From NCBI GenBank assembly GCA_963733915.1, contig CAVTEP010000003.1, forward strand, positions 3,757 through 67,756: a stretch of 64,000 bases of DNA. Direction: 5' to 3'. The notes below the pieces were generated by a model. The model ran no database searches. It had not been told where the DNA came from and saw nothing but the letters and a program-made list of their open reading frames with translations. Origin of the DNA: Candidatus Sulfomarinibacteraceae bacterium (GTDB lineage: Bacteria > Acidobacteriota > Thermoanaerobaculia > Thermoanaerobaculales > Sulfomarinibacteraceae). Positions 1 through 64,000 of this stretch are shown piece after piece; positions within the stretch are counted from its first letter, which is position 1; each line of letters begins with the position of its first letter. The position numbers were made by a program, and so were the translations under genes.

Positions 1-66
1 GCCGTTCGCCAACCACTGCAGGAGCTCCGCGAGGTTCATGGTCTCGAGGTTGCCGGTGATCCCCAT
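1..66 (-). CDS. 5' end of a gene running off the left edge; N-terminus MGITGNLETMNLAELLQWLANG resembles the start of a DUF4388 (PatA-N type) domain
   Basis: own reverse-strand translation from ATG at 66-64; only 22 codons visible; not in ORF track. Confidence 0.35.
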   Translation of the reverse strand, partial: MGITGNLETMNLAELLQWLANG

Positions 67-312
67 GAGGCGCCTCGGACCTATCGAGGAAGACGCCGGG
101 GAAAACCGGCGGCTCCAAAGAGAATACGCGTCAGCGGCAAGAATGCCACGCGATAATAAACTCTGAGGCTCAGGCAGGGGGGCGGATTACGCCGCGGACA
201 ATCACTCATCTAGCTTCGAAAATATCCCAGTCCGCGGCCACTGTCCACGGGCGTGCCCCGGCGGACGGCGGAAATGACAGAGTGACATCGGGGGCCCGGG
301 ACTCGGCCGCCG

Positions 313-2073
313 TCAACCTGCCTCCGGCAGGTCGACAAAAAACGTCGTCCCCACCCCGACTTCCGTCTCGAAGAAGATCGTCCCTCCGAGCTCCTCCATG
401 ATGGCCTTCGAGATGCTCATACCGAGCCCGATCCCACTGCGGTGCCGCCAGTCGGCGTTGTCGCCGCGCGCGAATTTCTCGAAAACCTGGTCGCGAAAGT
501 CATCGGCGATACCGGGTCCCAGATCACGTATTGCAACTCTCAGGCGTTCTTGGTGACGTTTCGCCGTTACCGTCACCACTGCGCCGGCCGGCGAATACTT
601 GGTGGCGTTGGAAAGCACGTTGGCAAAGACCTGGATCAAGCGATCAGAATCGACCCGCGCCTTCGCACCGGGAATCGATTCCTCGAGCTCGATTCGTACC
701 TGGAACCTGGAGGCGTAGGCGGACGCGCTCTCGATCGCCTGTTCGAGGAGAGGCATCAGCTCGACCAACTCGAGGTGGAACTGCATCCGCCCGGCGTCAA
801 GCTTTCGGGAAGCCAGGAGGTCGTTGACAAGCCGTTCCATCCGCTCGCTGTTGCGCATGGCGATTTCCACCAGCTCGCGTCCGCGATCAGAGAGGTCACC
901 CGCAACGCCTCCATCGAGGAGGCCGATCGCGCCCCGTACGGCAGTCAGCGGGGCACGCACTTCGTGGTGGACCATCGTGACGAACTCGTCCTTCTGGCGC
1001 TCCACCTTCAGCCTCTCCGAGATGTCGGCGGCAACCACCACGTATCCCGTTCTGCCGTGGCCCGGCGGCGCGTTCATCGCGGCAACCGACACCATCACAG
1101 GAACGACCTCGCCGCCCGTGGCGAGGAGCTCGGTCTCGAGACCGTGCACCGACCCTTCCGGGCCCACGGCGTCGAGCAGCGAAGTGTAACCTTCGGGCGC
1201 CCGAAACACATCCCGGCAGTTCCGGCCCAGGAGTTCGTTCTCCGCCACTCCCGTCAGATTGCAGGCCGCGTGATTTACCCGGTTGATGGCGCCTTCCGGA
1301 CCGGTCACCAACAGGCACTCGCCCATGGTGTCGACGACGCGGTCGAGAAAGTCTCGCGACACTGTCGTGTCGCGGAGCTTTTTCGTCATTTCGTTGAAGG
1401 CTTCTGCAAGCTGGCCCACCTCGTCGCCCGTCCGCACCGGCACGCGGAGCGCGAGTTCGCCTTCGGACACTGCCCGAGTCGCCTGAATTATTTCCTTCAG
1501 GGGACGCGTCACCGCCTCCGTGAGCAAGGCGGCTGCGAGGATTCCGAGGAGAGCGAACACCGCCCCGGCAAGGGCAGTCCGGCGCGAAAGCGCCGCCTGG
1601 TCCTCGGCGAGCCCGGCGAGCGAGTACTGAAGCTGCACGCCACCCAGGAGACTTCCGCCCAGACGGACAGGCTTGGTGACCGTCATGAGGTCACCGTTGA
1701 ATTCGACAAGCAAAGCTTCCGAGCCCTCGACATGCCGACGGGCGGCCTCGCCGATGAGCCCGTGACGGCGGGGGTTGTCGATCGTACCGTCGGTCAGGAC
1801 CCGGCCCTGTTCGTCAAAGACCACCGCTCCCAGGACGTTTTCCTGAATGAGCGCTTCGGCAATCATCCCCCTCAGGTCCCGCACCTCCAGCAGCGCCAAC
1901 GAGTTGGTGGCGTTGGCCGCGGTGACGGAGGCCATGAGTTTCCCCCGCTCCTCGAGCTCGTGACGCAGCCGATCGTTTTGTACCCGCACCGCGAGCGCCG
2001 TCAGCACAACGCCAAGCGCAATCACGATCGCCGACACGAAGGCGACGAAACGAGTCCTCAGACCCAGACGCAC
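313..2073 (-). CDS. membrane sensor histidine kinase (TM, extracytoplasmic region, HAMP, PAS, HisKA, HATPase_c)
   Basis: ORF 313..2220; H-box HHEVRAPLTAVRGAIGLL, N and G boxes NVLSNATKYSP, RDLGPGI, GIGLGMSISK; start trimmed to GTG at 2073 to avoid overlap with upstream gene (2220 is the alternative). Confidence 0.9.
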   Translation of the reverse strand: MRLGLRTRFVAFVSAIVIALGVVLTALAVRVQNDRLRHELEERGKLMASVTAANATNSLALLEVRDLRGMIAEALIQENVLGAVVFDEQGRVLTDGTIDNPRRHGLIGEAARRHVEGSEALLVEFNGDLMTVTKPVRLGGSLLGGVQLQYSLAGLAEDQAALSRRTALAGAVFALLGILAAALLTEAVTRPLKEIIQATRAVSEGELALRVPVRTGDEVGQLAEAFNEMTKKLRDTTVSRDFLDRVVDTMGECLLVTGPEGAINRVNHAACNLTGVAENELLGRNCRDVFRAPEGYTSLLDAVGPEGSVHGLETELLATGGEVVPVMVSVAAMNAPPGHGRTGYVVVAADISERLKVERQKDEFVTMVHHEVRAPLTAVRGAIGLLDGGVAGDLSDRGRELVEIAMRNSERMERLVNDLLASRKLDAGRMQFHLELVELMPLLEQAIESASAYASRFQVRIELEESIPGAKARVDSDRLIQVFANVLSNATKYSPAGAVVTVTAKRHQERLRVAIRDLGPGIADDFRDQVFEKFARGDNADWRHRSGIGLGMSISKAIMEELGGTIFFETEVGVGTTFFVDLPEAG

Positions 2074-2110
2074 CCGGCCACCCTTCGTCGACCCAGGGGA
2101 AAATCGGTGA

Positions 2111-3061
2111 TCACTGTCCGAGATCTTCCTCGACGTATGGCAGGAACTCCATGATGCCCGCGAGATCCTGCTCGGCGCCGTTCGGGAAACGGTCGAACTT
2201 GGTGGTGCCTTCGAAATCATCGAGAATCATGCGACCCTCGTCGGTGAGGTGCATTTCGAGCAATACGCGTTCGATGGCTCGAATCACCTCCGGGCCGAGG
2301 CTCGATCGGACGCAAACCACGTTCCGCGGCACCGCTTCGGTTGTGGAGAGCACCCGTAGCTCGTCGACCCGGCTCCCGGCCAGAGGCTCGAAGTAATCCG
2401 CATTGAGGGCGCCGGCGACGACCTTCCCCTTGAGGACCCAGAACATCGTGTTCTCGGCGTCGTTGGAGAATATATACCCGACGCGGTTGGCCGGAATGGA
2501 TGCAGCCGGGTCTTCGTAATTGACCAATCTCAAACCCGAAGACGCCAGCGTCGCCTTGGGCATCAGGAACCCGGAGGTCGAGAACGGCTCTCCAAAGGCG
2601 ACGGTGTGCCCCAACAGCCCATCAAGGGTCGTAATGCCGCTGTCTTTGCGGGTGAAGACGACGCTGCGATAAGAGTCCGAGCCCCATTTCCAGCGTCGCA
2701 GTGGAATCTGGACATCGGCATGATTACGAACAAAGGCTATCGGAAATGGACTGTCAAAGTAGATGTCCACCCGCCCGGCCTCGAGCGCCTCGACCATTTG
2801 GCTGAGCGAGTTGACCACCACGACGCGGCCCCTTCCGATCCCGACCGCTCCGAGCTTTGAGGCGACGTAGCCTGCAAACGGCCGGAAAAGACCATACTCC
2901 TGGGCGGGGTTGAGGGACACCGATCCAAAGCTGAGCACGCCGGCGGCATCGGCTGCGCCGCCCGGTGGTTTCACCGGACCAGGATCAGGCGCCGGACCGC
3001 AACCGGCGGCGGTCAATAACACGCCGGACACGGCCAGTGCCAGCAACCCCCTCGGCGCCAC
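2111..3061 (-). CDS. PhnD-like (phosphonate-type) periplasmic substrate-binding lipoprotein, probably a sensor partner
   Basis: ORF 2111..3061; lipobox LLTAAGC; overall similarity in my reading to PhnD/SsuA-type binding proteins; sits between GGDEF regulator and kinase. Confidence 0.75.
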   Translation of the reverse strand: MAPRGLLALAVSGVLLTAAGCGPAPDPGPVKPPGGAADAAGVLSFGSVSLNPAQEYGLFRPFAGYVASKLGAVGIGRGRVVVVNSLSQMVEALEAGRVDIYFDSPFPIAFVRNHADVQIPLRRWKWGSDSYRSVVFTRKDSGITTLDGLLGHTVAFGEPFSTSGFLMPKATLASSGLRLVNYEDPAASIPANRVGYIFSNDAENTMFWVLKGKVVAGALNADYFEPLAGSRVDELRVLSTTEAVPRNVVCVRSSLGPEVIRAIERVLLEMHLTDEGRMILDDFEGTTKFDRFPNGAEQDLAGIMEFLPYVEEDLGQ

Positions 3062-3064
3062 GCC

Positions 3065-4741
3065 TCATTCCTCCTCGCCGGACAGCACGACCCGATTTCG
3101 ACCTGCCCGCTTTGCGCGGTACAAAGCTTCGTCTGCGGCCGCAATCAGTTCGTGGCTCGTCAGAGCCGCCGGATGTTCGGCCACACCGCAGCTGAGGGTC
3201 ACCGCAAACGAGCCGTGACCGGTTTCGTGCTCGACGGCGGCAAAATTACGACGTATGTCATTCATCTTGGCGACCGCGGACTCACCGTCAGTGTCGGGCA
3301 GCAGGACGACATACTCGTCGCCACCAAAACGACCCAGCACGTCGCTCATCCGTAGCCGCTGCCGCAACAGATAGGACAGCGCCTTCAGTACCTGGTCGCC
3401 GGCCAGGTGTCCGTAGCTGTCGTTGATATCCTTGAAACCGTCGATGTCCAACATCGCCACCGCCAGCTTGCCGTCGTGGCGATCTGCCCTGCGCACCGCG
3501 ACCTCGAGCTGCTCGATGATGCGGCTGTGACGGAACAGCCCGGTCAACCCGTCGCGTTCCATGAACATCCGCAAGGTGCGACCACGCTGAGCGCGAGCCG
3601 CGACCGCCGGGACAAGCTGTTCGGGAGCCACGGGCTTGGTGAAGAAGTCATCGCCTCCTTCGCCGAGCGCGGCGATTTGTTTCATGCGGTCAGTCTCGCG
3701 TGACAGGAAGACGATCGGCACGCCGACAAAGGCCTCCTCCTGACGGATGACCGCTGCCAGCTCGATTCCGGAGCAAGCCGGCATGTACACGTCCATCAGG
3801 ATCACGTCGGGTTGAAACTCGACGAGCTGAGACATGACATCGAGTGGATCGACCACGGTAACGGTCTCGAGTCCTGCGGCCTCCAGACCGGCGGCGTGCC
3901 ACTCCGCAGTTTCGGTCTCGTCCTCGACGATCAATATTCGGTACGGCTCCGGTTCGCTCCGAGTGAGACGATCTAGGGTCTCGAGCACGTCCGAGTAGTT
4001 GACCGGTTTGACGAAATAACCGCTGCATCCCGCCCGCACCGCGTCCAACCGCGCCTCGATGTCCGAACGATTGGAAACGAAGACCATCGGCACGTCGCCA
4101 AACACGTCGCGCACGGTGTTCGCGGCCTCGACCGCCAACAGCTCCCCGGTCGGCGAGGACAGGTCCATGATCACTGCCGCCGGCTTGCGGTTGATGCCGC
4201 CCGACAAGACTTCATCCACCCGTTGAAACATCTGCAGCTCGAACCCGAAATGACCAAGCTGGAGGGCCAGCTCGCGCGCAAACGGACCCTCCTGCTCGAC
4301 CACCACGATGAGGTTCCTCGGTGCGAACAGGGGCTGGTTTTTGCCCGCCACCGAGTCGAGCGCCGCCGTGTCGAACGGTCGTTCCGGATCGTCGTTGACG
4401 GCGTTTCCGATTCTTTCAAACCACTCGATGACCTCTGCGCCCATTTCGGAACTCGGTGGCCGCGAACCTTCGAGGAGTGCTACCAGAAGGCGCTCGAGGC
4501 GGCGGGCGATTTTGGCCATTTTTGCAAACCCGAGGCTGCCCGCCGTTCCTATCAGACCGTGGACCGAACGGTGGAGCGCCCGCGCGCCGTCCTGGCTCCA
4601 GCCGTCCCCCTGGATGGCGTTCCACTCGTCGACCAGCGCCTGTTGCCGCGCCGGGAACTTCTCCTTGAAATTCGAGCGAAGCCGCTGGAGCTCCTTCTCG
4701 AGCTGATCTGACGGCGCACGCGTCGGACGCTCACTGTCCAT
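3065..4741 (-). CDS. Hpt - REC - REC - GGDEF diguanylate cyclase response regulator
   Basis: ORF 3065..4741; Hpt-like HGLIGTAGSLGF, two receiver domains (IMDLSSP, ILMDVYMPACSG), GGDEF motif RFGGDEYVVLL. Confidence 0.9.
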   Translation of the reverse strand: MDSERPTRAPSDQLEKELQRLRSNFKEKFPARQQALVDEWNAIQGDGWSQDGARALHRSVHGLIGTAGSLGFAKMAKIARRLERLLVALLEGSRPPSSEMGAEVIEWFERIGNAVNDDPERPFDTAALDSVAGKNQPLFAPRNLIVVVEQEGPFARELALQLGHFGFELQMFQRVDEVLSGGINRKPAAVIMDLSSPTGELLAVEAANTVRDVFGDVPMVFVSNRSDIEARLDAVRAGCSGYFVKPVNYSDVLETLDRLTRSEPEPYRILIVEDETETAEWHAAGLEAAGLETVTVVDPLDVMSQLVEFQPDVILMDVYMPACSGIELAAVIRQEEAFVGVPIVFLSRETDRMKQIAALGEGGDDFFTKPVAPEQLVPAVAARAQRGRTLRMFMERDGLTGLFRHSRIIEQLEVAVRRADRHDGKLAVAMLDIDGFKDINDSYGHLAGDQVLKALSYLLRQRLRMSDVLGRFGGDEYVVLLPDTDGESAVAKMNDIRRNFAAVEHETGHGSFAVTLSCGVAEHPAALTSHELIAAADEALYRAKRAGRNRVVLSGEEE

Positions 4742-5126
4742 CGACTGACCTCCAGATGCCGACCACGCGTTCGGCCAGGGTCATGGGGTCGAACGGCTTG
4801 AGAATCACGTCTGCGACGCCCGTCTCAAGCAGCGCCTTGATGTCGTGCTCCGAGATCACTCCGGTCAGGTAAATCACGGGAATCGAGTCAAAGCCCGGCT
4901 TTCGCTGCAATTCCTCAAACACCTCGGGCCCGCTCATGCCCGGCATCAAAACGTCGACGATGATCAGGTCCGGCTTGAACCCGGGGAGGAGATCGAGGAG
5001 CTCACGACCCGAGCCGCAGACCGCGACTTCATAACCGCCGACGGTCTCGAGCGCGATCCTCGAAATTTCGAGAATATCCGGCTCGTCGTCGGCGAGCAGG
5101 ATTCGCTGCAAGGAAATTATCCCCAT
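4731..5126 (-). CDS. single-domain CheY-like response regulator
   Basis: ORF 4731..5126; LLADDEPDIL, DLIIVDVLMPGMSG, ILKPFDP. Confidence 0.9.
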   Translation of the reverse strand: MGIISLQRILLADDEPDILEISRIALETVGGYEVAVCGSGRELLDLLPGFKPDLIIVDVLMPGMSGPEVFEELQRKPGFDSIPVIYLTGVISEHDIKALLETGVADVILKPFDPMTLAERVVGIWRSVDGQ

Positions 5127-5191
5127 GACAGGCCATCATACACGGGTCGAAAACAGCCGCCCGCCGCCGATCACTTCGCCACCTTCGGGGC

Positions 5192-5680
5192 TCAACCGCC
5201 AGACTCGACCCGGGTCCACTCCGAGGTCCGCCCGAGCATCGATATCCCGATGAAACCGCGCACCTTGAGAACCTTGTCGCCATCACCGAACCGGACCTTG
5301 CTCTTGTACGTCTTGCCGTTGTCCGGATCGTAAATCGTGCCCTTGATCCATGTGCCCTTGCCGTCGTACACGAAGCCCTGCATGATGACGAGCCCGATAA
5401 TCGGTCGCGAGCGCAGGGCCGGGTCGGGGTTGTTGTGGTCCTCCTTGGGTACCCCGGGCTCTTCGCCCTCGTCGTCCTCGGTGTAGAGAGGCTCTTCGAG
5501 CCACACGATCTTGCCGTCGTAACGATCGCCGTTGGCATAGACCTCGATATGGGCCTGGCCGCCCCCGCCCTCGGGATCGGTGGCCCACACGCCGACAATG
5601 GCATCCCCGTCGCCGGCCATCGCCGGCAGCACCCAGAAGATGACGGCCACGACGAACACAACAGGAAGATATCGCTTCAT
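5192..5680 (-). CDS. secreted DUF2147-family protein
   Basis: ORF 5192..5926 trimmed to MKRYLPVVFVVAVIFWVLPAMA signal peptide (ATG 5680); GVWATDP...GKTYKSKVRF...LKVRGFIGISMLGRTSEWTRV. Confidence 0.75.
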   Translation of the reverse strand: MKRYLPVVFVVAVIFWVLPAMAGDGDAIVGVWATDPEGGGGQAHIEVYANGDRYDGKIVWLEEPLYTEDDEGEEPGVPKEDHNNPDPALRSRPIIGLVIMQGFVYDGKGTWIKGTIYDPDNGKTYKSKVRFGDGDKVLKVRGFIGISMLGRTSEWTRVESGG

Positions 5681-5798
5681 GATCGGACGCCTCCCTCGCG
5701 GTTTCGTTGGCCGATCATACCTTTCGCCTGCAGCTTTCACCAGCTCGACGAGCGACCCGTAGTACATTTGAATCGTGGCGATACGGCGCTCGAAATCC

Positions 5799-6297
5799 AT
5801 GGTGTCCGCCGTCCCCCGGTTTCTGATCGTGGTTTTGACTGCGACGCTGGGATGCGACGGCGTTCCCCGGCCGCCCAATTGGCCGACCTTTGATCGGGTG
5901 GCCGTGAGCGAGCACAGCATCGGCATCCCCTACGGTTCGGTCGTGGTCTTCAGGACCGCCGGACAACTGGTGGCCCTGCGGGTCGTCGACGCCTCGCGGT
6001 GGGGTTACAAGATCGAGTACGAGTGGCAGGCCACGGCCCCCGGCACCGAGGTCTTTGACGGAACAAAGCGTGAATCCGCGACAACCGAAGAGAACCCAGA
6101 GAACAACAGGTGTCGGGTCGATTCGCGCCGGACCACTTTTCCTCCAATGGTCACGCGGTTCAGAGGAGATGGGCTGGTTGTACTGGCCGGACAAGGAGGG
6201 CGAGATCAGCGTCTGCGCTGTCACCTGGGGCAGTATCGACAGCATCGATCTCCAGAACCCCGAGGTCTTTTGGTACACACGCGATATGTTTGACTAG
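5799..6297 (+). pseudogene. hypothetical lipoprotein with apparent +1 frameshift near 6171-6173 (or assembly error)
   Basis: MVSAVPRFLIVVLTATLGC lipobox in frame of ORF 5775..6293; third-codon-position GC (GC3) and protein-like sequence switch to frame of ORF 6055..6297 (WLYWPDKEGEISVCAVTWGSIDSIDLQNPEVFWYTRDMFD); removing one G of GGG 6171-6173 joins ...RFRGDG to WLYWPD. Confidence 0.5.
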
Positions 6298-6311
6298 CCC
6301 GGTATACTCCG

Positions 6312-6476
6312 GAGTTCTTGAGTTTTGAGTTTTGAGCTTTGAGTTTTGAGTTCCCGACCATCCTCCCCTACCGAAATCAGAGGGAGGGCGGGGGAATTCC
6401 GAATTCCAAATTCCGAATTCCAAATTCCTAATTCCTAATTCCTACATTCCTAATTTCTCATTCCTAGTTCGAATTG
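6312..6476. repeat. tandem-unit element E1: (GAGTTTT)x5-6, C/G-box core, (AATTCCN)x9-10
   Basis: 6312-6352 gagttcttgagttttgagttttgagctttgagttttgagtt; core 6353-6394 cctcccct..agggagggcggggg; 6395-6476 aattccgaattccaaattccgaattccaaattcctaattcctaattcct...; the two arms are not complementary to each other. Confidence 0.85.
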
Positions 6477-6489
6477 CCTGCTATCCTGC

Positions 6490-8418
6490 GTGGCCATGAT
6501 CGCGATTACCGACCTCAGCAAGGCCTACGGCGCCCAGACCCTCTTTGACGAGGTCAACCTCCAGCTCAACCCAGGCTGTCGCTATGGGCTGGTCGGCGCC
6601 AACGGCTCCGGCAAGAGCACCATCTTGAGGATCATCGCCGGCACCGAGGAGCCGAGCGGCGGCGCCGTCTCACTCCCAAAGCGCCTCCGCGTCGGCGTCC
6701 TCGAGCAGGATCATTTCCGCCTCGAGGACACTCCGATCCTCGATGTGACGATGATGGGCCACCAAGAGTTGTGGCGAGCGCTGGCGGAAAAGGACCGCAT
6801 CCTCGAGGCCTCGGCGGAGCACTTTGACGGCGAGCGCTACGCCGAGGTCGAGGACCTCGTTGTCAGTCTCGACGGTTACAGCTTCGAGGCTCGCGCCGGT
6901 GAGATCCTCGAGGGACTCGGCATCCCGAGCGAACACCACCGACGGCCGCTGGCGACCCTCTCCGGCGGTTTCAAGCTGCGCGTTCTCCTCGCCCAGGTGC
7001 TGGCCGCGGACCCCGGCTGCCTGCTCCTCGACGAACCCACCAACCACCTCGACATTCTGTCCATCAGGTGGCTCGAGAAGTTTCTCGCAACCTATCGCGG
7101 TTGCGCTCTCGTCGTCTCCCACGACCACCGATTCCTCGACAACGTCTGCACCCACATCCTCGATATCGACTACGAGACGGTCACGCCCTACACCGGCAAC
7201 TACACGGACTTCACCGCCGCCAAGGTGGCGAATCGTGAACGCAAGGAGGGCGAGATCGCGCGCCAGGAAAAGAAAATCGCCGAACATCGGGCGTTTGCCG
7301 ACCGCTTTCGCGCCAAGGCGACCAAAGCGCGCCAGGCGCAGAGCAAGCTCAAGCAGATCGACCGCATCGTCATCGAGAACCTTCCCAGATCGTCACGCCG
7401 CTACCCGGTATTCCGATTCCGCCAGCGCCGCCCGAGCGGCAAGGAAGCGCTGCGCTTGAAGGGCATCAGCAAGTCATTCGGCGACAACAAGGTGCTCTCC
7501 GACGTCGGGCTTCGGGTCCGGCGCGGCGACCGTCTCGCCATCATCGGACCCAACGGGATCGGCAAGTCGACCCTGCTCAAAATCGCGGTCGGAGACCTGC
7601 CGCCCGACGCCGGCGAGGTTCGTTGGGGCCATGAGGTCCGCGCCGGTTACTTCGCCCAGGACCACCGGCAGGCGTTCAAGGGAAGCGACGCCACCGTCGA
7701 GAGCTGGCTCGGGGCGGCCTGCGGAGGCGAAAGCATTGGCGCGGTCCGCAATCGACTCGCTCAGGTGCTGTTTTCAGGCGACGAAGTCGAGAAGCGGCTC
7801 TCCAGCCTGTCCGGCGGCGAAGCGGCGCGGCTGATATTCGCAAAGCTCGCGGTCGACCAGCCAAACGTCCTGGTCCTTGACGAGCCGACCAACCATCTCG
7901 ATCTCGAGGCCATCGAGGCCCTGGTTGCCGCCATCGACGCGTTTGACGGAACGCTGATATTCGTCTCCCATGACCGGTGGTTCGTTTCCAAGCTCGCGAC
8001 TCGCGTGCTCGAAATCACCAAAGACGGGATCAACGACTACCCGGGAACATACGACGACTACCTGGCGAGCTGCGGCGACGACCACCTCGACGCCGACGCC
8101 GTGCTGCTGCGGGTCAAACGGGAGCGCAAGGCCAAGGCGTCCACCCGGCCAACCACTGAGAGTGCCCCCGACCGCGCCGAAATCAGGCGTCGCAAGGAGC
8201 TTTCGCTGCGGCGGGATGTGGTGACCGCCGCCGTCGAAAGCGCCGAGACGAGGATCGAGGAGATCGACCAGGCGTTCTGCGCGCCCGGTTTCTTCGACGA
8301 GACCGCGGAGTCAAAGATCCGCTCGATGCAGCAGGAGCGGGACAAGCTCGCCATCGACCTCGAAAAACTCATCGCCGAGTGGGAGCAGATCGAGGCAACC
8401 CTTGAATTCGAGTGTTGA
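6490..8418 (+). CDS. ABC-F family ATPase (two ABC domains plus C-terminal coiled coil; YheS/Uup-like)
   Basis: ORF 6490..8418; GANGSGKST, LSGGFKLR, LLLDEPTNHLD, GPNGIGKST, LSGGEAAR, LVLDEPTNHLD; start GTG 6490 or ATG 6496. Confidence 0.9.
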   Translation: MAMIAITDLSKAYGAQTLFDEVNLQLNPGCRYGLVGANGSGKSTILRIIAGTEEPSGGAVSLPKRLRVGVLEQDHFRLEDTPILDVTMMGHQELWRALAEKDRILEASAEHFDGERYAEVEDLVVSLDGYSFEARAGEILEGLGIPSEHHRRPLATLSGGFKLRVLLAQVLAADPGCLLLDEPTNHLDILSIRWLEKFLATYRGCALVVSHDHRFLDNVCTHILDIDYETVTPYTGNYTDFTAAKVANRERKEGEIARQEKKIAEHRAFADRFRAKATKARQAQSKLKQIDRIVIENLPRSSRRYPVFRFRQRRPSGKEALRLKGISKSFGDNKVLSDVGLRVRRGDRLAIIGPNGIGKSTLLKIAVGDLPPDAGEVRWGHEVRAGYFAQDHRQAFKGSDATVESWLGAACGGESIGAVRNRLAQVLFSGDEVEKRLSSLSGGEAARLIFAKLAVDQPNVLVLDEPTNHLDLEAIEALVAAIDAFDGTLIFVSHDRWFVSKLATRVLEITKDGINDYPGTYDDYLASCGDDHLDADAVLLRVKRERKAKASTRPTTESAPDRAEIRRRKELSLRRDVVTAAVESAETRIEEIDQAFCAPGFFDETAESKIRSMQQERDKLAIDLEKLIAEWEQIEATLEFEC

Positions 8419-8546
8419 GTTTTGAGTGTTGAGTTTTGAGTGTTGAGTTCTGAGTTGTCCCCACCCACCCTGATCGTCCCGAGAACGGCGGAAACCCCCG
8501 AAAAACCTCCGCAACTCAAAACTGAAAACTCAAAACTCAAAACTGA
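8410..8546. repeat. tandem-unit hairpin element E2: (GAGTKTT)x7, C-rich core, (AACTSAA)x5
   Basis: 8410-8458 gagtgttgagttttgagtgttgagttttgagtgttgagttctgagttgt overlaps the ABC-F stop codon (8416-8418); core starts ccccacccaccc; 8513-8546 aactcaaaactgaaaactcaaaactcaaaactga is the reverse complement family. Confidence 0.85.
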
Positions 8547-8555
8547 CGCCGATTC

Positions 8556-9818
8556 CTATCGGCGTCTCACCGCGTGCATGGTGAAGCCGTCACCATCGAG
8601 GTGGGGCAGGATTCGGACCCCTCCGGCAGACGTCGGGATCCACGGCACGCCTGCGGGCAGGGCCGGCTCCAGGCTTTCGATCCGGAAACCCGGTGGGAGC
8701 TCGGACACGACGCCCTCGTTCTCCTCGGGCTCCACCGAGCAGGTCGCGTAGAGGAGCGCTCCGGCCGGCGCAAGGAGGTCGAGACCGCTTCCGAGCAGCC
8801 GCCGCTGCAGCTTCGCCATCTCGCTCACTGACTCCGAACGCAGCCGCCACTTGATCTCCGGGTGGCGCCGGAGAGTCCCGGTTCCGGTGCACGGCGCGTC
8901 AATCATGACGAGGTCCCACGCGCCTGAGGGAAATGGTGGGGCCGTCGCGTCGGCAGCTACGACCTCACACCCGCCCGCTCTTGCGAGCGTCCGGCGCATG
9001 AGACACACCCTGCCGAGGCTCAGGTCAGACGCCACCACCCGCTCCCAGGCGCCGAGTCTCGCCATCAGCGCCGATTTTCCACCCGGAGCGGCGCACAGAT
9101 CGACCAGCCTGGCGCTCGGAGCGGCGATTTTCCGCGCCACCTGCGCGGCCAGCTGCGAGCTCGGGTCCTGGGCGTAGGCGGCACCGGACTTGACCGATCG
9201 AATGAGGCGTGGAGTATCCGCCGGCGCCGACCAGGCCCCGGGACACCATGGGTGAGCCTGCAAGTCGACGCCGTCGTCGACCAACTCGGACCGCGCGCTC
9301 TCGTCGAAAAACCACACCCAGGTACCGGCGGGTTCCTGGGCCGCCGACATCGCCGACTCAGCGCCTTCGGCGCCGAAGTGGTCGGCCCAGCGGCGATACA
9401 GCCACTCGGGATGAGCGAGCCGAACATCAATCGTGGAATCGGTGAGCGCCTCGCGCCAGCCTCCGGTCGCCTTGCGAAGCACCGCGTTGACCATCCCTGA
9501 CGCCGACGATCGACCCAAACGCCGTACGGTGCGGACTGCCGTGTCCGTCGCCAGGGCCGGCGGCAATCCCAGCCGCATCGTTTCGACAAGCCCGAGCCGC
9601 AGCGCCGCCCGCACCTCGGCGTCCAGTCCCTCGAGTTCTCGTCGGCACAGCGGCTCCAGCACGGCATCCAAGGCCCGCAGCCAGCGCAGAGTTTCGAGGA
9701 CGCGCACGCGAGCCGCCGGCGCCCCACCTCCGGACAACAGCCTCGACGCGAAGGCGCCGTCCTCGACGCGCATGAGCATGCGCGCCGCGGTGATCCGATC
9801 AGCCGAAAGCCTCGCCAC
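8556..9818 (-). CDS. rsmB: 16S rRNA (cytosine967-C5)-methyltransferase
   Basis: ORF 8556..9818; NusB-like N-domain, DLCAAPGGKS, IDAPCTGTGTLRRHPE, YATCSVEPEENE; downstream of fmt as usual. Confidence 0.85.
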   Translation of the reverse strand: MARLSADRITAARMLMRVEDGAFASRLLSGGGAPAARVRVLETLRWLRALDAVLEPLCRRELEGLDAEVRAALRLGLVETMRLGLPPALATDTAVRTVRRLGRSSASGMVNAVLRKATGGWREALTDSTIDVRLAHPEWLYRRWADHFGAEGAESAMSAAQEPAGTWVWFFDESARSELVDDGVDLQAHPWCPGAWSAPADTPRLIRSVKSGAAYAQDPSSQLAAQVARKIAAPSARLVDLCAAPGGKSALMARLGAWERVVASDLSLGRVCLMRRTLARAGGCEVVAADATAPPFPSGAWDLVMIDAPCTGTGTLRRHPEIKWRLRSESVSEMAKLQRRLLGSGLDLLAPAGALLYATCSVEPEENEGVVSELPPGFRIESLEPALPAGVPWIPTSAGGVRILPHLDGDGFTMHAVRRR

Positions 9819-10737
9819 GGGTCACCCGTTCGCCGATCAGAAAGGCGTCGATGGGCATCCGCTGCCGGCCCTCTCGCTGCACCTCGGTGATCCTGGCTGC
9901 GGTTTTCTTGCCGCAGCGCACCACGATTCCATCCGGCGCGGCCGAAAGCACCGTCCCGGGCGCCTCATTGCCACGCGGCGAAGATCTGACCTCATCGAGG
10001 CCGAAGATCTTCAACCGGCCGCCCCGGAATTTGGTGTAGAGGCCCGGCCACGGAGTGAATCCCCGCAGCCGGTTGACCAGCTGACGGGCCGGCATCGACC
10101 AGTCCATCTTGCCGAAATTGCGCCGCAGCATCGGGGTAGTGTTGGCACCGTCGATGGGTTGCGGTCGTGGCGTCAGCGTGCCGGCCTCGAGCTCGTCCAG
10201 GGTGCGCACGATCAGATCGGCCCCGATACCGGCCAGGCGCGGCCCCAGCTGCTCCGCGGTTTCGCCCGGCTCGATGTCGACCCGTCGCTGTAGCAGGAGG
10301 GGACCGGTGTCCATACCTTCGTCGAGCTGCATCGTGGTCACGCCGGTGGCGCGATCGCCGCAGACCAGAGCCCACTGGATCGGCGACGGCCCGCGATGGC
10401 GCGGCAGCAGGCTCGGATGCAGGTTGACAAACCCGAGGCGCGGAATCGCGAGCAGTTCCTCGGGGATCAGCTTGCCGTAGGCCACAACCACCGCAGCTTC
10501 AACGTCGCTCTCAGCCAGGGTCGAGGCAAGCTCTTCGGACTTGAGGTTCTTGGGCTGCAGGCACTCGATGCCGTTCGCGGCCGCCAGCGCGGCTACCGGG
10601 GGCGTCGAAAGAACCTGATGCCGTCCCATCGGCCGATCCGGACGCGACACCACGAGCACAACCTCGTGGCTGCTGGCTATCAGCCGCTCGAGGGTCGGCA
10701 CGGCAAAGTCCGGGGTTCCGAAAAACGCGACCTTCAT
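9799..10737 (-). CDS. fmt: methionyl-tRNA formyltransferase
   Basis: ORF 9799..10752 trimmed to MKVAFFGTPDFAVPTL; NLHPSLLPRHRGPSPIQWAL. Confidence 0.9.
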   Translation of the reverse strand: MKVAFFGTPDFAVPTLERLIASSHEVVLVVSRPDRPMGRHQVLSTPPVAALAAANGIECLQPKNLKSEELASTLAESDVEAAVVVAYGKLIPEELLAIPRLGFVNLHPSLLPRHRGPSPIQWALVCGDRATGVTTMQLDEGMDTGPLLLQRRVDIEPGETAEQLGPRLAGIGADLIVRTLDELEAGTLTPRPQPIDGANTTPMLRRNFGKMDWSMPARQLVNRLRGFTPWPGLYTKFRGGRLKIFGLDEVRSSPRGNEAPGTVLSAAPDGIVVRCGKKTAARITEVQREGRQRMPIDAFLIGERVTRGEAFG

Positions 10738-10763
10738 CCGCGCAGTGTACAACAGGTCTCGGT

Positions 10764-10804
10764 CTCATTCCGGCCCACCGGCTGCGCCGGTGGGCCGGAA
10801 TGAG
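10764..10804. repeat. perfect 18-bp-stem palindrome in the fmt / radical-SAM divergent region
   Basis: ctcattccggcccaccgg ctgcg ccggtgggccggaatgag; contains the same CCCACC/GGTGGG core as the tandem-unit elements. Confidence 0.7.
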
Positions 10805-10862
10805 AGGTGGAAATATCTGAGAACTCGTATACATTGACTCATCTGATCGGCCGATTCGGAGC

Positions 10863-13487
10863 GTGCTCATGAAACAACTTCCGCCGCACGAGATCCGCGC
10901 GGCGCTCGACGAGATCCTGCCGGGGGTCCAGAAACCGACCCGATACCTCGGCCTCGAACGGAATCTGGTGCGCAAGCCCTGGGAAACGGTGGGGGTGCGG
11001 GTAGCCCTCGCCTTTCCGGACGCTTACGAGATCGGAATGTCGCACCAGGGGACGCGGATCCTCTACCACCTCGTCAACCGGCGGGCCGACGCCCTCGCCG
11101 AGCGAGCCTTCGCGCCCATGCCGGACATGGCGGCCGCCTTGCGCGCCGCGCGCGTGCCTCTCTTCACCCTCGAGTCCTACCGCGCGGTGGCCGAGTTCGA
11201 GATCGTCGGCATCTCGCTGCAATCGGAGCTCAACTACATCAATATCCCCTACCTGCTCGACCTCGCCGGAATTACCCGCAGGGCTGAAGAGCGGCGTCAG
11301 GAGGAGCCCTTCGTCATCGGCGGAGGCCCATGTACCGCCAACCCCGAACCGGTCGCCGACTTCTTCGACGCCATCCTGATCGGTGACGGCGAGGCGGCGC
11401 TCGACCCGATCCTCGACGTCGTTCGCGACGGTCGCGCGGCCGGCAGGGACCGTACCGAGATTCTGCGCACCCTGGCCACCGTCCGTGGTGTCTACGTGCC
11501 TCGGTTTTATCACTGGCACGAGCCCAACGGCGAGCTTCAAGGTCGGTGGGAGACTGTCGCCGCCGACGCTCCGTTCCCCGTCGCCCGCGTGTGGGTTGAC
11601 CGCCTCGATCCCGCCGACCAACCCGAGTCGGTGATCGTCCCATACGCCGATGTCATCCAAGACCGTCTCGGCATGGAGATCATGAGGGGTTGCACGCAGG
11701 GATGCCGATTCTGTCAGGCGGGCTACTGGTACCGGCCGGTCCGCGAACACGACCCCGAGGTCGTGCTCGATCGCATGGAGCGCCAGGTTGCGGCTACCGG
11801 TTTCGAGGAAGTCGGCCTTCTCAGCCTGTCCACCGCAGACTATTCACAGGTCGAGCCGCTGGTCTACCACCTTGCCGAGCGCCTCCAGGACCGCAGGGTC
11901 TCCATCTCGCTGCCCTCTTTGCGCGCCGATGCGTTTTCGGTGGGTCTCGCGGAGGCCGTATCGCGGGTTCGCAAATCCGGATTCACCTTTGCCCCCGAGA
12001 CCGGGTCGGACCGTCTGCGCCGGGTCATCAACAAGACCTTTACTAACGCCGACATGGTGCGCGCCGCCGAGGCCGCATTTGCCAAGGGCTGGACCCTGAT
12101 CAAGGTCTACGCCATGATCGGGCTTCCGACCGAGACTGACGACGACCTCGAGGAGCTCGCACGGCTTGCCGAGGACATCCTCGCCGCCGGCCGCCGCGCC
12201 GGCGGCGGCCGCAAGGTCGAGGTCAAGGTGTCGGTGGGGTGCTTCATTCCCAAGGCCTGGACGCCCTTCCAATGGCAGCCCTTTGCCGGGGTCGCAGAGC
12301 TCCACTGCCGGATCGACCTTCTCAAGCGCCGCTTTCGCCGCATCCGCGGCGCCCGTCTCACCTGGTCTGACCCGGAGGAATCGGCTCTCGAGTCGTTGCT
12401 GTCTCGCGGCGGACGCGGTTTTTCGGCGGCGATCGAGCGCGCCCACGACCTCGGTGCGGTTTTCGACGGGTGGAGCGACCACATCAATCTCGACGCCTGG
12501 CATCGGGCGATCCACGAAGCGGGTATCGACGTCAAACGTGAGCTCGGCGAACGTCGACTCGGAGATTCGTTGCCGTGGGACCTCATCGACGCAGGGGTCC
12601 GCAAGGGCTACCTCAAGGCCGAGTGGCGGCGCGCCCTGCGCGAAACCGAGACCGAGGATTGCAAGTGGGGTCACTGTTACCGATGCGGCATCCCCGGTGA
12701 CGGCGATGACACTGACCTCGCGGCGACAACCCTGCCAGTGCTCGGTGAGCTCCTCCAGAAATCGGATCGGCCCAAGGCGGCCGCCTACCGGTTGCGCCCG
12801 GAGCCCCGTTTCCCGCCGGCGGCCGACGACCGCGAGCAATCGCCCGTGTACCGCCGCTATCGGTTCAGCTTTACCAAGACCGGCGACGCGCGTTGGTTGT
12901 CCCACCGTCAGTTGATGGACGCGCTGGAGAGAATGGTACGGGCGTCCGGCCTCCCGGTGCGGTATACAGAGGGTTTCAACCCCCACATCCGGCTGTCGAT
13001 GGGCCCCGCCCTTGCGACCGGTTTCGAGGGCATCTCCGAGATCTTCGATGTCGATTGCACGGCTCCGGTCAGGCCCCAGCAGCTGGCGTCCGCAAACGCC
13101 CTGCTGCCTGAGGGCGTCGAGATCCTCGATGCGCGGCCGCTGCTTCCGGGCGCGACCTCACTCGGCAAGACGGTCGCCGCCGCGCGCTACCGGATAGCTC
13201 GGTCGCGGTTTATCGAGCGATGGCCGGAGTCGGCGGACGGTCTCGCGGACGAGATTCTCGCCGGTATCCGGCGCTGGCAGCCGCTCGACGACGGCAGCCT
13301 CAGGGTCGAGCTCAACGCGCGTCAGGAGAACGGCCCCCTCGTGTCGATCAAGAAGCTCCTGGTGGCACTCGGGCTCGACGAGAACCAGATCGCCAGGATC
13401 CCGGTGACTCGGGAGATGCTGGTGCTCGAGGCCCGACAGAAGAATCGGGAGAACGCCGCCGAAACCACAAAGGCTGTGGCGCCGTGA
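10863..13487 (+). CDS. B12-binding-domain radical SAM protein (TIGR03960-like) fused to a DUF2344 (TIGR03936-like) C-terminal domain
   Basis: ORF 10863..13487; radical SAM cluster motif MRGCTQGCRFCQAGYWYRP; C-terminal RYRFSFTKTGDARWLSHRQLMDALERMVRASGLPVRYTEGFNPHIRLS. Confidence 0.85.
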   Translation: MLMKQLPPHEIRAALDEILPGVQKPTRYLGLERNLVRKPWETVGVRVALAFPDAYEIGMSHQGTRILYHLVNRRADALAERAFAPMPDMAAALRAARVPLFTLESYRAVAEFEIVGISLQSELNYINIPYLLDLAGITRRAEERRQEEPFVIGGGPCTANPEPVADFFDAILIGDGEAALDPILDVVRDGRAAGRDRTEILRTLATVRGVYVPRFYHWHEPNGELQGRWETVAADAPFPVARVWVDRLDPADQPESVIVPYADVIQDRLGMEIMRGCTQGCRFCQAGYWYRPVREHDPEVVLDRMERQVAATGFEEVGLLSLSTADYSQVEPLVYHLAERLQDRRVSISLPSLRADAFSVGLAEAVSRVRKSGFTFAPETGSDRLRRVINKTFTNADMVRAAEAAFAKGWTLIKVYAMIGLPTETDDDLEELARLAEDILAAGRRAGGGRKVEVKVSVGCFIPKAWTPFQWQPFAGVAELHCRIDLLKRRFRRIRGARLTWSDPEESALESLLSRGGRGFSAAIERAHDLGAVFDGWSDHINLDAWHRAIHEAGIDVKRELGERRLGDSLPWDLIDAGVRKGYLKAEWRRALRETETEDCKWGHCYRCGIPGDGDDTDLAATTLPVLGELLQKSDRPKAAAYRLRPEPRFPPAADDREQSPVYRRYRFSFTKTGDARWLSHRQLMDALERMVRASGLPVRYTEGFNPHIRLSMGPALATGFEGISEIFDVDCTAPVRPQQLASANALLPEGVEILDARPLLPGATSLGKTVAAARYRIARSRFIERWPESADGLADEILAGIRRWQPLDDGSLRVELNARQENGPLVSIKKLLVALGLDENQIARIPVTREMLVLEARQKNRENAAETTKAVAP

Positions 13488-13864
13488 GCCGATGGATCGT
13501 CCATTCGCACGCAGGCTTCAACGCGCGCCACGCCCTGGCCCGCTACCGCGGCCAGCCCGAGACCGCTCACGACCACCGGTGGCGGGTGGCCGTGCGGGTC
13601 GGCGCCGACGCCCTGACCGACGAAGGCTACGCCCTCGACTTCCACCAGGTCCACGAGATTCTGACCGGCGCGGTGGCCGTCCTCGACGGCGGCGACCTCA
13701 GCCACCATCCCGAGATCGGCCGGCCCTCGCCGACCGCCGAACGCGTGGCCGAGGTCCTCGCTGAACAGCTCGCGCCGCGTTTCGCAGATCTTGGCGGTCG
13801 GCTGCTGTCGGTCAGTGTGTGGGAGGGCGAGGACAATCGGGTCGATTTGATTCTCGATCGATGA
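13484..13864 (+). CDS. 6-pyruvoyl-tetrahydropterin synthase / QueD-like protein without any cysteine
   Basis: in frame of ORF 13220..13864; GTG at 13484 overlaps the upstream TGA (GTGA); FNARHAL, AHDHRWRV (HxH zinc motif), DFHQV, PTAERVA; no Cys in 126 aa. Confidence 0.65.
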   Translation: MSRWIVHSHAGFNARHALARYRGQPETAHDHRWRVAVRVGADALTDEGYALDFHQVHEILTGAVAVLDGGDLSHHPEIGRPSPTAERVAEVLAEQLAPRFADLGGRLLSVSVWEGEDNRVDLILDR

Positions 13865-13865
13865 A

Positions 13866-14370
13866 GGCTATGGGGCTATGTGGCTGTGGGGCTATGGGGC
13901 TATGGAATTGACAAGCGGCTTGGCGCCTAGGGTGAGAACGAATCGCGTTTCTGTATGAACGCGGCAAGGGCGGCGGCAGTGCGCCCGTGCAATTCACCGA
14001 GAACCGAAGAAGTCTCGTCGCTCAGGTATCCCAATCTGGACGAAAGCGCAATCAAATACCCCTACTCTCGGAGAGAGCCAAATGCGATATCCAAAAACCG
14101 ATTGAATTCAGTTTCCGTGCGGCGGCCGCATCCCTCCACGAAATTGGGCGCCACAGAAACGGCACTTCGTCGTGCCTGGCTCACCAAGCCGTAAAGTCCC
14201 TCTTTCGGGAAATTGTTCGTCGATTGATAGACCTCAATCACAAGATCATCCGCCAACTGGAAGATCTCGAGTTTCCGGTGGTCCCTCACGATTCTCCCGC
14301 TTTACCTGTTGCGCACACGGATCGGGTCCTTCATAGCCCCATAGCCCCATAGCCTCATAGCCACTTGGCC
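13866..14370. repeat. tandem-unit element E3: (GGCTATGG)x5 and (CCATAGCC)x5 inverted arms enclosing a four-helix-bundle gene
   Basis: 13866-13905 ggctatggggctatgtggctgtggggctatggggctatgg; 14331-14370 tcatagccccatagccccatagcctcatagccacttggcc; fills the gap between the stop codons of two convergent genes (13864 and 14372). Confidence 0.9.
13927..14289 (-). pseudogene. four-helix-bundle protein (23S rRNA intervening-sequence protein family, PF05635/TIGR02436-like) interrupted by one in-frame TAG
   Basis: ORF 14062..14289 MRDHRKLEIFQLADDLVIEVY...SAVSVAPNFVEGCGRRTETEFNRFLDIAFGSLRE ends at TAG 14064-14062; same frame continues GYLIALSSRLGYLSDETSSVLGELHGRTAAALAAFIQKRDSFSP to TAG 13929-13927, total about 120 codons as normal for the family. 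Confidence 0.8.
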
Positions 14371-14371
14371 G

Positions 14372-16387
14372 TCAACCCTCGAGCGACTTGGCGACCAACT
14401 CGATGACGTCATAGGTCGCGACGCCCTCGCGGCCGAGCTCGTTCTGGGCGTCCGACAGCATGGAAAAACAGTAGGGGCAGGCCACCGCCACATTCGAAGT
14501 GCCGCTGTCTTCGAGCTGCGCAAATCGGGTCTGGTTGATGCGTTCGCCGATCTTCTCTTCGAGCCACATCCTGCCGCCCCCCGCGCCGCAGCACATCGAG
14601 GTCTCGCGGTGGAGCTCCGCCTCGCGGACCTTGATCCCGGGAATTGCCTTGAGCAGGAACCGCGGGGCGTCGTACTCGCCGTTGGTGCGGCCGAGATAGC
14701 ACGGGTCGTGATAGGCGAGGTCGACGTTGACGCTGCCCATGAGCTTGACCCTGCCCTTGCGTACCAGCTGGGCCACCAGTTGGGTCCCGTGCACCACCTC
14801 GTAGTCACCGCCGAAATCAGGGTACTCGTGGGCGAGGGTGTTGAAGGCGTGCGGACAGTTGGTGACGATCTTCTTGACGCCGTACCGGTTCATGGTTTCG
14901 ACGTTTTGTTGCGCCAGCATCTGGAAGAGATACTCGTTGCCGAGCCGGCGCGCCGCATCGCCGGTCGAGACTTCCTCCGACCCGAGGATGGCGATCTTGA
15001 TGCCGGCCTCCGTGAGGATCTTGACCAACGCCCGTGAAACTTTCTTGCCGTGGTCGTCATAGCTGCCGGGCGAGCCGACAAAGAACAGGTACTCGAAGTC
15101 GCCGCCGGCCTCGGCGGCCAGCGGCACCCCGAGATCGGACGCCCAGTTGCCGCGCTCCTCGGCCGGCATCTGCCAGGGGTTGCCGTTGACCTCGTAACCG
15201 CGGAAGGCGCTCTGCGCCTCCTCGGGAAACTCGGCCTTTTCGAGCACCAGGTTGCGCCGCATCTCGACCAATTTGTCGACGTAGGAGATGTCGAGGGGAC
15301 AGGCGCGCTCACACCAACGACAGGTCGTGCAGGCCCAGATCACATCGGGATCGACGACCAGCGGTACCAATTGGTGCTGCGACGCACGTCCGCCGTCACC
15401 CGGCGAACCGAGGATCTCGGACTGCTCTCGGTAGAGCTGGTCGCGGACGGTTTTCAAATAGAGCACCGGCTGCAGCGGTTTGTGAGTGATGGTGGTCGGG
15501 CAAAACTCGCGGCAGCGACCGCACTCGGTGCAGGTGTACATGTCGAGCATCTGTTTCCACGTGAAGTCGGTGATGGTAGCGATGCCGAAGGTGCTGTCCT
15601 CGTCGATGTTCTCGAGGTCCATGCCCGGCAGCTTGCCGGGGGCGTCGAGCTTGGCGAAGAAGACGTTGAAGATCGAGGTGTAGACGTGGAAGTGCTTGGA
15701 GTACGGCAGCTCGTTGGCGAAGGCGAAGAGGGTGATCAGGTGGATCCACCAGCTGGCGCTGTAGACGATCTGCAGGGTCGCCGTACCAAAGCCGGCGAAT
15801 GCGCGCGCCGCCAGGCTCGAAATCGGCAGGTAGGCGCCGTTGATATCACCGGCGGCGATCCGGGCGCCCTCGGCGGCGAGGTCGGTCACCATCAGGATCG
15901 CGATCAACCCGATCACCAGCCAGGCGCCCCAGCTTTGGATCACGCGCTCCTTTTTCTGGATGCCGCGTCGCCAGACGGCGAAACAAAGACCCACCAGCAC
16001 CAGCAACTCGAAAATGTCCTTGGAGAACAGATAGGCGTGACCCAAGGGCGAGTCGAGGAGCGGCAGCTCCCAACCCGCCAAGAGGCCCTCGAGGACCATC
16101 GTCACCGTGCGGACGCTGACCACCAGGAAGCCGTAGAAGATCAACAGGTGATACAACCCGGCAACCGGGTCATCAAACATCTTCTTCTGCCCGAAGGCGT
16201 AGATCATCATGTGCTTGAAACGCTCGCCGAGACGGTCGAGTCGGTTGTCGGGGCGGCCCGCCCTGAGGACCTGGAAACGCCGGCTCAGCGACAGAACGAC
16301 CGCGCCGACACCGATTATCGTGAGAACCCAGAACCAAACGACCCCGGAGATCCCCAGAAACGTCCCAGCCGTGGCGTGATGCAGCAT
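14372..16387 (-). CDS. membrane-anchored iron-sulfur oxidoreductase (DsrM/NarI-like TM domain fused to DsrK/HdrD-like 4Fe-4S and CCG domains)
   Basis: ORF 14372..16432 trimmed to ATG 16387 behind GGAGGAG; CTECGRCREFCP, CTTCRWCERACP, HDPCYLGR, MCCGAGGG. Confidence 0.8.
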   Translation of the reverse strand: MLHHATAGTFLGISGVVWFWVLTIIGVGAVVLSLSRRFQVLRAGRPDNRLDRLGERFKHMMIYAFGQKKMFDDPVAGLYHLLIFYGFLVVSVRTVTMVLEGLLAGWELPLLDSPLGHAYLFSKDIFELLVLVGLCFAVWRRGIQKKERVIQSWGAWLVIGLIAILMVTDLAAEGARIAAGDINGAYLPISSLAARAFAGFGTATLQIVYSASWWIHLITLFAFANELPYSKHFHVYTSIFNVFFAKLDAPGKLPGMDLENIDEDSTFGIATITDFTWKQMLDMYTCTECGRCREFCPTTITHKPLQPVLYLKTVRDQLYREQSEILGSPGDGGRASQHQLVPLVVDPDVIWACTTCRWCERACPLDISYVDKLVEMRRNLVLEKAEFPEEAQSAFRGYEVNGNPWQMPAEERGNWASDLGVPLAAEAGGDFEYLFFVGSPGSYDDHGKKVSRALVKILTEAGIKIAILGSEEVSTGDAARRLGNEYLFQMLAQQNVETMNRYGVKKIVTNCPHAFNTLAHEYPDFGGDYEVVHGTQLVAQLVRKGRVKLMGSVNVDLAYHDPCYLGRTNGEYDAPRFLLKAIPGIKVREAELHRETSMCCGAGGGRMWLEEKIGERINQTRFAQLEDSGTSNVAVACPYCFSMLSDAQNELGREGVATYDVIELVAKSLEG

Positions 16388-16501
16388 GGCTCCTCCTTCG
16401 AGCTGGGATTGCCAAGCGACGCAGTGCGGCAATCCATCCCGGGGAGTATAGCCAGGAAATTCTGATATTCGGACGACGGCGGAACAGAGTATTTCGGCGG
16501 A

Positions 16502-17533
16502 TCAACCAAAAAGAGCATCGACGAGTTTGGCGAGCAACGACGAAGTCGGGACGCCGGGTTCCCGGGGGTCGACCCACCGCCACGTATCCGATGGTGGATC
16601 GAATCCCCGGACCTCGAAACAGCAGGGAATGACGTCGATTCTGCGGTGGGTGATGTTGTGGCGGACCGCAGACCCGGTCGAGGATGCCGTGCCCGGGCCC
16701 AGCCGTGCGACCCTTGCCGCCACCTCGATCGGGTCGGCGTCGTCCTCGAGCACCGCGATCGGCGGCAGCCACAGACCGCGGAGGATCGGGCCGTCATCCA
16801 CTCGTCGGACCAGCCAGCGGTCTGCGTCGCCGACGATGCACGCGGCGACCCAGCGCAGTGACACTGTCGCCCGCCGCCGGCGAGGCGGTGGGAAGTCCTG
16901 TTGCCGCCCCGATGTATTCGCCGCGCAGACGGAACTGAGGGGGCATTTCGTGCACTCCGGTTCGCCCGGGCCACACACCGTGGCGCCAAGCTCCATCAGC
17001 GCCTCGTTGACCTCGCCGGGAGCCTGGTTCTCCATCAAGCCGCGGATCCAGCCTTCAAGCCGTCGACGCCCCTCAGCAGAACGGGGGTCGTGTTCGAGGG
17101 CCAACACGCGCGCCCCTACCCGCATGGTATTGCCGTCGAGCACCGGCACCCCCTCACCCCACGACAGTGAGGCCACCGCCGCCGCGGTGTATGGCCCGAT
17201 GCCCGGCAGTCGTTCGAGACCGGCCGCCGAGGCCGGGAGATCACCGCCGCCGTCGGCCACCGCCGTCGCCAGCCGGTGCAGCATCCGCGCCCGGCGGTAG
17301 TAGCCGAGCCCGGACCATTCCTGGACCACCTCATCCTCCAGTGCTGCCGCCAAAGACTCAAAGGATGGAAACCTGCGAACAAAGGACTCGAATCGCGGCA
17401 CCACCCGATCCACCTGGGTCTGCTGGAGCATGAACTCGCTGACCACGACGTGGTATGGATCACGGGTTCCGCTCCGCCAGGGCAGCGCCCGGGCGTGTTC
17501 TCGATACCACTTCACGAGGGACTCGGCGGTCAC
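16502..17533 (-). CDS. mutY: A/G-specific adenine DNA glycosylase
   Basis: ORF 16502..17533; HhH LPGIGPYTAAAV, Fe-S cluster CGPGEPECTKCPLSSVC, NUDIX-like C-terminal domain. Confidence 0.9.
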   Translation of the reverse strand: MTAESLVKWYREHARALPWRSGTRDPYHVVVSEFMLQQTQVDRVVPRFESFVRRFPSFESLAAALEDEVVQEWSGLGYYRRARMLHRLATAVADGGGDLPASAAGLERLPGIGPYTAAAVASLSWGEGVPVLDGNTMRVGARVLALEHDPRSAEGRRRLEGWIRGLMENQAPGEVNEALMELGATVCGPGEPECTKCPLSSVCAANTSGRQQDFPPPRRRRATVSLRWVAACIVGDADRWLVRRVDDGPILRGLWLPPIAVLEDDADPIEVAARVARLGPGTASSTGSAVRHNITHRRIDVIPCCFEVRGFDPPSDTWRWVDPREPGVPTSSLLAKLVDALFG

Positions 17534-17623
17534 GCCATCATCCTATCTTCATCGTGGCTTCGCTATAATGCCCGCGGCTCTCGACGCACAGAGTAACAAT
17601 TGCAGGGCGAAGGGCAAAAACCC

Positions 17624-18190
17624 ATGATGGCGGTCGATCGTCAGGCCGAGGAAGAGCGTCTGATCGCTCTCATGACCGGCTACCAGAAAGGGAGCATGGA
17701 TGACTTCGAAGGGTTGTACACCGCCCTCAAACAACCACTTCTTCGCTACCTCTGGACCTTTGTCCGCAACGCGACAGCGGCTGAGGACCTCCTCCAGGAA
17801 ACGTTCTTGCAGATCCACCGCGCCCGCCAGACCTACACGCCGCCGCGGCCCGTCAGACCGTGGATCTACGCCATCACCCGGCACGTGGCGTTGATGCACC
17901 TGCGTTCGGGCCGCCGCCGCAAGGAGGTGCTCGCGGATGAACAGCTGCCCGAGGTGCCGGTGCCGCCCGAAATGGAGAAGCTGGCCGATCGCGCGACGCT
18001 GCACCAGTTCCTCTCCGACCTCCCCCGGCAGGCGCAGGAGGTCTTGATGCTGCACCACCTGCTCGGAATGAGCTTCCAGGAGATCGGTCAGATTCTCGGA
18101 GTGGCGACAGGTACTGCCAAGGTCCGATCGCATCGCGCGCTCAAGAGCCTCCGTCAACGACTCGCGGAGCACGAGGGAGGCAACGCATGA
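17624..18190 (+). CDS. ECF-type RNA polymerase sigma-70 factor
   Basis: ORF 17600..18190; region 2 DLLQETFLQIHRARQTY, region 4 MSFQEIGQILGVATGTAKVRSHRALKSLR; ATG at 17624. Confidence 0.85.
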   Translation: MMAVDRQAEEERLIALMTGYQKGSMDDFEGLYTALKQPLLRYLWTFVRNATAAEDLLQETFLQIHRARQTYTPPRPVRPWIYAITRHVALMHLRSGRRRKEVLADEQLPEVPVPPEMEKLADRATLHQFLSDLPRQAQEVLMLHHLLGMSFQEIGQILGVATGTAKVRSHRALKSLRQRLAEHEGGNA

Positions 18191-18858
18191 GCACCAACTC
18201 GATCCCGGAGAGTCTCCGCGAGGTCATCAGCGAGGACCTCCAGCCGGTCCGCCCGCTGCCGCCGGTGTGGATGCGAACGCTGACCGCCGTCGCCGTGGCC
18301 GCAGCGGGTCTTGCGGTGATGGTGGTGGCCTTCAAGCTGAGGCTGCGACCAGATATGGACCAGATCCCCATGTGGTTGAGCTGGGGCTGCACGGGCCTCC
18401 AGCTGATCGTCGGCGTCGTGCTGATCGGCATGGCGCTGCGAGAGGCTGTGCCCGGCCGCGGTGTACCGTATGGCGCGGTAAAGCTGGCCGTCGGCACCGG
18501 CGTCCTGATGCAGGTCCTGGTCGGGATCGCCACCTGGATGCACAGCTCCGGAATGCCATTCCCAAACGGGCTCGGACTGAAAGTGGGGATGACCTGCGCC
18601 ACACACGACACCGCTCTCGCCCTCCCGGCCCTGCTCGTGACCCTGTGGCTGGTCTTCCGCGCACTTCCGCTGCGGCCTTCGGTGGCGGGGCTCCTCGGCG
18701 GTACCGGCGCCGCCATCGGGGCCGATGCGATTAACCACGTGTTGTGCCCGATGTCCGACCTGCGACACGTGTTGGTATGGCATACCGGCGTCATCTTCGG
18801 GCTCATGCTGATCGGTTGGTTGACTGGGAGGGTGTGGGAGTGGAGGCGGTTCGGATAG
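18187..18858 (+). CDS. polytopic membrane anti-sigma factor (DUF1109 / NrsF-like)
   Basis: ORF 18187..18858; ATGA overlap with sigma gene; N-terminal ISEDLQPVRPLPP followed by about six TM segments. Confidence 0.6.
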   Translation: MSTNSIPESLREVISEDLQPVRPLPPVWMRTLTAVAVAAAGLAVMVVAFKLRLRPDMDQIPMWLSWGCTGLQLIVGVVLIGMALREAVPGRGVPYGAVKLAVGTGVLMQVLVGIATWMHSSGMPFPNGLGLKVGMTCATHDTALALPALLVTLWLVFRALPLRPSVAGLLGGTGAAIGADAINHVLCPMSDLRHVLVWHTGVIFGLMLIGWLTGRVWEWRRFG

Positions 18859-18892
18859 GGTCGCAATGGATCACAGACAGATGTCAGGCATT

Positions 18893-19023
18893 GAAACGTT
18901 AGAACGTTAAAACGTTCAACGTTCCCGCCCACCCCCGAGAGTTGGGTTGCTCATTCTTGTCTCGATATCACGGAACCTTCAAGAGTGGAACGTTCTGACC
19001 TTCAACGTTCTAAGGTTCTAACG
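18893..19023. repeat. tandem-unit element E4: (NAACGTTN) arms with CCCGCCCACCCCC core
   Basis: 18893-18923 gaaacgttagaacgttaaaacgttcaacgtt; C-box 18924-18936; right arm 18972-19023 ggaaccttcaagagtggaacgttctgaccttcaacgttctaaggttctaacg. Confidence 0.8.
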
Positions 19024-19091
19024 ACGTCCTCGATATCGATCGGGGCGAGTACAATGGAGCGGCTCGGGCACGACAGCCCTCAGGAGGAACC

Positions 19092-19613
19092 GTGAGCAGT
19101 GACATCGACTTCAACTCGCTTTCGCTCCGAGACACGCTCGATCTCGCCATCTCCGTCGAGGAAGAGGCCAAGGAACGATACGACGATTTCGCAGCACAGA
19201 TGGACGCCCATCGTACTGCCGATGCGGCGAAGTTCTTTCGCTTCATGGCCGCAAATGAGATCAAACACGCCGAAAAGCTGGCCGCCCGCCGCATGATCCT
19301 ATTCGGTGACGAGCCGACGACCGCTGACACCTCGATTCTGTATGACATCGAGGCGCCCGAATTCGATGCGGCGCGCGCCTTCATGTCGATTCGCGCGGCC
19401 CTCGACGTCGCCATGGAGTCCGAGGTCAAGGCCTACGACTTTTACAACGACGCGTTGGGTGGGATCACCGACTCCGAGGTCAAGGCGCTCTTCGTCGAGC
19501 TCCGAGAGGAAGAGGCGCACCACCAGGAGCTGATCAGGGAAACGATGGCCAAGGTGCCGGCCGGCGACGGCTTCGATCCCGATGATTTCGTTGACGAACC
19601 AGCCGCGCAGTAG
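19092..19613 (+). CDS. rubrerythrin / ferritin-like diiron-domain protein
   Basis: ORF 19092..19613; two EEEAxxxY / ExxH-type helices (VEEEAKERYDDF, ANEIKHAEKL, MESEVKAYDFY, EEEAHHQELI). Confidence 0.7.
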   Translation: MSSDIDFNSLSLRDTLDLAISVEEEAKERYDDFAAQMDAHRTADAAKFFRFMAANEIKHAEKLAARRMILFGDEPTTADTSILYDIEAPEFDAARAFMSIRAALDVAMESEVKAYDFYNDALGGITDSEVKALFVELREEEAHHQELIRETMAKVPAGDGFDPDDFVDEPAAQ

Positions 19614-19620
19614 AAAAGCA

Positions 19621-19694
19621 GAGGGGAAAAGGGGAAGAGGGGAAAAGGGGACCCACCAACCCCTCTTCTCCTTTTCTCCTTTTCTCCTTTTCCC
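19621..19694. repeat. tandem-unit hairpin element E5: (GGGGAARA)x3-4, CCCACCAA, (CTCCTTTT)x4
   Basis: gaggggaaaaggggaagaggggaaaagggga cccaccaa cccctcttctccttttctccttttctccttttccc; begins 7 nt after the stop codon. Confidence 0.85.
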
Positions 19695-19726
19695 TACTCC
19701 ACTGATCACGGTTTACACTGGGACTG

Positions 19727-20749
19727 ATGCGTTTCTCTCCTGAACCGCCCGCAGTCGCCGACCCGCCATCCGCGGGCATCCTGCTTGCCAACCTCGGTTC
19801 GCCGTCAGCCGCGACTGCGGGAGCGGTACGGGCGTTTCTCCGTGAATTCCTCAGGGACCCTCGAGTCGTCGAACTACCGCGTTTCAGGTGGTGGTTGATT
19901 CGCAATTTTTTCATCCTGCCCTTTCGACCGTTTCGAACTGCCCGCGCCTACCGTCGGATCTGGACCGACGACGGCTCGCCGCTCGTGGTCATCAGCCGCC
20001 AGCAGGCGGCCGACCTCGAGTGGGAGATCGGCAGACGAGTTGACCGCCCGCTGCCAGTGTTCGCCGGCATGCGCTACGGCAAACCAACTATCGAGGCCGC
20101 GCTCGGAGTGTTGCGGCGACGCGGCTGTCGCCGGATCCTCGTCCTGCCGACCTTCCCCCAGTACTCTGCGACGACGACCGCTCCGGTCTTCGACGAGGTA
20201 GCGCGAGAGTTGTCGACCTGGCGACGGGTGCCCGAACTGAGAACAATCACCGAATACCACGACCACCCCAGCTACATCGGCGCCCTCGCCTCCAGTCTTC
20301 TCGACCAGTGGCGTGCCGGCGGCAAACCGCGAAAACTGCTGATCAGCTTCCACGGACTGCCCGTTCGCTATGCAGAGGCCGGCGACCCCTACCCCGATCA
20401 CTGTCGAAGAACTGTGACCGCCCTCGCCGGCAGGCTCGATCTCGAGTCCAAAAACATCGTCATCGGCTTCCAATCCAGATTTGGCCGTGAGCCGTGGGTC
20501 GGGCCGGACACCGCGGACCTGCTCCGGAAATGGGGTCGCGAGCACCTCGACAAGCTGGACGTGATCTGCCCGGGCTTTGCAGCCGACTGTCTCGAAACCC
20601 TCGAGGAAATCGATATTGCGGGCCGTAAGATCTTCAGCAAGGCCGGTGGCGGGAAATTCCGTTACGTTCCGGCACTCAACCGACGACCGGACCACATCGC
20701 AGCTCTCGCCGAGATCGCGATCGAGCACCTCGGCGGGTGGATTGTTTAG
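19727..20749 (+). CDS. hemH: ferrochelatase
   Basis: ORF 19727..20749; GILLANLGSP, FLREFLRDPRVVELP, LPTFPQYSATTT, SFHGLP, FQSRFG. Confidence 0.9.
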   Translation: MRFSPEPPAVADPPSAGILLANLGSPSAATAGAVRAFLREFLRDPRVVELPRFRWWLIRNFFILPFRPFRTARAYRRIWTDDGSPLVVISRQQAADLEWEIGRRVDRPLPVFAGMRYGKPTIEAALGVLRRRGCRRILVLPTFPQYSATTTAPVFDEVARELSTWRRVPELRTITEYHDHPSYIGALASSLLDQWRAGGKPRKLLISFHGLPVRYAEAGDPYPDHCRRTVTALAGRLDLESKNIVIGFQSRFGREPWVGPDTADLLRKWGREHLDKLDVICPGFAADCLETLEEIDIAGRKIFSKAGGGKFRYVPALNRRPDHIAALAEIAIEHLGGWIV

Positions 20750-20763
20750 CCCGGCCGGACTTT

Positions 20764-20808
20764 GAGGCTATGAGCTATGGGCCATGAGCTATGGGTGATG
20801 AAGCTACG
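20764..20808. repeat. single tandem-unit arm E6 (CTATGRG heptamers), no partner arm seen
   Basis: gaggctatgagctatgggccatgagctatgggtgatgaagctacg, 15 nt after hemH stop; same unit family as E3 and E11. Confidence 0.7.
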
Positions 20809-20859
20809 ACGGCACGCATTTGGAAGGATTGACATCGACTGATTGTTACTCGTGACATC

Positions 20860-21753
20860 ATGAGAATCATCCTCTCAGGAGCCAGTGGTCTCGTCGGGTC
20901 CGCGTTACTGCCTTCCCTCGAGGCCGACGGTCACGAGGTTGTCCGGCTACTTCGTCCGCCTCGACATCCGGTCGCGGGCGAGGCGGTCTGGGACCCGGCC
21001 GCCGGCGTGCTCGACCCGGCGATCGTCAGCGGCGCCGACGCCGTCATCAACCTCGGCGGCAGGAGCATTTCACACGGTCGCTGGAACACGAAGATCAAGC
21101 AGGACCTGCGCCGAAGCCGGCTCGACTCGACCCGTACCATCGTTGAGGCAATCGGCGCCGCTGAAAAGCCGCCAGCACTTCTGATCAACGCCTCAGCCGT
21201 GGGTTACTACGGAGATCGCGGGGATGAGGTACTCGACGAAAGCTCCGGCCCAGGTTGTGGTTTCCTACCCGACCTTTGCCGCGATTGGGAGAACGCGGCC
21301 GCGTCTGGCGGCTCCGGTCGAACCCGAGTCGTGCTGACTCGCCTCGGCATGGTGGTGGCCGATGGCGGGGCTCTCGAGCGCATGCTCCCACCCTTCAGGC
21401 TGGGTCTCGGGGGACCGATCGGTTCGGGCCGGCAGTTCTGGGCGTGGACCGCGATCACGGACGTGGTCGGCGCAGTCCGGTTCATTCTCGATCACGAAGA
21501 GATCGAGGGCCCCGTCAATCTGGTGTCGCCCGAGGAGACCCGATGCGCCGATTTCACAAGCACCCTCGGCCGGGTCCTGCGGCGGCCGGCAGTGTTACCA
21601 GCTCCGGCCTTTGCGATCCGCGCCGCCCTCGGCGAGATGGCGGACGGATTGTTGCTGGCATCCGCCCGCGTCCAGCCGCGCGTCCTCGAGCGGGCCGGAT
21701 ACGGATTCCGCGCCGCATCTCTGGAAGCTGCAATCCGAGCCGCGCTCGAATAA
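20860..21753 (+). CDS. TIGR01777-type NAD-dependent epimerase/dehydratase family protein with DUF1731 C-terminus (YfcH-like)
   Basis: ORF 20860..21753; MRIILSGASGLVGSAL Rossmann motif, C-terminal LLASARVQPRVLERAGYGF. Confidence 0.8.
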   Translation: MRIILSGASGLVGSALLPSLEADGHEVVRLLRPPRHPVAGEAVWDPAAGVLDPAIVSGADAVINLGGRSISHGRWNTKIKQDLRRSRLDSTRTIVEAIGAAEKPPALLINASAVGYYGDRGDEVLDESSGPGCGFLPDLCRDWENAAASGGSGRTRVVLTRLGMVVADGGALERMLPPFRLGLGGPIGSGRQFWAWTAITDVVGAVRFILDHEEIEGPVNLVSPEETRCADFTSTLGRVLRRPAVLPAPAFAIRAALGEMADGLLLASARVQPRVLERAGYGFRAASLEAAIRAALE

Positions 21754-21807
21754 ATTTTCAACGCTGGTGGCCCGCTACTGCGAATCAAGATCATGTAGGA
21801 TCACGCG

Positions 21808-22740
21808 ATGAAAACCGTCGAGTCCGTTCTGGATCTCATCGGGGAAACTCCCCTGTTGCGTCTGAAAGAGCTCGAGGATGAGGGCGGCGGCGAGGTCTGG
21901 GCCAAGCTCGAGAGCCTCAATCCCGGGTTCTCGGTCAAGGACCGTGTCGGACTCGCGTTGATCCGGAGGGCCGAGGCCGACGGATCGCTGTCAGGTGGAG
22001 GGACGGTGGTGGAGGCCACCGCCGGCAACACCGGGCTCGCGCTGGCGTTGGTCGGCCGGCATCTCGGTTACCAGGTCATCTTATTGATCCCGGAGAACTT
22101 CTCGCTCGAAAAGCAACGGTTGATGCGCGCCCTCGGCGGCGAGGTCGTGGTCACGCCCGCCGAGGAGGGCATGGAGGGGGCGCGGCGCCGGGCGCGCGAG
22201 ATCGCCGGTGCAACACCCGGCGCGGTCTATGTGGACCAGTTTGCCAACCCCGCCAACCCGGAGGCCCACTTCTTGACAACCGGTCCGGAGATCTACCACC
22301 AAATGGGGGGCCATATCGATGCCCTCGTCGCCGGCTGCGGTTCGGGCGGCACCTTTTCGGGCGTCGCCCGCTACCTCAAAAAGGAGATCCCGCACCTGCT
22401 CGCGGTGGCGGTGGAACCAAAGGGCTCGATCCTCGCCGGCGGCGACCCCGGCGCCTACGAGGTCGAGGGCATCGGCATGAGCACTCTCCACCCGACCATG
22501 GACCTCGATCTCGCCGACGAAATCATCAGCGTTCCCGACGCCAACTCCTTCCGCTATGTGCGCCGTCTGGCGGCGGAATGCGGGATCCTCGCAGGCTCGT
22601 CTGCGGGCGCCGCGGTGTGGGCCGCGGTTCAGGTCGCCAGACGTCTCGGCGCCGGCAAGCGGGTCGCGACCGTCATTCCGGATTCTTCCGAGCGCTATCT
22701 TTCGAAGGACATCTACGAAAAGTACATGGAGGGCTCATGA
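21808..22740 (+). CDS. cysteine synthase / PLP-dependent beta-replacement enzyme (CysK/CBS family)
   Basis: ORF 21808..22740; LESLNPGFSVKDRVGLALI (PLP lysine), ATAGNTGLALA, GCGSGGTFSGV. Confidence 0.85.
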   Translation: MKTVESVLDLIGETPLLRLKELEDEGGGEVWAKLESLNPGFSVKDRVGLALIRRAEADGSLSGGGTVVEATAGNTGLALALVGRHLGYQVILLIPENFSLEKQRLMRALGGEVVVTPAEEGMEGARRRAREIAGATPGAVYVDQFANPANPEAHFLTTGPEIYHQMGGHIDALVAGCGSGGTFSGVARYLKKEIPHLLAVAVEPKGSILAGGDPGAYEVEGIGMSTLHPTMDLDLADEIISVPDANSFRYVRRLAAECGILAGSSAGAAVWAAVQVARRLGAGKRVATVIPDSSERYLSKDIYEKYMEGS

Positions 22741-23885
22741 AGATCGCCACCTCCTGCGTTCATGCCGGCCATGGCGCCGACGAACTCACTGGAGCCGTCA
22801 ACGTTCCGATCTATGCCTCCTCTACGTATGCGTATCGCCGTTTCGGAGAGCATCGCGGCTGGGAGTATTCGCGTACCGGGAACCCGACGCGATCCGCCCT
22901 CGAGCGCGCGATGGCTGAGATCGAGGGCGGAGCCGACGGGATCGCCTTTGCCTCCGGTCTGGCCGCGATAGATGCCCTCACCGATCTTTTCGAGGCCGGG
23001 GACAATGTAGTCGCCGCCGACACTCTCTATGGCGGCACCTGGCGCCTGTTTTCGACCATCACCAAACGCCACGGACTCGAGCTGCGCTTTGCCGCCGCCA
23101 CCGATCCGGAGTCCTTTGCCGCAGCAGCCGACGAACGCACGCGGATGATCTTTGTCGAGTCCCCGACCAATCCGCTCATGCAGCTGGTCGACCTGTCCGC
23201 GGTCACTTCCGTCGCCGGAGCGCACGGTGCCCTGCTGGTGGTCGACAACACTTTTCTGACGCCGGTCCTGCAGCGCCCCCTCGAGCTCGGCGCTGACGTC
23301 GTCGTGCACTCCACGACCAAGTACCTCAACGGCCACTCGGACGGCGTCGGCGGCGTGATCGTCACCCGCGACGCCGCGCTCGGCCAACAACTGCACACCA
23401 TTCAGAACAACGTCGGCGCCATTCTCGGGCCCTTCGACGCCTACCTGGTCATCAGGGGCTTGAAAACCCTGGCCGTCCGCATGGCGGTGCACGAAGCCAA
23501 CGGCCGGAGTCTCGCCGGCTTTCTGGCGGCCCACAAGGATGTTGCCGCCGTGTATTACCCCGGGCTTGCCAGCCACCCGCAACACCGGCTGGCGCGGAGC
23601 CAACAATCCGGTTTCGGGGGCATGATCTCGTTTGATCTCGGATCGGTTGAGAAGGCGCGTGCCTTCTGCGACGGAGTCGAGATCTTCACCCTCGCCGAGT
23701 CGCTCGGCGGAGTTGAATCGCTGGTCTGCCACCCGGCCACCATGACCCACGCAGCGATACCCGCCGATGTGCGGGAGCGCCTCGGCATCGGCCAGGGATT
23801 GATCCGGCTCTCGGTCGGCATCGAGGACGCGTCCGACCTCGAGGCCGACATCACCAAGGGCCTCGACGCCGCATCAGACGTTTGA
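22737..23885 (+). CDS. cystathionine gamma-lyase/gamma-synthase family PLP enzyme
   Basis: frame of ORF 22578..23885 trimmed to MKIATSCVHAG (ATGA overlap with upstream stop); HSTTKYLNGHSD PLP-lysine motif. Confidence 0.85.
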   Translation: MKIATSCVHAGHGADELTGAVNVPIYASSTYAYRRFGEHRGWEYSRTGNPTRSALERAMAEIEGGADGIAFASGLAAIDALTDLFEAGDNVVAADTLYGGTWRLFSTITKRHGLELRFAAATDPESFAAAADERTRMIFVESPTNPLMQLVDLSAVTSVAGAHGALLVVDNTFLTPVLQRPLELGADVVVHSTTKYLNGHSDGVGGVIVTRDAALGQQLHTIQNNVGAILGPFDAYLVIRGLKTLAVRMAVHEANGRSLAGFLAAHKDVAAVYYPGLASHPQHRLARSQQSGFGGMISFDLGSVEKARAFCDGVEIFTLAESLGGVESLVCHPATMTHAAIPADVRERLGIGQGLIRLSVGIEDASDLEADITKGLDAASDV

Positions 23886-24008
23886 ACGATTCAACGTTAA
23901 TACGTTAAAACGTTCCCACCCCTCCTCCCCCGAGATCCTCGGCCATCGACAGGGTTGGGCGGGCGAAACGTTCTAACGTTAAACGTTCCAACATTCTAAC
24001 GATTCAAA
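23884..24008. repeat. tandem-unit hairpin element E7: AACGTT-type arms, C-box, G-box; bounded by 10-nt direct repeat
   Basis: 23884-23914 gaacgattcaacgttaatacgttaaaacgtt; C-box 23915-23931 cccacccctcctccccc; G-box 23952-23965 gggttgggcgggcg; right arm 23966-24008; aacgattcaa at 23885-23894 and 23998-24007; left end overlaps TGA 23883-23885. Confidence 0.85.
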
Positions 24009-24113
24009 GGTGTCAATCCCCCGCCTGGCTTCGACCGGAGACTGCCGGTCGTGGTAGGTTTTCGTTGACAATAATAGAGGTCATCTCGAGAGGATGACCG
24101 GATCCGGGGTTCC

Positions 24114-26492
24114 ATGCGCACAGCACGCCATTTCACCGCCATCGCGACAACCATCGCCCTCGTCGTGCTCGGCGCGCCGTCAGCCCTTCACTCGGCAGAC
24201 GACGCACCAACCGGTGTCGCGTTGATTCGGGTCAATCTGGTCGGCCCGCCACGCGATCTTGGGCTGCCAGTTCACGCCTTGCTCCGGGACTCACGCGGCA
24301 TCGACTATGCTTTGGTGCTTGCGCCGGTATCTGCCGCCAACGCGCTTGGAGCTGAGATCCTCGACCCGCAGCTGTCCGGCAGCTCCTACCTGGTTGCCCT
24401 TGAACGGCGACCAAACGCCCGCACCGATGCCCGCATGATGATGCCGGTCCTCCACGACGACGGTCGCCACATCGTCGTCCGGAACGCGCCGGGAAGGGCC
24501 GACGCGCTTGCGGAGCTCGGTTTCGACCTCGCCCTGTTCTCCACCGAAGCCTGGAAATTTGAAGCGCCGTTCGCGCCAGAAAGCGCGCCGGAAATCAGCT
24601 GGGACTCTCGAGTTGCAGACATTATCGCGGCCGTGACCGAGCCTTCAGTGTTTACTTACAGCGGCCAAATCAGCGGCGAAAGCCCTGTCATCGTCGCAGG
24701 GGATACCTACACGATCGTAACCCGCCACACGAGCTCTGGAACCCCGATCCAGAAGGCGACCCAGTTCGTCTACGAGTTCATGAGTCAGCTCGCTCTCGAT
24801 GTCTCGTTTCACCAGTGGAGCTCGGGCCGCAACGTGATCGGCGAAAAGCTGGGGGCCACGGACCCCGAGGAGATCGTGCTCATCACAGCTCACCTCGACG
24901 ACATGCCATCGGGCGGGGTCGCGCCCGGTGCCGACGACAACGGCAGCGGGTCGGTGGCGGTGATGATGGCGGCCGAGCTCTTCGACCCGTACTGGTTCGA
25001 AAAGACCGTCCGTTTCGTATTCTTCACCGGCGAGGAGCAAGGATTGCTCGGTGCCCAGGCCTATGCCGCCAAGGTCCAGGCGGACGGCGATAACATCGTT
25101 GCGGTCTACAACATGGACATGATCGGCTGGGACGCGGTGGACGGACCGACCCTTCGCATCCACACCCGACCCGGGAACAGCCTCGACCTCGCAATCGCCA
25201 ACACATTCACCGATGTGGTCTCCACCTACGGTCTTTCGGGCGTGCTGACCCCGATCATCGATCCTGACGGAATCTCCGCCAGCGATCATGCGGCTTTCTG
25301 GGCTCGGGGTTATCCAGGCGTGCTCGCCATCGAGGATGACCAGAGCGACTTCAACGCCTACTACCACACCGTCAACGACAAACGGGAGCACCTCAACATG
25401 GGGTATTTCACGAACTACGTGAAGGCCTCGCTCGGCACCGCCGCTCATCTCGCCATACCGACTATCGCGCCATGCCAACAGGCGATGGTCACGAGGTCTC
25501 TCGAGGTCGACAGCCATGCATCGGCTTCAACCTCGTCGAACCTGAACGGCATCCTCGAAAAAGGCGAACGCGCGATGATCACACCGGGATGGCGTTTCCC
25601 GGCGGGTTGCGCACCGTCGTTTGTCACGGGCCAGATAACGAATTTCGCGACACCGGCCGGGCTCATGGGATCGGTACCTGACGACGGGGCATCGTACGGC
25701 TTGATGTTCCCGGGAGAGGAGACCGACTGTTTCAGCGAAGGTGAAAATTGCTACGAGCTGTGGCTCAGTCCGATCGGCACCCGCCCCAGCGGCCACATCG
25801 ATCTCGTCGCAACCGAAGCCCTCAGCGTCAATCGGTCGGAGGATTGGCTGATTCACCTCGGCGGTAGCTTCTCCGATGTTCCGACCGATTACTGGGCCTA
25901 CGGTTTCGTGGAAAAGATCCTGCACCATGGAGTCACGGCGGGCTGCGCCACGTCGGCGTTCTGTCCGGGCCAACCGATATCGCGCTGGCAGATGGCGGTG
26001 TTCATTAGCAAATCGATGCTCACTGGCGTCGAGGCGCCGATCACAGGGACCGTACCCGGCAAGGGTGGTTACGATTGCTCCGAGGGCGGTATTTCGGTCT
26101 TTGACGACATCTCACCCGTCGACCCCGGATGCCGTTTTGTTCATTTCATCGCCGCCGAAGGGATTTCGGTGGGCTGTGCGTCGACGCTTTTCTGTCCGTA
26201 CGTGTCCGTCGACCGCTGGCAGATGGCGGTCTTTCTCGCCAAGGCCATGGTGGGCGACGGAACGATACCGAACAGCGGCACTGTTCCCGGAATGGGAGCC
26301 TACGATTGCCGGACCGGAGGGGTCAGCCTCTTCGGAGACATTCAACCCACGGATCCGGTCTGTCCGCACGTCCATTTCCTGGCCGCGGCCGAGGTGACCG
26401 CTGGATGTGGCGGCGGAAACTACTGTCCTGACGCATTGGTGACGCGGGCGCAGATGTCCGTGTTCCTGGTGAAGTCCTTCAGCCTGCCGTGA
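24114..26492 (+). CDS. secreted M28-family aminopeptidase with three C-terminal Cys-containing SLH-like repeats
   Basis: ORF 24114..26492; signal peptide; ITAHLDDMPSGGVAPGADDNGSGS, FFTGEEQGLLGAQAY; repeats FSDVPTDYWAYGFVEKILHHGVTAGC.., FDDISPVDPGCRFVHFIAAEGISVGC.., FGDIQPTDPVCPHVHFLAAAEVTAGC.. Confidence 0.8.
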   Translation: MRTARHFTAIATTIALVVLGAPSALHSADDAPTGVALIRVNLVGPPRDLGLPVHALLRDSRGIDYALVLAPVSAANALGAEILDPQLSGSSYLVALERRPNARTDARMMMPVLHDDGRHIVVRNAPGRADALAELGFDLALFSTEAWKFEAPFAPESAPEISWDSRVADIIAAVTEPSVFTYSGQISGESPVIVAGDTYTIVTRHTSSGTPIQKATQFVYEFMSQLALDVSFHQWSSGRNVIGEKLGATDPEEIVLITAHLDDMPSGGVAPGADDNGSGSVAVMMAAELFDPYWFEKTVRFVFFTGEEQGLLGAQAYAAKVQADGDNIVAVYNMDMIGWDAVDGPTLRIHTRPGNSLDLAIANTFTDVVSTYGLSGVLTPIIDPDGISASDHAAFWARGYPGVLAIEDDQSDFNAYYHTVNDKREHLNMGYFTNYVKASLGTAAHLAIPTIAPCQQAMVTRSLEVDSHASASTSSNLNGILEKGERAMITPGWRFPAGCAPSFVTGQITNFATPAGLMGSVPDDGASYGLMFPGEETDCFSEGENCYELWLSPIGTRPSGHIDLVATEALSVNRSEDWLIHLGGSFSDVPTDYWAYGFVEKILHHGVTAGCATSAFCPGQPISRWQMAVFISKSMLTGVEAPITGTVPGKGGYDCSEGGISVFDDISPVDPGCRFVHFIAAEGISVGCASTLFCPYVSVDRWQMAVFLAKAMVGDGTIPNSGTVPGMGAYDCRTGGVSLFGDIQPTDPVCPHVHFLAAAEVTAGCGGGNYCPDALVTRAQMSVFLVKSFSLP

Positions 26493-26533
26493 CCACTGTC
26501 AGATCGAGGACGCATCCAATCTCGCCGCCGCGT

Positions 26534-26669
26534 CAACCGTTTGAACGTTGCAACATTAGAACGTTAGAACGTTAGAACGTTCCTAATCTCCCCCAGGGTG
26601 TACATCGAGAATTGACTGGGGTGGATGGACGAAACGTTTTAACGTTGAACGTTCCAACGTGTAACGTCG
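26534..26669. repeat. tandem-unit hairpin element E8: AACGTT-type arms around ctcccccag...ctggggtgg core
   Basis: 26534-26583 caaccgtttgaacgttgcaacattagaacgttagaacgttagaacgttcc; right arm 26631-26669 gaaacgttttaacgttgaacgttccaacgtgtaacgtcg; ends 5 nt before the stop of the convergent gene. Confidence 0.85.
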
Positions 26670-26673
26670 TGTG

Positions 26674-27903
26674 TCATCCCGCGAGCGCTTCGACCGGCGT
26701 CAAGCGGGCGGCGCGGAGCGACGGGTAGAGGCCCGCGACCAGTCCGACGCTGACGGCGAAGACAATCGCGAGAATGACGGCGAAACCGGAGATCGGGAGA
26801 CCGGCCTCGAAGAACTGGCCGGCAAACGCGCACAGCACCACCGCAACCCCAAAGCCGATAACCGCGCCGATGATCGACAGAAACACCGCCTCGATCAGGA
26901 ACTGCACCAGGATGTCGCGATCTTCGGCACCGATGGCCTTGCGGAGCCCGATCTCGTAGAGGCGCTCGGCGAGCGAGATCTGCAATACCGAGAAGATGCC
27001 GACACCGCCGACCACGAGCGAGATCGCGGAAATCGCAAACAGGACGATAGTCCAGCCGCGGAGCTGCTCGTCGATCTGCTGCTCCGCTTCGACGATCTCC
27101 TGGGCGACGTTTTCGATCTCGAAATCCTCGACCCGGTTGTGCTGTCGCCAAAGCCGGTTTTTGAGGTGGGCGAACAACTGCGAGAGGTTGTCGGTGTTGG
27201 TGGCCTTGACCATCAACAACGGAACCCGCTCACCGCCACCGAAAAGACCCTGCATGGTGGTCAGGGGAATGGTGGCGCCCTCCATCTCGCGTTCGCTCCA
27301 CCCGTCGTTGATCATGTCGTTGCCGACCCGCTCGCCGATTCCGATGACCTCGAAGCGGTGGTCGCCGATGCGCACCCACTGCCCGACGGCGTCGTTGCCA
27401 CCGAAAAGGTCCTCGGCGAGGAAGTGGCCGATGACGACAACCCGGTTTCTCCGTGCAACGTCGAGATCGGAGATTTCGCGGCCTTTGGCAACTCGACGAT
27501 CGAAGACGGCTGCGTACTGAGTGGTGGTGCCGGTGATCCGCACCGACTGGCTGGAGTCGCCCCACGCCAGGACCTGTTGCGAGTACGAAACCGGAGCCGC
27601 GGATGAAATCTGTTCGCTCGACGCGACCAGCCCGGCCGCATCTTCGCGACGCAGTCCTTCCGACAAATGGGCTCGCTTGACGTCGAGGTTCGAGGTGGGT
27701 CTCTCGGTGCTCACGAAAAGCACGCCGCGCAGACCGAGCGAATCGATGCCGTTCCAGATCTCCACCTTGACCGCCTCGATGAGGCTGACCATGGTCACCA
27801 CCGCCATCGTCCCGAGGACAACGCCAAAGAGGGTCAACAACGAACGCATTTTGTGCGCCCAGATCTCGGTGACCGTCGTCCGCAGGGATTCGCCGATGAC
27901 CAT
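26674..27903 (-). CDS. ABC exporter permease (MacB-type periplasmic domain plus FtsX domain)
   Basis: ORF 26674..27903; N-terminal TM, large periplasmic domain, C-terminal FtsX TM bundle with LRKAIGA motif. Confidence 0.85.
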   Translation of the reverse strand: MVIGESLRTTVTEIWAHKMRSLLTLFGVVLGTMAVVTMVSLIEAVKVEIWNGIDSLGLRGVLFVSTERPTSNLDVKRAHLSEGLRREDAAGLVASSEQISSAAPVSYSQQVLAWGDSSQSVRITGTTTQYAAVFDRRVAKGREISDLDVARRNRVVVIGHFLAEDLFGGNDAVGQWVRIGDHRFEVIGIGERVGNDMINDGWSEREMEGATIPLTTMQGLFGGGERVPLLMVKATNTDNLSQLFAHLKNRLWRQHNRVEDFEIENVAQEIVEAEQQIDEQLRGWTIVLFAISAISLVVGGVGIFSVLQISLAERLYEIGLRKAIGAEDRDILVQFLIEAVFLSIIGAVIGFGVAVVLCAFAGQFFEAGLPISGFAVILAIVFAVSVGLVAGLYPSLRAARLTPVEALAG

Positions 27904-27909
27904 GAAACC

Positions 27910-29142
27910 TCACTCGTAGCGCAGCGCGACCACCGGGTCCAGGCGCGAGGCCCGGACCGCCGGATACATCCCGAAGAAGAAACCGACCACTGTGGCTGAC
28001 GCCACCGAGACGACGATCATCGAAGCCGTGATCGTCATCGGCATCTGCATGACGGTCATGATGCCGAAGGTGAAAACGATGCCGACCGCCAGCCCCGCGG
28101 CCCCGCCGAAGACGGTGACCACGATGGCCTCGATCAGGAACTGGACGAAGACCTGCCACCCGGTCGCACCGAGCGCCTTGCGGACACCGACCTCGCGCAT
28201 CCGCTCGGTAAACGAGGCAAGCATGATGTTGGTGATGACGATCCCGCCCACCAGCAGCGAGATCACGCCGCAGGCGAGAAAGGTGATGTTGTAGATCATG
28301 CCTTCACGATTCCCCTGCTCGATGCGTTCCTGGCGATCCCAGACCCCGAAATCCTCGATGCCGTGCCGCGACCGCAATAGCTGTTCGAGGGCATCTCGCG
28401 ATTCCTTGTGGACGTCGGGCGATCGGAGCCTGAGATTGAGCTCGTCGATTCGCTTCGCGCCCGGTTCCTGGTGTCGCTTCATGTAGGAGGTGATGGGCAC
28501 CACGATCAGCCGGTTGAGCCACTCGTGGGCGTTGTAGGTGTCCGACTCCTGCCAGTAGAACACCTTTTCCGCGGTCACGCCGACCACCGTGTAGGCCTTG
28601 CCGTCGATGTTCACCGCCTTGCCCACCGGATCGGCGGTGCCAAAGAGCTCGCGCGCGCGGGTCGAACCGAGCACCGCAACCGCCGCTGCGGTCTCCATGT
28701 CGTGGTCGGTGAGGTAGCGGCCCGAGCCCATCTCGAGCTCCCGCATCTCGAGGAACTCGGGCTCGATTGCGGTGACCTGGAATCGTTCCTCGGTAGCGCC
28801 GGCACGAACGGGGAGGGTGCCGGAGATCTCGGCCACCACGAGGTCGAAGCCGTCGATCGTGTCGCGGATTGCTTCCGCGTCGGCAAGCTTGAGACCGGTC
28901 CGCGCGCGCTGCCGGGCCGACATCTCGAGCTGGGCGGGCGGCTGGTTGTAGACCCCCATCAACCGGGTGCCGCCCGATTCGCGGAAGTACTGGTCCCGGC
29001 GTGCGTCCATGCTCGCGGTCATGCCGAGGGTGGCCACCACCGAGGCGACGCCCAGGATGACGCCGAGCGTCTGCAGCAGCGTGCGGCCGAGATGCTCGCG
29101 GATCTCGACGAAGCCCTCGCGGACGAACTGGATCGGATTCAT
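27910..29142 (-). CDS. ABC exporter permease (MacB/FtsX type), second copy
   Basis: ORF 27910..29142; same architecture, VRKALGA motif. Confidence 0.85.
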   Translation of the reverse strand: MNPIQFVREGFVEIREHLGRTLLQTLGVILGVASVVATLGMTASMDARRDQYFRESGGTRLMGVYNQPPAQLEMSARQRARTGLKLADAEAIRDTIDGFDLVVAEISGTLPVRAGATEERFQVTAIEPEFLEMRELEMGSGRYLTDHDMETAAAVAVLGSTRARELFGTADPVGKAVNIDGKAYTVVGVTAEKVFYWQESDTYNAHEWLNRLIVVPITSYMKRHQEPGAKRIDELNLRLRSPDVHKESRDALEQLLRSRHGIEDFGVWDRQERIEQGNREGMIYNITFLACGVISLLVGGIVITNIMLASFTERMREVGVRKALGATGWQVFVQFLIEAIVVTVFGGAAGLAVGIVFTFGIMTVMQMPMTITASMIVVSVASATVVGFFFGMYPAVRASRLDPVVALRYE

Positions 29143-29832
29143 GCCGCGGCCTGTTGTCCGTTCGGCAATATCAGGCCGTCGACGATCCGGATGGTCTCTC
29201 TGGCACGCGCCGCGATCGAGGGATCGTGGGTGACCATGATCAAGGTCTGGCCGCCGGCCCGCAGCTCGTCAAAGAGCTCGAGGATCTCGCCCCCGGTCTG
29301 CTGGTCGAGGTTGCCGGTCGGCTCGTCGGCCATGATCACCGAGGGGCGGCCGACGATGGCCCGGGCGATGGCGCCGCGCTGCCGCTGTCCGCCGGAGAGC
29401 TCGTTGGGACGGTGGCGGGCGCGGTCGGCAAGACCGACCTTGCCGAGCGCTTCGAGTGCCAGCTGGCGGCGCTCCACCCGGCCGACTCCGGCGTAGAGCA
29501 GCGGCAGCTCCACGTTGCGGAGCAGGCTGGCCCTGGGCAAGAGGTTGAAGTTCTGAAAGATGAACCCGATCTTCTGGTTGCGAAGACGGGCGAGCTTGCG
29601 CCGTGAGAAACCCGCCACCTCCTCGCCGTCGAGCAGGTACGAGCCCGAGGTCGGGGTGTCGAGCAAGCCCGAGGATGTGCATCAAGGTGGACTTGCCGGA
29701 CCCGGACGGGCCCATCACCGCCAGGTAGTCGCCGACGCCGACCTCGAGGTCGACGCCCCTGAGCGCCTCGACCGACAGATCGCCCTCACCGTAGACCTTT
29801 GTGATCCCCCGCAGGTGCATCAGTGTCTGCAT
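29139..29832 (-). pseudogene. MacB/LolD-type ABC ATPase with +1 frameshift right after Walker A (or assembly error)
   Basis: N-terminal part MQTLMHLRGITKVYG...GPSGSGKSTLMHILGL in frame of ORF 29269..29970, remainder LDTPTSGSYLLDG...LSGGQRQR...IMADEPTGNLD in ORF 29139..29666; one extra G in coding-strand run (plus strand ccc 29668-29670). Confidence 0.8.
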
Positions 29833-31067
29833 CAGGACCTCTCGTCCTGCGGTCGCGAAGGATCGGCGAGCGCCACCTTTTCGCCCTCTTCGATGCCTTC
29901 TACGATTTCGACCTCGGTCGTCGATGCGATGCCGGTCGCGACCCTGCGTTCCTCGAACCACCGCCGCCACTCCTGGCGTGGGTCATCGCGCCATTTCTCG
30001 GCCGAATCGGCCACGCCCTCGCCCTCCGCGCCCTCTCCTTCCTTTTCTGCGGACTTCTTGGGCAACGGGGTGTCACGGAGCACGTACACCATCTCTTCCT
30101 CACCGCGGATGAAAACCGACTCCACCGGGACCGAAAGAACCTGGGCGCGGATTTCACCCCGGATTTCGATGTTGGCGGTCATGCCGGTGCGCAGCTCGTG
30201 GCCGAGCTCGTCGAGGTCGATCTCGACGTCAAAGACCTTGACCTGGTCGTCGAGCCTGGCGGCCGGTGCGATACGACCGATGGTGCCGGCAAAGAGCACT
30301 CGTGGAAAGGCGTCGAGCGTGACGCGCGTCGCCTGGCCGAGGTGGATCTTGCCGATGTCGACCTCGTTGATGCCGGCCTTGACCAGCATGGTGCCGAGGT
30401 CGGCAACCGTTGCGATCACGGTTCCGGCGTTGAACGAGCCCGAACCGGTGACGGTCTCACCGAGCTCGACCGGCCGCTCGATGATCACCCCGCCCATCGG
30501 CGAGACGATGTTGACCACCTGGCGCGGGTTGTCGCCGACCGGGATCCCGGACGCCTCGACGAGACCGATATTGCCCCGTGCCTCGTCGAGCGCCTGCTGC
30601 GCCTGCCGATAGCGGGTCTCCGCCTCGCGATTGACTTCGACCGAGATCAGACCGCTCTCGAAGAGCTTGCGCTTGGCCTCGTAGTCCTGCCTGGCGTCCT
30701 CGAGATCGATCGCCGCCGACTGGCCCTGGTTGCGCACAGCGAGCAGGTCCTGAGCCTGGTTGACGTCCGGTTCGATGCGGGCGATGAGCTGGCCCTTCGT
30801 GACCACATCGCCGGCGCGAACCGGTAGGTCGACCACCCGTCCCGAGAGGTTGGACTTGATCTCCACCTTGACCTCGGGCTCGACCGTACCCACCTCGCGC
30901 ACGACCACCTGGACATCGTCGATGCTCGCCGCCAGGGTCGGGATCTCGGGGCCCTTCTCATCCTCGCCGTTGCCGTTGCCCCTGGTTTTTGCCGCAAAGG
31001 CCACGGCGGCGGCTGCAATCACAACCACCGCGACGATCACAAACCATTTTTTCCTGCTCCGGGCCAT
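29832..31067 (-). CDS. HlyD/MacA-type periplasmic adaptor (membrane fusion protein)
   Basis: ORF 29832..31067; N-terminal TM, coiled-coil hairpin, beta-barrel; TGATG overlap with the ATPase gene. Confidence 0.85.
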   Translation of the reverse strand: MARSRKKWFVIVAVVVIAAAAVAFAAKTRGNGNGEDEKGPEIPTLAASIDDVQVVVREVGTVEPEVKVEIKSNLSGRVVDLPVRAGDVVTKGQLIARIEPDVNQAQDLLAVRNQGQSAAIDLEDARQDYEAKRKLFESGLISVEVNREAETRYRQAQQALDEARGNIGLVEASGIPVGDNPRQVVNIVSPMGGVIIERPVELGETVTGSGSFNAGTVIATVADLGTMLVKAGINEVDIGKIHLGQATRVTLDAFPRVLFAGTIGRIAPAARLDDQVKVFDVEIDLDELGHELRTGMTANIEIRGEIRAQVLSVPVESVFIRGEEEMVYVLRDTPLPKKSAEKEGEGAEGEGVADSAEKWRDDPRQEWRRWFEERRVATGIASTTEVEIVEGIEEGEKVALADPSRPQDERS

Positions 31068-31143
31068 GGACCCTCCCCTCGAAACTTCAACGACTCGTCT
31101 CGCTCTGGATTACGCATTTGCGGCGAAAAATGTTCGCTCTGGT

Positions 31144-31189
31144 CAAATTTCGGCCGGGCTGAGGCGGCCGACAGCCCGGCCGAAATTTG
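31144..31189. repeat. perfect 18-nt inverted repeat with 10-nt spacer in divergent promoter region
   Basis: caaatttcggccgggctg aggcggccga cagcccggccgaaatttg between the exporter operon and the acyl-CoA dehydrogenase gene. Confidence 0.7.
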
Positions 31190-31236
31190 AAGCGGGGGGA
31201 ATGTAGAATACGGTCCGGAGAAACCGAGGAGGTGTC

Positions 31237-32463
31237 ATGCACGAGTTGCTGAACAAGGAGAACATCGATTATTTGGAGCGGGCGCGCGAGGTGGCCGAGA
31301 AATACGTGCGGCCCCGCGCGGCCGAGCTTGACCGTACCGGCGAGTACGGCTGGGACATCCTCGAAGCCCTCAAGTCCTACGGCCTCACCGGCGTCTGGAT
31401 TCCGAAGGAGTACGGCGGCCAGGATGCCGGCGTGCTCAATCTGTGTCTGATCGTCGAACAACTGTCGCGCGCCTGTGGTGGGGTCGGCGTCGCCTTCGCC
31501 GTCAACGCCCTCGGCTCCTTTCCCATCATTCTCGGCGGGACCGAGGAGCAGAAGCGAAAGTACCTGCCGGGAATCGCCTCCGGCGACAGCCTGATCGCCT
31601 TCGGTTTGTCGGAAAAGGCATCCGGCTCGGACGCGGGCAGCCTCCGCACCACCGCAATCCGCGACGGTGACGAGTTCGTGCTCAACGGTCACAAGAAGTG
31701 GAACACCAACGGCGGCGTAGCCTCGGTATTTACCGTTTACGCCCTCACCGAGCCCGACAAAGGGATGCGCGGGATCTCCCCCTTCATCCTCGAGCGCGAC
31801 ACCCCCGGGTTCACCATCGGCAAGCGCGAGGACACCATGGGCATCCGCACGGTGCCGGTGGTCGAGCTCGATTTCGAAAACTGCAGGGTGCCGGCCTCAC
31901 AGCTGCTCGGCGACCGCGAGGGCTCCGGCTTCAAAAACGCCATGATGACCCTCGACCGAGCCCGGCCCGGGGTCGCAGCGCAGGCGCTCGGCCTCGCCCA
32001 GGGCGCATTCGAGTGGGCGTTGCGCTATACCTCCGAGCGGCGCCAGTTCGGCCAGACGGTGATGTCACACCAGGCGGTGCAGTTCATGCTCGCCGACATG
32101 GCGACCCAGATCGAAGCCGCCCGCCAGCTCGTCTACGCCGGGGCCAGGATCATCGACTCCGGTGCCAAGAACGTCAACAAGATCGCCGCCATGGGCAAGG
32201 TCTTCGCCACCGACACCGCGATGAAGGTCACGACCGACGCGGTCCAGCTCTTCGGCGGCTACGGCTACTGCAGCGACTACCCGATCGAGAAGTACATGCG
32301 GGACGCCAAGATTACCCAGATCTACGAGGGCACGAACCAGGTTCAGCGGCTGGTCATCGGCCGCGCGCTGACCCGTGAGCTCAAGGAGCTGACCGGCCAC
32401 CTCGACGTCACCGTCGAGCACTTCCCGGATTACGATCCGAACGACGTGAGAAGTTCGGATTAG
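31237..32463 (+). CDS. acyl-CoA dehydrogenase
   Basis: ORF 31237..32463; FGLSEKASGSDA, IYEGTNQVQRLVIGRAL. Confidence 0.9.
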   Translation: MHELLNKENIDYLERAREVAEKYVRPRAAELDRTGEYGWDILEALKSYGLTGVWIPKEYGGQDAGVLNLCLIVEQLSRACGGVGVAFAVNALGSFPIILGGTEEQKRKYLPGIASGDSLIAFGLSEKASGSDAGSLRTTAIRDGDEFVLNGHKKWNTNGGVASVFTVYALTEPDKGMRGISPFILERDTPGFTIGKREDTMGIRTVPVVELDFENCRVPASQLLGDREGSGFKNAMMTLDRARPGVAAQALGLAQGAFEWALRYTSERRQFGQTVMSHQAVQFMLADMATQIEAARQLVYAGARIIDSGAKNVNKIAAMGKVFATDTAMKVTTDAVQLFGGYGYCSDYPIEKYMRDAKITQIYEGTNQVQRLVIGRALTRELKELTGHLDVTVEHFPDYDPNDVRSSD

Positions 32464-32646
32464 AATAGGAATTAGGAATGCCCCACCCGTTAGAAGGCGT
32501 GAGGGGAGCGTAATTCTCAATCCCGATTCACCGCCCTTCCTCCGTTGGGAGGGCGGGTGGAAAAATCCAAAATTGAAATTGAGAACTGAGAATTCGATGC
32601 AATGGGTGGGCGGGATTCCTAATTCCTAATTCCTAATGCGAATTCG
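32463..32646. repeat. nested tandem-unit element E9 (outer GGAATTAGG/CCTAATTCC arms, inner AATTCTCA-type arms, two C-box/G-box pairs)
   Basis: outer arm 32463-32480, C-box ccccaccc 32481-32488, inner C-box 32530-32543, loop gtt, inner G-box gggagggcgggtgg 32547-32560, outer G-box gggtgggcggg 32604-32614, outer arm attcctaattcctaattcctaatgc 32615-32639; starts in the TAG stop 32461-32463. Confidence 0.85.
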
Positions 32647-32649
32647 ATG

Positions 32650-33291
32650 TCAGCCTTCGTCGAGCGACCGGTGGTACTCCCGTTCCCAGGTGTTCCACCA
32701 CTCCTTTTCGATGCCGCCGCAGGTTTCGGCAAAGGCCGAACAGGCGATGCAACCGTCGCCGCGCACCATGTCGGGATCATCTCTGGGGGGAAACCTCTGC
32801 GTGAGCCGCTCACCGAGGTCGCGGGCCGCCTCCTCGTCGGCGGTCGGCGGCCGGCTCTCGAGCTGCGAGATGCCGCCCCGGACCAGACGCTGCTCCGCCT
32901 CGGGCAGGAGCACGCTGTCCTCCTTGTCGACGTGCTCCCAGAGATGGCGGGCCAGACGCCGCGCCGTCGCAGCGGAGTCCTCCGGCGACCCGGCGGCCAG
33001 CTCGAGCTCGCCGACCATGGCCGCAGCCTCGACGTGTTCCGCCGCAATCACTATCAGCGGACCGCGATCCGCGGGCACCTCGGCGTGCTCGACGAGGGCC
33101 GGGAAGAGAACCTGCTCCTCTCGCTCGTGGTGAAAGCCGCCGACATATACCCGCAGAAAACGAACAAAATCTGCGGCGTCGGCTTCCGTGGTTCCACCAC
33201 CCAGCGCCACTTCGGCAAAGCGGATCAACGATCCGGCCACCCGGTCGACGAGTCGGTGTTCTCGACCAAGATCATCGATGAGCCGCATCAA
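32650..33291 (-). CDS. hemerythrin (HHE cation-binding) domain protein with Cys-rich C-terminus
   Basis: ORF 32650..33291; GGFHHEREEQVLFPAL, WEHVDKEDSVLLP, C-terminal GDGCIACSAFAETCGG. Confidence 0.7.
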   Translation of the reverse strand: MMRLIDDLGREHRLVDRVAGSLIRFAEVALGGGTTEADAADFVRFLRVYVGGFHHEREEQVLFPALVEHAEVPADRGPLIVIAAEHVEAAAMVGELELAAGSPEDSAATARRLARHLWEHVDKEDSVLLPEAEQRLVRGGISQLESRPPTADEEAARDLGERLTQRFPPRDDPDMVRGDGCIACSAFAETCGGIEKEWWNTWEREYHRSLDEG

Positions 33292-35004
33292 TCGACAGCC
33301 GGCCGCACGACCCCGGCAGCGCCCGGACCGCGCGGGTCCTGCGCCGCCTGCACCTCACCACCGACCTGACCCCTCACCGAGTCGACCTCGCCAAGCTGAC
33401 GCACGACCTCGAGCTCGTGGCCGCGCCGCTCGAGCGCCATGGCGGTTTCGGGCGAAAGCGCGTACGGCTCGGCGTACAGCCGGTCGGGCATCCACTGGTG
33501 ATGAATCCTGGCGCGATCGACCGCCGCCTGCAGCTCGTCACCATCGACGATGAGATTCAACAGCACCTGCGCGGTGGAGGTCGGGATGCGCGATCCACCG
33601 GGCGATCCGACCACGATCACCTGGGTGCCGCGCCAGGCCACGGTCGGCGTCATCGAGGACAGCATGCGCTTGCCCGGACCGACCTCGTTGGCCTCGCCCT
33701 GGATCAGGCCGTAGTAGTTGGGTAGCCCGGGTGCGACCGCGAAGTCGTCCATCTCGTTGTTGAGGAGGAACCCGGCGCCGGGGACCAACAACCCGCAGCC
33801 AAAGCTGCCGTTGAGGGTGGTCGTGAGCGCGACCGCGTTGCCCTGGCCGTCGATGACCGACAGGTGGGTCGTGTCGTGCGGTTCCTTGAGTTGATCTCGC
33901 GACCACGGCCGCACCTGCTCCGAGTCGGCTGCCTTGCCAAGGCGGATCTCGGCCGCGCGAAGGTCGAGCCAGCTTCCGTCAAGCAGCTGGAGCGCGCTCG
34001 CCTCGCTGGAGCGCGGATCGCCGAGCAGCACCCGATCGGCGTACGCGCGGCGCCACACCTCCGCCAGCAGATGGTATCGGTCAGCGCCGAAACGGGGGTA
34101 TCCGGGCCAGTCGAGGCGCTCGAGCAGGCCGCAGGTCTCGCCGAGGATGATCCCTCCCGACAGACGGCAGCGGCATCGACGCCACCTGCCAGCCAAAGGC
34201 CTCGAACCGCACCGGTTGCCGCCACACCACGCGATAGGCGGAAAGGTCGGCGGCCCGAAGCACACCACCATTGAGCCGGGCGGCCATCTCGACGGCCGCG
34301 GCTACCGGCCCTTCGGATATCGCCGCCACACCTCTCGCGGCATAGGCTTCGAGGGTCGCCGCCAGCACGGGCAATTTCAACACAGTGCCCGCCGCGGGCG
34401 GACGGCCGCCGGGCAGCCATACGGCTGCGGTCTCCGGAAACCGGTCGAGCAGACCCGCGTTTTCGGCCAGGCTCGACTCCAGCCGTCGGGTGACCACGAA
34501 TCCGTCACGCGCGAGGCGGATGGCAGGGGCCACCACCTCGGGCCAGGGCAGGCGCCCGTGGGCGCGGTGGAGCTCGAACAGGCCGGCGGGCGAACCCGGA
34601 ACGCCGGCTGCCAGCGGACCGACAAGCGACGCCAGCGGTCGGATTTCGCCGCGCTCGTCGAGAAACATGTCGCGGGTCGCCGCCGCGGGCGCCGTCTCGC
34701 GGAAATCCAGGGCGAAGATCTCGTCGCCAAAGCGCCCGACCGCGAAGCCGCCGCCGCCCAGGTTCCCGGCCTGCGGGTGAACCACGGCGAGGGCGAGCGC
34801 GGTCGCCACCGCCGCATCGGCTGCGTTGCCGCCAGCGCGCAACACCTCGAGGCCGGCCTCGGTGGCAGCGGGGGCGGCGCTGGATACCGCTCCCCCCGTG
34901 CCCCGCACGGCGGCCGGATCGGCCGCACCGGCCGGCGCCTCTGGGAACAGGGTCGCCAGCGCGACCAACATGAGAAGCACGAGAGCCTTCCGAATAGCCA
35001 TCAT
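33288..35004 (-). pseudogene. ggt: gamma-glutamyltransferase with +1 frameshift at the PPSSGG-equivalent motif (or assembly error)
   Basis: N-terminal half in ORF 34081..35004 (signal peptide, AGNLGGGGF), C-terminal half in ORF 33288..34271 (SGGIILGETCGLLE, DTTHLSVIDGQGNAVALTTTLN, LLNNEMDDF); frames join if one G is removed around 34156-34161. Confidence 0.85.
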
Positions 35005-35077
35005 CGAAAGAGTCTACCCGAGATACCCGGGAACTCCTCAGCCGGATATGCGTACTGATCTGGCAGGAGGTACGACG

Positions 35078-35530
35078 ATGACCACCGCTTCACACCCGAC
35101 CACCACGTCTTCCGACGCGCTCGCAGGCGGAATTCGCAGCGCTCTCAGCCGCCTTGAGGCCCTCGACAACGAGACGGCAGGCTACCTCAAGACCCTTGCC
35201 TTCATCCTGAACCGCGTGGCCGGAGCCGACAGCCACACTTGCGCGGAGGAGGTCGAGAGAATGGAGCAAATCCTAGTCGACCACGCCTCCTTGTCGCTTC
35301 CCGAGGCGGTGCTGGCCGTCGAGATCGCCCGCCATTGCGGCCGCGTGGCCGACTGCGGATGCGCTTACGAGGCGAGCCGCAGCCTTCGCTCGCGTCTGAA
35401 TGACAACGAAAAGCACCGTGTCCGCAGTTTCCTCGAGTCCATCGCAGAGGCCGATGGCAGGGTGCGGCCGTCGGAGGTAGCTGAGATTCGGCAAATCGCG
35501 GCCGAGATCGGGTTTCCCTCTCATCGTTGA
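35078..35530 (+). CDS. TerB-like (tellurite-resistance TerB / DjlA-N type) domain protein
   Basis: frame of ORF 34826..35530, ATG 35078 behind AGGAGG; two helical halves ending in AEADGRVRPSEVAEIRQIAAEIG. Confidence 0.5.
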   Translation: MTTASHPTTTSSDALAGGIRSALSRLEALDNETAGYLKTLAFILNRVAGADSHTCAEEVERMEQILVDHASLSLPEAVLAVEIARHCGRVADCGCAYEASRSLRSRLNDNEKHRVRSFLESIAEADGRVRPSEVAEIRQIAAEIGFPSHR

Positions 35531-35617
35531 GATATGAGTTCTTGCCCCCCGCCCCGCAGGATTTCAGGTTCGTGCTCGGGTGGGCGGGGGAGGAACTCAA
35601 AACCAAGAACTCAAACC
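35529..35617. repeat. tandem-unit hairpin element E10 (GAGTTCTTG / CAAGAACTC arms, C-box, G-box)
   Basis: 35529-35544 gagatatgagttcttg (overlaps TGA 35528-35530); ccccccgccccg 35545-35556; gggtgggcggggg 35578-35590; aggaactcaaaaccaagaactcaaacc 35591-35617. Confidence 0.8.
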
Positions 35618-35687
35618 TACGCGATGCCAGTGACCAGGATCAGCTATCATTCTCCGTGCGCCGCGTCTCGTGGTGCGCGGAGGATCG

Positions 35688-36648
35688 ATGACCTGGAACT
35701 ACTCGAAAAAAACCACCGATCTCTTCATGGATGCGGTGCAGGGCAGGCCCGGCACCCACCTGGGAGAGATCGAGGACGCCGACGGATTCGGCGAGCACGG
35801 GTCGATCGCGTGCGGCGACGCCCTCCGTTTCACCTTCAAGGTCGAATCGCCACCCCACGGACCCGAAGCAGGACGCATCACCGAGGCCCGCTACCTCACC
35901 TTCGGCTGCACCTCGGCCATCGCCGCATCCGAGGCCCTGTGCGCGATCATCGAGGAGGGCGACTACACCCCGATCGAGGCCCTGAAGATCACCAACCAGG
36001 ACATCGTCAACTATCTCGAGGGACTGCCGCAGGCAGAAGATCCACTGCTCGGTGATGGGCGCCGAGGCGCTCGAGGCGGCGGTCTTCAACTGGGCCCAGA
36101 AGCGCGGCGTCGACCTCTCCGAGCTCGGCATCGACATCCGCCGCGACGAGCAGGAGGAGGGGCGGCTGGTCTGCACCTGCTTCGGTCTCACCGAGCCCTA
36201 CATCGAGCGCAAGATCAAGGAGCTCGAGCTGACATCGATCGCGGAGATCACCAACGCCATCAAGGCCGGCGGCGCCTGCATGTCCTGCCACCACACGCCC
36301 GGCGGCCTCCAGGACCTGCTCAACGAGGTCTGGGGCAAGCAGCCGACCGCGTTCAAGGAATTGCCGGTGCTGCCGTTGGCCCGCGAACACAAGGTGCAGC
36401 CGCCGCGGGAGATGTCGCCCTTCAAGTTCGCCAAGCAGGTGGAGCACGTCCTCGACGAGCACGCCCGGCCTCACCTCGCCCGCGACGGAGGGAATATCGA
36501 GATCGTCGACATCAAGGACCGTGTGGTCTACGTCCAACTCAAGGGCGCGTGTTCCGACTGCATGGGATCGACCAACACGGTCAAGATGCTGGTGGAGCAG
36601 GCGCTCAAGGACCACGTGGACGAACAGATCCGGGTCATCCAGGTCTAG
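35688..36648 (+). pseudogene. nifU: full-length NifU (IscU-like N domain, BFD-like 2Fe-2S domain, Nfu C domain) with +1 frameshift (or assembly error)
   Basis: N part in ORF 35670..36773 (GSIACGDALRF, FGCTSAIAASEAL, GLPQ), remainder in ORF 36052..36648; own reading of that frame gives QKIHCSVMGAEALEAAV; removing one G at 36032-36033 joins them; CTCFGLTE..GGACMSCH, GACSDCMGS. Confidence 0.85.
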
Positions 36649-36653
36649 TCCTT

Positions 36654-36690
36654 GTTTCCCGCGGTCGCCCGCCGGGCGACCGCGGGAAAC
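36654..36690 (+). promoter_or_regulatory. 37-nt perfect palindrome between nifU and nifS (attenuator or processing hairpin candidate)
   Basis: gtttcccgcggtcgcccg c cgggcgaccgcgggaaac; no U-run after it; AGGAGG and GTG start of nifS follow. Confidence 0.6.
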
Positions 36691-36718
36691 TAGGTGATGA
36701 GGATCAGCAGGAGGCTTC

Positions 36719-37960
36719 GTGCCGGTCATCTACCTCGACAACAACGCGACGACGCAGGTGGCGCCCGAGGTAGTCGAGGCCATGATGCCGTTCTTCACGG
36801 GTGAGTACTTCAACCCGAGCTCGATGTACGAGGCCGCGCGCGGCCCTGCGGATGCGATTGCGAGCGCACGGCGCACGATCGCCCGGCTCCTCGGTCACTC
36901 CCGCCCATCCGAGATCCTCTTCACCTCCTGCGCCACCGAGAGCAACAACACCGCCCTCTTCGGCACCATCGCCGCCAACCCCGACCGGCGGCACCTCATC
37001 ACCACCGCGGTCGAGCACCCGGCCGTCTTCGAGGTCTGCAAGGACCTGAAGCGCCGTGGCTTCGAGGTCGACTTCATCCCCGTCGACACCCAGGGCCGTC
37101 TCGACACGGCCGAGTTCGTGCGCGCGCTGCGGCCCGACACCCTGCTGGTGTCGGTGATGCACGCCAACAACGAGACCGGCGTCATCTTCCCGGTCGAGGA
37201 GCTGTCGCGGATCACCAAGGAGACCGACCCCTCGATCGTCTTCCACACCGACGCCACCCAAACCGTGGGCAAGCTCCCCATCGACCTCCGGGACAGCTTC
37301 AAGCACGTCGACATGCTCTCGTTTTCGGGCCACAAGCTGCACGCCCCCAAGGGCATCGGCGCCCTCTACGTCCGCCGCGGCACGCCCTGCCGGCCGTTTC
37401 TGCTCGGCGGCCACCAGGAGGAGGGGCGCCGCGCCGGGACCGAAAACGTCGCCTTTATCGTCGGCCTCGCGCGCGCCCTCGAGCTGGCCATGGAGCGCCA
37501 TGACGACGACGTGCCGCGAATTACCGCGATGCGCGATCGCCTCCAGCGCGAGCTCGTCGCGCGAATCCCCTACCTCGAGGTCAACGGCGGCGAGGCGCCG
37601 CGGCTCGACAACACCCTCAACATCGCCTGCCATTTCATCGAAGGGGAAGGCATCCTCTACCAACTCTCGGAGCACGGTATCTGCGCCTCCTCGGGCTCGG
37701 CCTGCACCTCGGGCTCGCTCGAGCCGTCGCACGTATTGCGCGCCATGAAAGTCCCCTTCACCGCCGTCCACGGCTCGGTCCGCTTCAGCCTCAGCCGCTA
37801 CACCACCGAAGCCGAGATCGACACCGTCATCGAGGTCTTCCCCGAGATCGTGGCCAGCCTGCGCCGGCTCTCACCCTACTGGGACGCGGCCACCAACGCG
37901 CCCCGCCCCGAGGGCCTCGAGATGCTCGAGCAGACCGAGATGCCGCAAGCGCACGGATAG
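36719..37960 (+). CDS. nifS: cysteine desulfurase
   Basis: ORF 36719..37960 (GTG start); IYLDNNATT, SFSGHKLHAPKGIGALYVR, SSGSACTSG. Confidence 0.9.
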   Translation: MPVIYLDNNATTQVAPEVVEAMMPFFTGEYFNPSSMYEAARGPADAIASARRTIARLLGHSRPSEILFTSCATESNNTALFGTIAANPDRRHLITTAVEHPAVFEVCKDLKRRGFEVDFIPVDTQGRLDTAEFVRALRPDTLLVSVMHANNETGVIFPVEELSRITKETDPSIVFHTDATQTVGKLPIDLRDSFKHVDMLSFSGHKLHAPKGIGALYVRRGTPCRPFLLGGHQEEGRRAGTENVAFIVGLARALELAMERHDDDVPRITAMRDRLQRELVARIPYLEVNGGEAPRLDNTLNIACHFIEGEGILYQLSEHGICASSGSACTSGSLEPSHVLRAMKVPFTAVHGSVRFSLSRYTTEAEIDTVIEVFPEIVASLRRLSPYWDAATNAPRPEGLEMLEQTEMPQAHG

Positions 37961-38063
37961 CCTTCATATCTCACCAACTTTCTGCTGCAGCCGCCGGCGA
38001 CGTCGCCCTGTGATAGTTTGTCGCCGTCGCTCGCCGAAACGATGTCGGGCGTCAGGAGGATCC

Positions 38064-40133
38064 ATGAATTTTTTCTCCGGCTTGCTCCGTCAGCTCCGCG
38101 CTCAGCCCCTCGTCACCGCGATCGCGACCTTCGCGTTCGTGTCCCCATTGGCTGCCGGCGCGACCGGGGATCCGAAGCCGTTTGCTCCTGCCGACCTCGT
38201 GGCGGTGCGCCAGGTGAGCGACCCGCAGGTCTCGCCGGACGGGGCGTGGGTGGCCTTTGTCGTGAAAACAAGCGACCTCGAGGAAGACCGTGCCACCAGT
38301 GATCTCTGGATGGTCGGCTGGGACGGTGCACGTACCTTGCAGCTCACCCACACCGCGAAGGCGAGTGAGAGCCACCCTCGCTGGAGCCCGGGAAATCGCT
38401 TTCTCGCCTTTCTGGCGGGACGGGAATGCGAGGACGCCAAGGACCAGGTGTGGCTGCTCGATCGCGCCGGCGGCGAGGCGCGGCAGCTGACCACGCTTCC
38501 CGGCGAGGTCACCGACTTCGTCTGGAGCCCGGATGGGAAGCGACTGGCGCTGATCGCCAGCGACCCCGACCCCGATGAGCCGGAGCCCTGCGCCGGCGAG
38601 ACGGTCACGAAGAAGACCCCGGCGCCGATCGTCATCGACCGCTACCAGTTCAAGGAAGACGAGACCGGCTATCTCCGGCACTTCCGCGACCACCTCTACC
38701 TCTTCGATCTGGAGACCGCTACGGCCGAGCTCCTGACCCCGGGCGACTACGACGAGTTCTTCCCGGCCTGGTCCCCCGACGGCAGCCGCATCGCCTTCGT
38801 CAGCAAGCGGGACGGCGACCCCGACCGCAACGAGAACTCCGACGTATTCGTCATCGCGGCCCGACCCGGCGCCGCTCCCGAGCAGCTCACCCACTTCGAG
38901 AGCGCCGATGCGGCACCCTACTGGGGCGCCCCGGCTTGGAGCCCCCATGGCACGGCAATCGCCTACCTGCAGGGGGGACCCCGCAAGTACCACGATTACG
39001 ACCCGCCGACCCTGGCGACGATACCGGCAGGCGGCGGCGGACCCCGGCTGATCGCCAGCGGGCTCGACCGGGTCGCCACCGGAGTGACCTGGAGCTCAGA
39101 TGGCCGCTGGCTATTCTTCCTGCTCGAAGACGACCGCAGCCAGCAGCTGGCTCGCGTCCCCGCGGCCGACGGACCGGTGGAACGGCTGACCAAAGCCGGG
39201 GCCGTCGTTCGGGCTTACTCGATGGCCGCCGGGCGCACGGCCGTGCTGATCACCCGGCCCGACCTGCCCGCCGAGGTATTCGCGATGGAGAACGGCGGCG
39301 CGCTCCGCCAACTCACCGAACAGAACCGTGATCTCCTGCAGCGGGTGCACCTCGGAGCCGTCGAGGGGATCTCGGCGACTGCGGTGGACGGTATCGAGGT
39401 GCACGGCCTGTTGGTCAAGCCGCCCGGCTTCGAGGCCGGCAAGCGATACCCGCTCGTCGCCCTCGTTCACGGCGGCCCGGTGGCCCAGGACGGCTTCGAG
39501 TTCGACGCCATGGCTCAGACTCTCGCCGGCGCCGGCTATCTGGTGGTGCAGCCCAATTACCGCGGTTCCTCGGGACGCGGGCGGGAGTACTCGCGCGCGC
39601 TCTGGGGGCGGTGGGGGGCCTTCGAACCCACCGACGTGCAGGCACTGGTCGACCGGCTGATCGCGGACGGCTTGGCCGATCCCGAGCGGCTCGGCATCGC
39701 CGGATGGAGCTACGGCGGCATGACCACCAATTACACCATCGCGAGCACCGACCGCTTCGCCGCCGCGGTCTCCGGGGCGGGGATCTCGAACCAGATCACC
39801 GGCTACGGCACCGATTTGTACGTGCGCCAGTACGAGCTCGAGTTCGGCAAGCCGTGGGAAGGGCTGGACGGCTATCTCGGCGCCTCGTATCCGTTCTTCC
39901 ATGCCGACCGCATCCACACCCCGACCCTTTTTCTCTGCGGCGAAAAGGACTTCAACGTACCGCTGGTCAACTCCGAGCAGATGTATCAGGCGCTCCGCAG
40001 CCTCGGCGTCAAGACCCAACTGGTGATCTACCCCGGTCAGTTCCACGGTCTCAGCAAACCGAGCTACCAGAAGGACCGGATCGAACGCTACATCGCCTGG
40101 TTCGACCGCTTTCTGAAGACGACCGCAGGGTAG
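38064..40133 (+). CDS. S9-family serine peptidase (beta-propeller N domain plus prolyl-oligopeptidase-type catalytic domain)
   Basis: ORF 38010..40133 trimmed to MNFFSGLL signal peptide behind AGGAGGA; catalytic IAGWSYGGMTT. Confidence 0.85.
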   Translation: MNFFSGLLRQLRAQPLVTAIATFAFVSPLAAGATGDPKPFAPADLVAVRQVSDPQVSPDGAWVAFVVKTSDLEEDRATSDLWMVGWDGARTLQLTHTAKASESHPRWSPGNRFLAFLAGRECEDAKDQVWLLDRAGGEARQLTTLPGEVTDFVWSPDGKRLALIASDPDPDEPEPCAGETVTKKTPAPIVIDRYQFKEDETGYLRHFRDHLYLFDLETATAELLTPGDYDEFFPAWSPDGSRIAFVSKRDGDPDRNENSDVFVIAARPGAAPEQLTHFESADAAPYWGAPAWSPHGTAIAYLQGGPRKYHDYDPPTLATIPAGGGGPRLIASGLDRVATGVTWSSDGRWLFFLLEDDRSQQLARVPAADGPVERLTKAGAVVRAYSMAAGRTAVLITRPDLPAEVFAMENGGALRQLTEQNRDLLQRVHLGAVEGISATAVDGIEVHGLLVKPPGFEAGKRYPLVALVHGGPVAQDGFEFDAMAQTLAGAGYLVVQPNYRGSSGRGREYSRALWGRWGAFEPTDVQALVDRLIADGLADPERLGIAGWSYGGMTTNYTIASTDRFAAAVSGAGISNQITGYGTDLYVRQYELEFGKPWEGLDGYLGASYPFFHADRIHTPTLFLCGEKDFNVPLVNSEQMYQALRSLGVKTQLVIYPGQFHGLSKPSYQKDRIERYIAWFDRFLKTTAG

Positions 40134-40337
40134 TTACGGCGGCTACGATCGCAGTCGCTCGCTGCACCACCGACTCCGGAATCGACATCGCCTTCGAGGT
40201 CTTTTCTGTAATCGGTGAGACCTCGGAGGCCGTCACCCTTCTCGAATGCCGCCATCACCGCCCTCTACCCCGAGGTCCTCGATCAGACGGCAACGCCGCA
40301 AGCGCGCGCCGGGCGCGCGCTTACGGGATTCATTGAA

Positions 40338-40796
40338 TCAAAAGAACGCCGAGAAGTGAAAGTTGGCGATCAGCCACTTGCCGTTGAGCTTGACCAGCGT
40401 GACACTTACCCGCCCGCTCTGGGCAATCGCCTGGCCGTCTTTTGTGAAGACCGTGAAATCGAAATAGCCGTTGCCGACGGCGGTGTCGCCGTTGTAAATC
40501 CGAAAGGTCGAGTGGTGCTGCTCGTAATGGGCCATCGCATACGCCAATGTTCCCTCGAAAAACTTTTGCCAGCCCGCCTTCCCGGTGATCACCAGGGGTG
40601 ACTCCACGCCGGTAAAGGCCTCGAAATCATCGGTGAGGTACGTGTAGTAGGTATCAAAATCGCGCGCGTTGAAGGCGTCGATCGTCGTTCTGAGCACATT
40701 TTCGACGCTCTCCATGTCTCCGGCAACCGCGCCCGGGACCATGACCATGAATGTCAGGACAGTTACCACTCCCAGAACCAGGACTCGCTGTTTCAT
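40338..40796 (-). CDS. secreted SnoaL-like / NTF2-fold (DUF4440-like) protein
   Basis: ORF 40338..40979 trimmed to MKQRVLVLGVVTVL signal peptide; ...VTLVKLNGKWLIANFHFS typical NTF2-like C-terminus. Confidence 0.55.
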   Translation of the reverse strand: MKQRVLVLGVVTVLTFMVMVPGAVAGDMESVENVLRTTIDAFNARDFDTYYTYLTDDFEAFTGVESPLVITGKAGWQKFFEGTLAYAMAHYEQHHSTFRIYNGDTAVGNGYFDFTVFTKDGQAIAQSGRVSVTLVKLNGKWLIANFHFSAFF

Positions 40797-41006
40797 TGAA
40801 TACCCCCTTGGTATTTCCTCTGTTCGTCGACAACTCGGAAAACGACGCAATCCTCTCCATGGCTTCAGAGCCGGTCCGTTTGCGGATCCAGCTCGTTGTT
40901 GTCGATGGCTGCTTCGAGCTTGACGTCCCGAACAGCTATCGCGCTTTCCACTCGAATTTGACTCAGACGTCCGACACAACCTGATTCACCGGCGCGCCAT
41001 TCCCTT

Positions 41007-41052
41007 CCGATTCTGCCGGTCGAGCCCTTTTGGGCACGACCGGCAGAATCGG
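41007..41052. repeat. perfect 16-nt inverted repeat 15 nt upstream of the M14 peptidase start
   Basis: ccgattctgccggtcg agcccttttgggca cgaccggcagaatcgg; spacer itself contains gccc tttt gggc. Confidence 0.7.
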
Positions 41053-41066
41053 ATAGAGTATCCGCC

Positions 41067-42869
41067 ATGAAGACGACCGCCCTCGCCGCAATCTCCCTGC
41101 TCCTGACAACTTCCGTTTTCGCCGCCGGCGATATTCCCGAGGACTGGCTGACGGTAGCCGAGCAAACCCAGTTTCGCGCCACCTCGAGCTATGACCAGAC
41201 GATGGTCTACCTCTACCGGCTCGAGGCGGCGGCGCCGGAGCTGATCCGGGTGACCGATTTCGGGCGTACCGCCCAGGGCCGGCCGCTGCCGCTGGTCATC
41301 GTGTCCTCGGACGGCGCATTCACCCCCGAGGCGGCGGCCGCCACCGGCAAGCCGGTTCTGCTGTTGCAGAGCTGCATCCACGCCGGCGAGGTCGACGGCA
41401 AGGACGCCAGTCTGATGGTGCTGCGCGACATCGCGCTCGGCCGCAAGGCGGAGCTGGCGAAGGCCGCGGTCGTGCTCTTCGCGCCGATCTACAACGCCGA
41501 CGGCCACGAGCACGTCTCGCCCTACAACCGCTCCAACCAGAACGGACCGGTCGAGGGGCTGGGGTACCGAGCGACCGCCAACGGCATCAACCTGAATCGC
41601 GATTTCCTGCGTCTGGCAAGCCCCGAGGCGAAGGCGATGGCGCAGCTCGTGACCATTTGGAACCCGCACCTCCACGTCGACAACCACGTCACCAACGGAT
41701 CGGACCACGCCTGGGTCTTGACCTGGCTGGTGGCCGAGGCGCCGCAGCTGGCGCCCGCGGTGGATGCCTGGGTGGAGGCCCACCTGCCGCCGGTGTTGGC
41801 CGCGATCGCGGCGGCCGGCCATCCAAACGGTCCCTATGTCGAGCTCGTCTCGGGCACCGACCCCACCCGGGGCATGGTTTGGGACGTCGCCCAGCCCCGC
41901 TACTCTTCCGGCTACTTCCCGCTCCGCAACCGGGTTTCGATTTTGATCGAGATGCACTCCTACAAGCCCTACCGTGACCGGGTGCTCGCCAACCGGAGCT
42001 TCATGGAGGAGCTGATCCTCGAGGTCGGGCGCTCGGGCAAGGAACTCGTGAGCGCGGTCGAGGCCTCCAAGGCCGCGACCGTGGCCAAAGGACTTCCCGA
42101 CGCGGCGCCGTCTGACGTGGTGGTGCGCTGGGGTGTCGCCGACGAGGGCGAGGTATTGACGTGGCCGGCGTATGACTGGACCGTCGAGGACTCGGTGGTC
42201 TCGGGCGGCGCGCGAATCGTCTACCAGCCCGGCAAGGTGCGAGAGGTGGAGCTCGAGTGGCGGCACCAACCGATCGCCGAGCTGAGGCTGCCGCGACCGC
42301 GCGGTTACCTGGTCCTTGCCGGCTGGCCACAGATCGAGGAGCTGGTGGCCGGCCATGGTCTGCTGGCCTACCAGCTGGTCGAGGACATCGACCTCGAGGT
42401 CGAGACGATACGTCTCTCGGATCCCAAGCTGGCGGATTCAGTTTTCCAAGGCGTCGCGATGGTCGAAGACTTCGAAGTCACCCGGCAACGCGAGCGGAGA
42501 ACGGTGCCCGCGGGCAGCCTGTGGGTCCCGGCCGACCAACCGTCCTTCGAGGTCGCGGTCCAGCTCTTCGAGCCCGAGGCACCCGACTCCATCGTGCGGT
42601 GGGGGGTTGTTTCGACGGTCTTCGAGAGGAAGATCTACATCGGCTCCGACATGCTCGAGAAACTCGCACTCGAGTTGCTGGCCGATGAAGACAAACGCAA
42701 GGAGTGGGAAATCGCGCTCGAGGACCCGGAGTTCGCCGCCGACCGGCGTGCGCGCTACCTGTGGTGGTACCGCCGCACTCCCTACTGGGACGAAACGGTG
42801 GGTCTGCTGCCGGTGATGCGGTTGATGGCGCCGGCGGAGCTCGCGCTCGCGCCGTGGCCGAGACCTTGA
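41067..42869 (+). CDS. secreted M14-family zinc carboxypeptidase-like protein
   Basis: ORF 41067..42869; signal peptide; HAGE zinc motif in SCIHAGEVDGKD; HVDNHVTNGSDH; IEMHS. Confidence 0.7.
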   Translation: MKTTALAAISLLLTTSVFAAGDIPEDWLTVAEQTQFRATSSYDQTMVYLYRLEAAAPELIRVTDFGRTAQGRPLPLVIVSSDGAFTPEAAAATGKPVLLLQSCIHAGEVDGKDASLMVLRDIALGRKAELAKAAVVLFAPIYNADGHEHVSPYNRSNQNGPVEGLGYRATANGINLNRDFLRLASPEAKAMAQLVTIWNPHLHVDNHVTNGSDHAWVLTWLVAEAPQLAPAVDAWVEAHLPPVLAAIAAAGHPNGPYVELVSGTDPTRGMVWDVAQPRYSSGYFPLRNRVSILIEMHSYKPYRDRVLANRSFMEELILEVGRSGKELVSAVEASKAATVAKGLPDAAPSDVVVRWGVADEGEVLTWPAYDWTVEDSVVSGGARIVYQPGKVREVELEWRHQPIAELRLPRPRGYLVLAGWPQIEELVAGHGLLAYQLVEDIDLEVETIRLSDPKLADSVFQGVAMVEDFEVTRQRERRTVPAGSLWVPADQPSFEVAVQLFEPEAPDSIVRWGVVSTVFERKIYIGSDMLEKLALELLADEDKRKEWEIALEDPEFAADRRARYLWWYRRTPYWDETVGLLPVMRLMAPAELALAPWPRP

Positions 42870-43606
42870 CCGGGCCCTCCGGGCAGGCCGCCTGCTGGCA
42901 TCCTCTCGGACGCGCGCTCCTCGATTTCCATCACGGTGCGACCCGGGCGGTTTTCACTGTGCACAGCGATCTCTGGCAGGACGAGCCGACACCGGTCGAG
43001 GACTATTACCGACCCGAGCATCTGCGGCTGCCCGAGATCGAACGCGATGCGCTCACCCGCTGCAGTGGCCGAGTGCTCGACCTCGGCGCCGGCGCCGGCC
43101 GACACGCGCTCGAGCTCCAGCGCCGCGGCCTCACGGTCACCGCCGTCGATGTCGCCCGAGAGGCGGTTGAAATCATGCGCGAGCGCGGCGTCGTGGACGC
43201 GCGATGCGGGGACCTTGCAGCGGTTGCCGGCGAGCGCTTTGACACCATCCTCCTGCTGATGCACGGAATCGGGCTCGTGGGGACCCTCGAAGGGCTCGAC
43301 GAGTTCCTCGCGCAAGCCCATCTCCACTCCGAGGGCGGTGCTCAGATCATCTTCGACTCGGCGGACCTCGGCATCGTCCTGCCGGAAACCTTTGCGGAGG
43401 GGCTCGATGACTGGCGGGCAGGCGGTCCCTATCCGGGCGAAATCGAATTCCGGCTGTCGTACAAGGAGCTGGAGGGAGACCCCTACCGGTGGCTGTTTAT
43501 CGATCCAGGCACCCTCAGCCGGCGCGCCGAAGATGCCGGATTCCGGGCCGAGATCCTGCGGCGAGGCGCCCGCGGCTCCTATCTCGGGCGGCTGGTAAGC
43601 AGCTAA
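42854..43606 (+). CDS. class I SAM-dependent methyltransferase
   Basis: frame of ORF 42704..43606; start GTG 42854 or TTG 42866 overlapping upstream stop; VLDLGAGAGRHAL motif I. Confidence 0.75.
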   Translation: MAETLTGPSGQAACWHPLGRALLDFHHGATRAVFTVHSDLWQDEPTPVEDYYRPEHLRLPEIERDALTRCSGRVLDLGAGAGRHALELQRRGLTVTAVDVAREAVEIMRERGVVDARCGDLAAVAGERFDTILLLMHGIGLVGTLEGLDEFLAQAHLHSEGGAQIIFDSADLGIVLPETFAEGLDDWRAGGPYPGEIEFRLSYKELEGDPYRWLFIDPGTLSRRAEDAGFRAEILRRGARGSYLGRLVSS

Positions 43607-43675
43607 ACGACAATGATATGCTTCGCTTTCGTCAAGCTGGCAGCGAAGCCAGAAGTCAACGCGGAAAGGCTGAAA

Positions 43676-44674
43676 ATGAAGACACATCTCCACATCGCAT
43701 TCGCCGTGGTTGGATGCCTCGGATTGGCGGCGACAGCCGCTGCCCAGGAGCAGACGGGCGCTCTCAATCCGGCGGTGCTCGAGGTTAACGGCGAGAAGGT
43801 TTACGCCGCCGAAATCACCATGACGATGCAGAATATCGTGGCCCAGATCGGGGGCCGGGAAAATGTCAAGGACGAGCAAGAGCTGGTACAAATAGCGACC
43901 CAGCGGGTGGTGGAGCAAAAGCTCCTCGCCCAGGAGGCTCTCCGCAAGGGGATTCAGCCCAACGATCTACGGCTCGCGCAAATGGTGAAAGCAATCGAAA
44001 AACAGGCCGGCGACCGGCAGGCGCTCGAGGCGAATGTGGCGAAGTTCGGCTCCAGTTACGACCAGGTGGTCGGAATGCTCCGCGAGATGGAGCTGGCGAG
44101 ATCCTTGATCGAGAAGGAAATCATCCCGACCATCCAGGTCAGCGATGAGGAGATCGCCGCATTCTACGCTGAGAATCCAAGTCTCTTCGACGCCGAGGAG
44201 CAGGTGCGCGCCCGCCACATCCTCTTCACCACCACGGCCAATGCCTCCGAGGCTACAGTGGCCGAGGCCCGCGCCAAGGCCGAGGATGCGCGGAGGAGGG
44301 TGCTCGCCGGCGAGGATTTCGGCGCGGTCGCGCGCGATGTTTCCCAGGATCCAAGCGCGGCCAATGGCGGCGAGCTCGGCTTCTTCACCCGGGAGTCGAC
44401 GGACCCACAGTTCGCGGCGGCGGCATTTGCGCTCGCGCCCGGCCAGGTCTCAGAGATCGTTCAAACGGAATTCGGATTCCACGTCATCGAGGTCGAGGAG
44501 AGACGGCCGGCGGGGCGATTGTCTCTCGACGAAGTCTCCAGTCAAGTACGCACCAGTCTGGCCCAGCAGAAGACCGGCGAAGCCGTCGGTAAGCTCATCG
44601 AGTCGCTTGCGGATACGGCCACCGTCCAAAACCTGGTCGAAGGGTCCGCGCCCACTCCGGCGCCACCTCAATAG
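43676..44674 (+). CDS. periplasmic parvulin-type peptidyl-prolyl isomerase (SurA/PrsA-like)
   Basis: ORF 43613..44674 trimmed to MKTHLHIAFAVVGCLGLAA; ARHILF, GGELGFFTRE, FGFHVIEVEE. Confidence 0.8.
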   Translation: MKTHLHIAFAVVGCLGLAATAAAQEQTGALNPAVLEVNGEKVYAAEITMTMQNIVAQIGGRENVKDEQELVQIATQRVVEQKLLAQEALRKGIQPNDLRLAQMVKAIEKQAGDRQALEANVAKFGSSYDQVVGMLREMELARSLIEKEIIPTIQVSDEEIAAFYAENPSLFDAEEQVRARHILFTTTANASEATVAEARAKAEDARRRVLAGEDFGAVARDVSQDPSAANGGELGFFTRESTDPQFAAAAFALAPGQVSEIVQTEFGFHVIEVEERRPAGRLSLDEVSSQVRTSLAQQKTGEAVGKLIESLADTATVQNLVEGSAPTPAPPQ

Positions 44675-44675
44675 C

Positions 44676-44854
44676 GCCCACCCTACCACCCAGGCTATGA
44701 GGCTATGAGGCTATGAGGGGCCAGCCACCTATCCATTGGCTGCAAGCGAGAGGTGTGCCCGATAGTCCCATAGCCAGGCCGCGACTCGTCACGTCGAACC
44801 CCCGGGGCGAAAACGGAAGCGGCCGATCATAGCCCTATAGCCCCAAAGCCCCTG
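44676..44854. repeat. tandem-unit element E11 (C-box, (GGCTATGA)x3 ... (YCATAGCC)x3)
   Basis: gcccaccctaccaccc 44676-44691; ggctatgaggctatgaggctatgagggg 44693-44720; about 105-nt centre; tcatagccctatagccccaaagcccctg 44827-44854 abutting the stop of the next ORF. Confidence 0.8.
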
Positions 44855-45025
44855 TCAGCGGGCCAAGGTCGTCGTGATCTCGGCGGGGTTCTTGAGCGTG
44901 CGGCGGACCGGGCAACGGTCGGCAAAGAGCGCATAGGCAATCGGCTCGTCGTCAACCGGCAGATCGAGCAATGCCGGCAAGCGGTGACCCGATTCGTGGT
45001 CAAAGGTTATTTTTCTGGTGTGCAT
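44855..45025 (-). pseudogene. 56-codon remnant resembling the N-terminus of an alpha/beta hydrolase (OsmC-fusion type)
   Basis: ORF 44855..45118 trimmed to MHTRKITFDHESGHRLPALLDLPVDDEPIAYALFADRCPV...; pattern resembles x-F-x-N-x-G-x-L-x-G-x-L-x-P...ALFAHCFTC starts; ends exactly at element E11. Confidence 0.3.
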
Positions 45026-45165
45026 TTGTTCTCCCGTTCCCATCCTCTTTTGGATCGATAGAACGCTTGAAGGATTGGATATCAAAACGCAATAACGCCT
45101 CGGTGTTATGATCCCCATGCTGTCAACCAGCCACGGAGTCCGCGGGTCAGATCTGGAGGAGGGCC

Positions 45166-46020
45166 ATGACTGAGTTCTTGGAGCTCAGGGACGCGATCAA
45201 GAAATACGTCAGACCCGGGTGTTCGATAGCGGCGGAGGGATTCACCCACCTCATCCCGCACGCCGCGGGGCTGGAGATCATCCGCCAGCGCATCCGCCAT
45301 CTCACGCTCATCCGCATGACGCCCGACATCATCTATGACCAGCTCATCGGCATGGGCTGCGCCGACAAACTGGTGTTCTCGTGGGGCGGCAACCCCGGTG
45401 TCGGTTCCCTGTACCGTCTCCGCGACGCCTATGAAAACGGCGTTCCGCACCCGATGGAGTTCGAGGAGCACGCCCACGCCGCCATGGCCAACGCCTACCA
45501 GGCCGGCGCCTCGGGGCTGCCGGTCGCCATTTTCAAGGGCTACCGGGGAACGGATTACCCGGAGATCAACCCGAACATCAAGTTCATCGAGTGTCCATTC
45601 ACGGGCGAGCAACTCACGGCGATTCCGGCGCTCCATCCGGACCTGGCCATCATCCACGCGCAGCGCGCCGATCGCGAAGGCAACATCTGGATGCGGGGGA
45701 TCCTCGGCGTCCAGAAGGAGGCGGTGCTCGCCTCGCGGCACAGCATCGTCACCGTGGAGGAGATCGTCGACAGGGTCGACGAGTCGGGTGGCGGCTCGGT
45801 GATCCCGCGATGGGCGGTGAGCGCCGTCTGCCGGGTTCCGATGGCGGCATTCCCTTCCTACGCCGAGGGCTATTACGATCGCAGCAACGGCTTCTACGTC
45901 CGCTGGGGCGAAGTGAGCAAGAACCTGACCACCTTTCGTGAGTGGATGGAAACCTTCGTGCTGTCGACCGGAGACAACGACGAGTACCTCTGCAGACTGA
46001 AGGAACACGGTTATGTCTGA
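45166..46020 (+). CDS. family I CoA-transferase subunit A (glutaconate / 3-oxoadipate CoA-transferase type)
   Basis: ORF 45166..46020; gene order A-B-thiolase. Confidence 0.8.
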   Translation: MTEFLELRDAIKKYVRPGCSIAAEGFTHLIPHAAGLEIIRQRIRHLTLIRMTPDIIYDQLIGMGCADKLVFSWGGNPGVGSLYRLRDAYENGVPHPMEFEEHAHAAMANAYQAGASGLPVAIFKGYRGTDYPEINPNIKFIECPFTGEQLTAIPALHPDLAIIHAQRADREGNIWMRGILGVQKEAVLASRHSIVTVEEIVDRVDESGGGSVIPRWAVSAVCRVPMAAFPSYAEGYYDRSNGFYVRWGEVSKNLTTFREWMETFVLSTGDNDEYLCRLKEHGYV

Positions 46021-46828
46021 CGCCGGTTATAGCCCCGAAGAGATGATGGTCGTGGCCGCGGCGCGGATGTTGGACCCTGACGATATCGTCTTCATCGGTA
46101 TCGGTCTGCCGAGCAAGGCGGCCAATCTCGCCCGCCAGACTCACGCTCCGAAGATCTCGATGATCTACGAGAGCGGGACTCTCGACACCAAGCCGTCGGT
46201 GCTGCCCCTGTCGATCGGGGACCCCGACCTCAGCCGCACCGCCAAGGCGGTGGTGTCGGTGCCCGAGATGTTCAACTACTGGTTGCAGGGTGGCTGGATC
46301 CGAACCGGATTTCTCGGCGCCGCCCAGATTGATCGCTTCGCCAATCTCAACACGACGGTCATTGGCGACTACCGTGCGCCCAAAGTGCGCCTTCCGGGGG
46401 CCGGTGGAGCGCCAGAGATCGCCTCGTTTTGCTTTCGGACCCTGATCATGCTCCGCCAGAACACGAAGAGCTTTGTCTCGAAGCTGGATTTCCTGACCTC
46501 GGCCGGCTTTCTCGAGGGCGGTGCCAGCCGGGACCGTCTGATGGTACCGGGTCGCGGCCCACAGGCGGTCATCACCGATCTCGGGGTTCTCACGCCCGAC
46601 GCTGAAAGCAAAGAGCTCGTGCTCACGAAGGTTCACCAAGGGGTAGAGGTGGCGAGGGTCGTCGACGCCACCGGGTGGCCGCTCCGGGTCGCGTCGACGG
46701 TCGACGAGACCGATCCCCCGACCGACCACGAGCTCGAAATCCTCAGGGAATTGAAGCCGTCGGAGGGTGCCGGTATCGCCAAGCTGGTCGAGGCGCGGCG
46801 TCGAGCCATCGAGCGGGAGACCGTATGA
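46013..46828 (+). CDS. family I CoA-transferase subunit B
   Basis: ORF 46013..46828; 8-nt overlap with subunit A gene; SMIYESGTLD region typical of beta subunits. Confidence 0.8.
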   Translation: MSDAGYSPEEMMVVAAARMLDPDDIVFIGIGLPSKAANLARQTHAPKISMIYESGTLDTKPSVLPLSIGDPDLSRTAKAVVSVPEMFNYWLQGGWIRTGFLGAAQIDRFANLNTTVIGDYRAPKVRLPGAGGAPEIASFCFRTLIMLRQNTKSFVSKLDFLTSAGFLEGGASRDRLMVPGRGPQAVITDLGVLTPDAESKELVLTKVHQGVEVARVVDATGWPLRVASTVDETDPPTDHELEILRELKPSEGAGIAKLVEARRRAIERETV

Positions 46829-48036
46829 CGAGTCATGAGGCCTTTCTCTGCGACGCCATTCGAACGCCCGTCGGCCGCTACGGTGGCAGTCTGGCGCAGG
46901 TCCGCACCGACGACCTTGCCGCGATTCCGATGCGGGTGCTTCTCGAACGCAACCCCGGAGTGGATCCGACGCTGATCGACGACGTGGTCTATGGCTGCGC
47001 CAACCAGGCCGGCGAGGACAATCGCAACGTGGCGCGGATGGCTCTGCTGCTCGCCGGCTTGCCGCCGGTGGTCACCGGGACCACCATCAACCGCCTCTGC
47101 GGCAGCGGTATGGACGCGATCGGGATCGCTGCCCGGGCCATCAAGTCCGGCGAGCACGAACTGGTCATCGCGGGAGGCGTCGAGTCCATGTCGCGAGCTC
47201 CCTTCGTCATGGCCAAGGCGACCACCGCCTTCAGCCGCCAGGCCGAGGTCTTCGACACCACCATCGGCTGGCGCTTTGTCAACGCGACCATGCAGAAACA
47301 GTACGGCATCGACTCGATGCCGGAGACCGCCGAAAACGTGGCTGAAGAATTCGGGATCTCCCGCGAGGACCAGGATCGTTTTGCGGCTTGGAGCCAGGCC
47401 AAAACGGCAGCGGCCATGGAGAACGGAATCCTTGCCGAAGAGACCACTCCGGTCGAGATTGAACGGCCCAAACAGGAGCCGCTCGTCGTACGTACCGACG
47501 AACACCCAAGACCCGGCACGACCGTCGAGCACCTTGCCAAGCTGAGAGCTCTTTTTCGTGCAAACGGTACCGTTACGGCCGGCAACGCATCGGGCGTCAA
47601 CGACGGCGCGTGCGCGCTGATGGTAGCTTCGGAAGAAGCCGCCGCGAAATGCGGCCTCAGACCGAGAGCGCGGGTGGTCGCGATGGCGGCCGCAGGAGTC
47701 GAGCCTCGAATCATGGGTTTCGCACCTGCTCCGGCGACCAGGAAACTGCTCGCACGGACCGGCCTGCGCCTCGACCAGATGGATGTCATCGAGTTCAACG
47801 AGGCCTTTGCGTCGCAGGCGCTGGCCGTCATACGGGACCTCGGTCTGAGCGACGACGATCCGCGGATCAACCCCAACGGCGGCGCGATCGCGCTTGGTCA
47901 CCCACTCGGAATGAGTGGTGCGCGACTGGTCACGACCGCGCTCTACCAACTCCAGCGCAGCGGCGGCAGGTTCGCGTTGTGCGCGATGTGTATCGGGGTC
48001 GGCCAGGGTATCGCCACCGTCATCGAGCGGGTCTGA
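46825..48036 (+). CDS. acetyl-CoA C-acyltransferase (thiolase, PcaF/PaaJ-like)
   Basis: frame of ORF 46675..48036, ATG 46825 (ATGA overlap); NRLCGSGMDAI, NASGVNDGA, GGAIALGHPLGMSGAR, CIGVGQGIA. Confidence 0.9.
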   Translation: MTSHEAFLCDAIRTPVGRYGGSLAQVRTDDLAAIPMRVLLERNPGVDPTLIDDVVYGCANQAGEDNRNVARMALLLAGLPPVVTGTTINRLCGSGMDAIGIAARAIKSGEHELVIAGGVESMSRAPFVMAKATTAFSRQAEVFDTTIGWRFVNATMQKQYGIDSMPETAENVAEEFGISREDQDRFAAWSQAKTAAAMENGILAEETTPVEIERPKQEPLVVRTDEHPRPGTTVEHLAKLRALFRANGTVTAGNASGVNDGACALMVASEEAAAKCGLRPRARVVAMAAAGVEPRIMGFAPAPATRKLLARTGLRLDQMDVIEFNEAFASQALAVIRDLGLSDDDPRINPNGGAIALGHPLGMSGARLVTTALYQLQRSGGRFALCAMCIGVGQGIATVIERV

Positions 48037-48039
48037 CAT

Positions 48040-48071
48040 CGTTAAACGTTTGAACGTTAAAACCTTAGAAC
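48040..48071. repeat. single AACGTT-type tandem-unit arm E12
   Basis: cgttaaacgtttgaacgttaaaaccttagaac, 4 nt after the thiolase stop; no core or partner arm. Confidence 0.65.
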
Positions 48072-48123
48072 TTTTCGGTGCTATCATCTTCCGACCGGCC
48101 ACAGATTCGGGAGGTGAGTGATC

Positions 48124-49542
48124 ATGACGACACCCATCAGCTTTTTCGAGCAGGTGAACATCAATTTCGAGCGCGCGGCCGCCTTGACCGAGTATTCGCG
48201 CGGTCTTCTCCGCCAGATCAAGGCCGTCAACAGCGTGATTCACTTCACCTTTCCGCTCAAACGCGACGATGGCAGCATCGAGGTCATACAGGCGTGGCGG
48301 GCTGAGCACAGCCACCACAAATTGCCCACCAAGGGCGGTATTCGCTACGCGGCGATGGTCAACGAGGACGAAGTCATGGCCCTCGCCGCCCTCATGACCT
48401 ACAAGTGCGCTATCGTCGACGTCCCGTTCGGGGGGGCCAAGGGCGGGGTGAAGATTTCCGCCCACGAGTACTCGCCCGCCGAGCTCGAGCGCGTCACCCG
48501 TCGCTTCACCTTCGAGCTCTTCACGAAGAACTTCATCGGACCCGGTCTCGATGTACCGGCGCCGGACTTCGGCACCGGATCGCGGGAGATGGCGTGGATA
48601 GCCGACACCTATGCCACTCTCGCCCCGCACGACATCGACGCCCTCGGCTGCGTCACGGCCAAGCCCGTCGCCCACGGCGGGATCGACGGTCGGACGGAGG
48701 CCACCGGACGCGGGATCTTCTATGCGCTGCGCGAAGTCTGCAGCCTGGGTGAGGACATGCGTCCGCTGGATCTCTCGCCCGGTCTCGAGGGCAAACGGGT
48801 GGTTGTCCAGGGCCTTGGAAACGTCGGCTACCACGCCGCAAAGTTCCTCGAGGAAGACGGAGGGGCGAAGATCGTCGGGCTCGTCGAGTATGAAGGGGCG
48901 ATCTCGAAACCCGGCGGCCTCCACATCGAGGATGTCATGGCCTACCGGCGCGAGACCGGTTCGCTGCTGAATTTTCCGGGAGCGGAAAACCTCGAAAACC
49001 GTGATGTCGGGCTCGAACTCGACTGCGACATCTTGATTCCGGCAGCGCTCGAAAACGCGATCACCATGGAGAACGCACCGCGCATCAAAGCGAGAATCAT
49101 CGGTGAAGCGGCCAACGGTCCGGTCACAGCGGACGCGAGCCAGCAACTGGCCGAGCGCGGCGTGATGGTTGTGCCCGACGCATTCATCAACGCGGGCGGG
49201 GTCACCGTCTCCTATTTCGAATGGCTCAAAAACCTCCAACACGTCCGTTTCGGACGGATGGAGAAACGCTTCGAAGAGAATTCAGCCCGCCAGATTCTGA
49301 ACGCCATCGAGCACGCCACCGGCACCTCGTTCAGCGCCAGCGAGATCAGCCTCTTCGCTCACGGCGCCGACGAGATCGACCTGGTCAACTCGGGCCTCGA
49401 GGAAACCATGATCAAGGCCTACCACGAGATCCGGGAGATCAAGAAGAGCCGTGGCAACGGCATCGATCTCCGCACCGCATCGATGGTCAGCGCGATCGAC
49501 AAGATCGCGCTCGCCTATCTGGATCGAGGAATCTTCCCCTAA
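48124..49542 (+). CDS. gdh: Glu/Leu/Phe/Val dehydrogenase family, glutamate dehydrogenase-like
   Basis: ORF 48118..49542; ATG 48124 behind GGAGGTG; KGGIRY, VDVPFGGAKGGV, GLGNVGYHAAKFL. Confidence 0.9.
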   Translation: MTTPISFFEQVNINFERAAALTEYSRGLLRQIKAVNSVIHFTFPLKRDDGSIEVIQAWRAEHSHHKLPTKGGIRYAAMVNEDEVMALAALMTYKCAIVDVPFGGAKGGVKISAHEYSPAELERVTRRFTFELFTKNFIGPGLDVPAPDFGTGSREMAWIADTYATLAPHDIDALGCVTAKPVAHGGIDGRTEATGRGIFYALREVCSLGEDMRPLDLSPGLEGKRVVVQGLGNVGYHAAKFLEEDGGAKIVGLVEYEGAISKPGGLHIEDVMAYRRETGSLLNFPGAENLENRDVGLELDCDILIPAALENAITMENAPRIKARIIGEAANGPVTADASQQLAERGVMVVPDAFINAGGVTVSYFEWLKNLQHVRFGRMEKRFEENSARQILNAIEHATGTSFSASEISLFAHGADEIDLVNSGLEETMIKAYHEIREIKKSRGNGIDLRTASMVSAIDKIALAYLDRGIFP

Positions 49543-49673
49543 CCCACCACCCGTCTGGATAGAGGGCACCGGGCACGGAGTTCAGGTCCCACCCGCCCAG
49601 CATCTCTTGGTCCTGCACCCTCTGTCCTGCGCCCTGTACCCTGCATCCTGTATCCGGGTGTATCGGTGGGCGG
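49543..49673. repeat. tandem-unit hairpin element E13 filling the whole stop-to-stop gap
   Basis: cccaccacccg 49543-49553; left arm ggatagagggcaccgggcacggagttcaggtcc 49557-49589; cacccgccc 49590-49598; right arm ggtcctgcaccctctgtcctgcgccctgtaccctgcatcctgtatcc 49609-49655; cggtgggcgg 49664-49673. Confidence 0.8.
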
Positions 49674-50276
49674 TTATTCCCCGAGGTCGAAGGGGATCCT
49701 GATCTCGCTTTCGGGCTGGTCGATCCCGAGAGTCCACCGTCCGGCCTGAATACCACCCGGAATCTTGAAGAAGAGGCGGCCGAAGCAGGCCCGCTTGTCG
49801 TTGACCGAGACCTCATCAAAGGAGACGCCCTGTCCAGGTGCGACAAAGAACTGAATCGAGCATTCGACTCGGCTCTGCGGGAAGTAATCCAGCGGATCGC
49901 GATCGACGCCCGCCGCCGCGATCATCGGCCGCAGAGCTCCGTACGCTTCGTTGAACTCAGCCTGGGTCGGCAGGTGCACGGTCGCGCCGCTTGGCGAGCG
50001 CACGAATACATCTTTCCGAGTCACCTTAGCGACCTGACCGGCGGGCGAACTCAGACCGATTTCTAGGATCATCCACTCTTCGCCCAGCTTTGAGTTGGTG
50101 AATCGGTAGCCGAGCACGGTCCACAGCTCCGGCCCAGACTGCTGGAGGACGTACTGACCGAGCCTCTCCACGCCCGGAGTGTCAGTCGGGGTGGCGGTGG
50201 AGCACCCGTTGATGGTCACGACGATCAGCAGCAGCGCCGTCATGGTCAGGATCGATTTCAGAATGGTCGGTTTCAT
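49674..50276 (-). CDS. hypothetical lipoprotein
   Basis: ORF 49674..50948 trimmed to MKPTILKSILTMTALLLIVVTINGC lipobox (ATG 50276); upstream part of the long ORF is antisense to ilvE and not protein-like. Confidence 0.6.
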   Translation of the reverse strand: MKPTILKSILTMTALLLIVVTINGCSTATPTDTPGVERLGQYVLQQSGPELWTVLGYRFTNSKLGEEWMILEIGLSSPAGQVAKVTRKDVFVRSPSGATVHLPTQAEFNEAYGALRPMIAAAGVDRDPLDYFPQSRVECSIQFFVAPGQGVSFDEVSVNDKRACFGRLFFKIPGGIQAGRWTLGIDQPESEIRIPFDLGE

Positions 50277-50561
50277 TGTTTCCCCTTTCGCTTGTCCAAT
50301 ACTCTGTAATAAGCAATCTCGGTGCCAGTTTTTCGCGGCGGCGGGCGGCCCGAGCCGAATCCGCGACGTCCACGCACGATGACACTTTCGTGTAACACGG
50401 ACCGTGGGTGGCACATTCTCGCTCAAACCGGGGCCGGCGTCGAGTGGCGCGAACGGCCCGGGACCGGTTATCCTGTGGCGGGTGTCCCGTCTCGGCCTGC
50501 GCCGGCCCGGCACGCTGAGACCAAGGTCACCCGCCAGCCCGCCCGGCGATCGGAGGTACGC

Positions 50562-51614
50562 ATGGAGAAACCGCGCTACTACTTCACGGGAGAGCGTGAC
50601 ACGGTCGAGCTCGGTTTCTCGAGCCTCGGTTTTGACTACCTCGCCTGTCCCTACCGCTTCGAGGCGGTCTTCACTCACGGAGTCTGGCGGGTCCGCGGGA
50701 TCGTCGAAGACAACACAACGTACCTCCCAGAAGGCAGTCAGTGCCTGCACTACGGTCAACAGCTCTTTGAAGGCATGAAGGTTCAGCGGGGCCCAGACGG
50801 CAGGATCTACGCCTTTCGCCCTCTCGAAAACGCTCGCCGGCTCAACGAGGGCACGCGTTGTCTTCATGGTCCGGAGGTTCCGGAGGCGTTGTTCATGCGC
50901 GGCATCGAGGAAGTGGTCGCTGCTAATCATCCCTACGTGCCCCCGCATGCCAGCGGCGCCTCCCTGTATCTGCGCCCGATGTACCTCGGATTTGGAGACA
51001 ATATCGGTGTCAAGCCGGCGACCCGCTACTTATTTCGGATCTTCGTCAGCCCGGTCGGGCCGTACTACAAGGGAGGATTCGGGCCGGATCAGGGGAAGTC
51101 CTTCGTGGTCAGCAAATACGACCGTGCAGCGCCGCACGGAACCGGGCACATCAAGGCCGGCGGCAACTATGCCGCCTCCTTCCACCCGGGCGCCGAGGCC
51201 AAGGCGGCGGGTTTCGTGGATGCCATCTACCTCGACCCTGTCGAGCATCGCTATATCGAGGAAATCGGTGCCGCCAACTTCCTCGCCTTCAAGGGCGACA
51301 CGCTGATCACGCCCAAATCGTCGAGCATTCTCCGCTCGGTCACCCGCGTCTCGTTGCTCGAGATCGCCTCCGGCATCCTCGGCTGGCCGACCGAGGAGCG
51401 AAAGATCGCACTCGACGAGCTTGACGAGGTGTCCGCCGCGGCGTGCTGTGGAACTGCAGCGGTCTTGTGCTGGGTGTCGAAAATCACCGACGGCGATCGT
51501 ATGTGGGAGTTCTCATTCGACGATCGCTGGCGCCAGCTGTACGACGAGCTGATCGGCATTCAAACCGCAACCCGTGACGACCCCTTCAATTGGCGCTACA
51601 GAATCGAAGTATGA
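50562..51614 (+). CDS. ilvE: branched-chain amino acid aminotransferase (class IV)
   Basis: frame of ORF 50322..51614, ATG 50562 behind GGAGG; LFEGMKVQRGPDGRIYAFRP, KAGGNYAAS, EEIGAANF. Confidence 0.85.
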   Translation: MEKPRYYFTGERDTVELGFSSLGFDYLACPYRFEAVFTHGVWRVRGIVEDNTTYLPEGSQCLHYGQQLFEGMKVQRGPDGRIYAFRPLENARRLNEGTRCLHGPEVPEALFMRGIEEVVAANHPYVPPHASGASLYLRPMYLGFGDNIGVKPATRYLFRIFVSPVGPYYKGGFGPDQGKSFVVSKYDRAAPHGTGHIKAGGNYAASFHPGAEAKAAGFVDAIYLDPVEHRYIEEIGAANFLAFKGDTLITPKSSSILRSVTRVSLLEIASGILGWPTEERKIALDELDEVSAAACCGTAAVLCWVSKITDGDRMWEFSFDDRWRQLYDELIGIQTATRDDPFNWRYRIEV

Positions 51615-51623
51615 TCCACGACC

Positions 51624-51971
51624 TCAGGGCGAGGTTTGCAGGGCGGCGATAGCCTCGGTCCGATCCTCGAAAATCAAGAAGATCTCATCCAGTCGCGTGA
51701 GGCGGAGGAGGCTGAGGATGCGTTGGTGCGGACGATACAGGCCCAACCGACGACCCTCCTTCTCGAATCGCTGAAGGTAACCCACGAGCTCACCAAGTCC
51801 GGTAGAGTCCACACTGTCGATCTCCGACATGTCGACCAGTACCGCCGGCACGCCCGCGCTGAGCAGGCTGCCGAGAAACGAAGAGAACTGGCGCGCCGAC
51901 TCGCCGAAATTGATGACTCCACGCACCGCGACCACGGTAACGCCGTTCTCTTCCGACCGTTCGATTTCCAT
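51624..51971 (-). CDS. STAS-domain anti-sigma-factor antagonist
   Basis: ORF 51624..52169 trimmed to MEIERSEENGVTVVAVRG; VLVDMSEIDSVDSTGLGELV; alternative start 51998. Confidence 0.8.
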   Translation of the reverse strand: MEIERSEENGVTVVAVRGVINFGESARQFSSFLGSLLSAGVPAVLVDMSEIDSVDSTGLGELVGYLQRFEKEGRRLGLYRPHQRILSLLRLTRLDEIFLIFEDRTEAIAALQTSP

Positions 51972-52074
51972 CTGAGTCCCCTTGTATCCGGCGCCCATTG
52001 TAGAGGTCGATTCACGATCTAGGCAAGCTGCAACCGGTAATCGATCCACATCAACGAGGCCGAGCCTCAGGTAT

Positions 52075-52548
52075 TCAAAACGGCCACCACCATGGTCCCG
52101 CAGATTTCGGGTCAACCATGTCCGGATCTTTGGATGAAGCCTCCAGTGCGCGCTGCCGCTCGCCGGCATCCCGTTCGATCAGCAGGCAGCCGGAGCGCTC
52201 GACGTCGGCGAGCATCTCGGGGGCCGAGTTGAGGATCACGACGTCCACGTACCGCCCTTCGGGCAAGGCCTGGGCGACCGCCTCGGAGACCAGATCGAGG
52301 GCCGCTCGTAGCGATTTCATCGCCGCCGGCATCAACCACACGAAGAGCACCAGACCCGGCACGTCCCGTCCGCCCTCGATTTCGACCTCTGCGAGATGGG
52401 CAAAGGAGACGTCGGGGCAGACTTGCAGACGCCCGCGAAGCCTCTCGAGGGTTTCCGAGCTAAAGGGACGGCTTGGGCGGGATATTCGAATACCATTTTC
52501 GGCGGGTGCCATCCCGGCATCATATCCTCCGACCAGGCGGGGGTCCAC
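52075..52548 (-). CDS. hypothetical protein (weak resemblance to SseB C-terminal-type domains)
   Basis: ORF 52075..52548; codon bias looks coding; no motif I can name with confidence. Confidence 0.45.
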   Translation of the reverse strand: MDPRLVGGYDAGMAPAENGIRISRPSRPFSSETLERLRGRLQVCPDVSFAHLAEVEIEGGRDVPGLVLFVWLMPAAMKSLRAALDLVSEAVAQALPEGRYVDVVILNSAPEMLADVERSGCLLIERDAGERQRALEASSKDPDMVDPKSAGPWWWPF

Positions 52549-52584
52549 GCAATAGGCGCTGACAATACATCAGAGCAGGCTGTT

Positions 52585-52758
52585 CAAGCCCGAGCCCGTT
52601 ACCGTTGCCGAAGATTGGGGTTCTTCTCAGGGATCGACCACTACGAAATAGAGCGCAATCTGGTACACGTCGAGCTTCTCGAAGTCGAAGAACATGAAAA
52701 TTTCCTTCTCAGGAGGCGTATGGTATCGGTAACGGCAACGGTAACGGGCTCGGGCTTG
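52585..52758. repeat. element E14: perfect 26-nt inverted repeat built of hexamer units, enclosing a four-helix-bundle gene stub
   Basis: caagcccgagcccgttaccgttgccg 52585-52610 and cggcaacggtaacgggctcgggcttg 52733-52758 (exact reverse complements), extra cggtaa unit 52727-52732. Confidence 0.9.
52627..52695 (-). pseudogene. 22-codon N-terminal stub of a four-helix-bundle (PF05635-like) gene
   Basis: GAAGGAAA then ATG at 52695; MFFDFEKLDVYQIALYFVVVDP stop; matches family N-terminal pattern F-x-x-L-x-V-W/Y-Q-x-A; stop lies 16 nt from the left arm. Confidence 0.55.
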
Positions 52759-52888
52759 GGACGGACAAAGAGCGTCAGCTGAGCCTGGCCGCTCTTGCCG
52801 AACGCTCGCCAACGCGCCTATGAGCGCCAACTGCTTCCACGCAGCACTACCGATAGACCTTCGCGCTGATTCCAGATAGGGTTGATTC

Positions 52889-53839
52889 GTGTTCACCCGA
52901 ATCGTGCAATCTGCCTTCTCGATTCTTCTTCTCCTGTCGACTTCCGCGGCGGGCGACGACTTCGAGTCGGCCCTCGAGAGCGCCCGCGAGGCGGCGCGCA
53001 CTCACCGCTACACCGACGTCATCGAGCTCCTGACACCTTTCAATGTTGCCAGCGACCCTGAGATTCAGTACATCACCGCCGCTGAAATCGGCAGGGCCTA
53101 CTTTCACCTCGGGGAGTACCAGCTCGCCCACCGGGCATTCAGGCAAGCCGTCCGGCTCCACCCCGAGCTGGTCGAAACCGCGGTCTACCTCGAGGCAACT
53201 TCGTACCTCATCGGCGACAAGGAACAGTCCTTTGCAATTCTCAACGGACTCCTCCAGGCCGGCGCCCGCGACCTCTACCTTGCTATGACCTTGCCCGGAG
53301 AACGCCGGTTTCTGGGCGAGCCCGAGGTCCAATCGATTCTCGATCGTCACGCCGTACCACTCGAGTTGGAGCTGGAAAGCGGCGCCATTCTCGGCGTAGC
53401 CCTCGGCGACGACCGAGTAACTACTGTGGACACGCTGGCAGCCGGGTCCGCGGACCCCAATGCGCCGGTTCTCACTGCGAGCGCCGGGCCGGCGATGATT
53501 TGGGCGTTCGTGTTCGATACCGACCTGCGGCTCGTGGAGATCATCATCCAGGCCGAGAACCTCGTTCGTTACACACCGTACCGGTTGCAGTTGGGTCCAA
53601 GAATCGACTGGCGAAGCACCCCCGCCTCGGTCATCGCAAGCTGGGGCCAGCCAGCCAGGACCTCCGTAGGCGATGATGGCGGAATCCTGATGACCTGGAC
53701 CTACGGGGACTACGACCTGAGCCTCGATTTTGCCAAGCCCAGAGAGCCCAGACCGCCAGGAATCTCCAACGGCGCGGCAATGCTGCGTTCAGTCCATCTC
53801 GAGAGTCGCGCTGCCCACGCAGCTGATAGTATGAACTGA
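52889..53839 (+). CDS. secreted TPR-repeat protein
   Basis: ORF 52889..53839 (GTG start); signal peptide; TPR-like helices AAEIGRAYFHLGEYQLAHRAFRQAVRLHP. Confidence 0.6.
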   Translation: MFTRIVQSAFSILLLLSTSAAGDDFESALESAREAARTHRYTDVIELLTPFNVASDPEIQYITAAEIGRAYFHLGEYQLAHRAFRQAVRLHPELVETAVYLEATSYLIGDKEQSFAILNGLLQAGARDLYLAMTLPGERRFLGEPEVQSILDRHAVPLELELESGAILGVALGDDRVTTVDTLAAGSADPNAPVLTASAGPAMIWAFVFDTDLRLVEIIIQAENLVRYTPYRLQLGPRIDWRSTPASVIASWGQPARTSVGDDGGILMTWTYGDYDLSLDFAKPREPRPPGISNGAAMLRSVHLESRAAHAADSMN

Positions 53840-54414
53840 TGAACGGCATCACTCCGTCGCTTGCCGGCCACCTCTTGATCGCAATGCCGAATCTCGCCGA
53901 CCCCAACTTCTGGCAGTCGGTGGTGCTTCTCGGTGTCCACTCCGATCAGGAAGGAGCGTTCGGCCTGATCATCAACCGTGTACTCGATATCGATATGCAC
54001 GATGTTTTGAAGGAGCTCGGAGAAAACGACGAGATATCGGAGCTTCCGGAGGTCTTTGCGGGTGGCCCGGTGCAGCCGAGCCACGGATTCGTGCTTTTCG
54101 AGCGCGGTCAACACGAGGTTGCCGACGACGAGATAGCAATTGCAGACTCGATCGTCGTGTCAGGGAGCACCGCCACACTGGCTCGACTCGCCAGCGGTGC
54201 AGACACCAACCGTTTCGTCCTGTTGTTGGGCTACTCGGGTTGGTACCCGGGCCAACTCGAGCGCGAAATCGAAGAGAACTCCTGGGTTGTCGCTCCCCTT
54301 GATACTTCAATTGTCTTCGAGGTGCCTGTCGAGGAACGATGGTCGGCGGCACTGAGATCGATCGGCATCGAGCCCGGGACCCTTGTCGACACCGGTTCCA
54401 TGGAACCGAGCTGA
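53839..54414 (+). CDS. YqgE/AlgH family protein (UPF0301)
   Basis: ORF 53839..54414; LLIAMPNLADPNFWQSVVLL..HSDQEGAFGLIINR, LLGYSGWYPGQLERE. Confidence 0.85.
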   Translation: MNGITPSLAGHLLIAMPNLADPNFWQSVVLLGVHSDQEGAFGLIINRVLDIDMHDVLKELGENDEISELPEVFAGGPVQPSHGFVLFERGQHEVADDEIAIADSIVVSGSTATLARLASGADTNRFVLLLGYSGWYPGQLEREIEENSWVVAPLDTSIVFEVPVEERWSAALRSIGIEPGTLVDTGSMEPS

Positions 54415-54665
54415 GCAATTCTCACCGCGTCGCTGGGTGATACCTGAACACGCGGGCGTTGGAAAACGGCCAGCTCATAACCAGACCCGCAACTCTACTC
54501 AGGGGCCGAAGCGAAGAGTGCGAGACGTCGTGCGATGTGGCGATTTCGCGGTGTGAGCGAGGGAGGCTTACTCGGAGCGTACGTCACACCGAGCGAACAC
54601 AAGAAAGCGCCGCAGCGTGCGGCGTACCGCGCTCTGCAGCCGGCCCCTGAGGAAAGATGCGGGTC

Positions 54666-54693
54666 AAGAAAAGCCCGGCCGGTTGGCCGGGCT
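54666..54693 (-). terminator. intrinsic terminator candidate (minus strand)
   Basis: agcccggcc ggtt ggccgggct with aagaaaa on the plus strand, i.e. stem-loop followed by UUUUCUU on the minus strand. Confidence 0.6.
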
Positions 54694-54756
54694 GATATTC
54701 GAATCGGGAGGGCTGGTTCCGCCAAAACGGTAGGATCAAAACGATGGGATGATCTT

Positions 54757-54784
54757 GGCTGGCCTTAAAAGGTTGGCCTATTTT
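54757..54784 (+). terminator. weak intrinsic terminator candidate (plus strand)
   Basis: ggctggcc ttaaaa ggttggcc tatttt; stem needs three G-U pairs. Confidence 0.35.
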
Positions 54785-54960
54785 GAGGTAGGTCTCAAGG
54801 TGGTCAGCTTCCCCAGGCCCCTCCCTTTCTCAATTGATGGCTCATCGTAGCATGTGCTTGTCTCGTTGTCTAGCGTTAATCTCGACAATACATGGATTTG
54901 TGCCGATGAGTTCAGAAAGGTCACCCGACGTCGCCGAAAGGCCAGGGGCCCAGAACGCGT

Positions 54961-55887
54961 TCATTTCGTCCGGATCGCGGACAATTCGATCGTGACCTCG
55001 CGGGCCTCTCCCGGTTCGAGCTCGACGGTTCGGCTCAGGTTGGCATAACCGTCGGCGCGCACCTCGATCGAGTGGGTTCCCGCCGAGGTTGCAAGAGGGC
55101 CTTCCATCCGGTTCAGCTCTCTACCGGTGGCGACAAACACCCCGTCGAGCAAAACCGAAGCCTGCTCGGGGCTCACCCGAATCCGTAGCGAGGCGCTCCG
55201 CTTCTCAGGAACCGCCACGCTGACTGCGTTGTCCGATCCCAGGTCGGGTCTCAGGCTCGGATTCGGTGCTCCCCGAGCCGGCTTGGCGGGCGGGATCAAT
55301 GCCCCCCCGACGGCAAGTGGGCTGAAGACCCTCTGAAACGGCTTGCCCTTGCCGTAGGCCTCTTGGGTCTGGTTTTCGGCCTTGCCCTTTGCTCGATCGA
55401 GCCTGTGTTTCAGGTCAAAGCGGCAGCCGGCCGCCGCCTCGAGATCGATGGCAATGGATTGATAGCCCTTCAGCCTGAGCTCCAGATTGTAGCTGCCGGG
55501 CTCCAGGTACAGGTAATCGGGCTTGCCATCGAGGTACCTTGCGCGGCCGACAAACCGATCGTCGAGATAGACCTCGGCGTCCTTGGGGCGGACATCGATG
55601 GCAACCACCGCCAAATCGGGTCCTGGCGGCGTCTCCTCGGAAGGCGGCGGACCGGGCCAGTATGTTCCCACTGGAATGCAGGGCAGGAGTACGGTGCTCG
55701 GGTCGGACGCGATGTCAGAGTGGACAGGGTTCGCAGCGCCCGCTGCAGCTGCGGCTTGTTGGCCGGGTGCCACCGTCGGCGCGCCGGTCCCGGGCGACTG
55801 AGCCGCGGCAGCGCCTACCGCTCCCAGGGTCACGCTCAAGGCAAGGGCGACGACGCCTCGTCTCGGGAACCAACGGTTCGTCCCCAT
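54961..55887 (-). CDS. secreted PEGA-domain protein (two PEGA repeats)
   Basis: ORF 54961..55944 trimmed to MGTNRWFPRRGVVALALSV behind GGGAGGTG; DVRPKDAEVYLDDRFVG..YNLELRLKGYQS and RVSPEQASVLLDGVFV..HSIEVRADGYAN. Confidence 0.75.
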   Translation of the reverse strand: MGTNRWFPRRGVVALALSVTLGAVGAAAAQSPGTGAPTVAPGQQAAAAAGAANPVHSDIASDPSTVLLPCIPVGTYWPGPPPSEETPPGPDLAVVAIDVRPKDAEVYLDDRFVGRARYLDGKPDYLYLEPGSYNLELRLKGYQSIAIDLEAAAGCRFDLKHRLDRAKGKAENQTQEAYGKGKPFQRVFSPLAVGGALIPPAKPARGAPNPSLRPDLGSDNAVSVAVPEKRSASLRIRVSPEQASVLLDGVFVATGRELNRMEGPLATSAGTHSIEVRADGYANLSRTVELEPGEAREVTIELSAIRTK

Positions 55888-56813
55888 GATCCACCTCCCG
55901 TTGACCGGGAATGCAATCCCTCTGCCAGGCCCTCCAGATAGCAAGAATCCAGAAAACCCCGGTAAATGCTGGGGGGAATGACACCGTCGACCTTCTCGCC
56001 GAGCTCGACCGCGAGCCCGAGCAGCGCGCGCCGCAAGCGTCGGAGGGGATTTCGCCGGAGGGCACGGCTGACCCCAAGGAAGTTTTCGAGTTGCGGGTGG
56101 ATACCGGCAAAGATCGCGGCCGAGATCCCGGATGTCCTCTGTCGGCTACAGAACGTCCGCGGCCGAATACAGTGACGGTGCAGGGTCCTGGCGCGCGGTT
56201 GGTAACGAAGGGTGAGGCCGTTGGCGGCGGCCCGGTACGAAAATTCGATGTCTTCCCACGCCGCCGCCGGAAAATCCTCACGAAATCCCCCCAATTCGAG
56301 GAGAACACGGCGTGGCACCGACACATTCGATGTGTAGAAAAAATTGAAAGGAACGGCACGTGGGTCGTCGATCAACTGGTAGCCGAACTGTGCGCCTTGC
56401 TCGTTGATGAAGCGCAGGAATGGGCTTCGGCGATCGTTGACAAACGAGGTGTATCCGATCACCGCCAGAAGAGTCGTTCCGCCAAAGAGCCGATGTTCCT
56501 CGAGGTGGCTGGCCAGCCAGCCCGGCTGCGGTTCGGTGTCGTCACCGAGAAACAACACGAGGTCGCCTGAAGCGGCCTCGACTCCCTGATTTCGTGCCCG
56601 CGCCGGTCCGGAGTTGGCCTGGCGAAGCACCGTCAGGCCAGGCGGCCCGGTCTGCGAGCCGAGCCACTCCCAGGTGCCGTCAGACGAACCATCGTCAACC
56701 ACCACCGTCTCGAGTTCGGTTCCATTTGGACACGCTTGAGATCGAACCGCCAACAGCACCCGCTGCAAATCCTGCAGCCGGTTGTAGGTCGGGATGACCA
56801 GGCTCGCCCGCAT
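55836..56813 (-). CDS. family 2 glycosyltransferase
   Basis: ORF 55836..56813; SLVIPTYNR, VVVDDGSSDGT, FLGDD; its 3' end overlaps the PEGA gene start by 52 nt. Confidence 0.85.
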   Translation of the reverse strand: MRASLVIPTYNRLQDLQRVLLAVRSQACPNGTELETVVVDDGSSDGTWEWLGSQTGPPGLTVLRQANSGPARARNQGVEAASGDLVLFLGDDTEPQPGWLASHLEEHRLFGGTTLLAVIGYTSFVNDRRSPFLRFINEQGAQFGYQLIDDPRAVPFNFFYTSNVSVPRRVLLELGGFREDFPAAAWEDIEFSYRAAANGLTLRYQPRARTLHRHCIRPRTFCSRQRTSGISAAIFAGIHPQLENFLGVSRALRRNPLRRLRRALLGLAVELGEKVDGVIPPSIYRGFLDSCYLEGLAEGLHSRSTGGGSWGRTVGSRDEASSPLP

Positions 56814-57970
56814 CAGACCACCAAACGCGGTATCGCTGGCGACAGGCGGGCCAAGAGCTCATAGTTGATCGTGTCACTCAGTGACGCCAGCTCCTCGACC
56901 GAGATGTGTTCATCCCCTTGCCGACCGATCAGAACCGCCTCGTCGCCAATGCTGACATCAGGAATGTCGGTAATATCCGCCATCAGGATATTCATACAAA
57001 CCCGACCCACGACGGGCGCCGAACGACCGTTGATGAGAACCCGCGCCCGGTTACCGAGTACTCGCACATATCCGTCGGCGTATCCGACCGGAATCACCGC
57101 CAATAGACTGTCTCTTCGCGCGGTCCATGTCCTGCCGTATCCGACCGAAGCGTTCCTCTCAACGATCTGCAATTGTCCGACAATCGCCTTCCACGAGAGT
57201 ACCGGTCGAAGCTGCACTCTACCGTCCGAATGCTCAAGAGTCCATGACAATCGAGTTTCCCGAGATGGCCAATGCCCGTACATTGAAATACCGACCCGCA
57301 CGAGCGAGAAATCAGTCTCGCGAAACAGCAAAGCCGAGGCCGAGCATGACGCGTGAATGAACGGCGGTAACTCTCCGAGTTCCCGCCGCGCCACGTCGAC
57401 CGCCTCGCGAAATCGATTCATTTGGAGGCGCGCAAAATCATGCTCGATGGTGTCCTCGATATTGGCATAATGCGAGGCAATTCCGACGACTTCTACCGAA
57501 GCCTTCGAAGCGGCCGTAACGACCTTCGGCAATTCGGCAGTCGATACTCCCTGCCGCTTGGTTCCGATATCCACTTTGATGTGCACCGGAAGCGCAACGC
57601 CGGTCTTTTCCCGATATCTTCTCACCCATTCCAGGGATTCCGCCGCGGACACCATCAGATGAACATCGGAATCGAGGCTATGAAAGCCTGACGGCGGCAC
57701 GTAGCCCATGACGAGAATCGGTCCTTCGAGCCCGATCTCGCGGAGTTGACGCGCTTCATCGGCGCTGTGAACCCCGAGCCATGCCGCATGACGCACTGCT
57801 CGCGTCGCGACCTGCGCCAAGCCGTGCCCGTATGCGTTGGCTTTGACCACCGCCAGAAGAGCCGCGTCGGCGTTGATGATCCTCCGGAATAATCCTAAAT
57901 TATGATCTAAAGCATCGCCCTCAATCTCGATCCATTGTGCCGGGCGCGGGTCCGCCATCTCCATCGCCAA
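56813..57970 (-). CDS. alr: alanine racemase
   Basis: ORF 56813..57970; AVVKANAYGHG PLP-lysine motif; GYGRTW; VGRVCMN. Confidence 0.9.
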   Translation of the reverse strand: MAMEMADPRPAQWIEIEGDALDHNLGLFRRIINADAALLAVVKANAYGHGLAQVATRAVRHAAWLGVHSADEARQLREIGLEGPILVMGYVPPSGFHSLDSDVHLMVSAAESLEWVRRYREKTGVALPVHIKVDIGTKRQGVSTAELPKVVTAASKASVEVVGIASHYANIEDTIEHDFARLQMNRFREAVDVARRELGELPPFIHASCSASALLFRETDFSLVRVGISMYGHWPSRETRLSWTLEHSDGRVQLRPVLSWKAIVGQLQIVERNASVGYGRTWTARRDSLLAVIPVGYADGYVRVLGNRARVLINGRSAPVVGRVCMNILMADITDIPDVSIGDEAVLIGRQGDEHISVEELASLSDTINYELLARLSPAIPRLVV

Positions 57971-58264
57971 AGTCTATCGCGGAAAACGCCTTCCCGTCAT
58001 GATCGTAAGAAACGTTTTGTCTGCCTGAATATTGTGGCGAAGTTTCATCGCGACGCTGGAATTCACGTTTGTTCATCGCAGCACTGCAGCCATGGTTCAC
58101 ACGCTCGCCTCTTATGGTTGCGCATTGCATCATGAATATTGTGGTCAGATTTCGCGCTATTTGCTGACTGTAAATGTTCTTTCCAGTCGCGGCGGCGGAC
58201 CAGACTGCTGCACTTTTTGATAAAATGACATTTGATTTATTTCGAGATTTTGCAGAAATTTCCC

Positions 58265-58293
58265 TTGACTCTCGATATTCTAAATCGTATTCT
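58265..58293 (+). promoter_or_regulatory. sigma70-like promoter candidate TTGACT - 17 nt - TATTCT
   Basis: 58265-58270 ttgact, 58288-58293 tattct, followed by GGAGGTG (58309-58315) and ATG 58320. Confidence 0.45.
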
Positions 58294-58319
58294 GACCTTA
58301 GACTCTTTGGAGGTGACCT

Positions 58320-58706
58320 ATGGCGTTCGAGAAGTTCATTCCGCCGCAAACCTCCGGTGTGCGGCCACGGGCCACCATCCGGCCGAGCGGTTTGATCTCA
58401 TTCGATTCGGCTACGGTAGAGGCGTTTGGTCTGAAATCTGCGTCGTACGCGGTGTTGTATTTCGACAAAACGCGAAAAATCGTTGGCGTGCAGATTTCGA
58501 AGAATGCCAACGAAGATGGTTCGTTGAAGCTGTCGCGTAGACGGCGGTCCGTGAGTCTTAAAGCGCCGCAGTTTTTCGACCTCTACGGGCTCTCATTTGA
58601 TGAAGCACAGCGATTCGACGTCGGGCTGGATCCCGATTCCAAAATGCTGACAATCAGCCTGAAATCGGTCCAGCGCCGCCGCGGGCGGCGTCCCAAGACG
58701 ACCTGA
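58320..58706 (+). CDS. orphan hypothetical protein with basic C-terminal tail (QRRRGRRPKTT)
   Basis: ORF 58320..58706; own promoter and strong RBS; sits in an AT-richer islet; no family recognised. Confidence 0.55.
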   Translation: MAFEKFIPPQTSGVRPRATIRPSGLISFDSATVEAFGLKSASYAVLYFDKTRKIVGVQISKNANEDGSLKLSRRRRSVSLKAPQFFDLYGLSFDEAQRFDVGLDPDSKMLTISLKSVQRRRGRRPKTT

Positions 58707-58734
58707 GGAAATTCGATTCTGCGGCTTGGCCGAG

Positions 58735-59532
58735 TCACGGTTTCGGCCAACCGTCACCGACACCGAAAAGAACCCGAAAGCCGGCCGTGGAGCTCAGAGC
58801 GACCTCCTCGACCGGCTTTTTCCATTCCTCTGCCAGGCGGCGACCGATGAGGGGTACGTACGCCGGTTCGTTCTCTCTGCCCCGATGGGGAACCGGAGCA
58901 AGGTACGGGCTATCCGTTTCCACCAGGACGCTTTCGGGTTCGAGCACCGCCACGATCGCGCGGATATTTTCAGAATTCTTGAATGTCACCATTCCTGAAA
59001 TACCGACCCAAAGGCCCATCTCCACCACCTGTCGGGCTGCCTCCACGCCCTCTGTGAAGGAGTGACAAACTCCTCGCAGGCGGCCCTTGCGTTCTTCCAA
59101 CATCGAAATGAGGTCAGGCCACGATTCCCGATTGTGCAGCACGACCGGCAAGTCCATCGCGATCGCGAGATCGAGCTGCCAGGCAAGCGCGGCCAACTGG
59201 TCCTCACGCGGCGAGTTCAGGTAGTGGTAGTCGAGTCCGATCTCGCCCACTGCAACCACGGTCGCCCGCTCGCACGCCTTTTCGATGAGGCGTTTCATCG
59301 ACGCATCGAGCGAGTCGGCCTCGTGGGGATGAACGCCCGCCGCCGCCACGACCCGATTCGGATGATCTTCCGCAAGGCCGAGGGTGAGGTCGATATCGTC
59401 AGGGCCGGTGGCTGGCGTAAGGATTCCGGCGACTCCGGCACCCGCAGCGCGATCCAGGACGCCGGCAACCTCGTGCTCATCGAACATGCTGAGATGGGCG
59501 TGCGAGTCGATCCAGATCATTGTCTCGGTCAT
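58735..59532 (-). CDS. tatD: TatD-family metal-dependent hydrolase (DNase)
   Basis: ORF 58735..59532; WIDSHAHL, GEIGLDYHY, VLHNRE, HSFTEG, ETDSPYL. Confidence 0.9.
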   Translation of the reverse strand: MTETMIWIDSHAHLSMFDEHEVAGVLDRAAGAGVAGILTPATGPDDIDLTLGLAEDHPNRVVAAAGVHPHEADSLDASMKRLIEKACERATVVAVGEIGLDYHYLNSPREDQLAALAWQLDLAIAMDLPVVLHNRESWPDLISMLEERKGRLRGVCHSFTEGVEAARQVVEMGLWVGISGMVTFKNSENIRAIVAVLEPESVLVETDSPYLAPVPHRGRENEPAYVPLIGRRLAEEWKKPVEEVALSSTAGFRVLFGVGDGWPKP

Positions 59533-59598
59533 GACGGGAGTCTACAGCATCGTTAGAACGTTAAAACGTTGAACGTTAGAACGTTTGGCTTATCCGGG

Positions 59599-59695
59599 AT
59601 GGCGAGAAATCGAGGTTCGGAAGGCCCGGTTGGCCCGCATTATTCATGAGGTCTCGTCGCCCTCGCGACGAAACCCGGTGAGATATGCGGTTTAG
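59599..59695 (+). pseudogene. N-terminal stub of a four-helix-bundle (PF05635-like) gene
   Basis: ATG 59599 followed by one extra G, then frame 59600-59695 reads WREIEVRKARLARIIHEVSSPSRRNPVRYAV stop; resembles family N-terminus (x-D/E-L/I-E-V-W-x-K-A-x-x-L-A-x-x-I-Y); stops where the next repeat block begins. Confidence 0.45.
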
Positions 59696-60037
59696 CCGCT
59701 GCCGCTGTCCCTGCCCGGTCCCTACCCGCCGTTGCAACGGATCGGACCACCGGTATCGGAGACGGGTGGTCCCCTTTTCCCCTTTTCTCCTTTTCTCCTT
59801 TCCCCCCCTTCCTCATCAGGGAGGGCGGGTGAAACGTTCGGTTCATCCGGAATTTGATGGGATCGAGTTTTGGAAGTTCCGATCAGCTAACCCAGCGACA
59901 GGAACAGCGACACACCGCAGGGGCAGTGAACAGCGGCCGAGGCAGCGACCGCGGCAGCGACCGGGGCAGTGAGCAGGGGTCGTGACGACGGCATGTTCAA
60001 GCCGGGTCGTTCAGTGCGAGAGGTAGCCGGTGGGCAC

Positions 60038-60093
60038 CCGATGTCAAGGGCAAGCCGGGCCGAGGGCCCGGTGCGATGCACCCTTGACATCGG
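60038..60093. repeat. 13-nt perfect inverted repeat with inner hairpin, upstream of the intact four-helix-bundle gene
   Basis: ccgatgtcaaggg (60038-60050) ... ccgggcc gag ggcccgg (60055-60071) ... cccttgacatcgg (60081-60093); right half contains TTGACA. Confidence 0.75.
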
Positions 60094-60118
60094 CCGCCTC
60101 ACCGGCTCGAGGAAGGGC

Positions 60119-60493
60119 ATGAACGACCCGGCGTTGAACATGTCCGACGCGCGTACGAACCCCAACCTCGTTGCCCACTCGAAGGCCCTTGACGCGGCTG
60201 GCATTGCGATCAAGCTCGTGATGAGGGTTCCAGCCCCATTGAAATCGATCGCCGATCAGGTGATCCGGTCGGCAAGCTCGGTCCCGGCCAACCTGGCGGA
60301 GGGGCACGGCCGGGCCGGAAGAGACCGGCAACACTTCTGGAGGATCGCCTACGGCTCAGCCAAGGAGGTCGACAGCCACCTTCGCCTCCTGGTTCAGGCT
60401 GGTGCCGTTGATGGACGAAGCGCCACGACCGCACTCGATACCTTCGATCAAGTCCGCGCCATGACCTGGCGCTTGCTCAACCCAAACACCTGA
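60119..60493 (+). CDS. intact four-helix-bundle protein (23S rRNA intervening-sequence protein / Avd family, PF05635/TIGR02436-like)
   Basis: frame of ORF 59969..60493, ATG 60119 (or 60140); ...SIADQVIRSASSVPANLAEGHGRAGRDRQHFWRIAYGSAKEVDSHLRLL... matches the family core Q-x-x-R-A/S-x-x-S-x-x-x-N-x-A-E-G ... A-x-G-S-x-x-E. Confidence 0.8.
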   Translation: MNDPALNMSDARTNPNLVAHSKALDAAGIAIKLVMRVPAPLKSIADQVIRSASSVPANLAEGHGRAGRDRQHFWRIAYGSAKEVDSHLRLLVQAGAVDGRSATTALDTFDQVRAMTWRLLNPNT

Positions 60494-60716
60494 TCGGCGT
60501 TCTCCGCGCCGGTCCGGCCGGGAGTTGTCGCGGTCAACTGTCCCTGACGCGGTCCACGGCCGCTGCCGCCGTCCCTGACCGCCGCCCCTGACCGCCCGTC
60601 CAACGGATGCGACCAACTCCGTCGGGGACGGGTGGGTGGAAAATCCGAATTCCGAAATTGAAGAGTTGACACCCCACGCAATTCCGGAAGACCCAAACGT
60701 TCCAACGTACAAACGT

Positions 60717-61442
60717 TTAACGACTCTCTTGCCGGGCGACCAACATTGCGCCGCCGACCACGGCGGCAGTCTCGGATCGGAGTACGTGATCGCCGAGCCG
60801 AAGCCGCGGCCAACCGTAACGGACGAAGAGCTGTTGCTCCACTGCGGTGAACCCGCCTTCAGGACCAACCGCCAACAGTCGGCCGGCGTCCGCGGGAATG
60901 TCTGCAACTGCTCCACCGTCGTGATCGGCGACAACCCCGCCTCCTAGCGGCGACTCCCGTTCGATCAGCTCCTCCAGAGACGCGATGTCCGCGACCTCCA
61001 TTGCCCATGCACGGTGGCACTGCTTGAGCGCCTGCATCGCGATGCGGCGCCAGTGGTCGACTCGAGTCTCGCGCCCGCGGCGAAGGGCCTGGGCGAGCTC
61101 GGCATCGATCGGCAGCAGGCGCCGCACCCCGATCTCGACCAGTTTTTGAACGGCCCAGTCCATCGGCTGGTTGCCGACCATGGCGAGAGCGACCGCTACG
61201 CCGTCGGCGAGCGGCTTTGGCTCCCGCCGCACCGATAAGATCTCGACCTCGACCTTGCCCCCGCCAACGGCGACCAGCTTTGAATCGGCGACCGCGCCGA
61301 GACCATCAATGAGAACAACCTCGTCACCTCGGCGACGCCGCAGTGGACCTGTGAGATGGTGGGCTTCAGCGGGATCGAGCGTCAAAGTGCGTCCGACTTC
61401 GAGGCTCTGAGCCGGTGCAAGTAGCCACGGTGGAGACTTCAT
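60717..61442 (-). CDS. rsmE: 16S rRNA (uracil1498-N3)-methyltransferase
   Basis: ORF 60717..61478 trimmed to MKSPPWLL; PUA-like N domain, GPEGGFT, LRLGDHVLRSETA; its last codons and stop lie inside the AACGTT arm. Confidence 0.8.
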   Translation of the reverse strand: MKSPPWLLAPAQSLEVGRTLTLDPAEAHHLTGPLRRRRGDEVVLIDGLGAVADSKLVAVGGGKVEVEILSVRREPKPLADGVAVALAMVGNQPMDWAVQKLVEIGVRRLLPIDAELAQALRRGRETRVDHWRRIAMQALKQCHRAWAMEVADIASLEELIERESPLGGGVVADHDGGAVADIPADAGRLLAVGPEGGFTAVEQQLFVRYGWPRLRLGDHVLRSETAAVVGGAMLVARQESR

Positions 61443-62329
61443 GGCGCCCGCTCCCTCATCACTGTCAGGCTCAGCCACTCACCGAGCTGCCGTGTCGAGC
61501 ACACCACCAGACCGGCCGGAGCGAGCTCTCTGGACACGGCTTCGAGTTCGGAGCCGAGGAGCCCAGAAAACACCGCGGTCCCCCCCGGCACCAACAACCG
61601 CCGGATATCACCGACCAGGGGCAGGCTCTTGGCGGCGATCATGTTGCAGAGCACGACGTCGAAGGCGGCGTTTCCGACACAGCCCACTGTCCCCAGCAGA
61701 AATCGCACACGGGGATCCCAATCCTGTTGGCGGGCGCTCTGGCGCGCGACCCAGATCGCTGCCGGGTCGAAATCGAAGGCGACCACCCACCCCGCACCGA
61801 GAATGTCCGCCGCCAGGGCCAGGATTCCGGAGCCGGTACCAACATCGAGGACGCTGCCCCCATTGATTTCGAGCTCTTCGAGGGCCAGAAGAACGCCTTG
61901 TGTGGACTCGTGGCTACCGCTGCCAAATGCCGTCCTGGGTTCCACCGCGAGCCGGCGCCGGTTTTCGGGCGCGGGGGTCGGTCGATCGGGATGGGGATCG
62001 ATCCACCACCGTTTTCCGACTGCAAAGGGCCGTGCGCTTGCCCGGTAGCCCTCAAGCCAGTCCTCGGTCTCCTGCCGTACGACGGTGAGGTCGACTGCGC
62101 CGCTGCCGGCCAGGGCCAGAAGCAGCGAATCCGCAGATTCCGTTTCGTGCCCCTGCAGGTAGATCGAAGCCCACACCGTGTCTCTCGACTGTTCGCAGAT
62201 TTCGACTCCCAGCACCGGCCAGGGCGCAATCAGACCGGGGAGCTCCTCCTCGAGTTCTGTCGGGATTCGGCAGCGGAGATTCAGGTAGGCATCCTTTGGA
62301 GTCGAGCCCGCCATATTTCTTGGTTTCAC
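61439..62329 (-). CDS. prmA: ribosomal protein L11 methyltransferase
   Basis: ORF 61439..62329; AFGSGSHESTQ, VLDVGTGSGILA, NMIA. Confidence 0.9.
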   Translation of the reverse strand: MKPRNMAGSTPKDAYLNLRCRIPTELEEELPGLIAPWPVLGVEICEQSRDTVWASIYLQGHETESADSLLLALAGSGAVDLTVVRQETEDWLEGYRASARPFAVGKRWWIDPHPDRPTPAPENRRRLAVEPRTAFGSGSHESTQGVLLALEELEINGGSVLDVGTGSGILALAADILGAGWVVAFDFDPAAIWVARQSARQQDWDPRVRFLLGTVGCVGNAAFDVVLCNMIAAKSLPLVGDIRRLLVPGGTAVFSGLLGSELEAVSRELAPAGLVVCSTRQLGEWLSLTVMRERAP

Positions 62330-62370
62330 CTCGGTCGACCTGAAGTATCGTAGCCGTTCCGGTCGAACAG

Positions 62371-62460
62371 GTTAAGAGTCAAGAGTTAAGGGTCAAGACG
62401 TGCTGCTATTCAAGAAGAGGACATGGGATGGCTTCACTCTTGACTCTTGACTCTTCACAG
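62371..62460. repeat. tandem-unit hairpin element E16: (YAAGAGT)x4 / (GACTCTT)x3-4
   Basis: gttaagagtcaagagttaagggtcaagacg 62371-62400; 31-nt centre without C/G box; cttcactcttgactcttgactcttcacag 62432-62460. Confidence 0.85.
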
Positions 62461-62532
62461 TTGGGCTGACCGGATGCGGATACGGAGGTGGGAGCAAGCG
62501 AAATCCGAACCCGGCCACTCGCACGGCTCGGT

Positions 62533-63672
62533 TCAATTGCTGCCGACAAACGCCCGCTTCAATCGTTCAAAGAAGCCGCGATCCACTTCTGGATCCAGGC
62601 CTCCGCCGAGCTCGGCGGTTTCCTCGATCAACCTCCGCTGCTCGCTGCTGATCTTCTTCGGCACAACGACCCGCAGGTGGACAAAAAGGTCTCCCCTGCG
62701 GCGGCCGTCGACTCGCGGCATGCCACGTCCCGGCAGGCGGATGACCTCGCCCGGCTGGGCCCCTGCTTCGATATCGACGTCGAGGGCCTCGCCCAAGATC
62801 GACGAGATCCGCACCGCCGCACCGAGCAGCGCCTGGTACACCGAAATCGGCAGCTCGAGATGCAGGTCGACGCCATCGCGTTGGAAGAGGTCGTGCTCTT
62901 CGACGGCCATGACGACGAAGAGGTCGCCCGAAGGTCCTCCCAGAGCGCCGCCCTCGCCCTCTCCTGCAAGACGGAGGCGCATCCCGGTGTCGACGCCTGC
63001 CGGCACGGTGACCTTGAGTGCGGCCTGGCGCTCGACGCGTCCCTTCCCTTCACAGTCGGTACACGGGTTGCGATTCACCCGACCGGCACCACCGCAGCTG
63101 GGACAGGTCTGGGCAACCGACAGGAAGCCACGTCGAAACGCGACCTGACCCGCGCCCTGGCACGTACTGCACGCTTCGGGGGTGGTCCCCGGTTCCGCGC
63201 CGGAGCCCGAGCATCGCTCGCAGGTATCGAGCCGCGGTACCCGGATCGAGCGCTCGACGCCGGTCGCAGCTTCCTCGAGGGTCAGCTTGAGCGTGTATTG
63301 GAGATCGTGGCCGCGCCGCGCGCGGTTCCCACCGTGCTGGCGACGCGAGCCGAAGAGGTCGCCGAAACCGAAGAGATCGCCGAGAATGTCGGCGAAATCG
63401 CCGAAGTGACTCGGATCGAAGCCGGTGAACGCCTCCCCGCCCAGACCCTTGTGGCCGAATCTGTCATAACGGGAGCGCTTGTCGCTGTCGGACAAGACGG
63501 CATAGGCCTCTGAGGCCAGCTTGAATTGTTCTTCGGCTTCGGGATTGTCTGGGTTCTTGTCGGGGTGAAACTTCACCGCCAGCCGTCGATAGGCAGCCTT
63601 GATCTCGGCCGTGGACGCTTCCCGTCCGACGCCGAGAATATCGTAATAATCTCGCCGGGTTCCGGTTGCCAT
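62533..63672 (-). CDS. dnaJ: molecular chaperone DnaJ
   Basis: ORF 62533..63729 trimmed to [15 protein letters not shown] behind GAGGAG; HPDKN, G/F region, four CxxCxGxG zinc-finger repeats. Confidence 0.95.
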
Positions 63673-63679
63673 TCGCTCC

Positions 63680-64000
63680 TCAGGAATCGTATTCGGGCTC
63701 TTCGTCGACCGGGTTAGCGCCGGGCGCATCCGGGTTCATCTTGAGCTCGCCGCCTAGGGCGGCCACCGGATCGAGCATGATGACGTGGGTCAGGATCTGT
63801 GCTGCGTCCTGGACCGCGTATATTGCTTCCTCGAGCACAGAACGCTCTTCGCTCGTCAGCGCCTTTCGTGCCCGATTGAGGGTGGCGCGCACTTCTTCAC
63901 GATCGTCGTTCGATAGACCCGCGCCGAACTCGCGGACAACCCGCTCGTTGGTGTACAGCAGACCCTCGAGACGGTTCTGTAATTCGCGGATCTCACGGCG
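63680..64000 (-). CDS. dnaK: C-terminal part of molecular chaperone DnaK (continues beyond the right edge)
   Basis: frame of ORF 63680..63892 stays open to 64000: [48 protein letters not shown]... (lid domain), acidic tail EEPEYDS; upstream of dnaJ. Confidence 0.85.

Follow-up and report, generated by a model that had tools for sequence, protein, structure and literature searches.

Inverted tandem-array elements between the genes of a sediment acidobacterium and their association with four-helix-bundle genes

The stretch of 64,000 nucleotides analysed here (the window) belongs to an uncultured sediment acidobacterium (Acidobacteriota, class Thermoanaerobaculia, near Ca. Sulfomarinibacteraceae) and raises the question of what the short tandem arrays lying between its genes are. 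A first-pass annotation had proposed at least 16 intergenic elements of one architecture. Inspection of all 16 loci confirmed its array coordinates, with short-unit tandem arrays found in every case (16/16). With TRF (period 7 or 8, at least 2.8 copies) we detected 23 arrays in the window, against a mean of 0.95 and a maximum of 3 in 20 block-shuffled windows. The intergenic location was also borne out: 22 of the 23 arrays fall outside predicted genes, which make up 82% of the window. The intragenic arrays are GC-rich and have periods mostly of 6, 9 or 15. Arrays most often have 4–5 units (median 4.4, about 31 nt), with a steep fall in frequency at 6. The elements hug the 3′ ends of genes, the arm starting a median of 5.5 nt downstream of the preceding stop codon. 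They are present in 6 of 8 convergent gaps and in most tandem gaps of the window, but divergent promoter gaps are avoided: all 5 clean ones lack an element.

Reverse-complement arms are found at 12 of the 16 loci (8410, 13866, 18893, 19621, 23884, 26534, 32463, 35529, 44676, 52585, 62371 and, for its outer arms, 59551). About 9 of the 16 have in common an inner clamp, CCCNCCCNCCC...GGGNGGGNGGG; strict matches to GGGNGGGNGGG number 8, compared with 1.8 expected, and all 8 are within elements. The window contains at least eight unit families, mostly AT-rich and of both 7 and 8 nt, which recur at distant loci as previously described: AACGTT at five loci, GGCTATGR, GAGTTTT and AATTCCN at three each, and CCCCTTTT at two. 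A common architecture with varying unit sequence is real, and calling it one architecture overstates the case for 4 of the 16 loci. Folding against dinucleotide shuffles, a check proposed earlier, gave z values of −2.6 to −8 on at least one strand for the two-armed elements, with helices of 29–65 pairs; one-armed, mismatched or weak elements did not fold better than the shuffles. On the other hand, unit variants do not follow a mirror-image order in the two arms: register-specific complementarity was found in 0 of 45 arm pairs, which match in their unit consensus only, so that pairing is not demonstrably selected at the nucleotide level. Half of the stem mismatches are transversions and G:U pairs are not in excess among them on either strand (77 vs 81). 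The suggested selection on structure is thus not demonstrated by these data.

The first locus consists of two unrelated arrays. GAGTTTT (5.7 copies, 6312–6352), preceded by GTATACTCCGGAG, begins 19 nt past the stop codon of the upstream plus-strand gene (6293). It is followed by a clamp core, CCCGACCATCCTCCCC ... GGGAGGGCGGGGG (6353–6394), and by 10.7 copies of AATTCCN (6395–6470) without complementarity to the left array. The AATTCCN array abuts a conserved extended −10 box, TGCTATCCT (6479–6487), ending 8 nt upstream of the ABC-F ATG at 6496. Between the convergent ABC-F and rsmB genes lies a two-armed element (8410–8544, z −5.7), whose left arm (GAGTKTT, 6.7 copies) overlaps the ABC-F stop codon; its right arm is AAAACTS (4.6 copies) and its C-clamp CCCCACCCACCC (8459–8470). 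On the minus strand, at 8545–8566, a GC hairpin is found with the GAGTTTT array serving as U-tract. Arms of AACGTTNN characterize the elements at 18894–19023 (right arm degenerate; C-clamp CCCGCCCACCC at 18924–18934), at 23886–24008 (clamps CCCACCCCTCCTCCCCC and GGGTTGGGCGGGCG; stop codon of the upstream gene within the first unit) and, between convergent genes, at 26538–26667 (weak clamp CTCCCCCAGGG / CTGGGGTGGATGG; z −4 / −5.6). A compact hairpin without separate clamp (19620–19692, z −4.8 on the plus strand), located between the rubrerythrin and ferrochelatase genes, has arms of AGGGGAAA (3.8 copies) and CCTTTTCT (3.9 copies) and a 9-nt loop.

The element at 32463–32637 (z −5.8) is nested: its outer arms, AGGAATT and AATTCCT, and the clamps GCCCCACCC and GGGTGGGCGGG (32604–32614) surround an inner clamp hairpin, CCGCCCTTCCTCC/GGAGGGCGGG (about 32530–32560), which is followed by a degenerate array. 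At 35529–35617, short arms of the GAGTTCTT / AAGAACTC family enclose the clamps GCCCCCCGCCCC and GGGTGGGCGGGGG (35578–35588). Clamps are missing from 44692–44852, with arms of AGGCTATG (3.4 copies) and CATAGCCC (3.1 copies), and from 62371–62455 (z −5.8 / −5.4), with AAGAGTC (3.6 copies) and GACTCTT (3.4 copies) arms, which separates the minus-strand genes dnaJ and prmA. No remnant of a four-helix-bundle (4HB) gene was detected in the 110-nt interior of the former. The element at 52585–52758 (z −8) has 28-nt inverted arms of hexamer periodicity (CGGTAA/TTACCG) and a 110-nt interior with a short minus-strand ORF (MFFDFEKLDVYQ...), whose likeness to a 4HB N-terminus is without statistical support. 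Single arrays are GCTATGR (3.9 copies, 20766–20795), which has no partner arm, and an AACGTT-family array (48040–48071) 4 nt past a stop codon; folding is significant for neither. A weak member (49543–49673, z −0.8 / −2.1) occupies the whole gap between convergent genes with a CCTGNNC-type array (49612–49655) and clamps CCCACCCGCCC (49588–49598) and GGTGGGCGG.

Two elements of the window enclose a 4HB gene (PF05635/TIGR02436). That at 13866–14362 (minus strand, z −7.4) has arms of GGCTATGG (5 copies, 13866–13905) and CCATAGCC (3.9 copies, 14332–14362) around a minus-strand gene (about 13930–14301) with an in-frame stop at 14062–14064, for which intact orthologues exist in the relatives L013, L006 and L004. 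The other, at 59551–60722, is a composite of at least four modules: outer AACGTT arms (59551–59604 and 60677–60722), a direct repeat of ~75 nt (59695–59769 and 60559–60635), 4.6 copies of TCCCCTTT (59770–59806) followed by a clamp hairpin (59807–59832), GC-rich 12-mer arms (59931–59969 and 60554–60577), and a G-clamp with AAATCCG-like units (60626–60660). Its plus-strand gene (60119–60493) is intact and encodes 124 amino acids. Orthologues of the 4HB genes in relatives are intact and 68–72% identical, the orthologue of the 60119–60493 gene in L012 reaching 73%, and the proteins of the window are homologous to the Xanthomonas protein 2GSC (E 2e-20).

The link to 4HB genes, noticed in the first-pass annotation, proved real and general across metagenomes and cultured bacteria. 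In a metagenomic sample of 80 unrelated loci, 52 of the 67 testable 4HB genes lie between inverted arrays, compared with 1 of 93 displaced controls, and 103 of the 116 flanking arrays have period 7. The same inverted-array arrangement surrounds 4HB genes of Nostoc, Gemmatirosa and Picosynechococcus plasmids, the flanks being inverted heptamer arrays on plasmids of Nostoc punctiforme and other cyanobacteria; some of the elements in cultured bacteria are located inside cas operons. Extra arrays near 4HB genes carry the gene's own unit in 15 of 30 cases, versus 10% in controls. The 4HB gene is co-oriented with the upstream gene at 36 of 45 loci (80%), not far above the roughly 70% that is usual in bacteria.

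Arrays occur at the same intergenic positions, often with different units, in 16 related MAGs. Since these are independent and stem from different projects, an assembly artefact is ruled out. Orthologous sites are still occupied, with changed units, across MAGs whose ABC-F proteins are 75–81% identical. In the orthologous 4HB element both arms have changed together, being GGCTATGG/CCATAGCC in the window and ATGAGGCA-ATGGGGCG/GCCTCATT in L006. The AAWTCCN array at the 6395–6470 position is kept in most relatives; one-armed modules such as the G-clamp plus AAWTCCN array before the ABC-F promoter are conserved across genera. At 16388–16501, the window has a decayed copy of one orthologous array. 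Arrays occur at 0.35/kb in the window and 17 related loci, compared with 0.027/kb in a set of 63 other ABC-F loci; the first set contains six 4HB genes and the second one.

The view that this combination was undescribed is too strong, as precedents exist in Xanthomonas, Geobacter metallireducens and the Coxiella intervening sequence (IVS). In the 23S rRNA IVS of Coxiella burnetii and Leptospira (PMC4990558), a long stem with inverted flanks encloses a 4HB ORF of the same family as those of the window (PF05635, TIGR02436). In Coxiella, tandem GACAGAT heptamers (2–3 copies, variable in number) adjoin this S23p ORF, and RNase III, which excises the hairpin, cuts at the first repeat. The IVS rides within its host transcript, as the window elements may do; however, the latter are in mRNA intergenic regions rather than in an rRNA helix, are mostly empty, and have many unit families and an inner GC clamp. 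In the high-GC Xanthomonas, GGGAATC heptamer arrays (Rehm et al., 2015; PMC4692102), 70–75 inverted pairs among them, are 89–93% intergenic, lie about 28 nt past the upstream ORF and are depleted between divergent genes; the inverted pairs can form stem-loops, and related species have arrays at the same sites with varying length and sequence. Unlike the window elements, they share one G-rich unit, which has been read as forming G-quadruplexes; they lack a clamp, and a 4HB link has not been reported for them. The paired "global regulator binding sites" of G. metallireducens (classes 1–3; Aklujkar et al., 2009; PMC2700814), from a different phylum, comprise 3–5 tandem units of 7–9 nt (GTTGCTYN, TCTCCGTS, MTYCTGA) in opposite-strand pairs of variable spacing, 3′ of genes and inside operons, with multiple classes in one genome. 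Their authors took them for IHF/HU sites; IS110 and IS481 elements insert beside class 1, and neither clamp nor 4HB cargo was described. STRR and REP/BIME, named earlier as the nearest relatives, are reasonable neighbours. The STRR of Calothrix and Nostoc are intergenic tandem heptamers, but they are defined by particular units of heterocystous cyanobacteria and usually described as direct arrays, whereas the window comes from an acidobacterium and has other units. Proteobacterial REP/BIME and REPIN elements are dispersed, often paired extragenic palindromes at 3′ ends with a conserved GC-rich core, comparable to the clamp; unlike the variable arrays of the window, REPs have a single conserved palindrome of 20–40 nt and a cognate RAYT transposase, which was not seen in the window.

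We tentatively interpret the loci as hairpin elements of IVS type that are transcribed along with their host genes and cut by RNase III, slippage keeping the arms homogeneous. They appear to belong to a widespread intergenic hairpin class whose arms are inverted arrays, typically of 4–5 tandem 7- or 8-nt units, and which carries PF05635 4HB (S23p, Avd-like) genes both in many bacteria and within 23S rRNA intervening sequences. Most copies in the window are empty, many with the conserved C-rich/G-rich inner clamp, and two hold a 4HB gene. Lying directly after a stop codon, an element would be transcribed together with its host gene. The arms would pair, in whatever register, into an imperfect duplex of about 30 bp, and RNase III may cleave this duplex by analogy with the Coxiella IVS. 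Cleavage would free the interior (a 4HB mRNA or nothing) and uncouple the adjacent cistrons. Slippage during replication inside an arm, and template switching from one arm to the other, could keep units homogeneous and allow the unit sequence to drift. Counted against this interpretation are the lack of G:U excess and the transversions, the unmirrored variant order, the conserved one-armed modules and non-complementary arms at locus 6312, the decayed orthologous array, and the near-baseline 4HB co-orientation; the clamp is not accounted for.

Alternatively, and somewhat more doubtfully, the arrays could be multi-site DNA or RNA platforms for an oligomeric protein, the hairpin being incidental. 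Foremost among the candidates is the pentameric 4HB protein, each subunit of which would take one 7-nt unit: 2GSC was deposited with five chains per entry and is a homopentameric toroid according to the Coxiella paper (PMC4990558). Conservation of arms at the unit-consensus level only, the copy-number peak with its drop at 6, the one-armed arrays adjoining −10 boxes, the sharing of units near 4HB genes and the co-occurrence of arrays and 4HB genes by lineage fit such a platform. However, at least eight unit families face only two 4HB genes in the window, the arms of these genes (GGCTATGG, GC-rich 12-mers) are not among the common units, and simple co-inheritance equally predicts the unit–protein correlation. 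A nucleoid or regulatory protein could take its place, in line with the binding of a regulator that Aklujkar et al. suggested for the pairs of Geobacter (PMC2700814). It is unlikely that the arrays are functionless by-products of 7/8-nt microsatellite slippage and quasi-palindrome template switching, expanding in unconstrained intergenic DNA until a stop codon or promoter is met. Arrays flush with stop codons and −10 boxes, unit turnover with occasional loss, and the missing covariation and wobble bias would be expected, and work cited in PMC4692102 attributes heptamer over-representation in bacterial SSRs to polymerase slippage. Yet the same sites are occupied across genus-level divergence, length is capped at 4–5 units instead of showing the geometric tail expected from slippage, density differs 13-fold between related lineages, the tie to one protein family is strong (52/67 vs 1/93), and the conserved clamp is enriched (8 vs 1.8).

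Mobility by means of MITE-like elements with tandem-array TIRs and a transposase encoded elsewhere, as in Drosophila Foldback elements, appears highly improbable. The scatter of unit families over tens of kb and among species, nested and composite copies, and the ~75-nt direct repeat bracketing a 4HB insertion recall such elements, but target-site duplications were not seen, neither a transposase nor a RAYT or reverse transcriptase is encoded in the window, orthologous sites stay filled instead of varying between presence and absence, and at one locus the 4HB cargo has been inherited vertically. Bidirectional intrinsic terminators, or 3′-end stabilisers of REP/BIME type, are improbable as well. 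Strong hairpins, the 3′-end placement with convergent-gap enrichment and divergent-gap absence, and the hairpin at 8545–8566 point in their direction; against them, terminator-like sites are not in excess (18 vs 12.9 ± 2.9 expected), a consistent U-tract after the stem is missing and T-rich arms are often the 5′ ones. Furthermore, some elements enclose a whole gene, and elements are found inside operon-like clusters: dnaJ-prmA-rsmE in the window, nifD-nifK in Geobacter and cas operons in cyanobacteria. Ordinary GC hairpin terminators free of arrays are present elsewhere in the window, at about 36655–36692 and about 54683–54712.

Tandem arrays of short units were present at all 16 intergenic loci (6312–62460; elements are named here by their start coordinate) when each was read, as the first-pass annotation had reported. 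Using Tandem Repeats Finder (TRF) on the window, we obtained 23 rows with a period of 7 or 8 and at least 2.8 copies (range 2.8–10.7), against a mean of 0.95 and a maximum of 3 in 20 block-shuffled windows. On a gene map built from codon usage, which covers 82% of the window, 22 of these 23 arrays are extragenic; the rows that TRF reports within genes are GC-rich with periods mostly of 6, 9 or 15, as coding repeats should be. The elements, about one per 4 kb, occupy six of the eight convergent gaps, most tandem gaps and none of the five clean divergent gaps. Their arrays start 0–46 nt past the upstream stop codon, which is overlapped at 8410, 23886 and 32463. Rfam searches of the whole window at the gathering threshold gave no match, and neither Rfam nor a tRNA scan found rRNA, tRNA or tmRNA there; the elements separate protein-coding genes.

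The two inverted arrays of one element, hereafter the arms, are reverse-complementary at 12 of the 16 loci, with a spacing between 9 nt and about 1.1 kb. Locus 6312 has two arrays of unrelated unit (GAGTTTT and AATTCCN), loci 20764 and 48040 have one array each, and locus 49543 is weak. The composite at 59551–60722 has AACGTT arms on the outside (46 nt; complementarity 78%). It also contains a direct repeat of ~75 nt whose copies are 74–91% identical, a clamp hairpin accompanying a CCCCTTTT array, and a gene enclosed by GC-rich 12-mer arms. An inner clamp, GGGTGGGCGGG and its complement, occurs at about nine loci. The strict clamp motif GGGNGGGNGGG is matched 8 times versus 1.8 expected, always inside elements (8/8), and in the window and its relatives the order array-CCC...GGG-array was found in 33 cases and the opposed order in 10. 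The clamp is identical across unit families while the spacers vary; in a test for a single conserved, imperfect palindrome (20–40 nt) of the REP/BIME kind, GGG[AT]GGG[CT]GGG with its complement was the sole conserved part, and arms and spacers were not conserved. Two-armed elements fold better than dinucleotide shuffles (z = -2.6 to -8), with helices of 29–65 pairs, whereas one-armed or mismatched elements fold no better than such shuffles. The comparison with shuffled controls that the first-pass annotation had proposed is thus positive for the two-armed majority and negative for the remainder.

Mismatches in 55 stems around four-helix-bundle genes (4HB; PF05635/TIGR02436, S23p, Avd-like) showed no G:U bias (sense 77 vs antisense 81), and half of them were transversions. 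When unit order was permuted, none of 45 arm pairs displayed register-specific complementarity, so that variant units do not follow a mirrored order in the two arms; the test has low power for 3-unit arms. Given the lack of both a G:U bias and a mirrored variant order, the arms are complementary in their unit consensus, as a register-free zipper, with no evidence of nucleotide-level selection on pairing. The constant architecture with variable sequence is confirmed as an observation, and the first-pass interpretation as a whole, which saw in it selection on structure or a copy mechanism, is partly supported. In 4HB elements the 5′ arm is weakly favoured to be G-rich (31 vs 17, p = 0.06) and purine-rich (35 vs 19, p = 0.04). 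We also considered that the 7/8-nt units were chosen to provide stops in all frames, and rejected this: such stops occur in 29% of arrays in the clade vs 57% of unit-shuffled controls, and in 67% vs 55% for metagenome arrays.

The best relatives of the ABC-F protein encoded at 6490–8418 are 75–81% identical to it and come from MAGs that carry the label Thermoanaerobaculia or Ca. Sulfomarinibacter(aceae), Acidobacteriota. The window and 17 related loci (349 kb) contain 122 period-7/8 arrays, 0.35 per kb, compared with 0.027 per kb at 63 other ABC-F loci (1.16 Mb), a set that includes Ca. Multivorans and other Thermoanaerobaculia with ABC-F proteins 57–65% identical. The period is 7 in 79 and 8 in 43 of the 122 arrays. 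Nearly all relatives are occupied at the same intergenic positions around the ABC-F gene: the upstream array adjoins a conserved TGCTATCCT box, 8 nt 5′ of the ATG, and the downstream array starts at the stop codon. The unit itself depends on the relative, being AATTCCT, AAATCCG or CATTCCT upstream, and GAGTTTT, GAATTCG, ATTTCGG, AACGTTNN or AATTTTG downstream. One-armed modules are kept across genera. An assembly artefact, a possibility raised in the earlier reading, is excluded, since the arrays agree among independent assemblies of several projects.

Some arrays have decayed. At 16388–16501 the window has remnants only, and eight relatives have GAGTATAGCCGGGAG followed by an array there; GAGTATAGCCGGGAG runs directly into an array of genome-specific unit at about 19.4–21.2 kb in the comparison loci L006–L008, L011, L013, L044 and L056. 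This sequence is the reverse complement of CTCCCGGCTATACT, a promoter-like box of a minus-strand Fe-S/CCG gene. The TGCTATCCT box (6479–6498 region) resembles an extended -10 element and is kept in the window and almost all 17 related loci; the ABC-F gene probably starts at ATG 6496 rather than GTG 6490 and looks leaderless. Two dispersed repeat families are found in relatives and have no copy in the window, the REP-like GCGTGCGGCGGAGGTGCC, in both orientations, and CCGCAGATCACGCAGAT; the loci concerned are L004, L006, L008, L010 and L044, around the ABC-F gene, and L007, L012 and L013.

A 4HB gene is enclosed in 2 of the 16 elements, and the other 14 are empty. The first gene (PF05635/TIGR02436; 13930–14301, minus strand) lies inside 13866–14362 and contains an in-frame stop at 14062–14064, where orthologues have Leu (SLRELGYL); this stop reflects pseudogenisation, an error of sequencing or read-through. 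The second (60119–60493, plus strand) is intact and lies inside the composite 59551–60722. Xanthomonas XCC0516 (PDB 2GSC), a homopentameric toroid according to the Coxiella study (PMC4990558), is a homologue of this family (E 2e-20). Intact orthologues of the 13866–14362 gene, 68–72% identical, occupy the same locus in the related loci L013, L006 and L004, with arms of GGGCTATG, ATGGGCT, or ATGAGGCA-ATGGGGCG paired with GCCTCATT; the unit has drifted, both arms changing together. In a distant Terriglobales locus (L061), inverted AGCCATC arrays stand on either side of a 4HB gene. The minus strand of 52585–52758 has an ORF (MFFDFEKLDVYQ...) that looks similar to a 4HB N-terminus; BLASTP aligned only 10 residues (pairwise E = 0.011), Pfam gave no match at E <= 10 and the 4HB HMM missed it, so that it is an unproven candidate for a 4HB remnant. 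The HMM search gave no further 4HB fragments in the other empty interiors. Just 5′ of the hb1-type 4HB start, at 60033–60098, lies the palindrome GGCACCCGATGTCAAGGG / CCCTTGACATCGGCCGCC with two facing TTGACA hexamers, which is conserved in the comparison locus L012 (right of 2067).

The association of 4HB genes with inverted arrays extends well outside this clade. Scanning metagenomes with the 4HB alignment A3 (alignment A2, which includes the divergent hb1 protein, was too variable), we collected 80 4HB loci, 42–65% identical, with a GC content of 35–71%. At a score of at least 28, the two flanks were reverse-complementary to each other at 52 of 67 testable loci (about 78%) vs 1 of 93 displaced controls. 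TRF arrays stood on both sides of the 4HB gene at 41 metagenomic loci, with period 7 in 103 of the 116 flanking arrays; the usual units were AGCNNTC, GGCTATG, AGGCTGA, AAGACTC and TAGCTNC. At 4HB loci the arm starts a median of 5.5 nt past the upstream stop codon. In clade and metagenomes alike, the copies per arm peak at 4–5 (median 4.4, about 31 nt) and drop sharply at 6. Of 30 other arrays more than 300 nt from a 4HB gene, 15 were built from that gene's unit, vs 10% of controls. Among cultured bacteria, 4HB genes have GGGTGTA arms on pNPUN01 of Nostoc punctiforme and GGAGGGC arms in Gemmatirosa, and on two plasmids 4HB genes with heptamer arrays lie between cas10 and cmr3 (Picosynechococcus, L166) and between cas6 and cas4 (Pseudanabaena, L164); these insertions between cas genes suggest that the elements ride inside operons. 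Co-orientation of 4HB genes with their neighbours (36/45 and 27/36) lies near the baseline for bacteria in general and is therefore uninformative.

The first-pass annotation did not recognise this combination as described, which overstated its novelty, as comparable tandem repeats have already been published (PMC4692102, PMC2700814, PMC4990558). In high-GC Xanthomonas, GGGAATC arrays are 89–93% intergenic, lie about 28 nt past the upstream ORF, are rarer between divergent genes and form 70–75 inverted pairs (Rehm et al., 2015; PMC4692102). Geobacter metallireducens has three classes of paired inverted sites with 3–5 tandem 7–9-mers, some within operons, and IS110 and IS481 insertions adjoin class 1 (Aklujkar et al., 2009; PMC2700814). 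The window elements share with these systems at least three tandem units of 7–9 nt (median 4.4 copies), opposite-strand pairing at variable distance (12/16 loci), an intergenic place near the 3′ end of the upstream ORF and depletion between divergent genes. In the 23S rRNA intervening sequence (IVS) of Coxiella, the S23p (4HB) ORF is preceded by 2–3 tandem GACAGAT units, and the stem is cut by RNase III at the first of them (Warrier et al., 2016; PMC4990558). An enclosed PF05635 ORF (in 2/16 elements), a long stem from inverted flanks and tandem heptamers at the ORF are features in common, but the IVS sits in a 23S rRNA helix and the window elements do not. The STRR repeats of heterocystous cyanobacteria likewise consist of tandem heptanucleotide units in intergenic DNA, but in a cyanobacterial host and with canonical units, whereas the host here belongs to the Acidobacteriota (Thermoanaerobaculia) and the units are others. 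More distantly related are the TAACTGA direct repeats of Beggiatoaceae and the heptamers present in Nostoc promoters. New here are the lineage, the very high element density, the many unit families and the conserved clamp.

With low to moderate confidence, we interpret the elements as IVS-like hairpins that are co-transcribed with host genes. Placed directly behind host stop codons, they would be transcribed together with the host gene; the arm duplex of ~30 bp would be a putative RNase III substrate; and slippage together with template switching between arms may keep the arms homogeneous. Most copies in this clade are empty, and on this reading they would have gained a GC clamp in common. According to the main rival reading, the arrays would instead provide a platform to which an oligomeric protein binds, the 4HB pentamer being the most attractive candidate. 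Such predicted binding would account for the arms of 4–5 units and for the conserved one-armed modules. Neutral slippage is less likely, the register-free match of the arms having to be set beside a clamp common to many unit families and positions occupied in nearly all relatives.

Transcription termination is also a less likely role. The window has no excess of terminator-like sites, defined by a GC stem, a short loop and a U-tract (18 vs 12.9 +/- 2.9 expected), and the only element-touching site like a classical intrinsic terminator is 8545–8566 (minus strand), where a GC hairpin covers the rsmB stop and the GAGTTTT array then serves as U-rich tail. Array-free GC hairpins occur at 36655–36692 (TTTCCCGCGGTCGCC...GGCGACCGCGGGAAA) and at about 54683–54712 (AAAAGCCCGGCC-GGTT-GGCCGGGCT), so that the genome also uses conventional terminator-like structures. 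The inverted arms might recall a MITE, again a less likely identity: the elements are not flanked by short direct duplications, and orthologous sites are filled in nearly all relatives. No transposase, RAYT or reverse transcriptase was found among about 38 window ORFs scanned, which include most element-flanking genes and are ordinary housekeeping or unassigned genes.

A bolder proposal, which we regard as rather improbable, is that PF05635 pentamers (Avd/S23p-like) are putative trans-acting partners of heptamer arrays that create, maintain or mobilise them, with one 7-nt unit per subunit; this stoichiometry would explain the arms of 4–5 units. General co-location, lineage co-occurrence, units shared near 4HB genes and the copy-number peak are compatible with it. 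If it were true, rRNA IVS, cyanobacterial STRR, the paired repeats of Xanthomonas and Geobacter and the dense empty hairpins of the present acidobacterium would form one element superfamily hitch-hiking in host transcripts. Tandem heptamer repeats and the S23p/4HB proteins of rRNA IVS are handled as unrelated curiosities in the literature searched, and the window brings heptamer arrays and 4HB genes together at high density. In that literature, whose coverage is incomplete, we found no statement of a general association between PF05635 and inverted heptamer arrays; one may exist. This general link, apparently not stated before, is what the present analysis adds. For annotation, the elements flag gene 3′ ends, adjoin promoters and are a source of fast intergenic change.

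Two other parts of the window deserve mention. The region 54000–59500 has a lower GC content (57–60%) and encodes a PEGA-domain protein, a family-2 glycosyltransferase and an alanine racemase, the latter two missed by the codon-usage gene caller. At 24114–26492 lies the gene for a peptidase M28 protein with a C-terminal S-layer-homology (SLH) domain.

Follow-up and report, generated by a model that had tools for sequence, protein, structure and literature searches.

We analysed a 64-kb stretch of DNA (the window) and found that it carries a G-box that is real and much too frequent for chance. With a probability of about one half, this box and a C-rich counterpart make up the GC-rich inner part of lineage-specific intergenic foldback elements that serve as hairpins at transcript ends. 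The host lineage of these elements is uncultured, marine-sediment Acidobacteriota of the Ca. Sulfomarinibacteraceae type (class Thermoanaerobaculia). We infer the transcript-end function from the enrichment of the box, its polarity, a gene-linked strand rule, predicted folds and the retention of hairpin slots among relatives.

In the window, the exact motif GGGNGGGCGGG matched six times (6382, 32547, 32604, 35578 and 59819 on the plus strand and 18924 on the minus strand), against a mean of 0.81 in dinucleotide shuffles, none of which reached six (0/100). All six matches were intergenic, in a window that is 12.8% intergenic (p ~4e-6), and the looser pattern GGGNGGG was also concentrated in spacers (27 of 62 matches, 7.9 expected; p 2e-9). 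When one mismatch to GGGNGGGCGGG was tolerated, the enrichment was weak (29 vs 20.4). GGGNGGGCGGG represents the local form of a less strict box, which can be written roughly as (G3-4 N)3 and typically reads GGGKGGGYGG. A preliminary description had listed seven G-box strings and seven C-rich partners, all of which were found in their places; the minus-strand match at 18924 was absent from that list. All seven sites do carry a G-box, but not always the exact motif, since 23952 reads GGGTTGGGCGGG and 49664 reads CGGTGGGCGG, so that the box is conserved as a degenerate G-run and not as an 11-mer. The 49588/49664 site is atypical because its boxes are mirror-ordered, not reverse-complementary, and the array lies inside them.

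The expectation that the motif adjoins tandem arrays above background was confirmed. Each exact copy is located at the inner end of an array of 7-8 nt units or close to it. A TRF-called array lies 0-2 nt from the box only at 6382, 18924, 23952 and 32604; boxes 32547 and 35578 have short or degenerate repeats as neighbours, and box 59819 lies 12 nt past the array end with the C-partner between. TRF called 25 AT-richer arrays of 6-9 nt units in the window, all in spacers. Many hairpins lack a box, among them the repeat-armed ones at 19620-19694, 62374-62455, 13866-14362 and 44692-44852, and the box is therefore not the defining site of the family.

Table 1. Features of the intergenic elements in the window.
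Feature	Position	Strand	Basis
Left (GAGTTTT)n array, element 1	6312..6352	+	TRF, sequence
C-rich partner cccgaccatcctcccct	6353..6369	+	pairs with G-box in predicted fold
G-box GGGAGGGCGGGGG	6382..6394	+	exact match
Right (AATTCCK)n array	6395..6470	+	TRF
Left (GAGTKTT)n array, overlaps ABC-F stop codon	8402..8456	+	TRF
Solo C-box CCCCACCCACCC, unpaired in loop; minus strand GGGTGGGTGGG	8459..8470	+	
Right (AACTCAA)n array	8513..8544	+	TRF
Perfect 19-bp palindrome ctcattccGGCCCACCGGC/GCCGGTGGGCCggaatgag, divergent spacer, possible minimal element	10764..10804	.	-46 kcal/mol
Left (AACGTTNN)n array	18894..18923	+	TRF
C-box CCCGCCCACCCCC, exact G-box on minus strand; right-hand partner degenerate	18924..18936	-	
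Right arm, degenerate AACGTTCT units	18987..19023	+	
Left (AACGTTAA)n array, begins 8 nt past stop codon	23893..23914	+	TRF
C-box cccacccctcctccccc	23915..23931	+	sequence
G-box variant GGGTTGGGCGGGCG	23952..23965	+	one-mismatch scan, sequence
Right (AAACGTTC)n array	23966..24008	+	TRF
AACGTT-armed hairpin, weak boxes ctcccccaggg (26588-26598) and ctggggtggatgg (26616-26628)	26538..26667	+	
Outer left (AGGAATT)n array, overlaps acyl-CoA dehydrogenase stop codon	32457..32479	+	
Outer C-box GCCCCACCC	32480..32488	+	
Nested inner element: arm aattctcaatcccgattca, C-box CCGCCCTTCCTCC (32531-32543), loop gtt; 3' half: G-box GGGAGGGCGGGTGG (32547-32560), arm aaaaatccaaaattgaaattgagaactgagaatt	32512..32594	+	
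Outer G-box GGGTGGGCGGG	32604..32614	+	exact match
Outer right (ATTCCTA)n array, 13 nt from hemerythrin stop codon	32615..32637	+	TRF
Element between TerB-like gene and nifU: arm tgagttcttg, C-box CCCCCCGCCCCG (35545-35556); 3' half: G-box GGGTGGGCGGGGG (35578-35590), arm aggaactcaaaaccaagaactcaaa	35535..35615	+	fold z -3.6
Atypical site: CCCACCCGCCC ... (CCTGYAY)n ... CGGTGGGCGG	49588..49673	+	TRF, fold
(CCCCTTTT/CTCCTTTT)n array, C-box CCCCCCCTTCCTC (59802-59814), loop, G-box AGGGAGGGCGGGTG (59818-59831)	59771..59831	+	
G-box variant GACGGGTGGGTGG, then aaaatccgaattccgaaatt	60627..60659	+	

The basic module is a 5'-G-box directly followed by a G-poor tandem array of 7-8 nt units, and two modules back to back give the order G/T-rich array, C-box, loop (median ~18 nt, range 5-90 nt), G-box and A/C-rich array. 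Across some 860 kb of related DNA, the box was found at the inner array end in a ratio of 47:14 (p 2.7e-5); 3' array flanks were C-rich in 29 cases vs G-rich in 5, and 5' flanks G-rich in 18 vs C-rich in 9. As an independent replicate, 167 arrays were drawn from metagenome loci outside the seed match, and they showed the same polarity (68:17, p 2e-8). Where an array lies 3' of a G-box, it had C>G in 93 cases vs 16 and A>T in 70 vs 42. The arm units belong to a small repertoire (GAGTTTT, AAATCCG, AATTCCK and AACGTTNN), with AAAACTC (28/167) and AAATCCG (22/167) commonest in the replicate; the box is shared by elements with different arm types, as had been claimed, but these arms are not unrelated. 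Modules also follow one another in the same direction (L012:11948-12067), many metagenome loci having a G-box with an AAATCCG array and then a G-box with a CATTCCG array, and elements may be nested (window 32464-32649; L009:7262-7437). In viral and phage contigs (AAATCCG)n arrays occur mostly without the box, and in unrelated viral contigs they stand directly upstream of starts.

A C-rich partner accompanies the box at all seven sites listed earlier but not generally, being present within 140 nt of ~58% of boxes against a background of 30-33%. The remaining ~40% are solo, for example at 8459-8470 in the window and at L056:11966. Own and cross pairs of boxes had the same pairing energy (-18.6 vs -18.6 kcal/mol; permutation p 0.44), with no element-specific covariation. 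The palindrome at 10764-10804 fits its proposed status as a minimal version: it keeps the C-first order (CCCACC...GGTGGG) with one ATTCC-type unit per arm, and the orthologous site in L003 holds an array-bearing form.

By spacer type, seven elements of the window are convergent, eight co-directional and few divergent, the hairpins in divergent spacers being those at 10764 and 31144. Elements start 0-46 nt past stop codons, often in or adjoining the stop codon, and extend to the -10-like box of the next gene; the array at 6395-6470 ends ~10 nt before the -10-like TGCTATCCT and ~25 nt before the ABC-F start codon. Of the 15 arrays lying no more than 50 nt after a stop, 13 had G>C on the coding strand (the exceptions were one tie and the far arm of one hairpin), and 3/3 of those adjoining starts had C>G on it. 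The genes beside the elements have housekeeping functions and lie in both orientations (ABC-F, fmt, rsmB, nifU/S and acyl-CoA dehydrogenase).

In the predicted folds, the C-box pairs with the G-box as the GC-rich apex of long stems (z -2.7 to -7.5), which makes a nucleation or register-setting role for the box physically plausible. The antisense strand folds about as well as the sense strand, so that a role in RNA only is not indicated. In orthologous spacers of relatives at 92-95% protein identity, the hairpin was always present and the arm units differed; behind the same acyl-CoA dehydrogenase gene the units were AGGAATT, CGTTAGAA or GAGTTCTCAATTTTGAATT, and on both sides of ABC-F in 16 genomes the hairpin slot was likewise kept with different units. 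Element 1 (6312-6470) is chimeric, its relatives retaining an AACTCAA right arm and a second G-box. The box recurs in related genomes, with exact GGGTGGGCGGG at L082:2366 beside GAGTTTT/AACTCAA arms, and the arms of the nested element at 32512-32594 are similar to those of an element in the same spacer of L083. As judged from these comparisons, a hairpin kept while its units are replaced points to a putative structural role behind genes, as a transcript-end or insulator hairpin.

Hairpins at transcript ends could form barriers against 3' exonucleases; alternatively, they might act as non-canonical stops or insulate transcription units from one another. In elements that have both boxes, the pair would provide the stable, register-fixing nucleus of a stem that otherwise consists of slippery low-GC repeats. 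Against this explanation, a plain clamp leaves the constant C-box-first order unaccounted for, and the many boxes without a C-rich partner, the absence of element-specific partner complementarity and the hairpins in two divergent spacers also speak.

The strict polarity in two data sets could also mean that the box is a sequence-specific recognition site, the oriented module being bound or processed by a protein and the hairpin secondary; candidates would include a nucleoid or insulator protein, a recombinase or transposase-like enzyme, and an RNA-binding factor. This is a tentative alternative, which we consider rather unlikely. Solo boxes unpaired in loops, same-direction tandem modules and nested elements argue for it, as do the same box beside different arms and across species and the interchangeability of boxes without partner-specific covariation; the few dominant unit families fit recognition or dispersal better than random slippage. 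However, the box is degenerate, its distances to promoters and to the partner vary widely (loop 5-90 nt), and the 64-kb window and the fragments of relatives showed neither a candidate protein nor a transposase or target-site duplication. Orthologous slots were always occupied, not present in some and absent in others, and the viral (AAATCCG)n arrays mostly lack the box.

It is less probable still that the elements are mutational footprints, in which a G-rich block or GC hairpin stalls DNA synthesis, the nascent end slips and repeats arise 3' of the G-box, after which template switching across the palindrome turns one arm into a copy of the other. The arrays do adjoin the box on the 3' side of the G strand, box-proximal units are homogeneous (AAATCCG x4), and distal units are of an older type common to several species (ATTCCT, AATTAGG). 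Close relatives swap arm units quickly while boxes persist, and new elements lie within the loops of old ones (window 32512-32594). The proximal-distal gradient is confounded, however, since distal units are constrained by overlapping stop codons and promoter regions. The same few unit families recur in many genomes, even in box-less phage contigs, array copy number was unchanged between two near-identical strains (99.9%), and the gene-linked strand rule is not predicted. In its broader form, to which we give an equally low probability, the oriented G-box and G-poor array would be the trace left by a directional process, primed at the box, in which intergenic repeats are made and renewed by polymerase stalling and slippage or by an enzyme nucleating at the box. 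If that were true, spacers behind genes would hold hairpins that renew themselves, changing in sequence within a genus but keeping their structure, and since Xanthomonas and Nostoc obey the same gene-linked strand rule, this would be a general, undescribed principle of bacterial spacer evolution.

A G-quadruplex at the G-box (with an i-motif on the C-box) regulating transcription or translation, as proposed for the Xanthomonas and Nostoc heptamers, is very improbable. G3 runs with single-nucleotide spacing are the most quadruplex-prone pattern, GGGAGGGCGGG and GGGTGGGCGGG are present in published quadruplex-forming sequences (aptamer and TRF2 5'-UTR papers), and 29 of the 47 boxes contain four G runs of two or more. 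Yet four G3 tracts (tracts of at least 3 G, loops of 1-7 nt) were found in 2/47 boxes, most having two or three; the G-poor flanking arrays cannot provide the missing tract, and the complementary C-box in cis, where present, would compete. Least credible of all are ordinary Rho-independent terminators with the G-box as the 3' half of the stem: the GC-rich core stems do lie directly behind stop codons in mainly convergent and co-directional spacers, but the flank polarity is reversed (T-rich before the C-box, A-rich after the G-box), G-boxes are followed by AAATCC, AATTCC, AACTCA or AACGTT with no U-tract, and a terminator scan gave no excess (15 vs 14.6 and 18 vs 10.8 in shuffles) and, at the elements, nothing but a small minus-strand hairpin at 8545-8566, so classical intrinsic termination is excluded.

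Several bacterial phyla are rich in intergenic heptamer repeats, whose role has been obscure for decades; in this lineage they take an unusually clear form. Its combination of a fixed-polarity box, a gene-direction strand rule and slots that outlast the replacement of their sequence between close relatives sets structure apart from sequence, and testable predictions follow on transcript ends, exonuclease barriers and pausing of replication or transcription. The elements may help to explain how transcription units are limited in GC-rich bacteria that lack classical terminators and apparently use leaderless mRNAs. In practice, elements of this kind interrupt assemblies and mislead gene callers in metagenome-assembled genomes.

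Several known systems resemble these elements in part. MITEs and foldback transposons have terminal inverted repeats, target-site duplications and presence/absence polymorphism; by reading, no flanking direct repeats were seen here, and orthologous spacers were always occupied. Nesting (32512-32594) is the sole transposon-like trait of the elements. The attC sites of integrons are imperfect palindromes with R/L boxes (GTTRRRY) behind promoterless cassettes next to an integrase, and the housekeeping genes in both orientations found here do not match them. An Rfam search gave 0 matches at gathering score, and at E up to 1 only sub-threshold miRNA-precursor-like matches on plain hairpins. Bidirectional intrinsic terminators also place a GC-rich stem-loop with complementary A/T-rich flanks between convergent genes, but the flanks here are U-rich 5' and A-rich 3' on both strands, and with this reversed order the U-tract needed for release is missing.

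The REP/BIME elements of enterobacteria are abundant imperfect palindromes found at the 3' ends of genes and within operons, mosaic and sometimes nested, and have been proposed as mRNA 3'-end stabilisers, insulators and gyrase sites; REPs are 20-40 bp long, with a fixed consensus and a GTAG/CGTC tag, and are linked to RAYT transposases (PMC3733652). As in REP/BIME, the hairpin slot is kept here while the sequence changes, but the arms are variable tandem arrays of 20-110 nt, and no GTAG/CGTC tag was seen at the element ends by reading. The TAACTGA direct repeats of marine Beggiatoaceae and the cyanobacterial STRR heptamers are spacer arrays of patchy phylogenetic spread that often end a few nucleotides before a start codon; they are almost always direct (one inverted case in 170 sets), with no adjacent GC box (PMC4679880). 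The heptamer arrays in spacers are similar here, whereas the inverted arms and the GC box differ.

Among the closest counterparts described are the intergenic heptameric simple-sequence repeats of Xanthomonas, (GGGAATC)n, and Nostoc, (GGGGAYT)n, whose G-version stands on the coding strand 0-50 bp after or overlapping a stop codon and whose C-version stands on it just upstream of starts (Rehm et al. 2015, PMC4692102). They form 70-75 convergent (inverted) pairs per genome that are able to form stem-loops, and are under-represented between divergent genes (PMC4692102). As there, tandem 7-nt units are over-represented in the spacers of a GC-rich genome, and the strand rule holds in the window. 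In Xanthomonas and Nostoc, however, a G3-4 tract lies inside every unit, four units are preferred (the basis of the quadruplex idea), and no central GC box has been described, whereas the units here (GAGTTTT, AAATCCG, AATTCCT and AACGTTNN) are G-poor on that strand and do not each carry such a tract; the G tracts are gathered in one compact inner-end box of polarity opposite to the arms. Intergenic heptamers and the strand rule were already known; the new feature is the compact G/C box that caps the array at its inner end with constant polarity.

The seven G-box strings and seven C-rich partners (C-boxes) listed in a preliminary description of the window were all found where it had placed them, and the G-box proved to lie above background. 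The exact GGGNGGGCGGG is present in 6 copies against 0.81 expected, a number reached by no shuffle. The sixth copy, on the minus strand at 18924, is the C-box of another element, that is, of another intergenic hairpin whose arms are 7-8 nt tandem arrays. None of the six lies within a gene (p about 4e-6), and 27 of the 62 GGGNGGG occurrences in the window are likewise intergenic (7.9 expected). A chance or compositional artefact is ruled out by the shuffles together with this intergenic restriction. When one mismatch was allowed, only a weak excess of GGGNGGGCGGG was detected, which makes the exact 11-mer a sharp, local version of a looser motif. The sites described at 23952 and 49664 are inexact, and the boxes of the latter are arranged atypically (Table).

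The G+C content of the window is 64%, and a self-trained codon model called ~58 genes, with 12.8% of the DNA intergenic. Pfam and annotated relatives backed the calls for a sigma factor, rubrerythrin, ferrochelatase, MacB/ABC/RND, acyl-CoA dehydrogenase, hemerythrin, nifU/nifS, fmt, and rsmB. The ABC-F ATPase shares no more than 80% identity with proteins of sediment genomes that are labelled Ca. Sulfomarinibacteraceae, Thermoanaerobaculia or Acidobacteriota, and the acyl-CoA dehydrogenase is up to 95% identical to metagenome proteins. The split nifU and the frameshift in a PF05635 gene (Table) suggest assembly indel errors rather than pseudogenes.

Many 7-8 nt arrays were detected by TRF; almost all of them lie in spacers, frequently as inverted pairs. 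The usual order of an element is left array, C-box, loop, G-box, right array, and the predicted folds are long stems with the C-box paired to the G-box at the apex. G-box/array modules were also found solo, in one-direction tandem, and nested. Element 1 is a chimera: two related loci, L001 and L023, retain a complete GAGTTTT/AACTCAA hairpin, behind which come a second G-box and an AAATCCG/AATTCC array, and the stretch between their two G-boxes has been lost in the window, so that the arms of element 1 are non-complementary. A small hairpin common to 32531-32560 and 59802-59831 (CCCTTCCTCN4GGGAGGGCGGGTG) had no match in a metagenome scan of its own.

Features of the window and of loci from related genomes and metagenomes (L numbers)
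Feature	Position	Remarks
ABC-F ATPase gene	6490-8418	
nifU	35688-36648	broken across two reading frames at ~36037 (tblastn with L082 NifU)
Element 1	6312-6470	
Nested elements	32464-32649	spacer with a complete element within the loop of another
Atypical box pair	49588-49673	boxes in mirror order, array inside them
Inverted array pairs/units (TRF)		GAGTTTT/AACTCAA; AGGAATT/AATTCCT; AACGTTNN; GGCTATG/CATAGCC; AGGGGAAA/CCTTTTCT; AAGAGTC/CTTGACT
TGCTAYNCT (extended -10-like) box	6476-6498; 19709-19729; 16432-16450 (minus strand); many loci of relatives	
Palindrome CAAATTTCGGCC...GGCCGAAATTTG	31144-31189; L082 ~9911-9954; L083 ~4705-4745	divergent spacer RND adaptor/acyl-CoA dehydrogenase
Similar single hairpins	41007-41052; 36655-36689	
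Dyad-symmetric region	54486-54663	long, array-free, in a 546-nt convergent spacer; sub-threshold hairpin match on both strands
Insert between inverted arrays	13866-14362	(GGCTATGG)5 and (CATAGCCC)4 around 426 bp; PF05635 gene on minus strand, split by apparent frameshift near 14060
Intact PF05635 gene	L013 18657-19013	
Related ~80-nt segments	59690-59775; 60560-60640	GCCGCTGCCGC...GTCCCTGMCC...CAACGGAT...GACGGGTGG, each then an array; second segment with 13-nt repeats (CCGCCGTCCCTGA)
ORF, 35 codons	59887-59994 (minus strand)	signal-peptide-like, without Pfam match
Dispersed repeats GGCACCTCCGCCGCACGCG (often after GGATGCCAGGCAC) and GAAACCGCAGATCACGCAGATAGA	L004, L006, L008, L010, L044, many of L085-L164	beside boxes, either orientation

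The order of box and array was analyzed in the 14 nt beside AT-richer arrays of the window and 17 family loci (349 kb). On the 3' side, C-rich flanks outnumbered G-rich ones 29 to 5, and on the 5' side G-rich flanks outnumbered C-rich ones 18 to 9, at background frequencies of 1.8-3.3% (p 2.7e-5 for polarity). Scanning metagenomes for one variant of the junction (GGGNGGAAAATCCGAAATCCG) yielded at least 120 stretches; after arrays less than 350 nt from the seed were left out, 167 independent arrays remained, and the polarity agreed in 68 and was opposite in 17 (p 2e-8). The unit is therefore a 5'-G-box followed by an array, and since a C-first hairpin is C-first on either strand, the hairpin consists of two such modules set back to back. 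Arrays after a G-box are G-poor (mean G content 10%), with C exceeding G in 93 cases versus 16. The oriented junctions carry a degenerate box (…GGGGTGGGYGGR|AA…), and it is in this form that the G-box can be regarded as the motif shared by the elements, as the preliminary description had proposed; the strict 11-mer cannot. No G-box-array junction was detected in viral contigs, 25 of which (L205-L229, G+C 0.33-0.68) contain (AAATCCG)3-4 arrays mostly lacking the box, indicating that the box association is lineage-specific. In several cases the viral arrays lie directly 5' of a ribosome-binding site or start codon, always with the C-containing version on that strand.

We found that the positions of the elements are kept while their sequences are replaced. 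In 16 related genomes, arrays with different units flank ABC-F on both sides at the same positions, each with a C-box or G-box at its inner end. In several species, the C-box/G-box loop is itself a repeat (CCCACCCTGAGCACTCGGGCGTTT..GTCGGTGGG) that flanks ABC-F on both sides in opposite orientation. The spacer behind acyl-CoA dehydrogenase always holds a strong hairpin in relatives with 92-95% protein identity, with arms of AGGAATT, CGTTAGAA or GAGTTCTCAATTTTGAATT. In other orthologous spacers the pattern is the same, with GC-rich hexamer arrays or plain palindromes in some. More distant Thermoanaerobaculia hold simple GC hairpins or nothing at the acyl-CoA dehydrogenase position. At strain level, L083 and L084, which are 99.9% identical, have identical arrays. 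The persistence of a hairpin whose sequence changes argues for a structural role. The conserved palindrome of the divergent RND adaptor spacer shows compensatory stem changes and could represent an operator or a single-unit form of the repeat-armed hairpin.

Among the spacers with elements in the window, 7 are convergent, 8 co-directional, and few divergent. Elements start 0-46 nt past the stop codon, which in several orthologues falls within the first array unit. Right arms often reach the conserved TGCTAYNCT box, 7-8 nt upstream of ATG; this box suggests extended -10 promoters and widespread leaderless mRNAs in the lineage. The -35/UP region near it is taken up by repeat arrays. The PF05635 gene encodes a 23S rRNA-intervening-sequence protein (four-helix bundle) and occupies the corresponding position in L004 and L006, with TRF arrays on one side in L004 and on both sides in L006. 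Ribosomal RNA intervening sequences are excised at long stems, and the layout of this insert between inverted arrays recalls them.

We favor the reading that the elements are transcript-end or insulator hairpins, which would act as exonuclease barriers or non-canonical stops. The box pair would then provide a stable core that fixes the register of stems otherwise slippery and low in GC. Several results weigh against the pair being purely such a clamp: a C-rich 12-mer lies within the 140 nt upstream of only 58% of boxes (background 30-33%); duplex energy and Watson-Crick matching under permutation revealed no partner-specific covariation, partners matching no better than random, a result that by itself neither proves nor disproves pairing; fold energies of the two strands gave no consistent preference, hence no sense-strand advantage through G-U pairs; and the fixed C-first order is unexplained. 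Two less probable readings of the box are a recognition site, as first proposed, perhaps for a putative factor, and a mutational footprint, with arrays arising beside a G-rich block. A G-quadruplex is a weak candidate, as only 2 of 47 boxes are canonical. Canonical intrinsic termination is excluded by the element flanks, which on either strand are U-rich on the 5' side and A-rich on the 3' side, the reverse of terminator order, and by the lack of enrichment of terminator-like sites. Interpretations as integron attC sites, CRISPR or MITEs were weighed and set aside, and Rfam had no matching family. The G-box feature is real, statistically robust, and structurally defined; its function at transcript ends is putative.

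Literature searches with the motif strings matched only eukaryotic or aptamer quadruplex papers, and no description of the G-box, or of repeats in Sulfomarinibacter or its lineage, was found. Of the arrays within 50 nt after a stop codon, 13 of 15 have more G than C on the coding strand, and all three beside starts have more C than G. The same gene-linked strand rule has been reported (PMC4692102) for the GGGNATC heptamers that are repeated in Xanthomonas and Nostoc, where they likewise form 70-75 convergent pairs per genome. The arrays themselves belong to this known kind of intergenic heptamer repeats; what appears to be new is that a compact G/C box of opposite polarity marks the inner end of the arrays, that the elements are organized as modules, in tandem and nested, and that arms are replaced rapidly in slots that are themselves conserved.

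Follow-up and report, generated by a model that had tools for sequence, protein, structure and literature searches.

The intergenic DNA of this Candidatus Sulfomarinibacteraceae acidobacterium from marine sediment is mostly taken up by long, repeat-armed hairpins, which were catalogued in a stretch of 64,000 nt (the window). Each arm consists of 3 to 10 tandem copies of a 7- or 8-nt unit, and the arm strand is G-rich (G>C) when read inward from the neighbouring gene. An inner C-rich/G-rich stem, CCCACCC...GGGTGGG, is common among the elements and is 7.4-fold enriched in intergenic DNA, and the loop is either short or holds a PF05635 "23S rRNA intervening-sequence / four-helix-bundle" gene (E3 and E15). 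The features are as follows, unstranded unless a strand is given.

6316..6470: E1; left arm (TTGAGTT)x5 at 6316-6352, core CCCGACC...GGGAGGGCGGGGG at 6353-6394, right array (AATTCCN)x10 at 6395-6470; fold -49 kcal/mol, z = -4.0; orthologous arrays in relatives
8402..8544: E2; inverted repeats with left arm (GAGTGTT/GAGTTTT)n at 8402-8456, core containing CCCCACCCACCC and right arm (AACTCAA)n at 8513-8544, 11 nt from the rsmB stop; fold z = -5.5
8545..8566, minus strand: GC-rich hairpin over the rsmB stop, with the U-rich E2 arm next on this strand
13862..14374: E3, cargo-bearing; left arm (GGCTATGG)n at 13865-13905, right arm (CCATAGCC)n at 14332-14371; arm duplex -74 to -84 kcal/mol
13930..14289, minus strand: PF05635/TIGR02436 four-helix-bundle (23S rRNA IVS protein) gene in E3
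18891..19024: E4; AACGTTNN arms, core CCCGCCCACCCCC; fold z = -2.2
19620..19695: E5; (AGGGGAAA)n / (CCTTTTCT)n hairpin, loop CCCACCAACC; fold -47.4 kcal/mol, z = -4.1
20763..20798, plus strand: E6; lone array (GCTATGA/GCTATGG)n, 13-16 nt past the hemH stop
23877..24011: E7; AACGTTNN arms, core CCCACCCC...GGGTTGGGCGGG
26531..26670: E8; AACGTTNN arms; fold z = -3.7
32458..32640: E9, nested; outer arms (AGGAATT)n / (ATTCCTA)n with CCCCACCC / GGGTGGGCGGG, inner element at 32509-32596 with TTCTCAAT / ATTGAGAA arms; fold -84.9 kcal/mol, z = -6.4
35526..35607: E10; TTGAG-type arms, core CCCCCCGCCCC...GGGTGGGCGGGGG; fold z = -3.2
44675..44854: E11; C-block CCCACCCTACCACCC, then (AGGCTATG)x3 ... (CATAGCCC)n; fold z = -2.7
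48040..48074, plus strand: E12; lone AACGTTNN array, then TGCTATCAT
49543..49673: E13; outer stem CCCACCACCC ... GGTGGGCGG, inner 7-mer arrays of the GGATNCA / TGNATCC type
52585..52758: E14; perfect inverted repeat of 26 nt, made of 6-mers and separated by 122 nt, between divergent genes; fold z = -6.8
59549..60722: E15, composite cargo element; inverted AACGTTNN arrays at 59549-59604 and 60677-60722
60158..60493, plus strand: second PF05635/TIGR02436 four-helix-bundle gene, the cargo of E15; ORF open from 59969
62368..62458: added element, absent from the initial annotation; (AAGAGTC/T)n / (CTTGACT)n hairpin; fold -39.7 kcal/mol, z = -6.1

Fold z-scores range from -2.2 to -6.8 for most elements, whereas the fold of E13 is no more stable than that of shuffled sequence (z = -1.0). 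E14 is a related but distinct kind of element. E7 and E8 share 73% identity over 121 nt, and E15 has an inverted similarity of 78% over 46 nt. Unpaired arrays exist as well (E6, E12, and arrays 5' of the ABC-F gene in several relatives). The PF05635 gene of E3 has one in-frame stop (14062-14064) and intact orthologues in L013, L006, and L004; the nearest solved structure to its protein is 2GSC, XCC0516.

The initial annotation had placed element starts at or inside stop codons and had noted that elements can fill whole stop-to-stop gaps. Every claimed junction was read directly in the sequence, with the flanking genes backed by Pfam, and all eight coordinate claims were correct. The left arm of E2 holds the ABC-F stop (TGA 8416-8418); stops also lie in the first, AACGTT-type unit of E7 (TGA 23883-23885), in the outer stem of E9 (TAG 32461-32463), in the left arm of E10 (TGA 35528-35530), and under the right arm of E15 (rsmE, 60717-60719). 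The left array of E3 directly follows the PTPS stop (TGA 13862-13864) and its right arm reaches the convergent stop (TCA 14372-14374); both stops fall within degenerate outer units, at matching positions (both TGA) of a 52-nt inverted repeat (13853-13904 / 14332-14383). E11 starts 1 nt past the SurA-like stop at 44674 and E12 4 nt past the thiolase stop (TGA 48034-48036), and E13 is the whole gap between TAA 49540-49542 and TTA 49674-49676, flush with both convergent stops; the minus-strand ORF next to it is real, as homologues of 200 aa with 65-90% identity show. E5 lies 6 nt 3' of the rubrerythrin stop and 31 nt 5' of the hemH ATG, and the right end of E8 comes within 3-6 nt of the MacB-like stop (26674). 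Not flush with a stop are E4 (32-35 nt, its start being 32 nt past an NrsF-like gene), the left arm of E8 (38 nt), and the 62368-62458 element (74 nt from the dnaJ stop, 53 nt from the prmA start). Some arrays adjoin promoters, not stops, and some sit just 5' of start codons: the right array of E1 ends 11 nt 5' of TATCCT (within TGCTATCCT) and 25 nt 5' of the ABC-F ATG at 6496, and the left arm of E15 is 18 nt 5' of the TatD ATG.

This placement exceeds chance. In the window, 15 of the 25 arrays are found no more than 20 nt from a stop codon (p <= 0.0002), against 5.0 expected anywhere in intergenic DNA and 7.0 within the same gap, and there is no enrichment at start codons (2 observed versus 4.7 and 2.5 expected). 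Together with 16 related loci, 39 of 101 arrays are near stops, versus 16.5 and 22.3 expected. Stop-to-stop filling is partly a geometric necessity, because baseline convergent gaps can be 15 nt or shorter. Arrays are held by 25 of 44 convergent gaps (57%), 15 of 45 divergent gaps, and 29 of 177 tandem gaps. The inward G>C polarity is followed by 80 arrays versus 14 with the opposite sense, and by 55 versus 2 within 30 nt of a gene end. The elements are specific to Sulfomarinibacteraceae-like Acidobacteriota, which carry ~36 arrays per 100 kb versus ~2.7 in other genomes; the figures are 23.3 versus 1.1 for period 7 and 12.8 versus 1.5 for period 8, and periods 6 and 9 show no enrichment in the clade.

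Orthologous sites in relatives with 60-90% protein identity are nearly all hairpin-filled at the same position, and the comparison with element-free gene pairs foreseen in the initial annotation yielded no empty-versus-filled pair. A hairpin starting at the stop is kept, with changed arms, at the ABC-F 3' end, on both sides of hemH (including the E5 flank), in the PTPS-CCG gap, and in the E13 gap, the two arms switching unit jointly. The ABC-F stop is accompanied by an array in about 14 of 16 relatives, with at least six unit types among them, and the cores are homologous among L004, L006, L010, and L044. The order PTPS-[array-PF05635-array]-CCG has GGCTATGG / CCATAGCC arms in the window versus AATGAGGC / GCCTCATT in L006. 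At the E13 site the hairpin is flush with both stops in four genomes (L173, L174, and L177 among them), with the outer GGATAC...GTATCC conserved and the inner arrays varying. Among the orthologous sites, some relatives (L177, L087, and L089) have a plain hairpin in the corresponding place, and E12 is kept in L174. The outermost units are conserved, if degenerate, whereas the inner units are homogeneous and turn over; copy number varies between close relatives (E13 arms, 3 versus 6 units; E12, 4 versus 5), and single substitutions have spread through arrays (GAATTCG, GATTTCG, and AATTTTG). The hairpin is old at each site, with its outer boundary at the stop in relatives too, and the inner units turn over by slippage as the two arms remain complementary. 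The elements look like old residents, not fresh insertions: they are long-resident intergenic palindromes that were amplified within the lineage. The unit families, the E7/E8 similarity, and the TGATAAGGA core motif turn up again at loci that are not orthologous, which points to dispersal.

The PF05635 cassettes extend the pattern beyond this family. Ten independent loci were sampled from six lineages (Sulfomarinibacteraceae-like Acidobacteriota, Terriglobales, Binatia, Planctomycetes, Verrucomicrobiales-type contigs, and unclassified contigs), and nine have inverted 7-8-nt arrays on both sides, beginning 0-9 nt past the upstream stop. Cassettes in other phyla are equally flush behind stops, even within operons such as pheS-pheT, and Xanthomonas XCC0516 (PDB 2GSC) adjoins GGGAATC array #15. 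The same repeat-armed structure flanks this small, little-understood family of genes in six or more lineages of bacteria. The 23S rRNA intervening sequence (terminal stem plus S23p ORF) has the architecture of these elements, and so do the inverted GGGAATC heptamer arrays of Xanthomonas.

We infer a role as double-stranded RNA 3'-end or processing structures. The explanation that best covers the whole, which we hold tentatively and at slightly below an even chance, is that the resident palindromes are co-transcribed with the gene running into them; the arms would pair as an RNA duplex of at least 25 bp beginning at the stop codon, and this duplex would mark or process the transcript end. RNase III could cut it, as with rRNA intervening sequences, or the duplex may be a barrier to exonucleases and read-through instead. 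Between convergent genes it would work both ways, and flush placement would reflect a compact genome in which the hairpin is the 3' UTR. The 3'-end role proposed in the initial annotation is partly supported: the hairpin is kept at stops in relatives, but terminator anatomy and a sense-strand G.U bias are lacking. No such G.U bias was seen in the stems, and stem energies had no sense-strand bias either (5 of 11 tandem-gap elements, 3 of 9 cassettes), so that RNA-level selection is not demonstrated. Arm-to-arm gene conversion in DNA would also keep the arms complementary, and this account explains neither the polarity rule nor why the periods are limited to 7-8. A canonical terminator was rejected, there being no U-tract after the stem and a G/U-rich 5' arm with a C/A-rich 3' arm, which is the reversed polarity; the hairpin at the rsmB end (8545..8566) is the sole terminator-like arrangement that involves an element.

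The other reading in that annotation, a preference for insertion after stops, is not needed for the window, where the sites are filled in nearly all relatives; it keeps some likelihood, since unit families and the core motif recur at non-orthologous loci and PF05635 cassettes in other phyla are just as flush behind stops. In its fuller form, non-autonomous MITE-like elements would insert just after stops or into existing hairpins, with the PF05635 cassettes as the full-length form. Unit families shared within 64 kb (AACGTTNN at 6 sites, GGCTATG at 3, GAGTTTT at 3), arm families common to the cargo-bearing E3 and E15 and to cargo-less elements, nesting in E9 and L009, the E7/E8 identity, a TGATAAGGA + (CTCCNCTG)n core at four or more different loci in relatives, and cassettes inserted within operons of other phyla all speak for mobility. 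We nevertheless find it doubtful, since no transposase, RAYT, or reverse transcriptase lies in the window, no target-site duplications were found, boundary units are conserved, same-family copies mostly have unrelated loops, and the occupied orthologous sites offer no clean empty counterpart. Unlikely, too, is a neutral mutational by-product, in which replication slippage of 7-8-nt units that escape mismatch repair lengthens ordinary intergenic hairpins, intrastrand template switching (quasipalindrome correction) then makes them symmetrical, deletion bias strips all other spacer, and the arrays are functionless. Unequal copy number in close relatives, spreading substitutions, degenerate outer and homogeneous inner units, and folding without strand bias fit this, as does Mrazek's polymerase-slippage idea for heptamers as relayed in a later article (PMC4692102); however, it leaves unaccounted for the strong polarity near gene ends, the recurrent enriched CCCACCC / GGGTGGG stem, the restriction to one Acidobacteriota family, the cross-phylum PF05635 association, and the persistence of hairpins at the same sites over long divergence.

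Finally, the elements could be non-canonical bidirectional terminators or roadblocks, where polymerase meets a G-skewed tract prone to R-loops or G-quadruplexes and then a stable hairpin. The occupancy of convergent gaps and a polarity identical for both incoming directions suit this idea, units with GGGG in them (GGGGCTAT, AGGGGAAA) are similar to the GGGAATC arrays, which form quadruplexes (PMC4692102), and at the rsmB end an element arm supplies a U-rich tail behind the GC hairpin. It is nonetheless quite improbable: the stems have no U-tract and their flanks are U-rich 5' and A-rich 3', most units lack G-runs (TTGAGTT, AACGTTNN, AATTCCT), canonical terminators are found elsewhere in the window (54608-54778), and elements lie inside co-transcribed operons (pheS-pheT in cassette relatives, groES-groEL and atp genes in Xanthomonas).

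REP/BIME/REPIN sequences of enterobacteria and pseudomonads are likewise abundant extragenic palindromes close behind stops, often located where genes converge, with a presumed role in stabilising or modulating the upstream mRNA. However, a REP is one palindrome of 20-40 nt, and each family has a single conserved sequence and a cognate RAYT transposase, whereas the arms here are tandem arrays of many units and no RAYT gene was seen in the window. MITEs (Correia, Nezha, Coxiella QMITEs) are similarly short, intergenic, and sometimes nested, with terminal inverted repeats and no transposase; unlike them, the present elements have no target-site duplication or related insertion sequence, their sites are fixed across relatives, and the arms of different copies do not share a conserved sequence. 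Intrinsic (bidirectional) terminators share the stable hairpin directly after the stop, common to convergent genes, but the elements lack a U-tract 3' of the stem, have reversed flank polarity, and form far longer stems of 25-45 bp. G-rich heptameric arrays belong to a wider class that takes in long simple-sequence repeats (reportedly treated by Mrazek in 2007) and cyanobacterial STRR.

G-rich heptameric repeat arrays are known from Xanthomonas (GGGAATC) and Nostoc (GGGGAYT) (Rehm et al. 2015, PLoS One; PMC4692102). Those of Xanthomonas lie within 50 bp of stop codons or overlap the ORF, form 70-75 inverted pairs 21-67 nt apart, have the G-rich strand as sense 3' of genes and antisense 5' of genes, and keep their positions between species at variable lengths (PMC4692102). 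The elements share the tandem intergenic 7-nt units near stops, the inverted pairs, the stable positions and variable lengths, the strand rule, and, with one Xanthomonas array, the adjoining PF05635 gene (XCC0516); they differ in using many unrelated units of period 7 and 8, most of them unable to form quadruplexes, in the inner CCCACCC / GGGTGGG stem, in being nested or cargo-bearing at times, and in their phylum, Acidobacteriota. A link of heptamer arrays to PF05635 or to intervening sequences is not drawn in the published array work (PMC4692102). Intervening sequences of 23S rRNA are known in Coxiella, Leptospira, and Salmonella (PMC4990558; PMC11270868), and that of Coxiella has a 28-bp terminal stem and an S23p ORF and is cut by RNase III (PMC4990558). 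Here, too, terminal inverted repeats (~28 bp in the IVS stem) enclose a loop that is empty or holds an S23p/PF05635 ORF, size is comparable (~430-520 nt with the ORF; 426 nt between the E3 arms), and inheritance is vertical after sporadic acquisition, whereas the elements lie between protein genes instead of in rRNA helix 25 or 45, their stems are tandem repeats, and RNase III cleavage is only putative. Of the published systems, the inverted GGGAATC heptamer arrays of Xanthomonas and the rRNA intervening sequences cut by RNase III come closest.

Each of the repeat-armed intergenic hairpins of the window (E1 to E15 and a further element at 62368-62458) is a palindrome whose outer arms are built of tandem copies of a 7- or 8-nt unit, and at least seven different units occur in the 64 kb: TTGAGTT, AATTCCT, GGCTATGG, AACGTTNN, AGGGGAAA, AAGAGTC, and GGATNCA. 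G-runs are absent from most units (TTGAGTT, AACGTTNN, AATTCCT, AAGAGTC) and present only in GGGGCTAT and AGGGGAAA. Arrays, that is, runs of such units, form inverted pairs in E1, E2, E4, E5, E7 to E11, and the 62368-62458 element; E9 is a nested element. An inner C-rich block usually stands opposite a G-rich block (CCCACCC...GGGTGGGCGGG), followed by the loop, and CCCACCC is enriched 7.4-fold in intergenic DNA. Predicted folds are far more stable than those of shuffled sequences for most elements (z of -2.2 to -6.8), with the exception of E13 (z = -1.0); stems of cargo-less elements span 25 to 40 bp, and the arm duplexes of the cassettes, which enclose a PF05635 gene, reach -40 to -108 kcal/mol. 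The arrays are also polar: read inward from the nearest gene end, G exceeds C in 80 arrays versus 14, and in 55 versus 2 among those within 30 nt of a gene.

The elements lie among ordinary chromosomal housekeeping genes (ABC-F, rsmB, hemH, cystathionine lyase, GDH, thiolase, dnaJ, prmA, rsmE) at a window G+C content of ~64%, and they total roughly 3.4 kb, or ~40% of the intergenic DNA of the window. No transposase, reverse transcriptase, or RAYT was found among the 58 ORFs of the 64-kb window by Pfam scan; the window contains no rRNA, and the elements gave no Rfam match and no known RNA family or tRNA gene. In the one-genome-per-species GTDB set, the nearest ABC-F neighborhoods belong to MAGs labelled Thermoanaerobaculia or Candidatus Sulfomarinibacter(aceae), with 74 to 81% identity; the best ABC-F match among GTDB representatives is 81% (L048), or 80% over the full length. 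The arrays are restricted to this clade, as the window and Sulfomarinibacteraceae-like loci hold 23.3 (period 7) and 12.8 (period 8) arrays per 100 kb, compared with 1.1 and 1.5 in other Acidobacteriota and unrelated genomes (1.16 Mb), and periods 6 and 9 show no enrichment in the same comparison.

The gene upstream of E1 (5775-6297) seems divided over two frames, with one ORF at 5775-6293 and a conserved C terminus (…FWYTRDMFD*) in the frame closing at TAG 6295-6297; either a frameshift or a misassembly may account for the split. Next to the right arm of E11, a ~57-aa minus-strand ORF (44855-45026) may be an N-terminal fragment of a larger gene of the hydrolase type.

The initial annotation had claimed that the elements touch stop codons and can fill whole stop-to-stop gaps. 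All eight junctions were read in the sequence, and the observation is real. Five stops lie inside repeat arms, namely those of ABC-F (8416-8418), cystathionine lyase (23883-23885), acyl-CoA dehydrogenase (32461-32463), a TerB-like gene (35528-35530), and rsmE (60717-60719). E3 starts directly behind TGA 13862-13864 and reaches the convergent stop at 14372-14374, E12 starts 4 nt past its stop, and E13 (49543-49673) exactly fills a convergent gap, the bounding minus-strand ORF being a real, conserved 200-aa gene. Using our own codon-usage gene calls, checked against Pfam, and arrays from TRF, we found 15 of the 25 window arrays within 20 nt of a stop, where chance would give 5.0 (anywhere intergenic) or 7.0 (shuffled inside their own gap; p ≤ 0.0002); proximity to start codons is not enriched (2 observed versus 4.7 and 2.5 expected). 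Across the window and 16 related loci, 39 of 101 arrays are no farther than 20 nt from a stop, versus 16.5 and 22.3 expected. The flush placement has its exceptions, as several elements are 30 to 75 nt away from a stop and two start codons have arrays 18 to 25 nt upstream. Arrays occupy 25 of 44 convergent, 15 of 45 divergent, and 29 of 177 tandem gaps, and stop-to-stop filling is partly geometric because empty convergent gaps can be 15 nt or shorter. Only 7 of 111 filtered arrays lie inside called genes; five of these resemble coding-sequence repeats, and in at least one case (9952-9981 of the related locus L006) the array falls within the called gene because the start was mis-called.

Orthologous gene pairs were compared at four sites, and the comparisons agree that the position is kept while the arms change. 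At the ABC-F 3′ end, an array begins at the stop in ~14 of 16 relatives, as a rule two codons past the last conserved residues, and at least six unit types are represented; the cores between the arms are homologous among the related loci L004, L006, L010, and L044, whereas the units differ by single substitutions spread array-wide (GAATTCG, GATTTCG, AATTTTG). Next to hemH, on one side or both, all nine family-level metagenome relatives (L081 to L089) have a repeat element or a hairpin, some with arms of other units and some as plain palindromes. In the PTPS-CCG gap, the site of E3, the gene is conserved and both surrounding arms have changed together, being GGCTATGG / CCATAGCC in the window and the related L013 but AATGAGGC / GCCTCATT in L006. 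At the E13 site, compared in relatives whose flanking protein is 90%, 85%, and 82% identical, the hairpin directly abuts both stops (0 nt) in each relative and the outermost GGATAC...GTATCC is kept; the inner arrays differ in unit (GGATTCA versus GATACTC) and copy number, and one relative has a plain hairpin. The element boundary at the stop is therefore old, and turnover occurs inside the element, with the arms remaining complementary. Nearly all orthologous loci of the relatives are occupied, with no clean empty site found among them, and no target-site duplications are visible at the junctions read.

There is also evidence for dispersal: unit families reappear at loci that are not orthologous, the two elements on either side of one gene (E7 and E8) share 73% identity across 121 nt, and the motif TGATAAGGA directly precedes pyrimidine-rich (CTCCNCTG)n arrays at no fewer than four different loci in relatives. 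Mutual similarity among E1 to E15 and the 62368-62458 element is confined to the tandem arrays, and cargo-less elements showed no similarity to E3 or E15 beyond the arrays that would mark them as internal deletions of these. The extended form TGATAAGGA(G) comprises two stop triplets followed by a Shine-Dalgarno-like AAGGAG; seven other matches in 2.35 Mb fall in unrelated genomes and look like chance.

Sites of TGATAAGGA(G)
L007, 18191 and 20361
L008, 18339
L013, 9867
L081, 2998
L084, 944

The relatives also have other dispersed intergenic repeats, a REP-like GGCACCTCCGCCGCACGCG and a AAACCGCAGATCACGCAGATAGA motif.

Loci with dispersed repeats
L004, L006, L008, L010, and L044: ABC-F flanks
L001, L007, L012, and L013

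In L004, L006, and L044, ABC-F has the same composite element on its two sides in inverted orientation, and as far as compared, L008 and L010 have the arrays in common with these. The PTPS-CCG gap of L044 (~17600-18000) has three to four tandem ~45-nt units (…ctgtcatcccgaccgagggagtgaagcctgttccctct…) inside a repeat-armed element, in the place occupied by the PF05635 gene in other relatives.

Only the two elements with long interiors, E3 and E15, carry a gene for a PF05635/TIGR02436 protein ("23S rRNA intervening-sequence / four-helix-bundle"); the other 14 elements have none.

PF05635 cargo genes of the window
13930-14289, minus strand: E3 cargo, PF05635/TIGR02436, with a single in-frame stop
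60158-60493: E15 cargo, PF05635/TIGR02436

The closest solved structure to the cargo is 2GSC, XCC0516 of Xanthomonas. Further PF05635 homologues were examined with their DNA on a Terriglobales contig (L061), in Binatia (L161) and Planctomycetes (L163), at Verrucomicrobiales-type pheS-pheT sites (L165, L171), at a uvrB-purD site (L168), and at L170, L172, and L179. Inverted 7- to 8-nt tandem arrays flank the gene on both sides at 9 of 10 independent PF05635 loci, and none of the 10 lacks an array altogether; the arrays begin 0 to 9 nt past the upstream stop, and the unit is different at every locus. No RT domain, such as accompanies the Avd-like gene of a diversity-generating retroelement, was found in the window, nor in any of the 10 cassette loci for which there are gene tables.

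The in-frame stop of the E3 cargo (14062-14064, minus strand; …GSLRE*GYL…) is aligned across by the orthologues of L013, L006, and L004, and it could reflect a pseudogene, a sequencing error, or a read-through site. In E15, a ~77-nt direct repeat (77% identity) with 13-nt tandem units (GTCCCTGACCGCC) lies on either side of the cargo gene (59695-59769 and 60559-60635), and 12-nt repeats (CAGCGACCGAGG) lie just 5′ of the gene (59931-59969); this layout is also found in the related L012. Contigs of less than 2 kb carry most of the PF05635 homologues found (P0001 to P0120), and the L170 contig stops within a (CCATAGC)x8 array (5366-5420); arrays probably break short-read assemblies. E14 (52585-52758) has a perfect 26-nt inverted repeat of 6-nt units around a 122-nt interior. 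Its interior peptide MFFDFEKLDVYQ... looks similar to the PF05635 family N terminus, and its short minus-strand ORF (MFFDFEKLDVYQIALYFVVVDP*; no Pfam match) to the N terminus of four-helix-bundle proteins; Pfam and our own HMM both gave no match to E14 as a cassette remnant, and no such claim is made.

The initial annotation had read the placement as a sign of 3′-end structures, terminators among them, or of an insertion preference behind stops; the placement holds and this interpretation is right in part. Canonical termination is unsupported. No element hairpin matches the consensus of a GC-rich stem followed by a U-tract, the flank polarity is the reverse of that of a terminator, and consensus matches are near shuffle expectation (18 versus 13.0, 17 versus 10.8, and 20 versus 15.5). 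The sole match touching an element is a separate GC hairpin over the rsmB stop (8545-8566), of which the E2 arm forms the U-rich tail. A stop-codon barrier, in which arrays close all three frames, is likewise rejected as the main cause, as all three are closed by only 12 of 41 stop-side arrays read inward and by 6 read outward; 13 have no stop triplet at all. Outward growth of arrays up to a coding constraint conflicts with the units themselves, which are conserved and degenerate at the outer edge and young inside.

A 546-nt convergent gap without a repeat hairpin has three good canonical terminator candidates (54608-54778), and the organism can therefore use ordinary terminators.

Terminator candidates
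54672-54693, minus strand
54608-54624, minus strand
54757-54778, plus strand

At gene starts, a conserved TGnTAnnnT or TAnnnT box lies 6 to 8 nt 5′ of the ATG in three genes and looks like an extended -10 promoter of leaderless mRNAs.

Boxes 5′ of start codons
6479-6498: ABC-F, TGCTATCCT
19712-19729: hemH, TTACACT
59530-59550, minus strand: TatD, TGTAGACT

These boxes are kept in relatives, and repeat arrays end 8 to 15 nt 5′ of them. Upstream of GDH (48075-48090), TGCTATCAT is followed by a ~30-nt leader with GGAGGTGA.

We infer that an element would be co-transcribed with the gene running into it, that its arms would pair as a long RNA duplex beginning at the stop codon, and that this duplex may mark or process the transcript end, by analogy with the RNase III-cut stems of rRNA intervening sequences (IVSs). 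Conversion from arm to arm in the DNA could by itself maintain arm complementarity, with no role for the RNA. Selection at the RNA level through better folding of the sense strand is not supported, as no strand bias is seen (5 of 11 elements, 3 of 9 cassettes). We tentatively suggest, as a possibility that we hold to be rather unlikely, that repeat-armed hairpins are non-ribosomal IVSs of the rRNA type: a multi-phylum class of stem-bounded cassettes, with or without a PF05635 gene, that sit in mRNA spacers, beginning immediately behind the stop, and are processed as double-stranded RNA, including the Xanthomonas and cyanobacterial heptamers, with the PF05635 protein acting on or depending on the arms. 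Three puzzles have stood for decades: the heptamer tandem repeats beside genes (cyanobacterial STRR, Xanthomonas GGGAATC), where rRNA IVSs come from, and what the very widespread "four helix bundle" proteins of PF05635 do. The window and its relatives unite them in one anatomy of repeat arms, stem, optional PF05635 gene, and start at a stop codon. The structure makes up ~40% of intergenic DNA in this lineage, and concrete tests are therefore possible. In practical terms, the arrays probably break metagenome assemblies and can mislead gene callers at gene ends.

Several known classes differ from the elements. Unlike REP/BIME/REPIN sequences, they have no single short imperfect palindrome conserved family-wide; unlike MITEs, they show no insertion polymorphism at the orthologous sites compared between related genomes; unlike diversity-generating retroelements, in which a reverse transcriptase and a template/variable repeat pair adjoin the Avd-like gene, they have no RT domain in the window; and unlike CRISPR arrays, they lack unique spacers between the repeats, the units running contiguously head to tail. 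IVSs are generally excised by RNase III and sporadically distributed (PMC11270868), and that of Coxiella (428 to 444 nt) has an S23p ORF and a 28-bp terminal stem cut by RNase III (PMC4990558). The window elements share with 23S rRNA IVSs (~28-bp stem) a long stem from terminal inverted repeats and an optional S23p/PF05635 ORF in the loop (E3, E15), but they lie between protein genes and not in helix 25 or 45 of 23S rRNA. In Xanthomonas, GGGAATC heptamer arrays overlap ORFs or are no more than 50 bp from a stop, their G-rich strand is sense downstream of genes and antisense upstream, 70 to 75 inverted pairs occur, and species agree in where the arrays lie (Rehm et al. 2015; PMC4692102); array #15 of Table A in the same paper is six nt from bccP and overlaps the start of XCC0516, a PF05635 gene. 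No paper tying repeat arrays to PF05635 or IVSs was found in the part of the literature covered, and the link to PF05635 cassettes and rRNA-type IVSs is so far undescribed as far as could be checked. Like the Xanthomonas and Nostoc arrays, those of the window consist of 7-nt tandem units (at least two, typically four), are overwhelmingly intergenic, lie near or overlap stops with the G-rich strand running away from the neighboring gene, and frequently form inverted pairs tens of nt apart; the G-quadruplex-capable G-tract unit (GGGNATC) sets the published arrays apart from them. The elements are a far more diverse form of the phenomenon already published for Xanthomonas and Nostoc.
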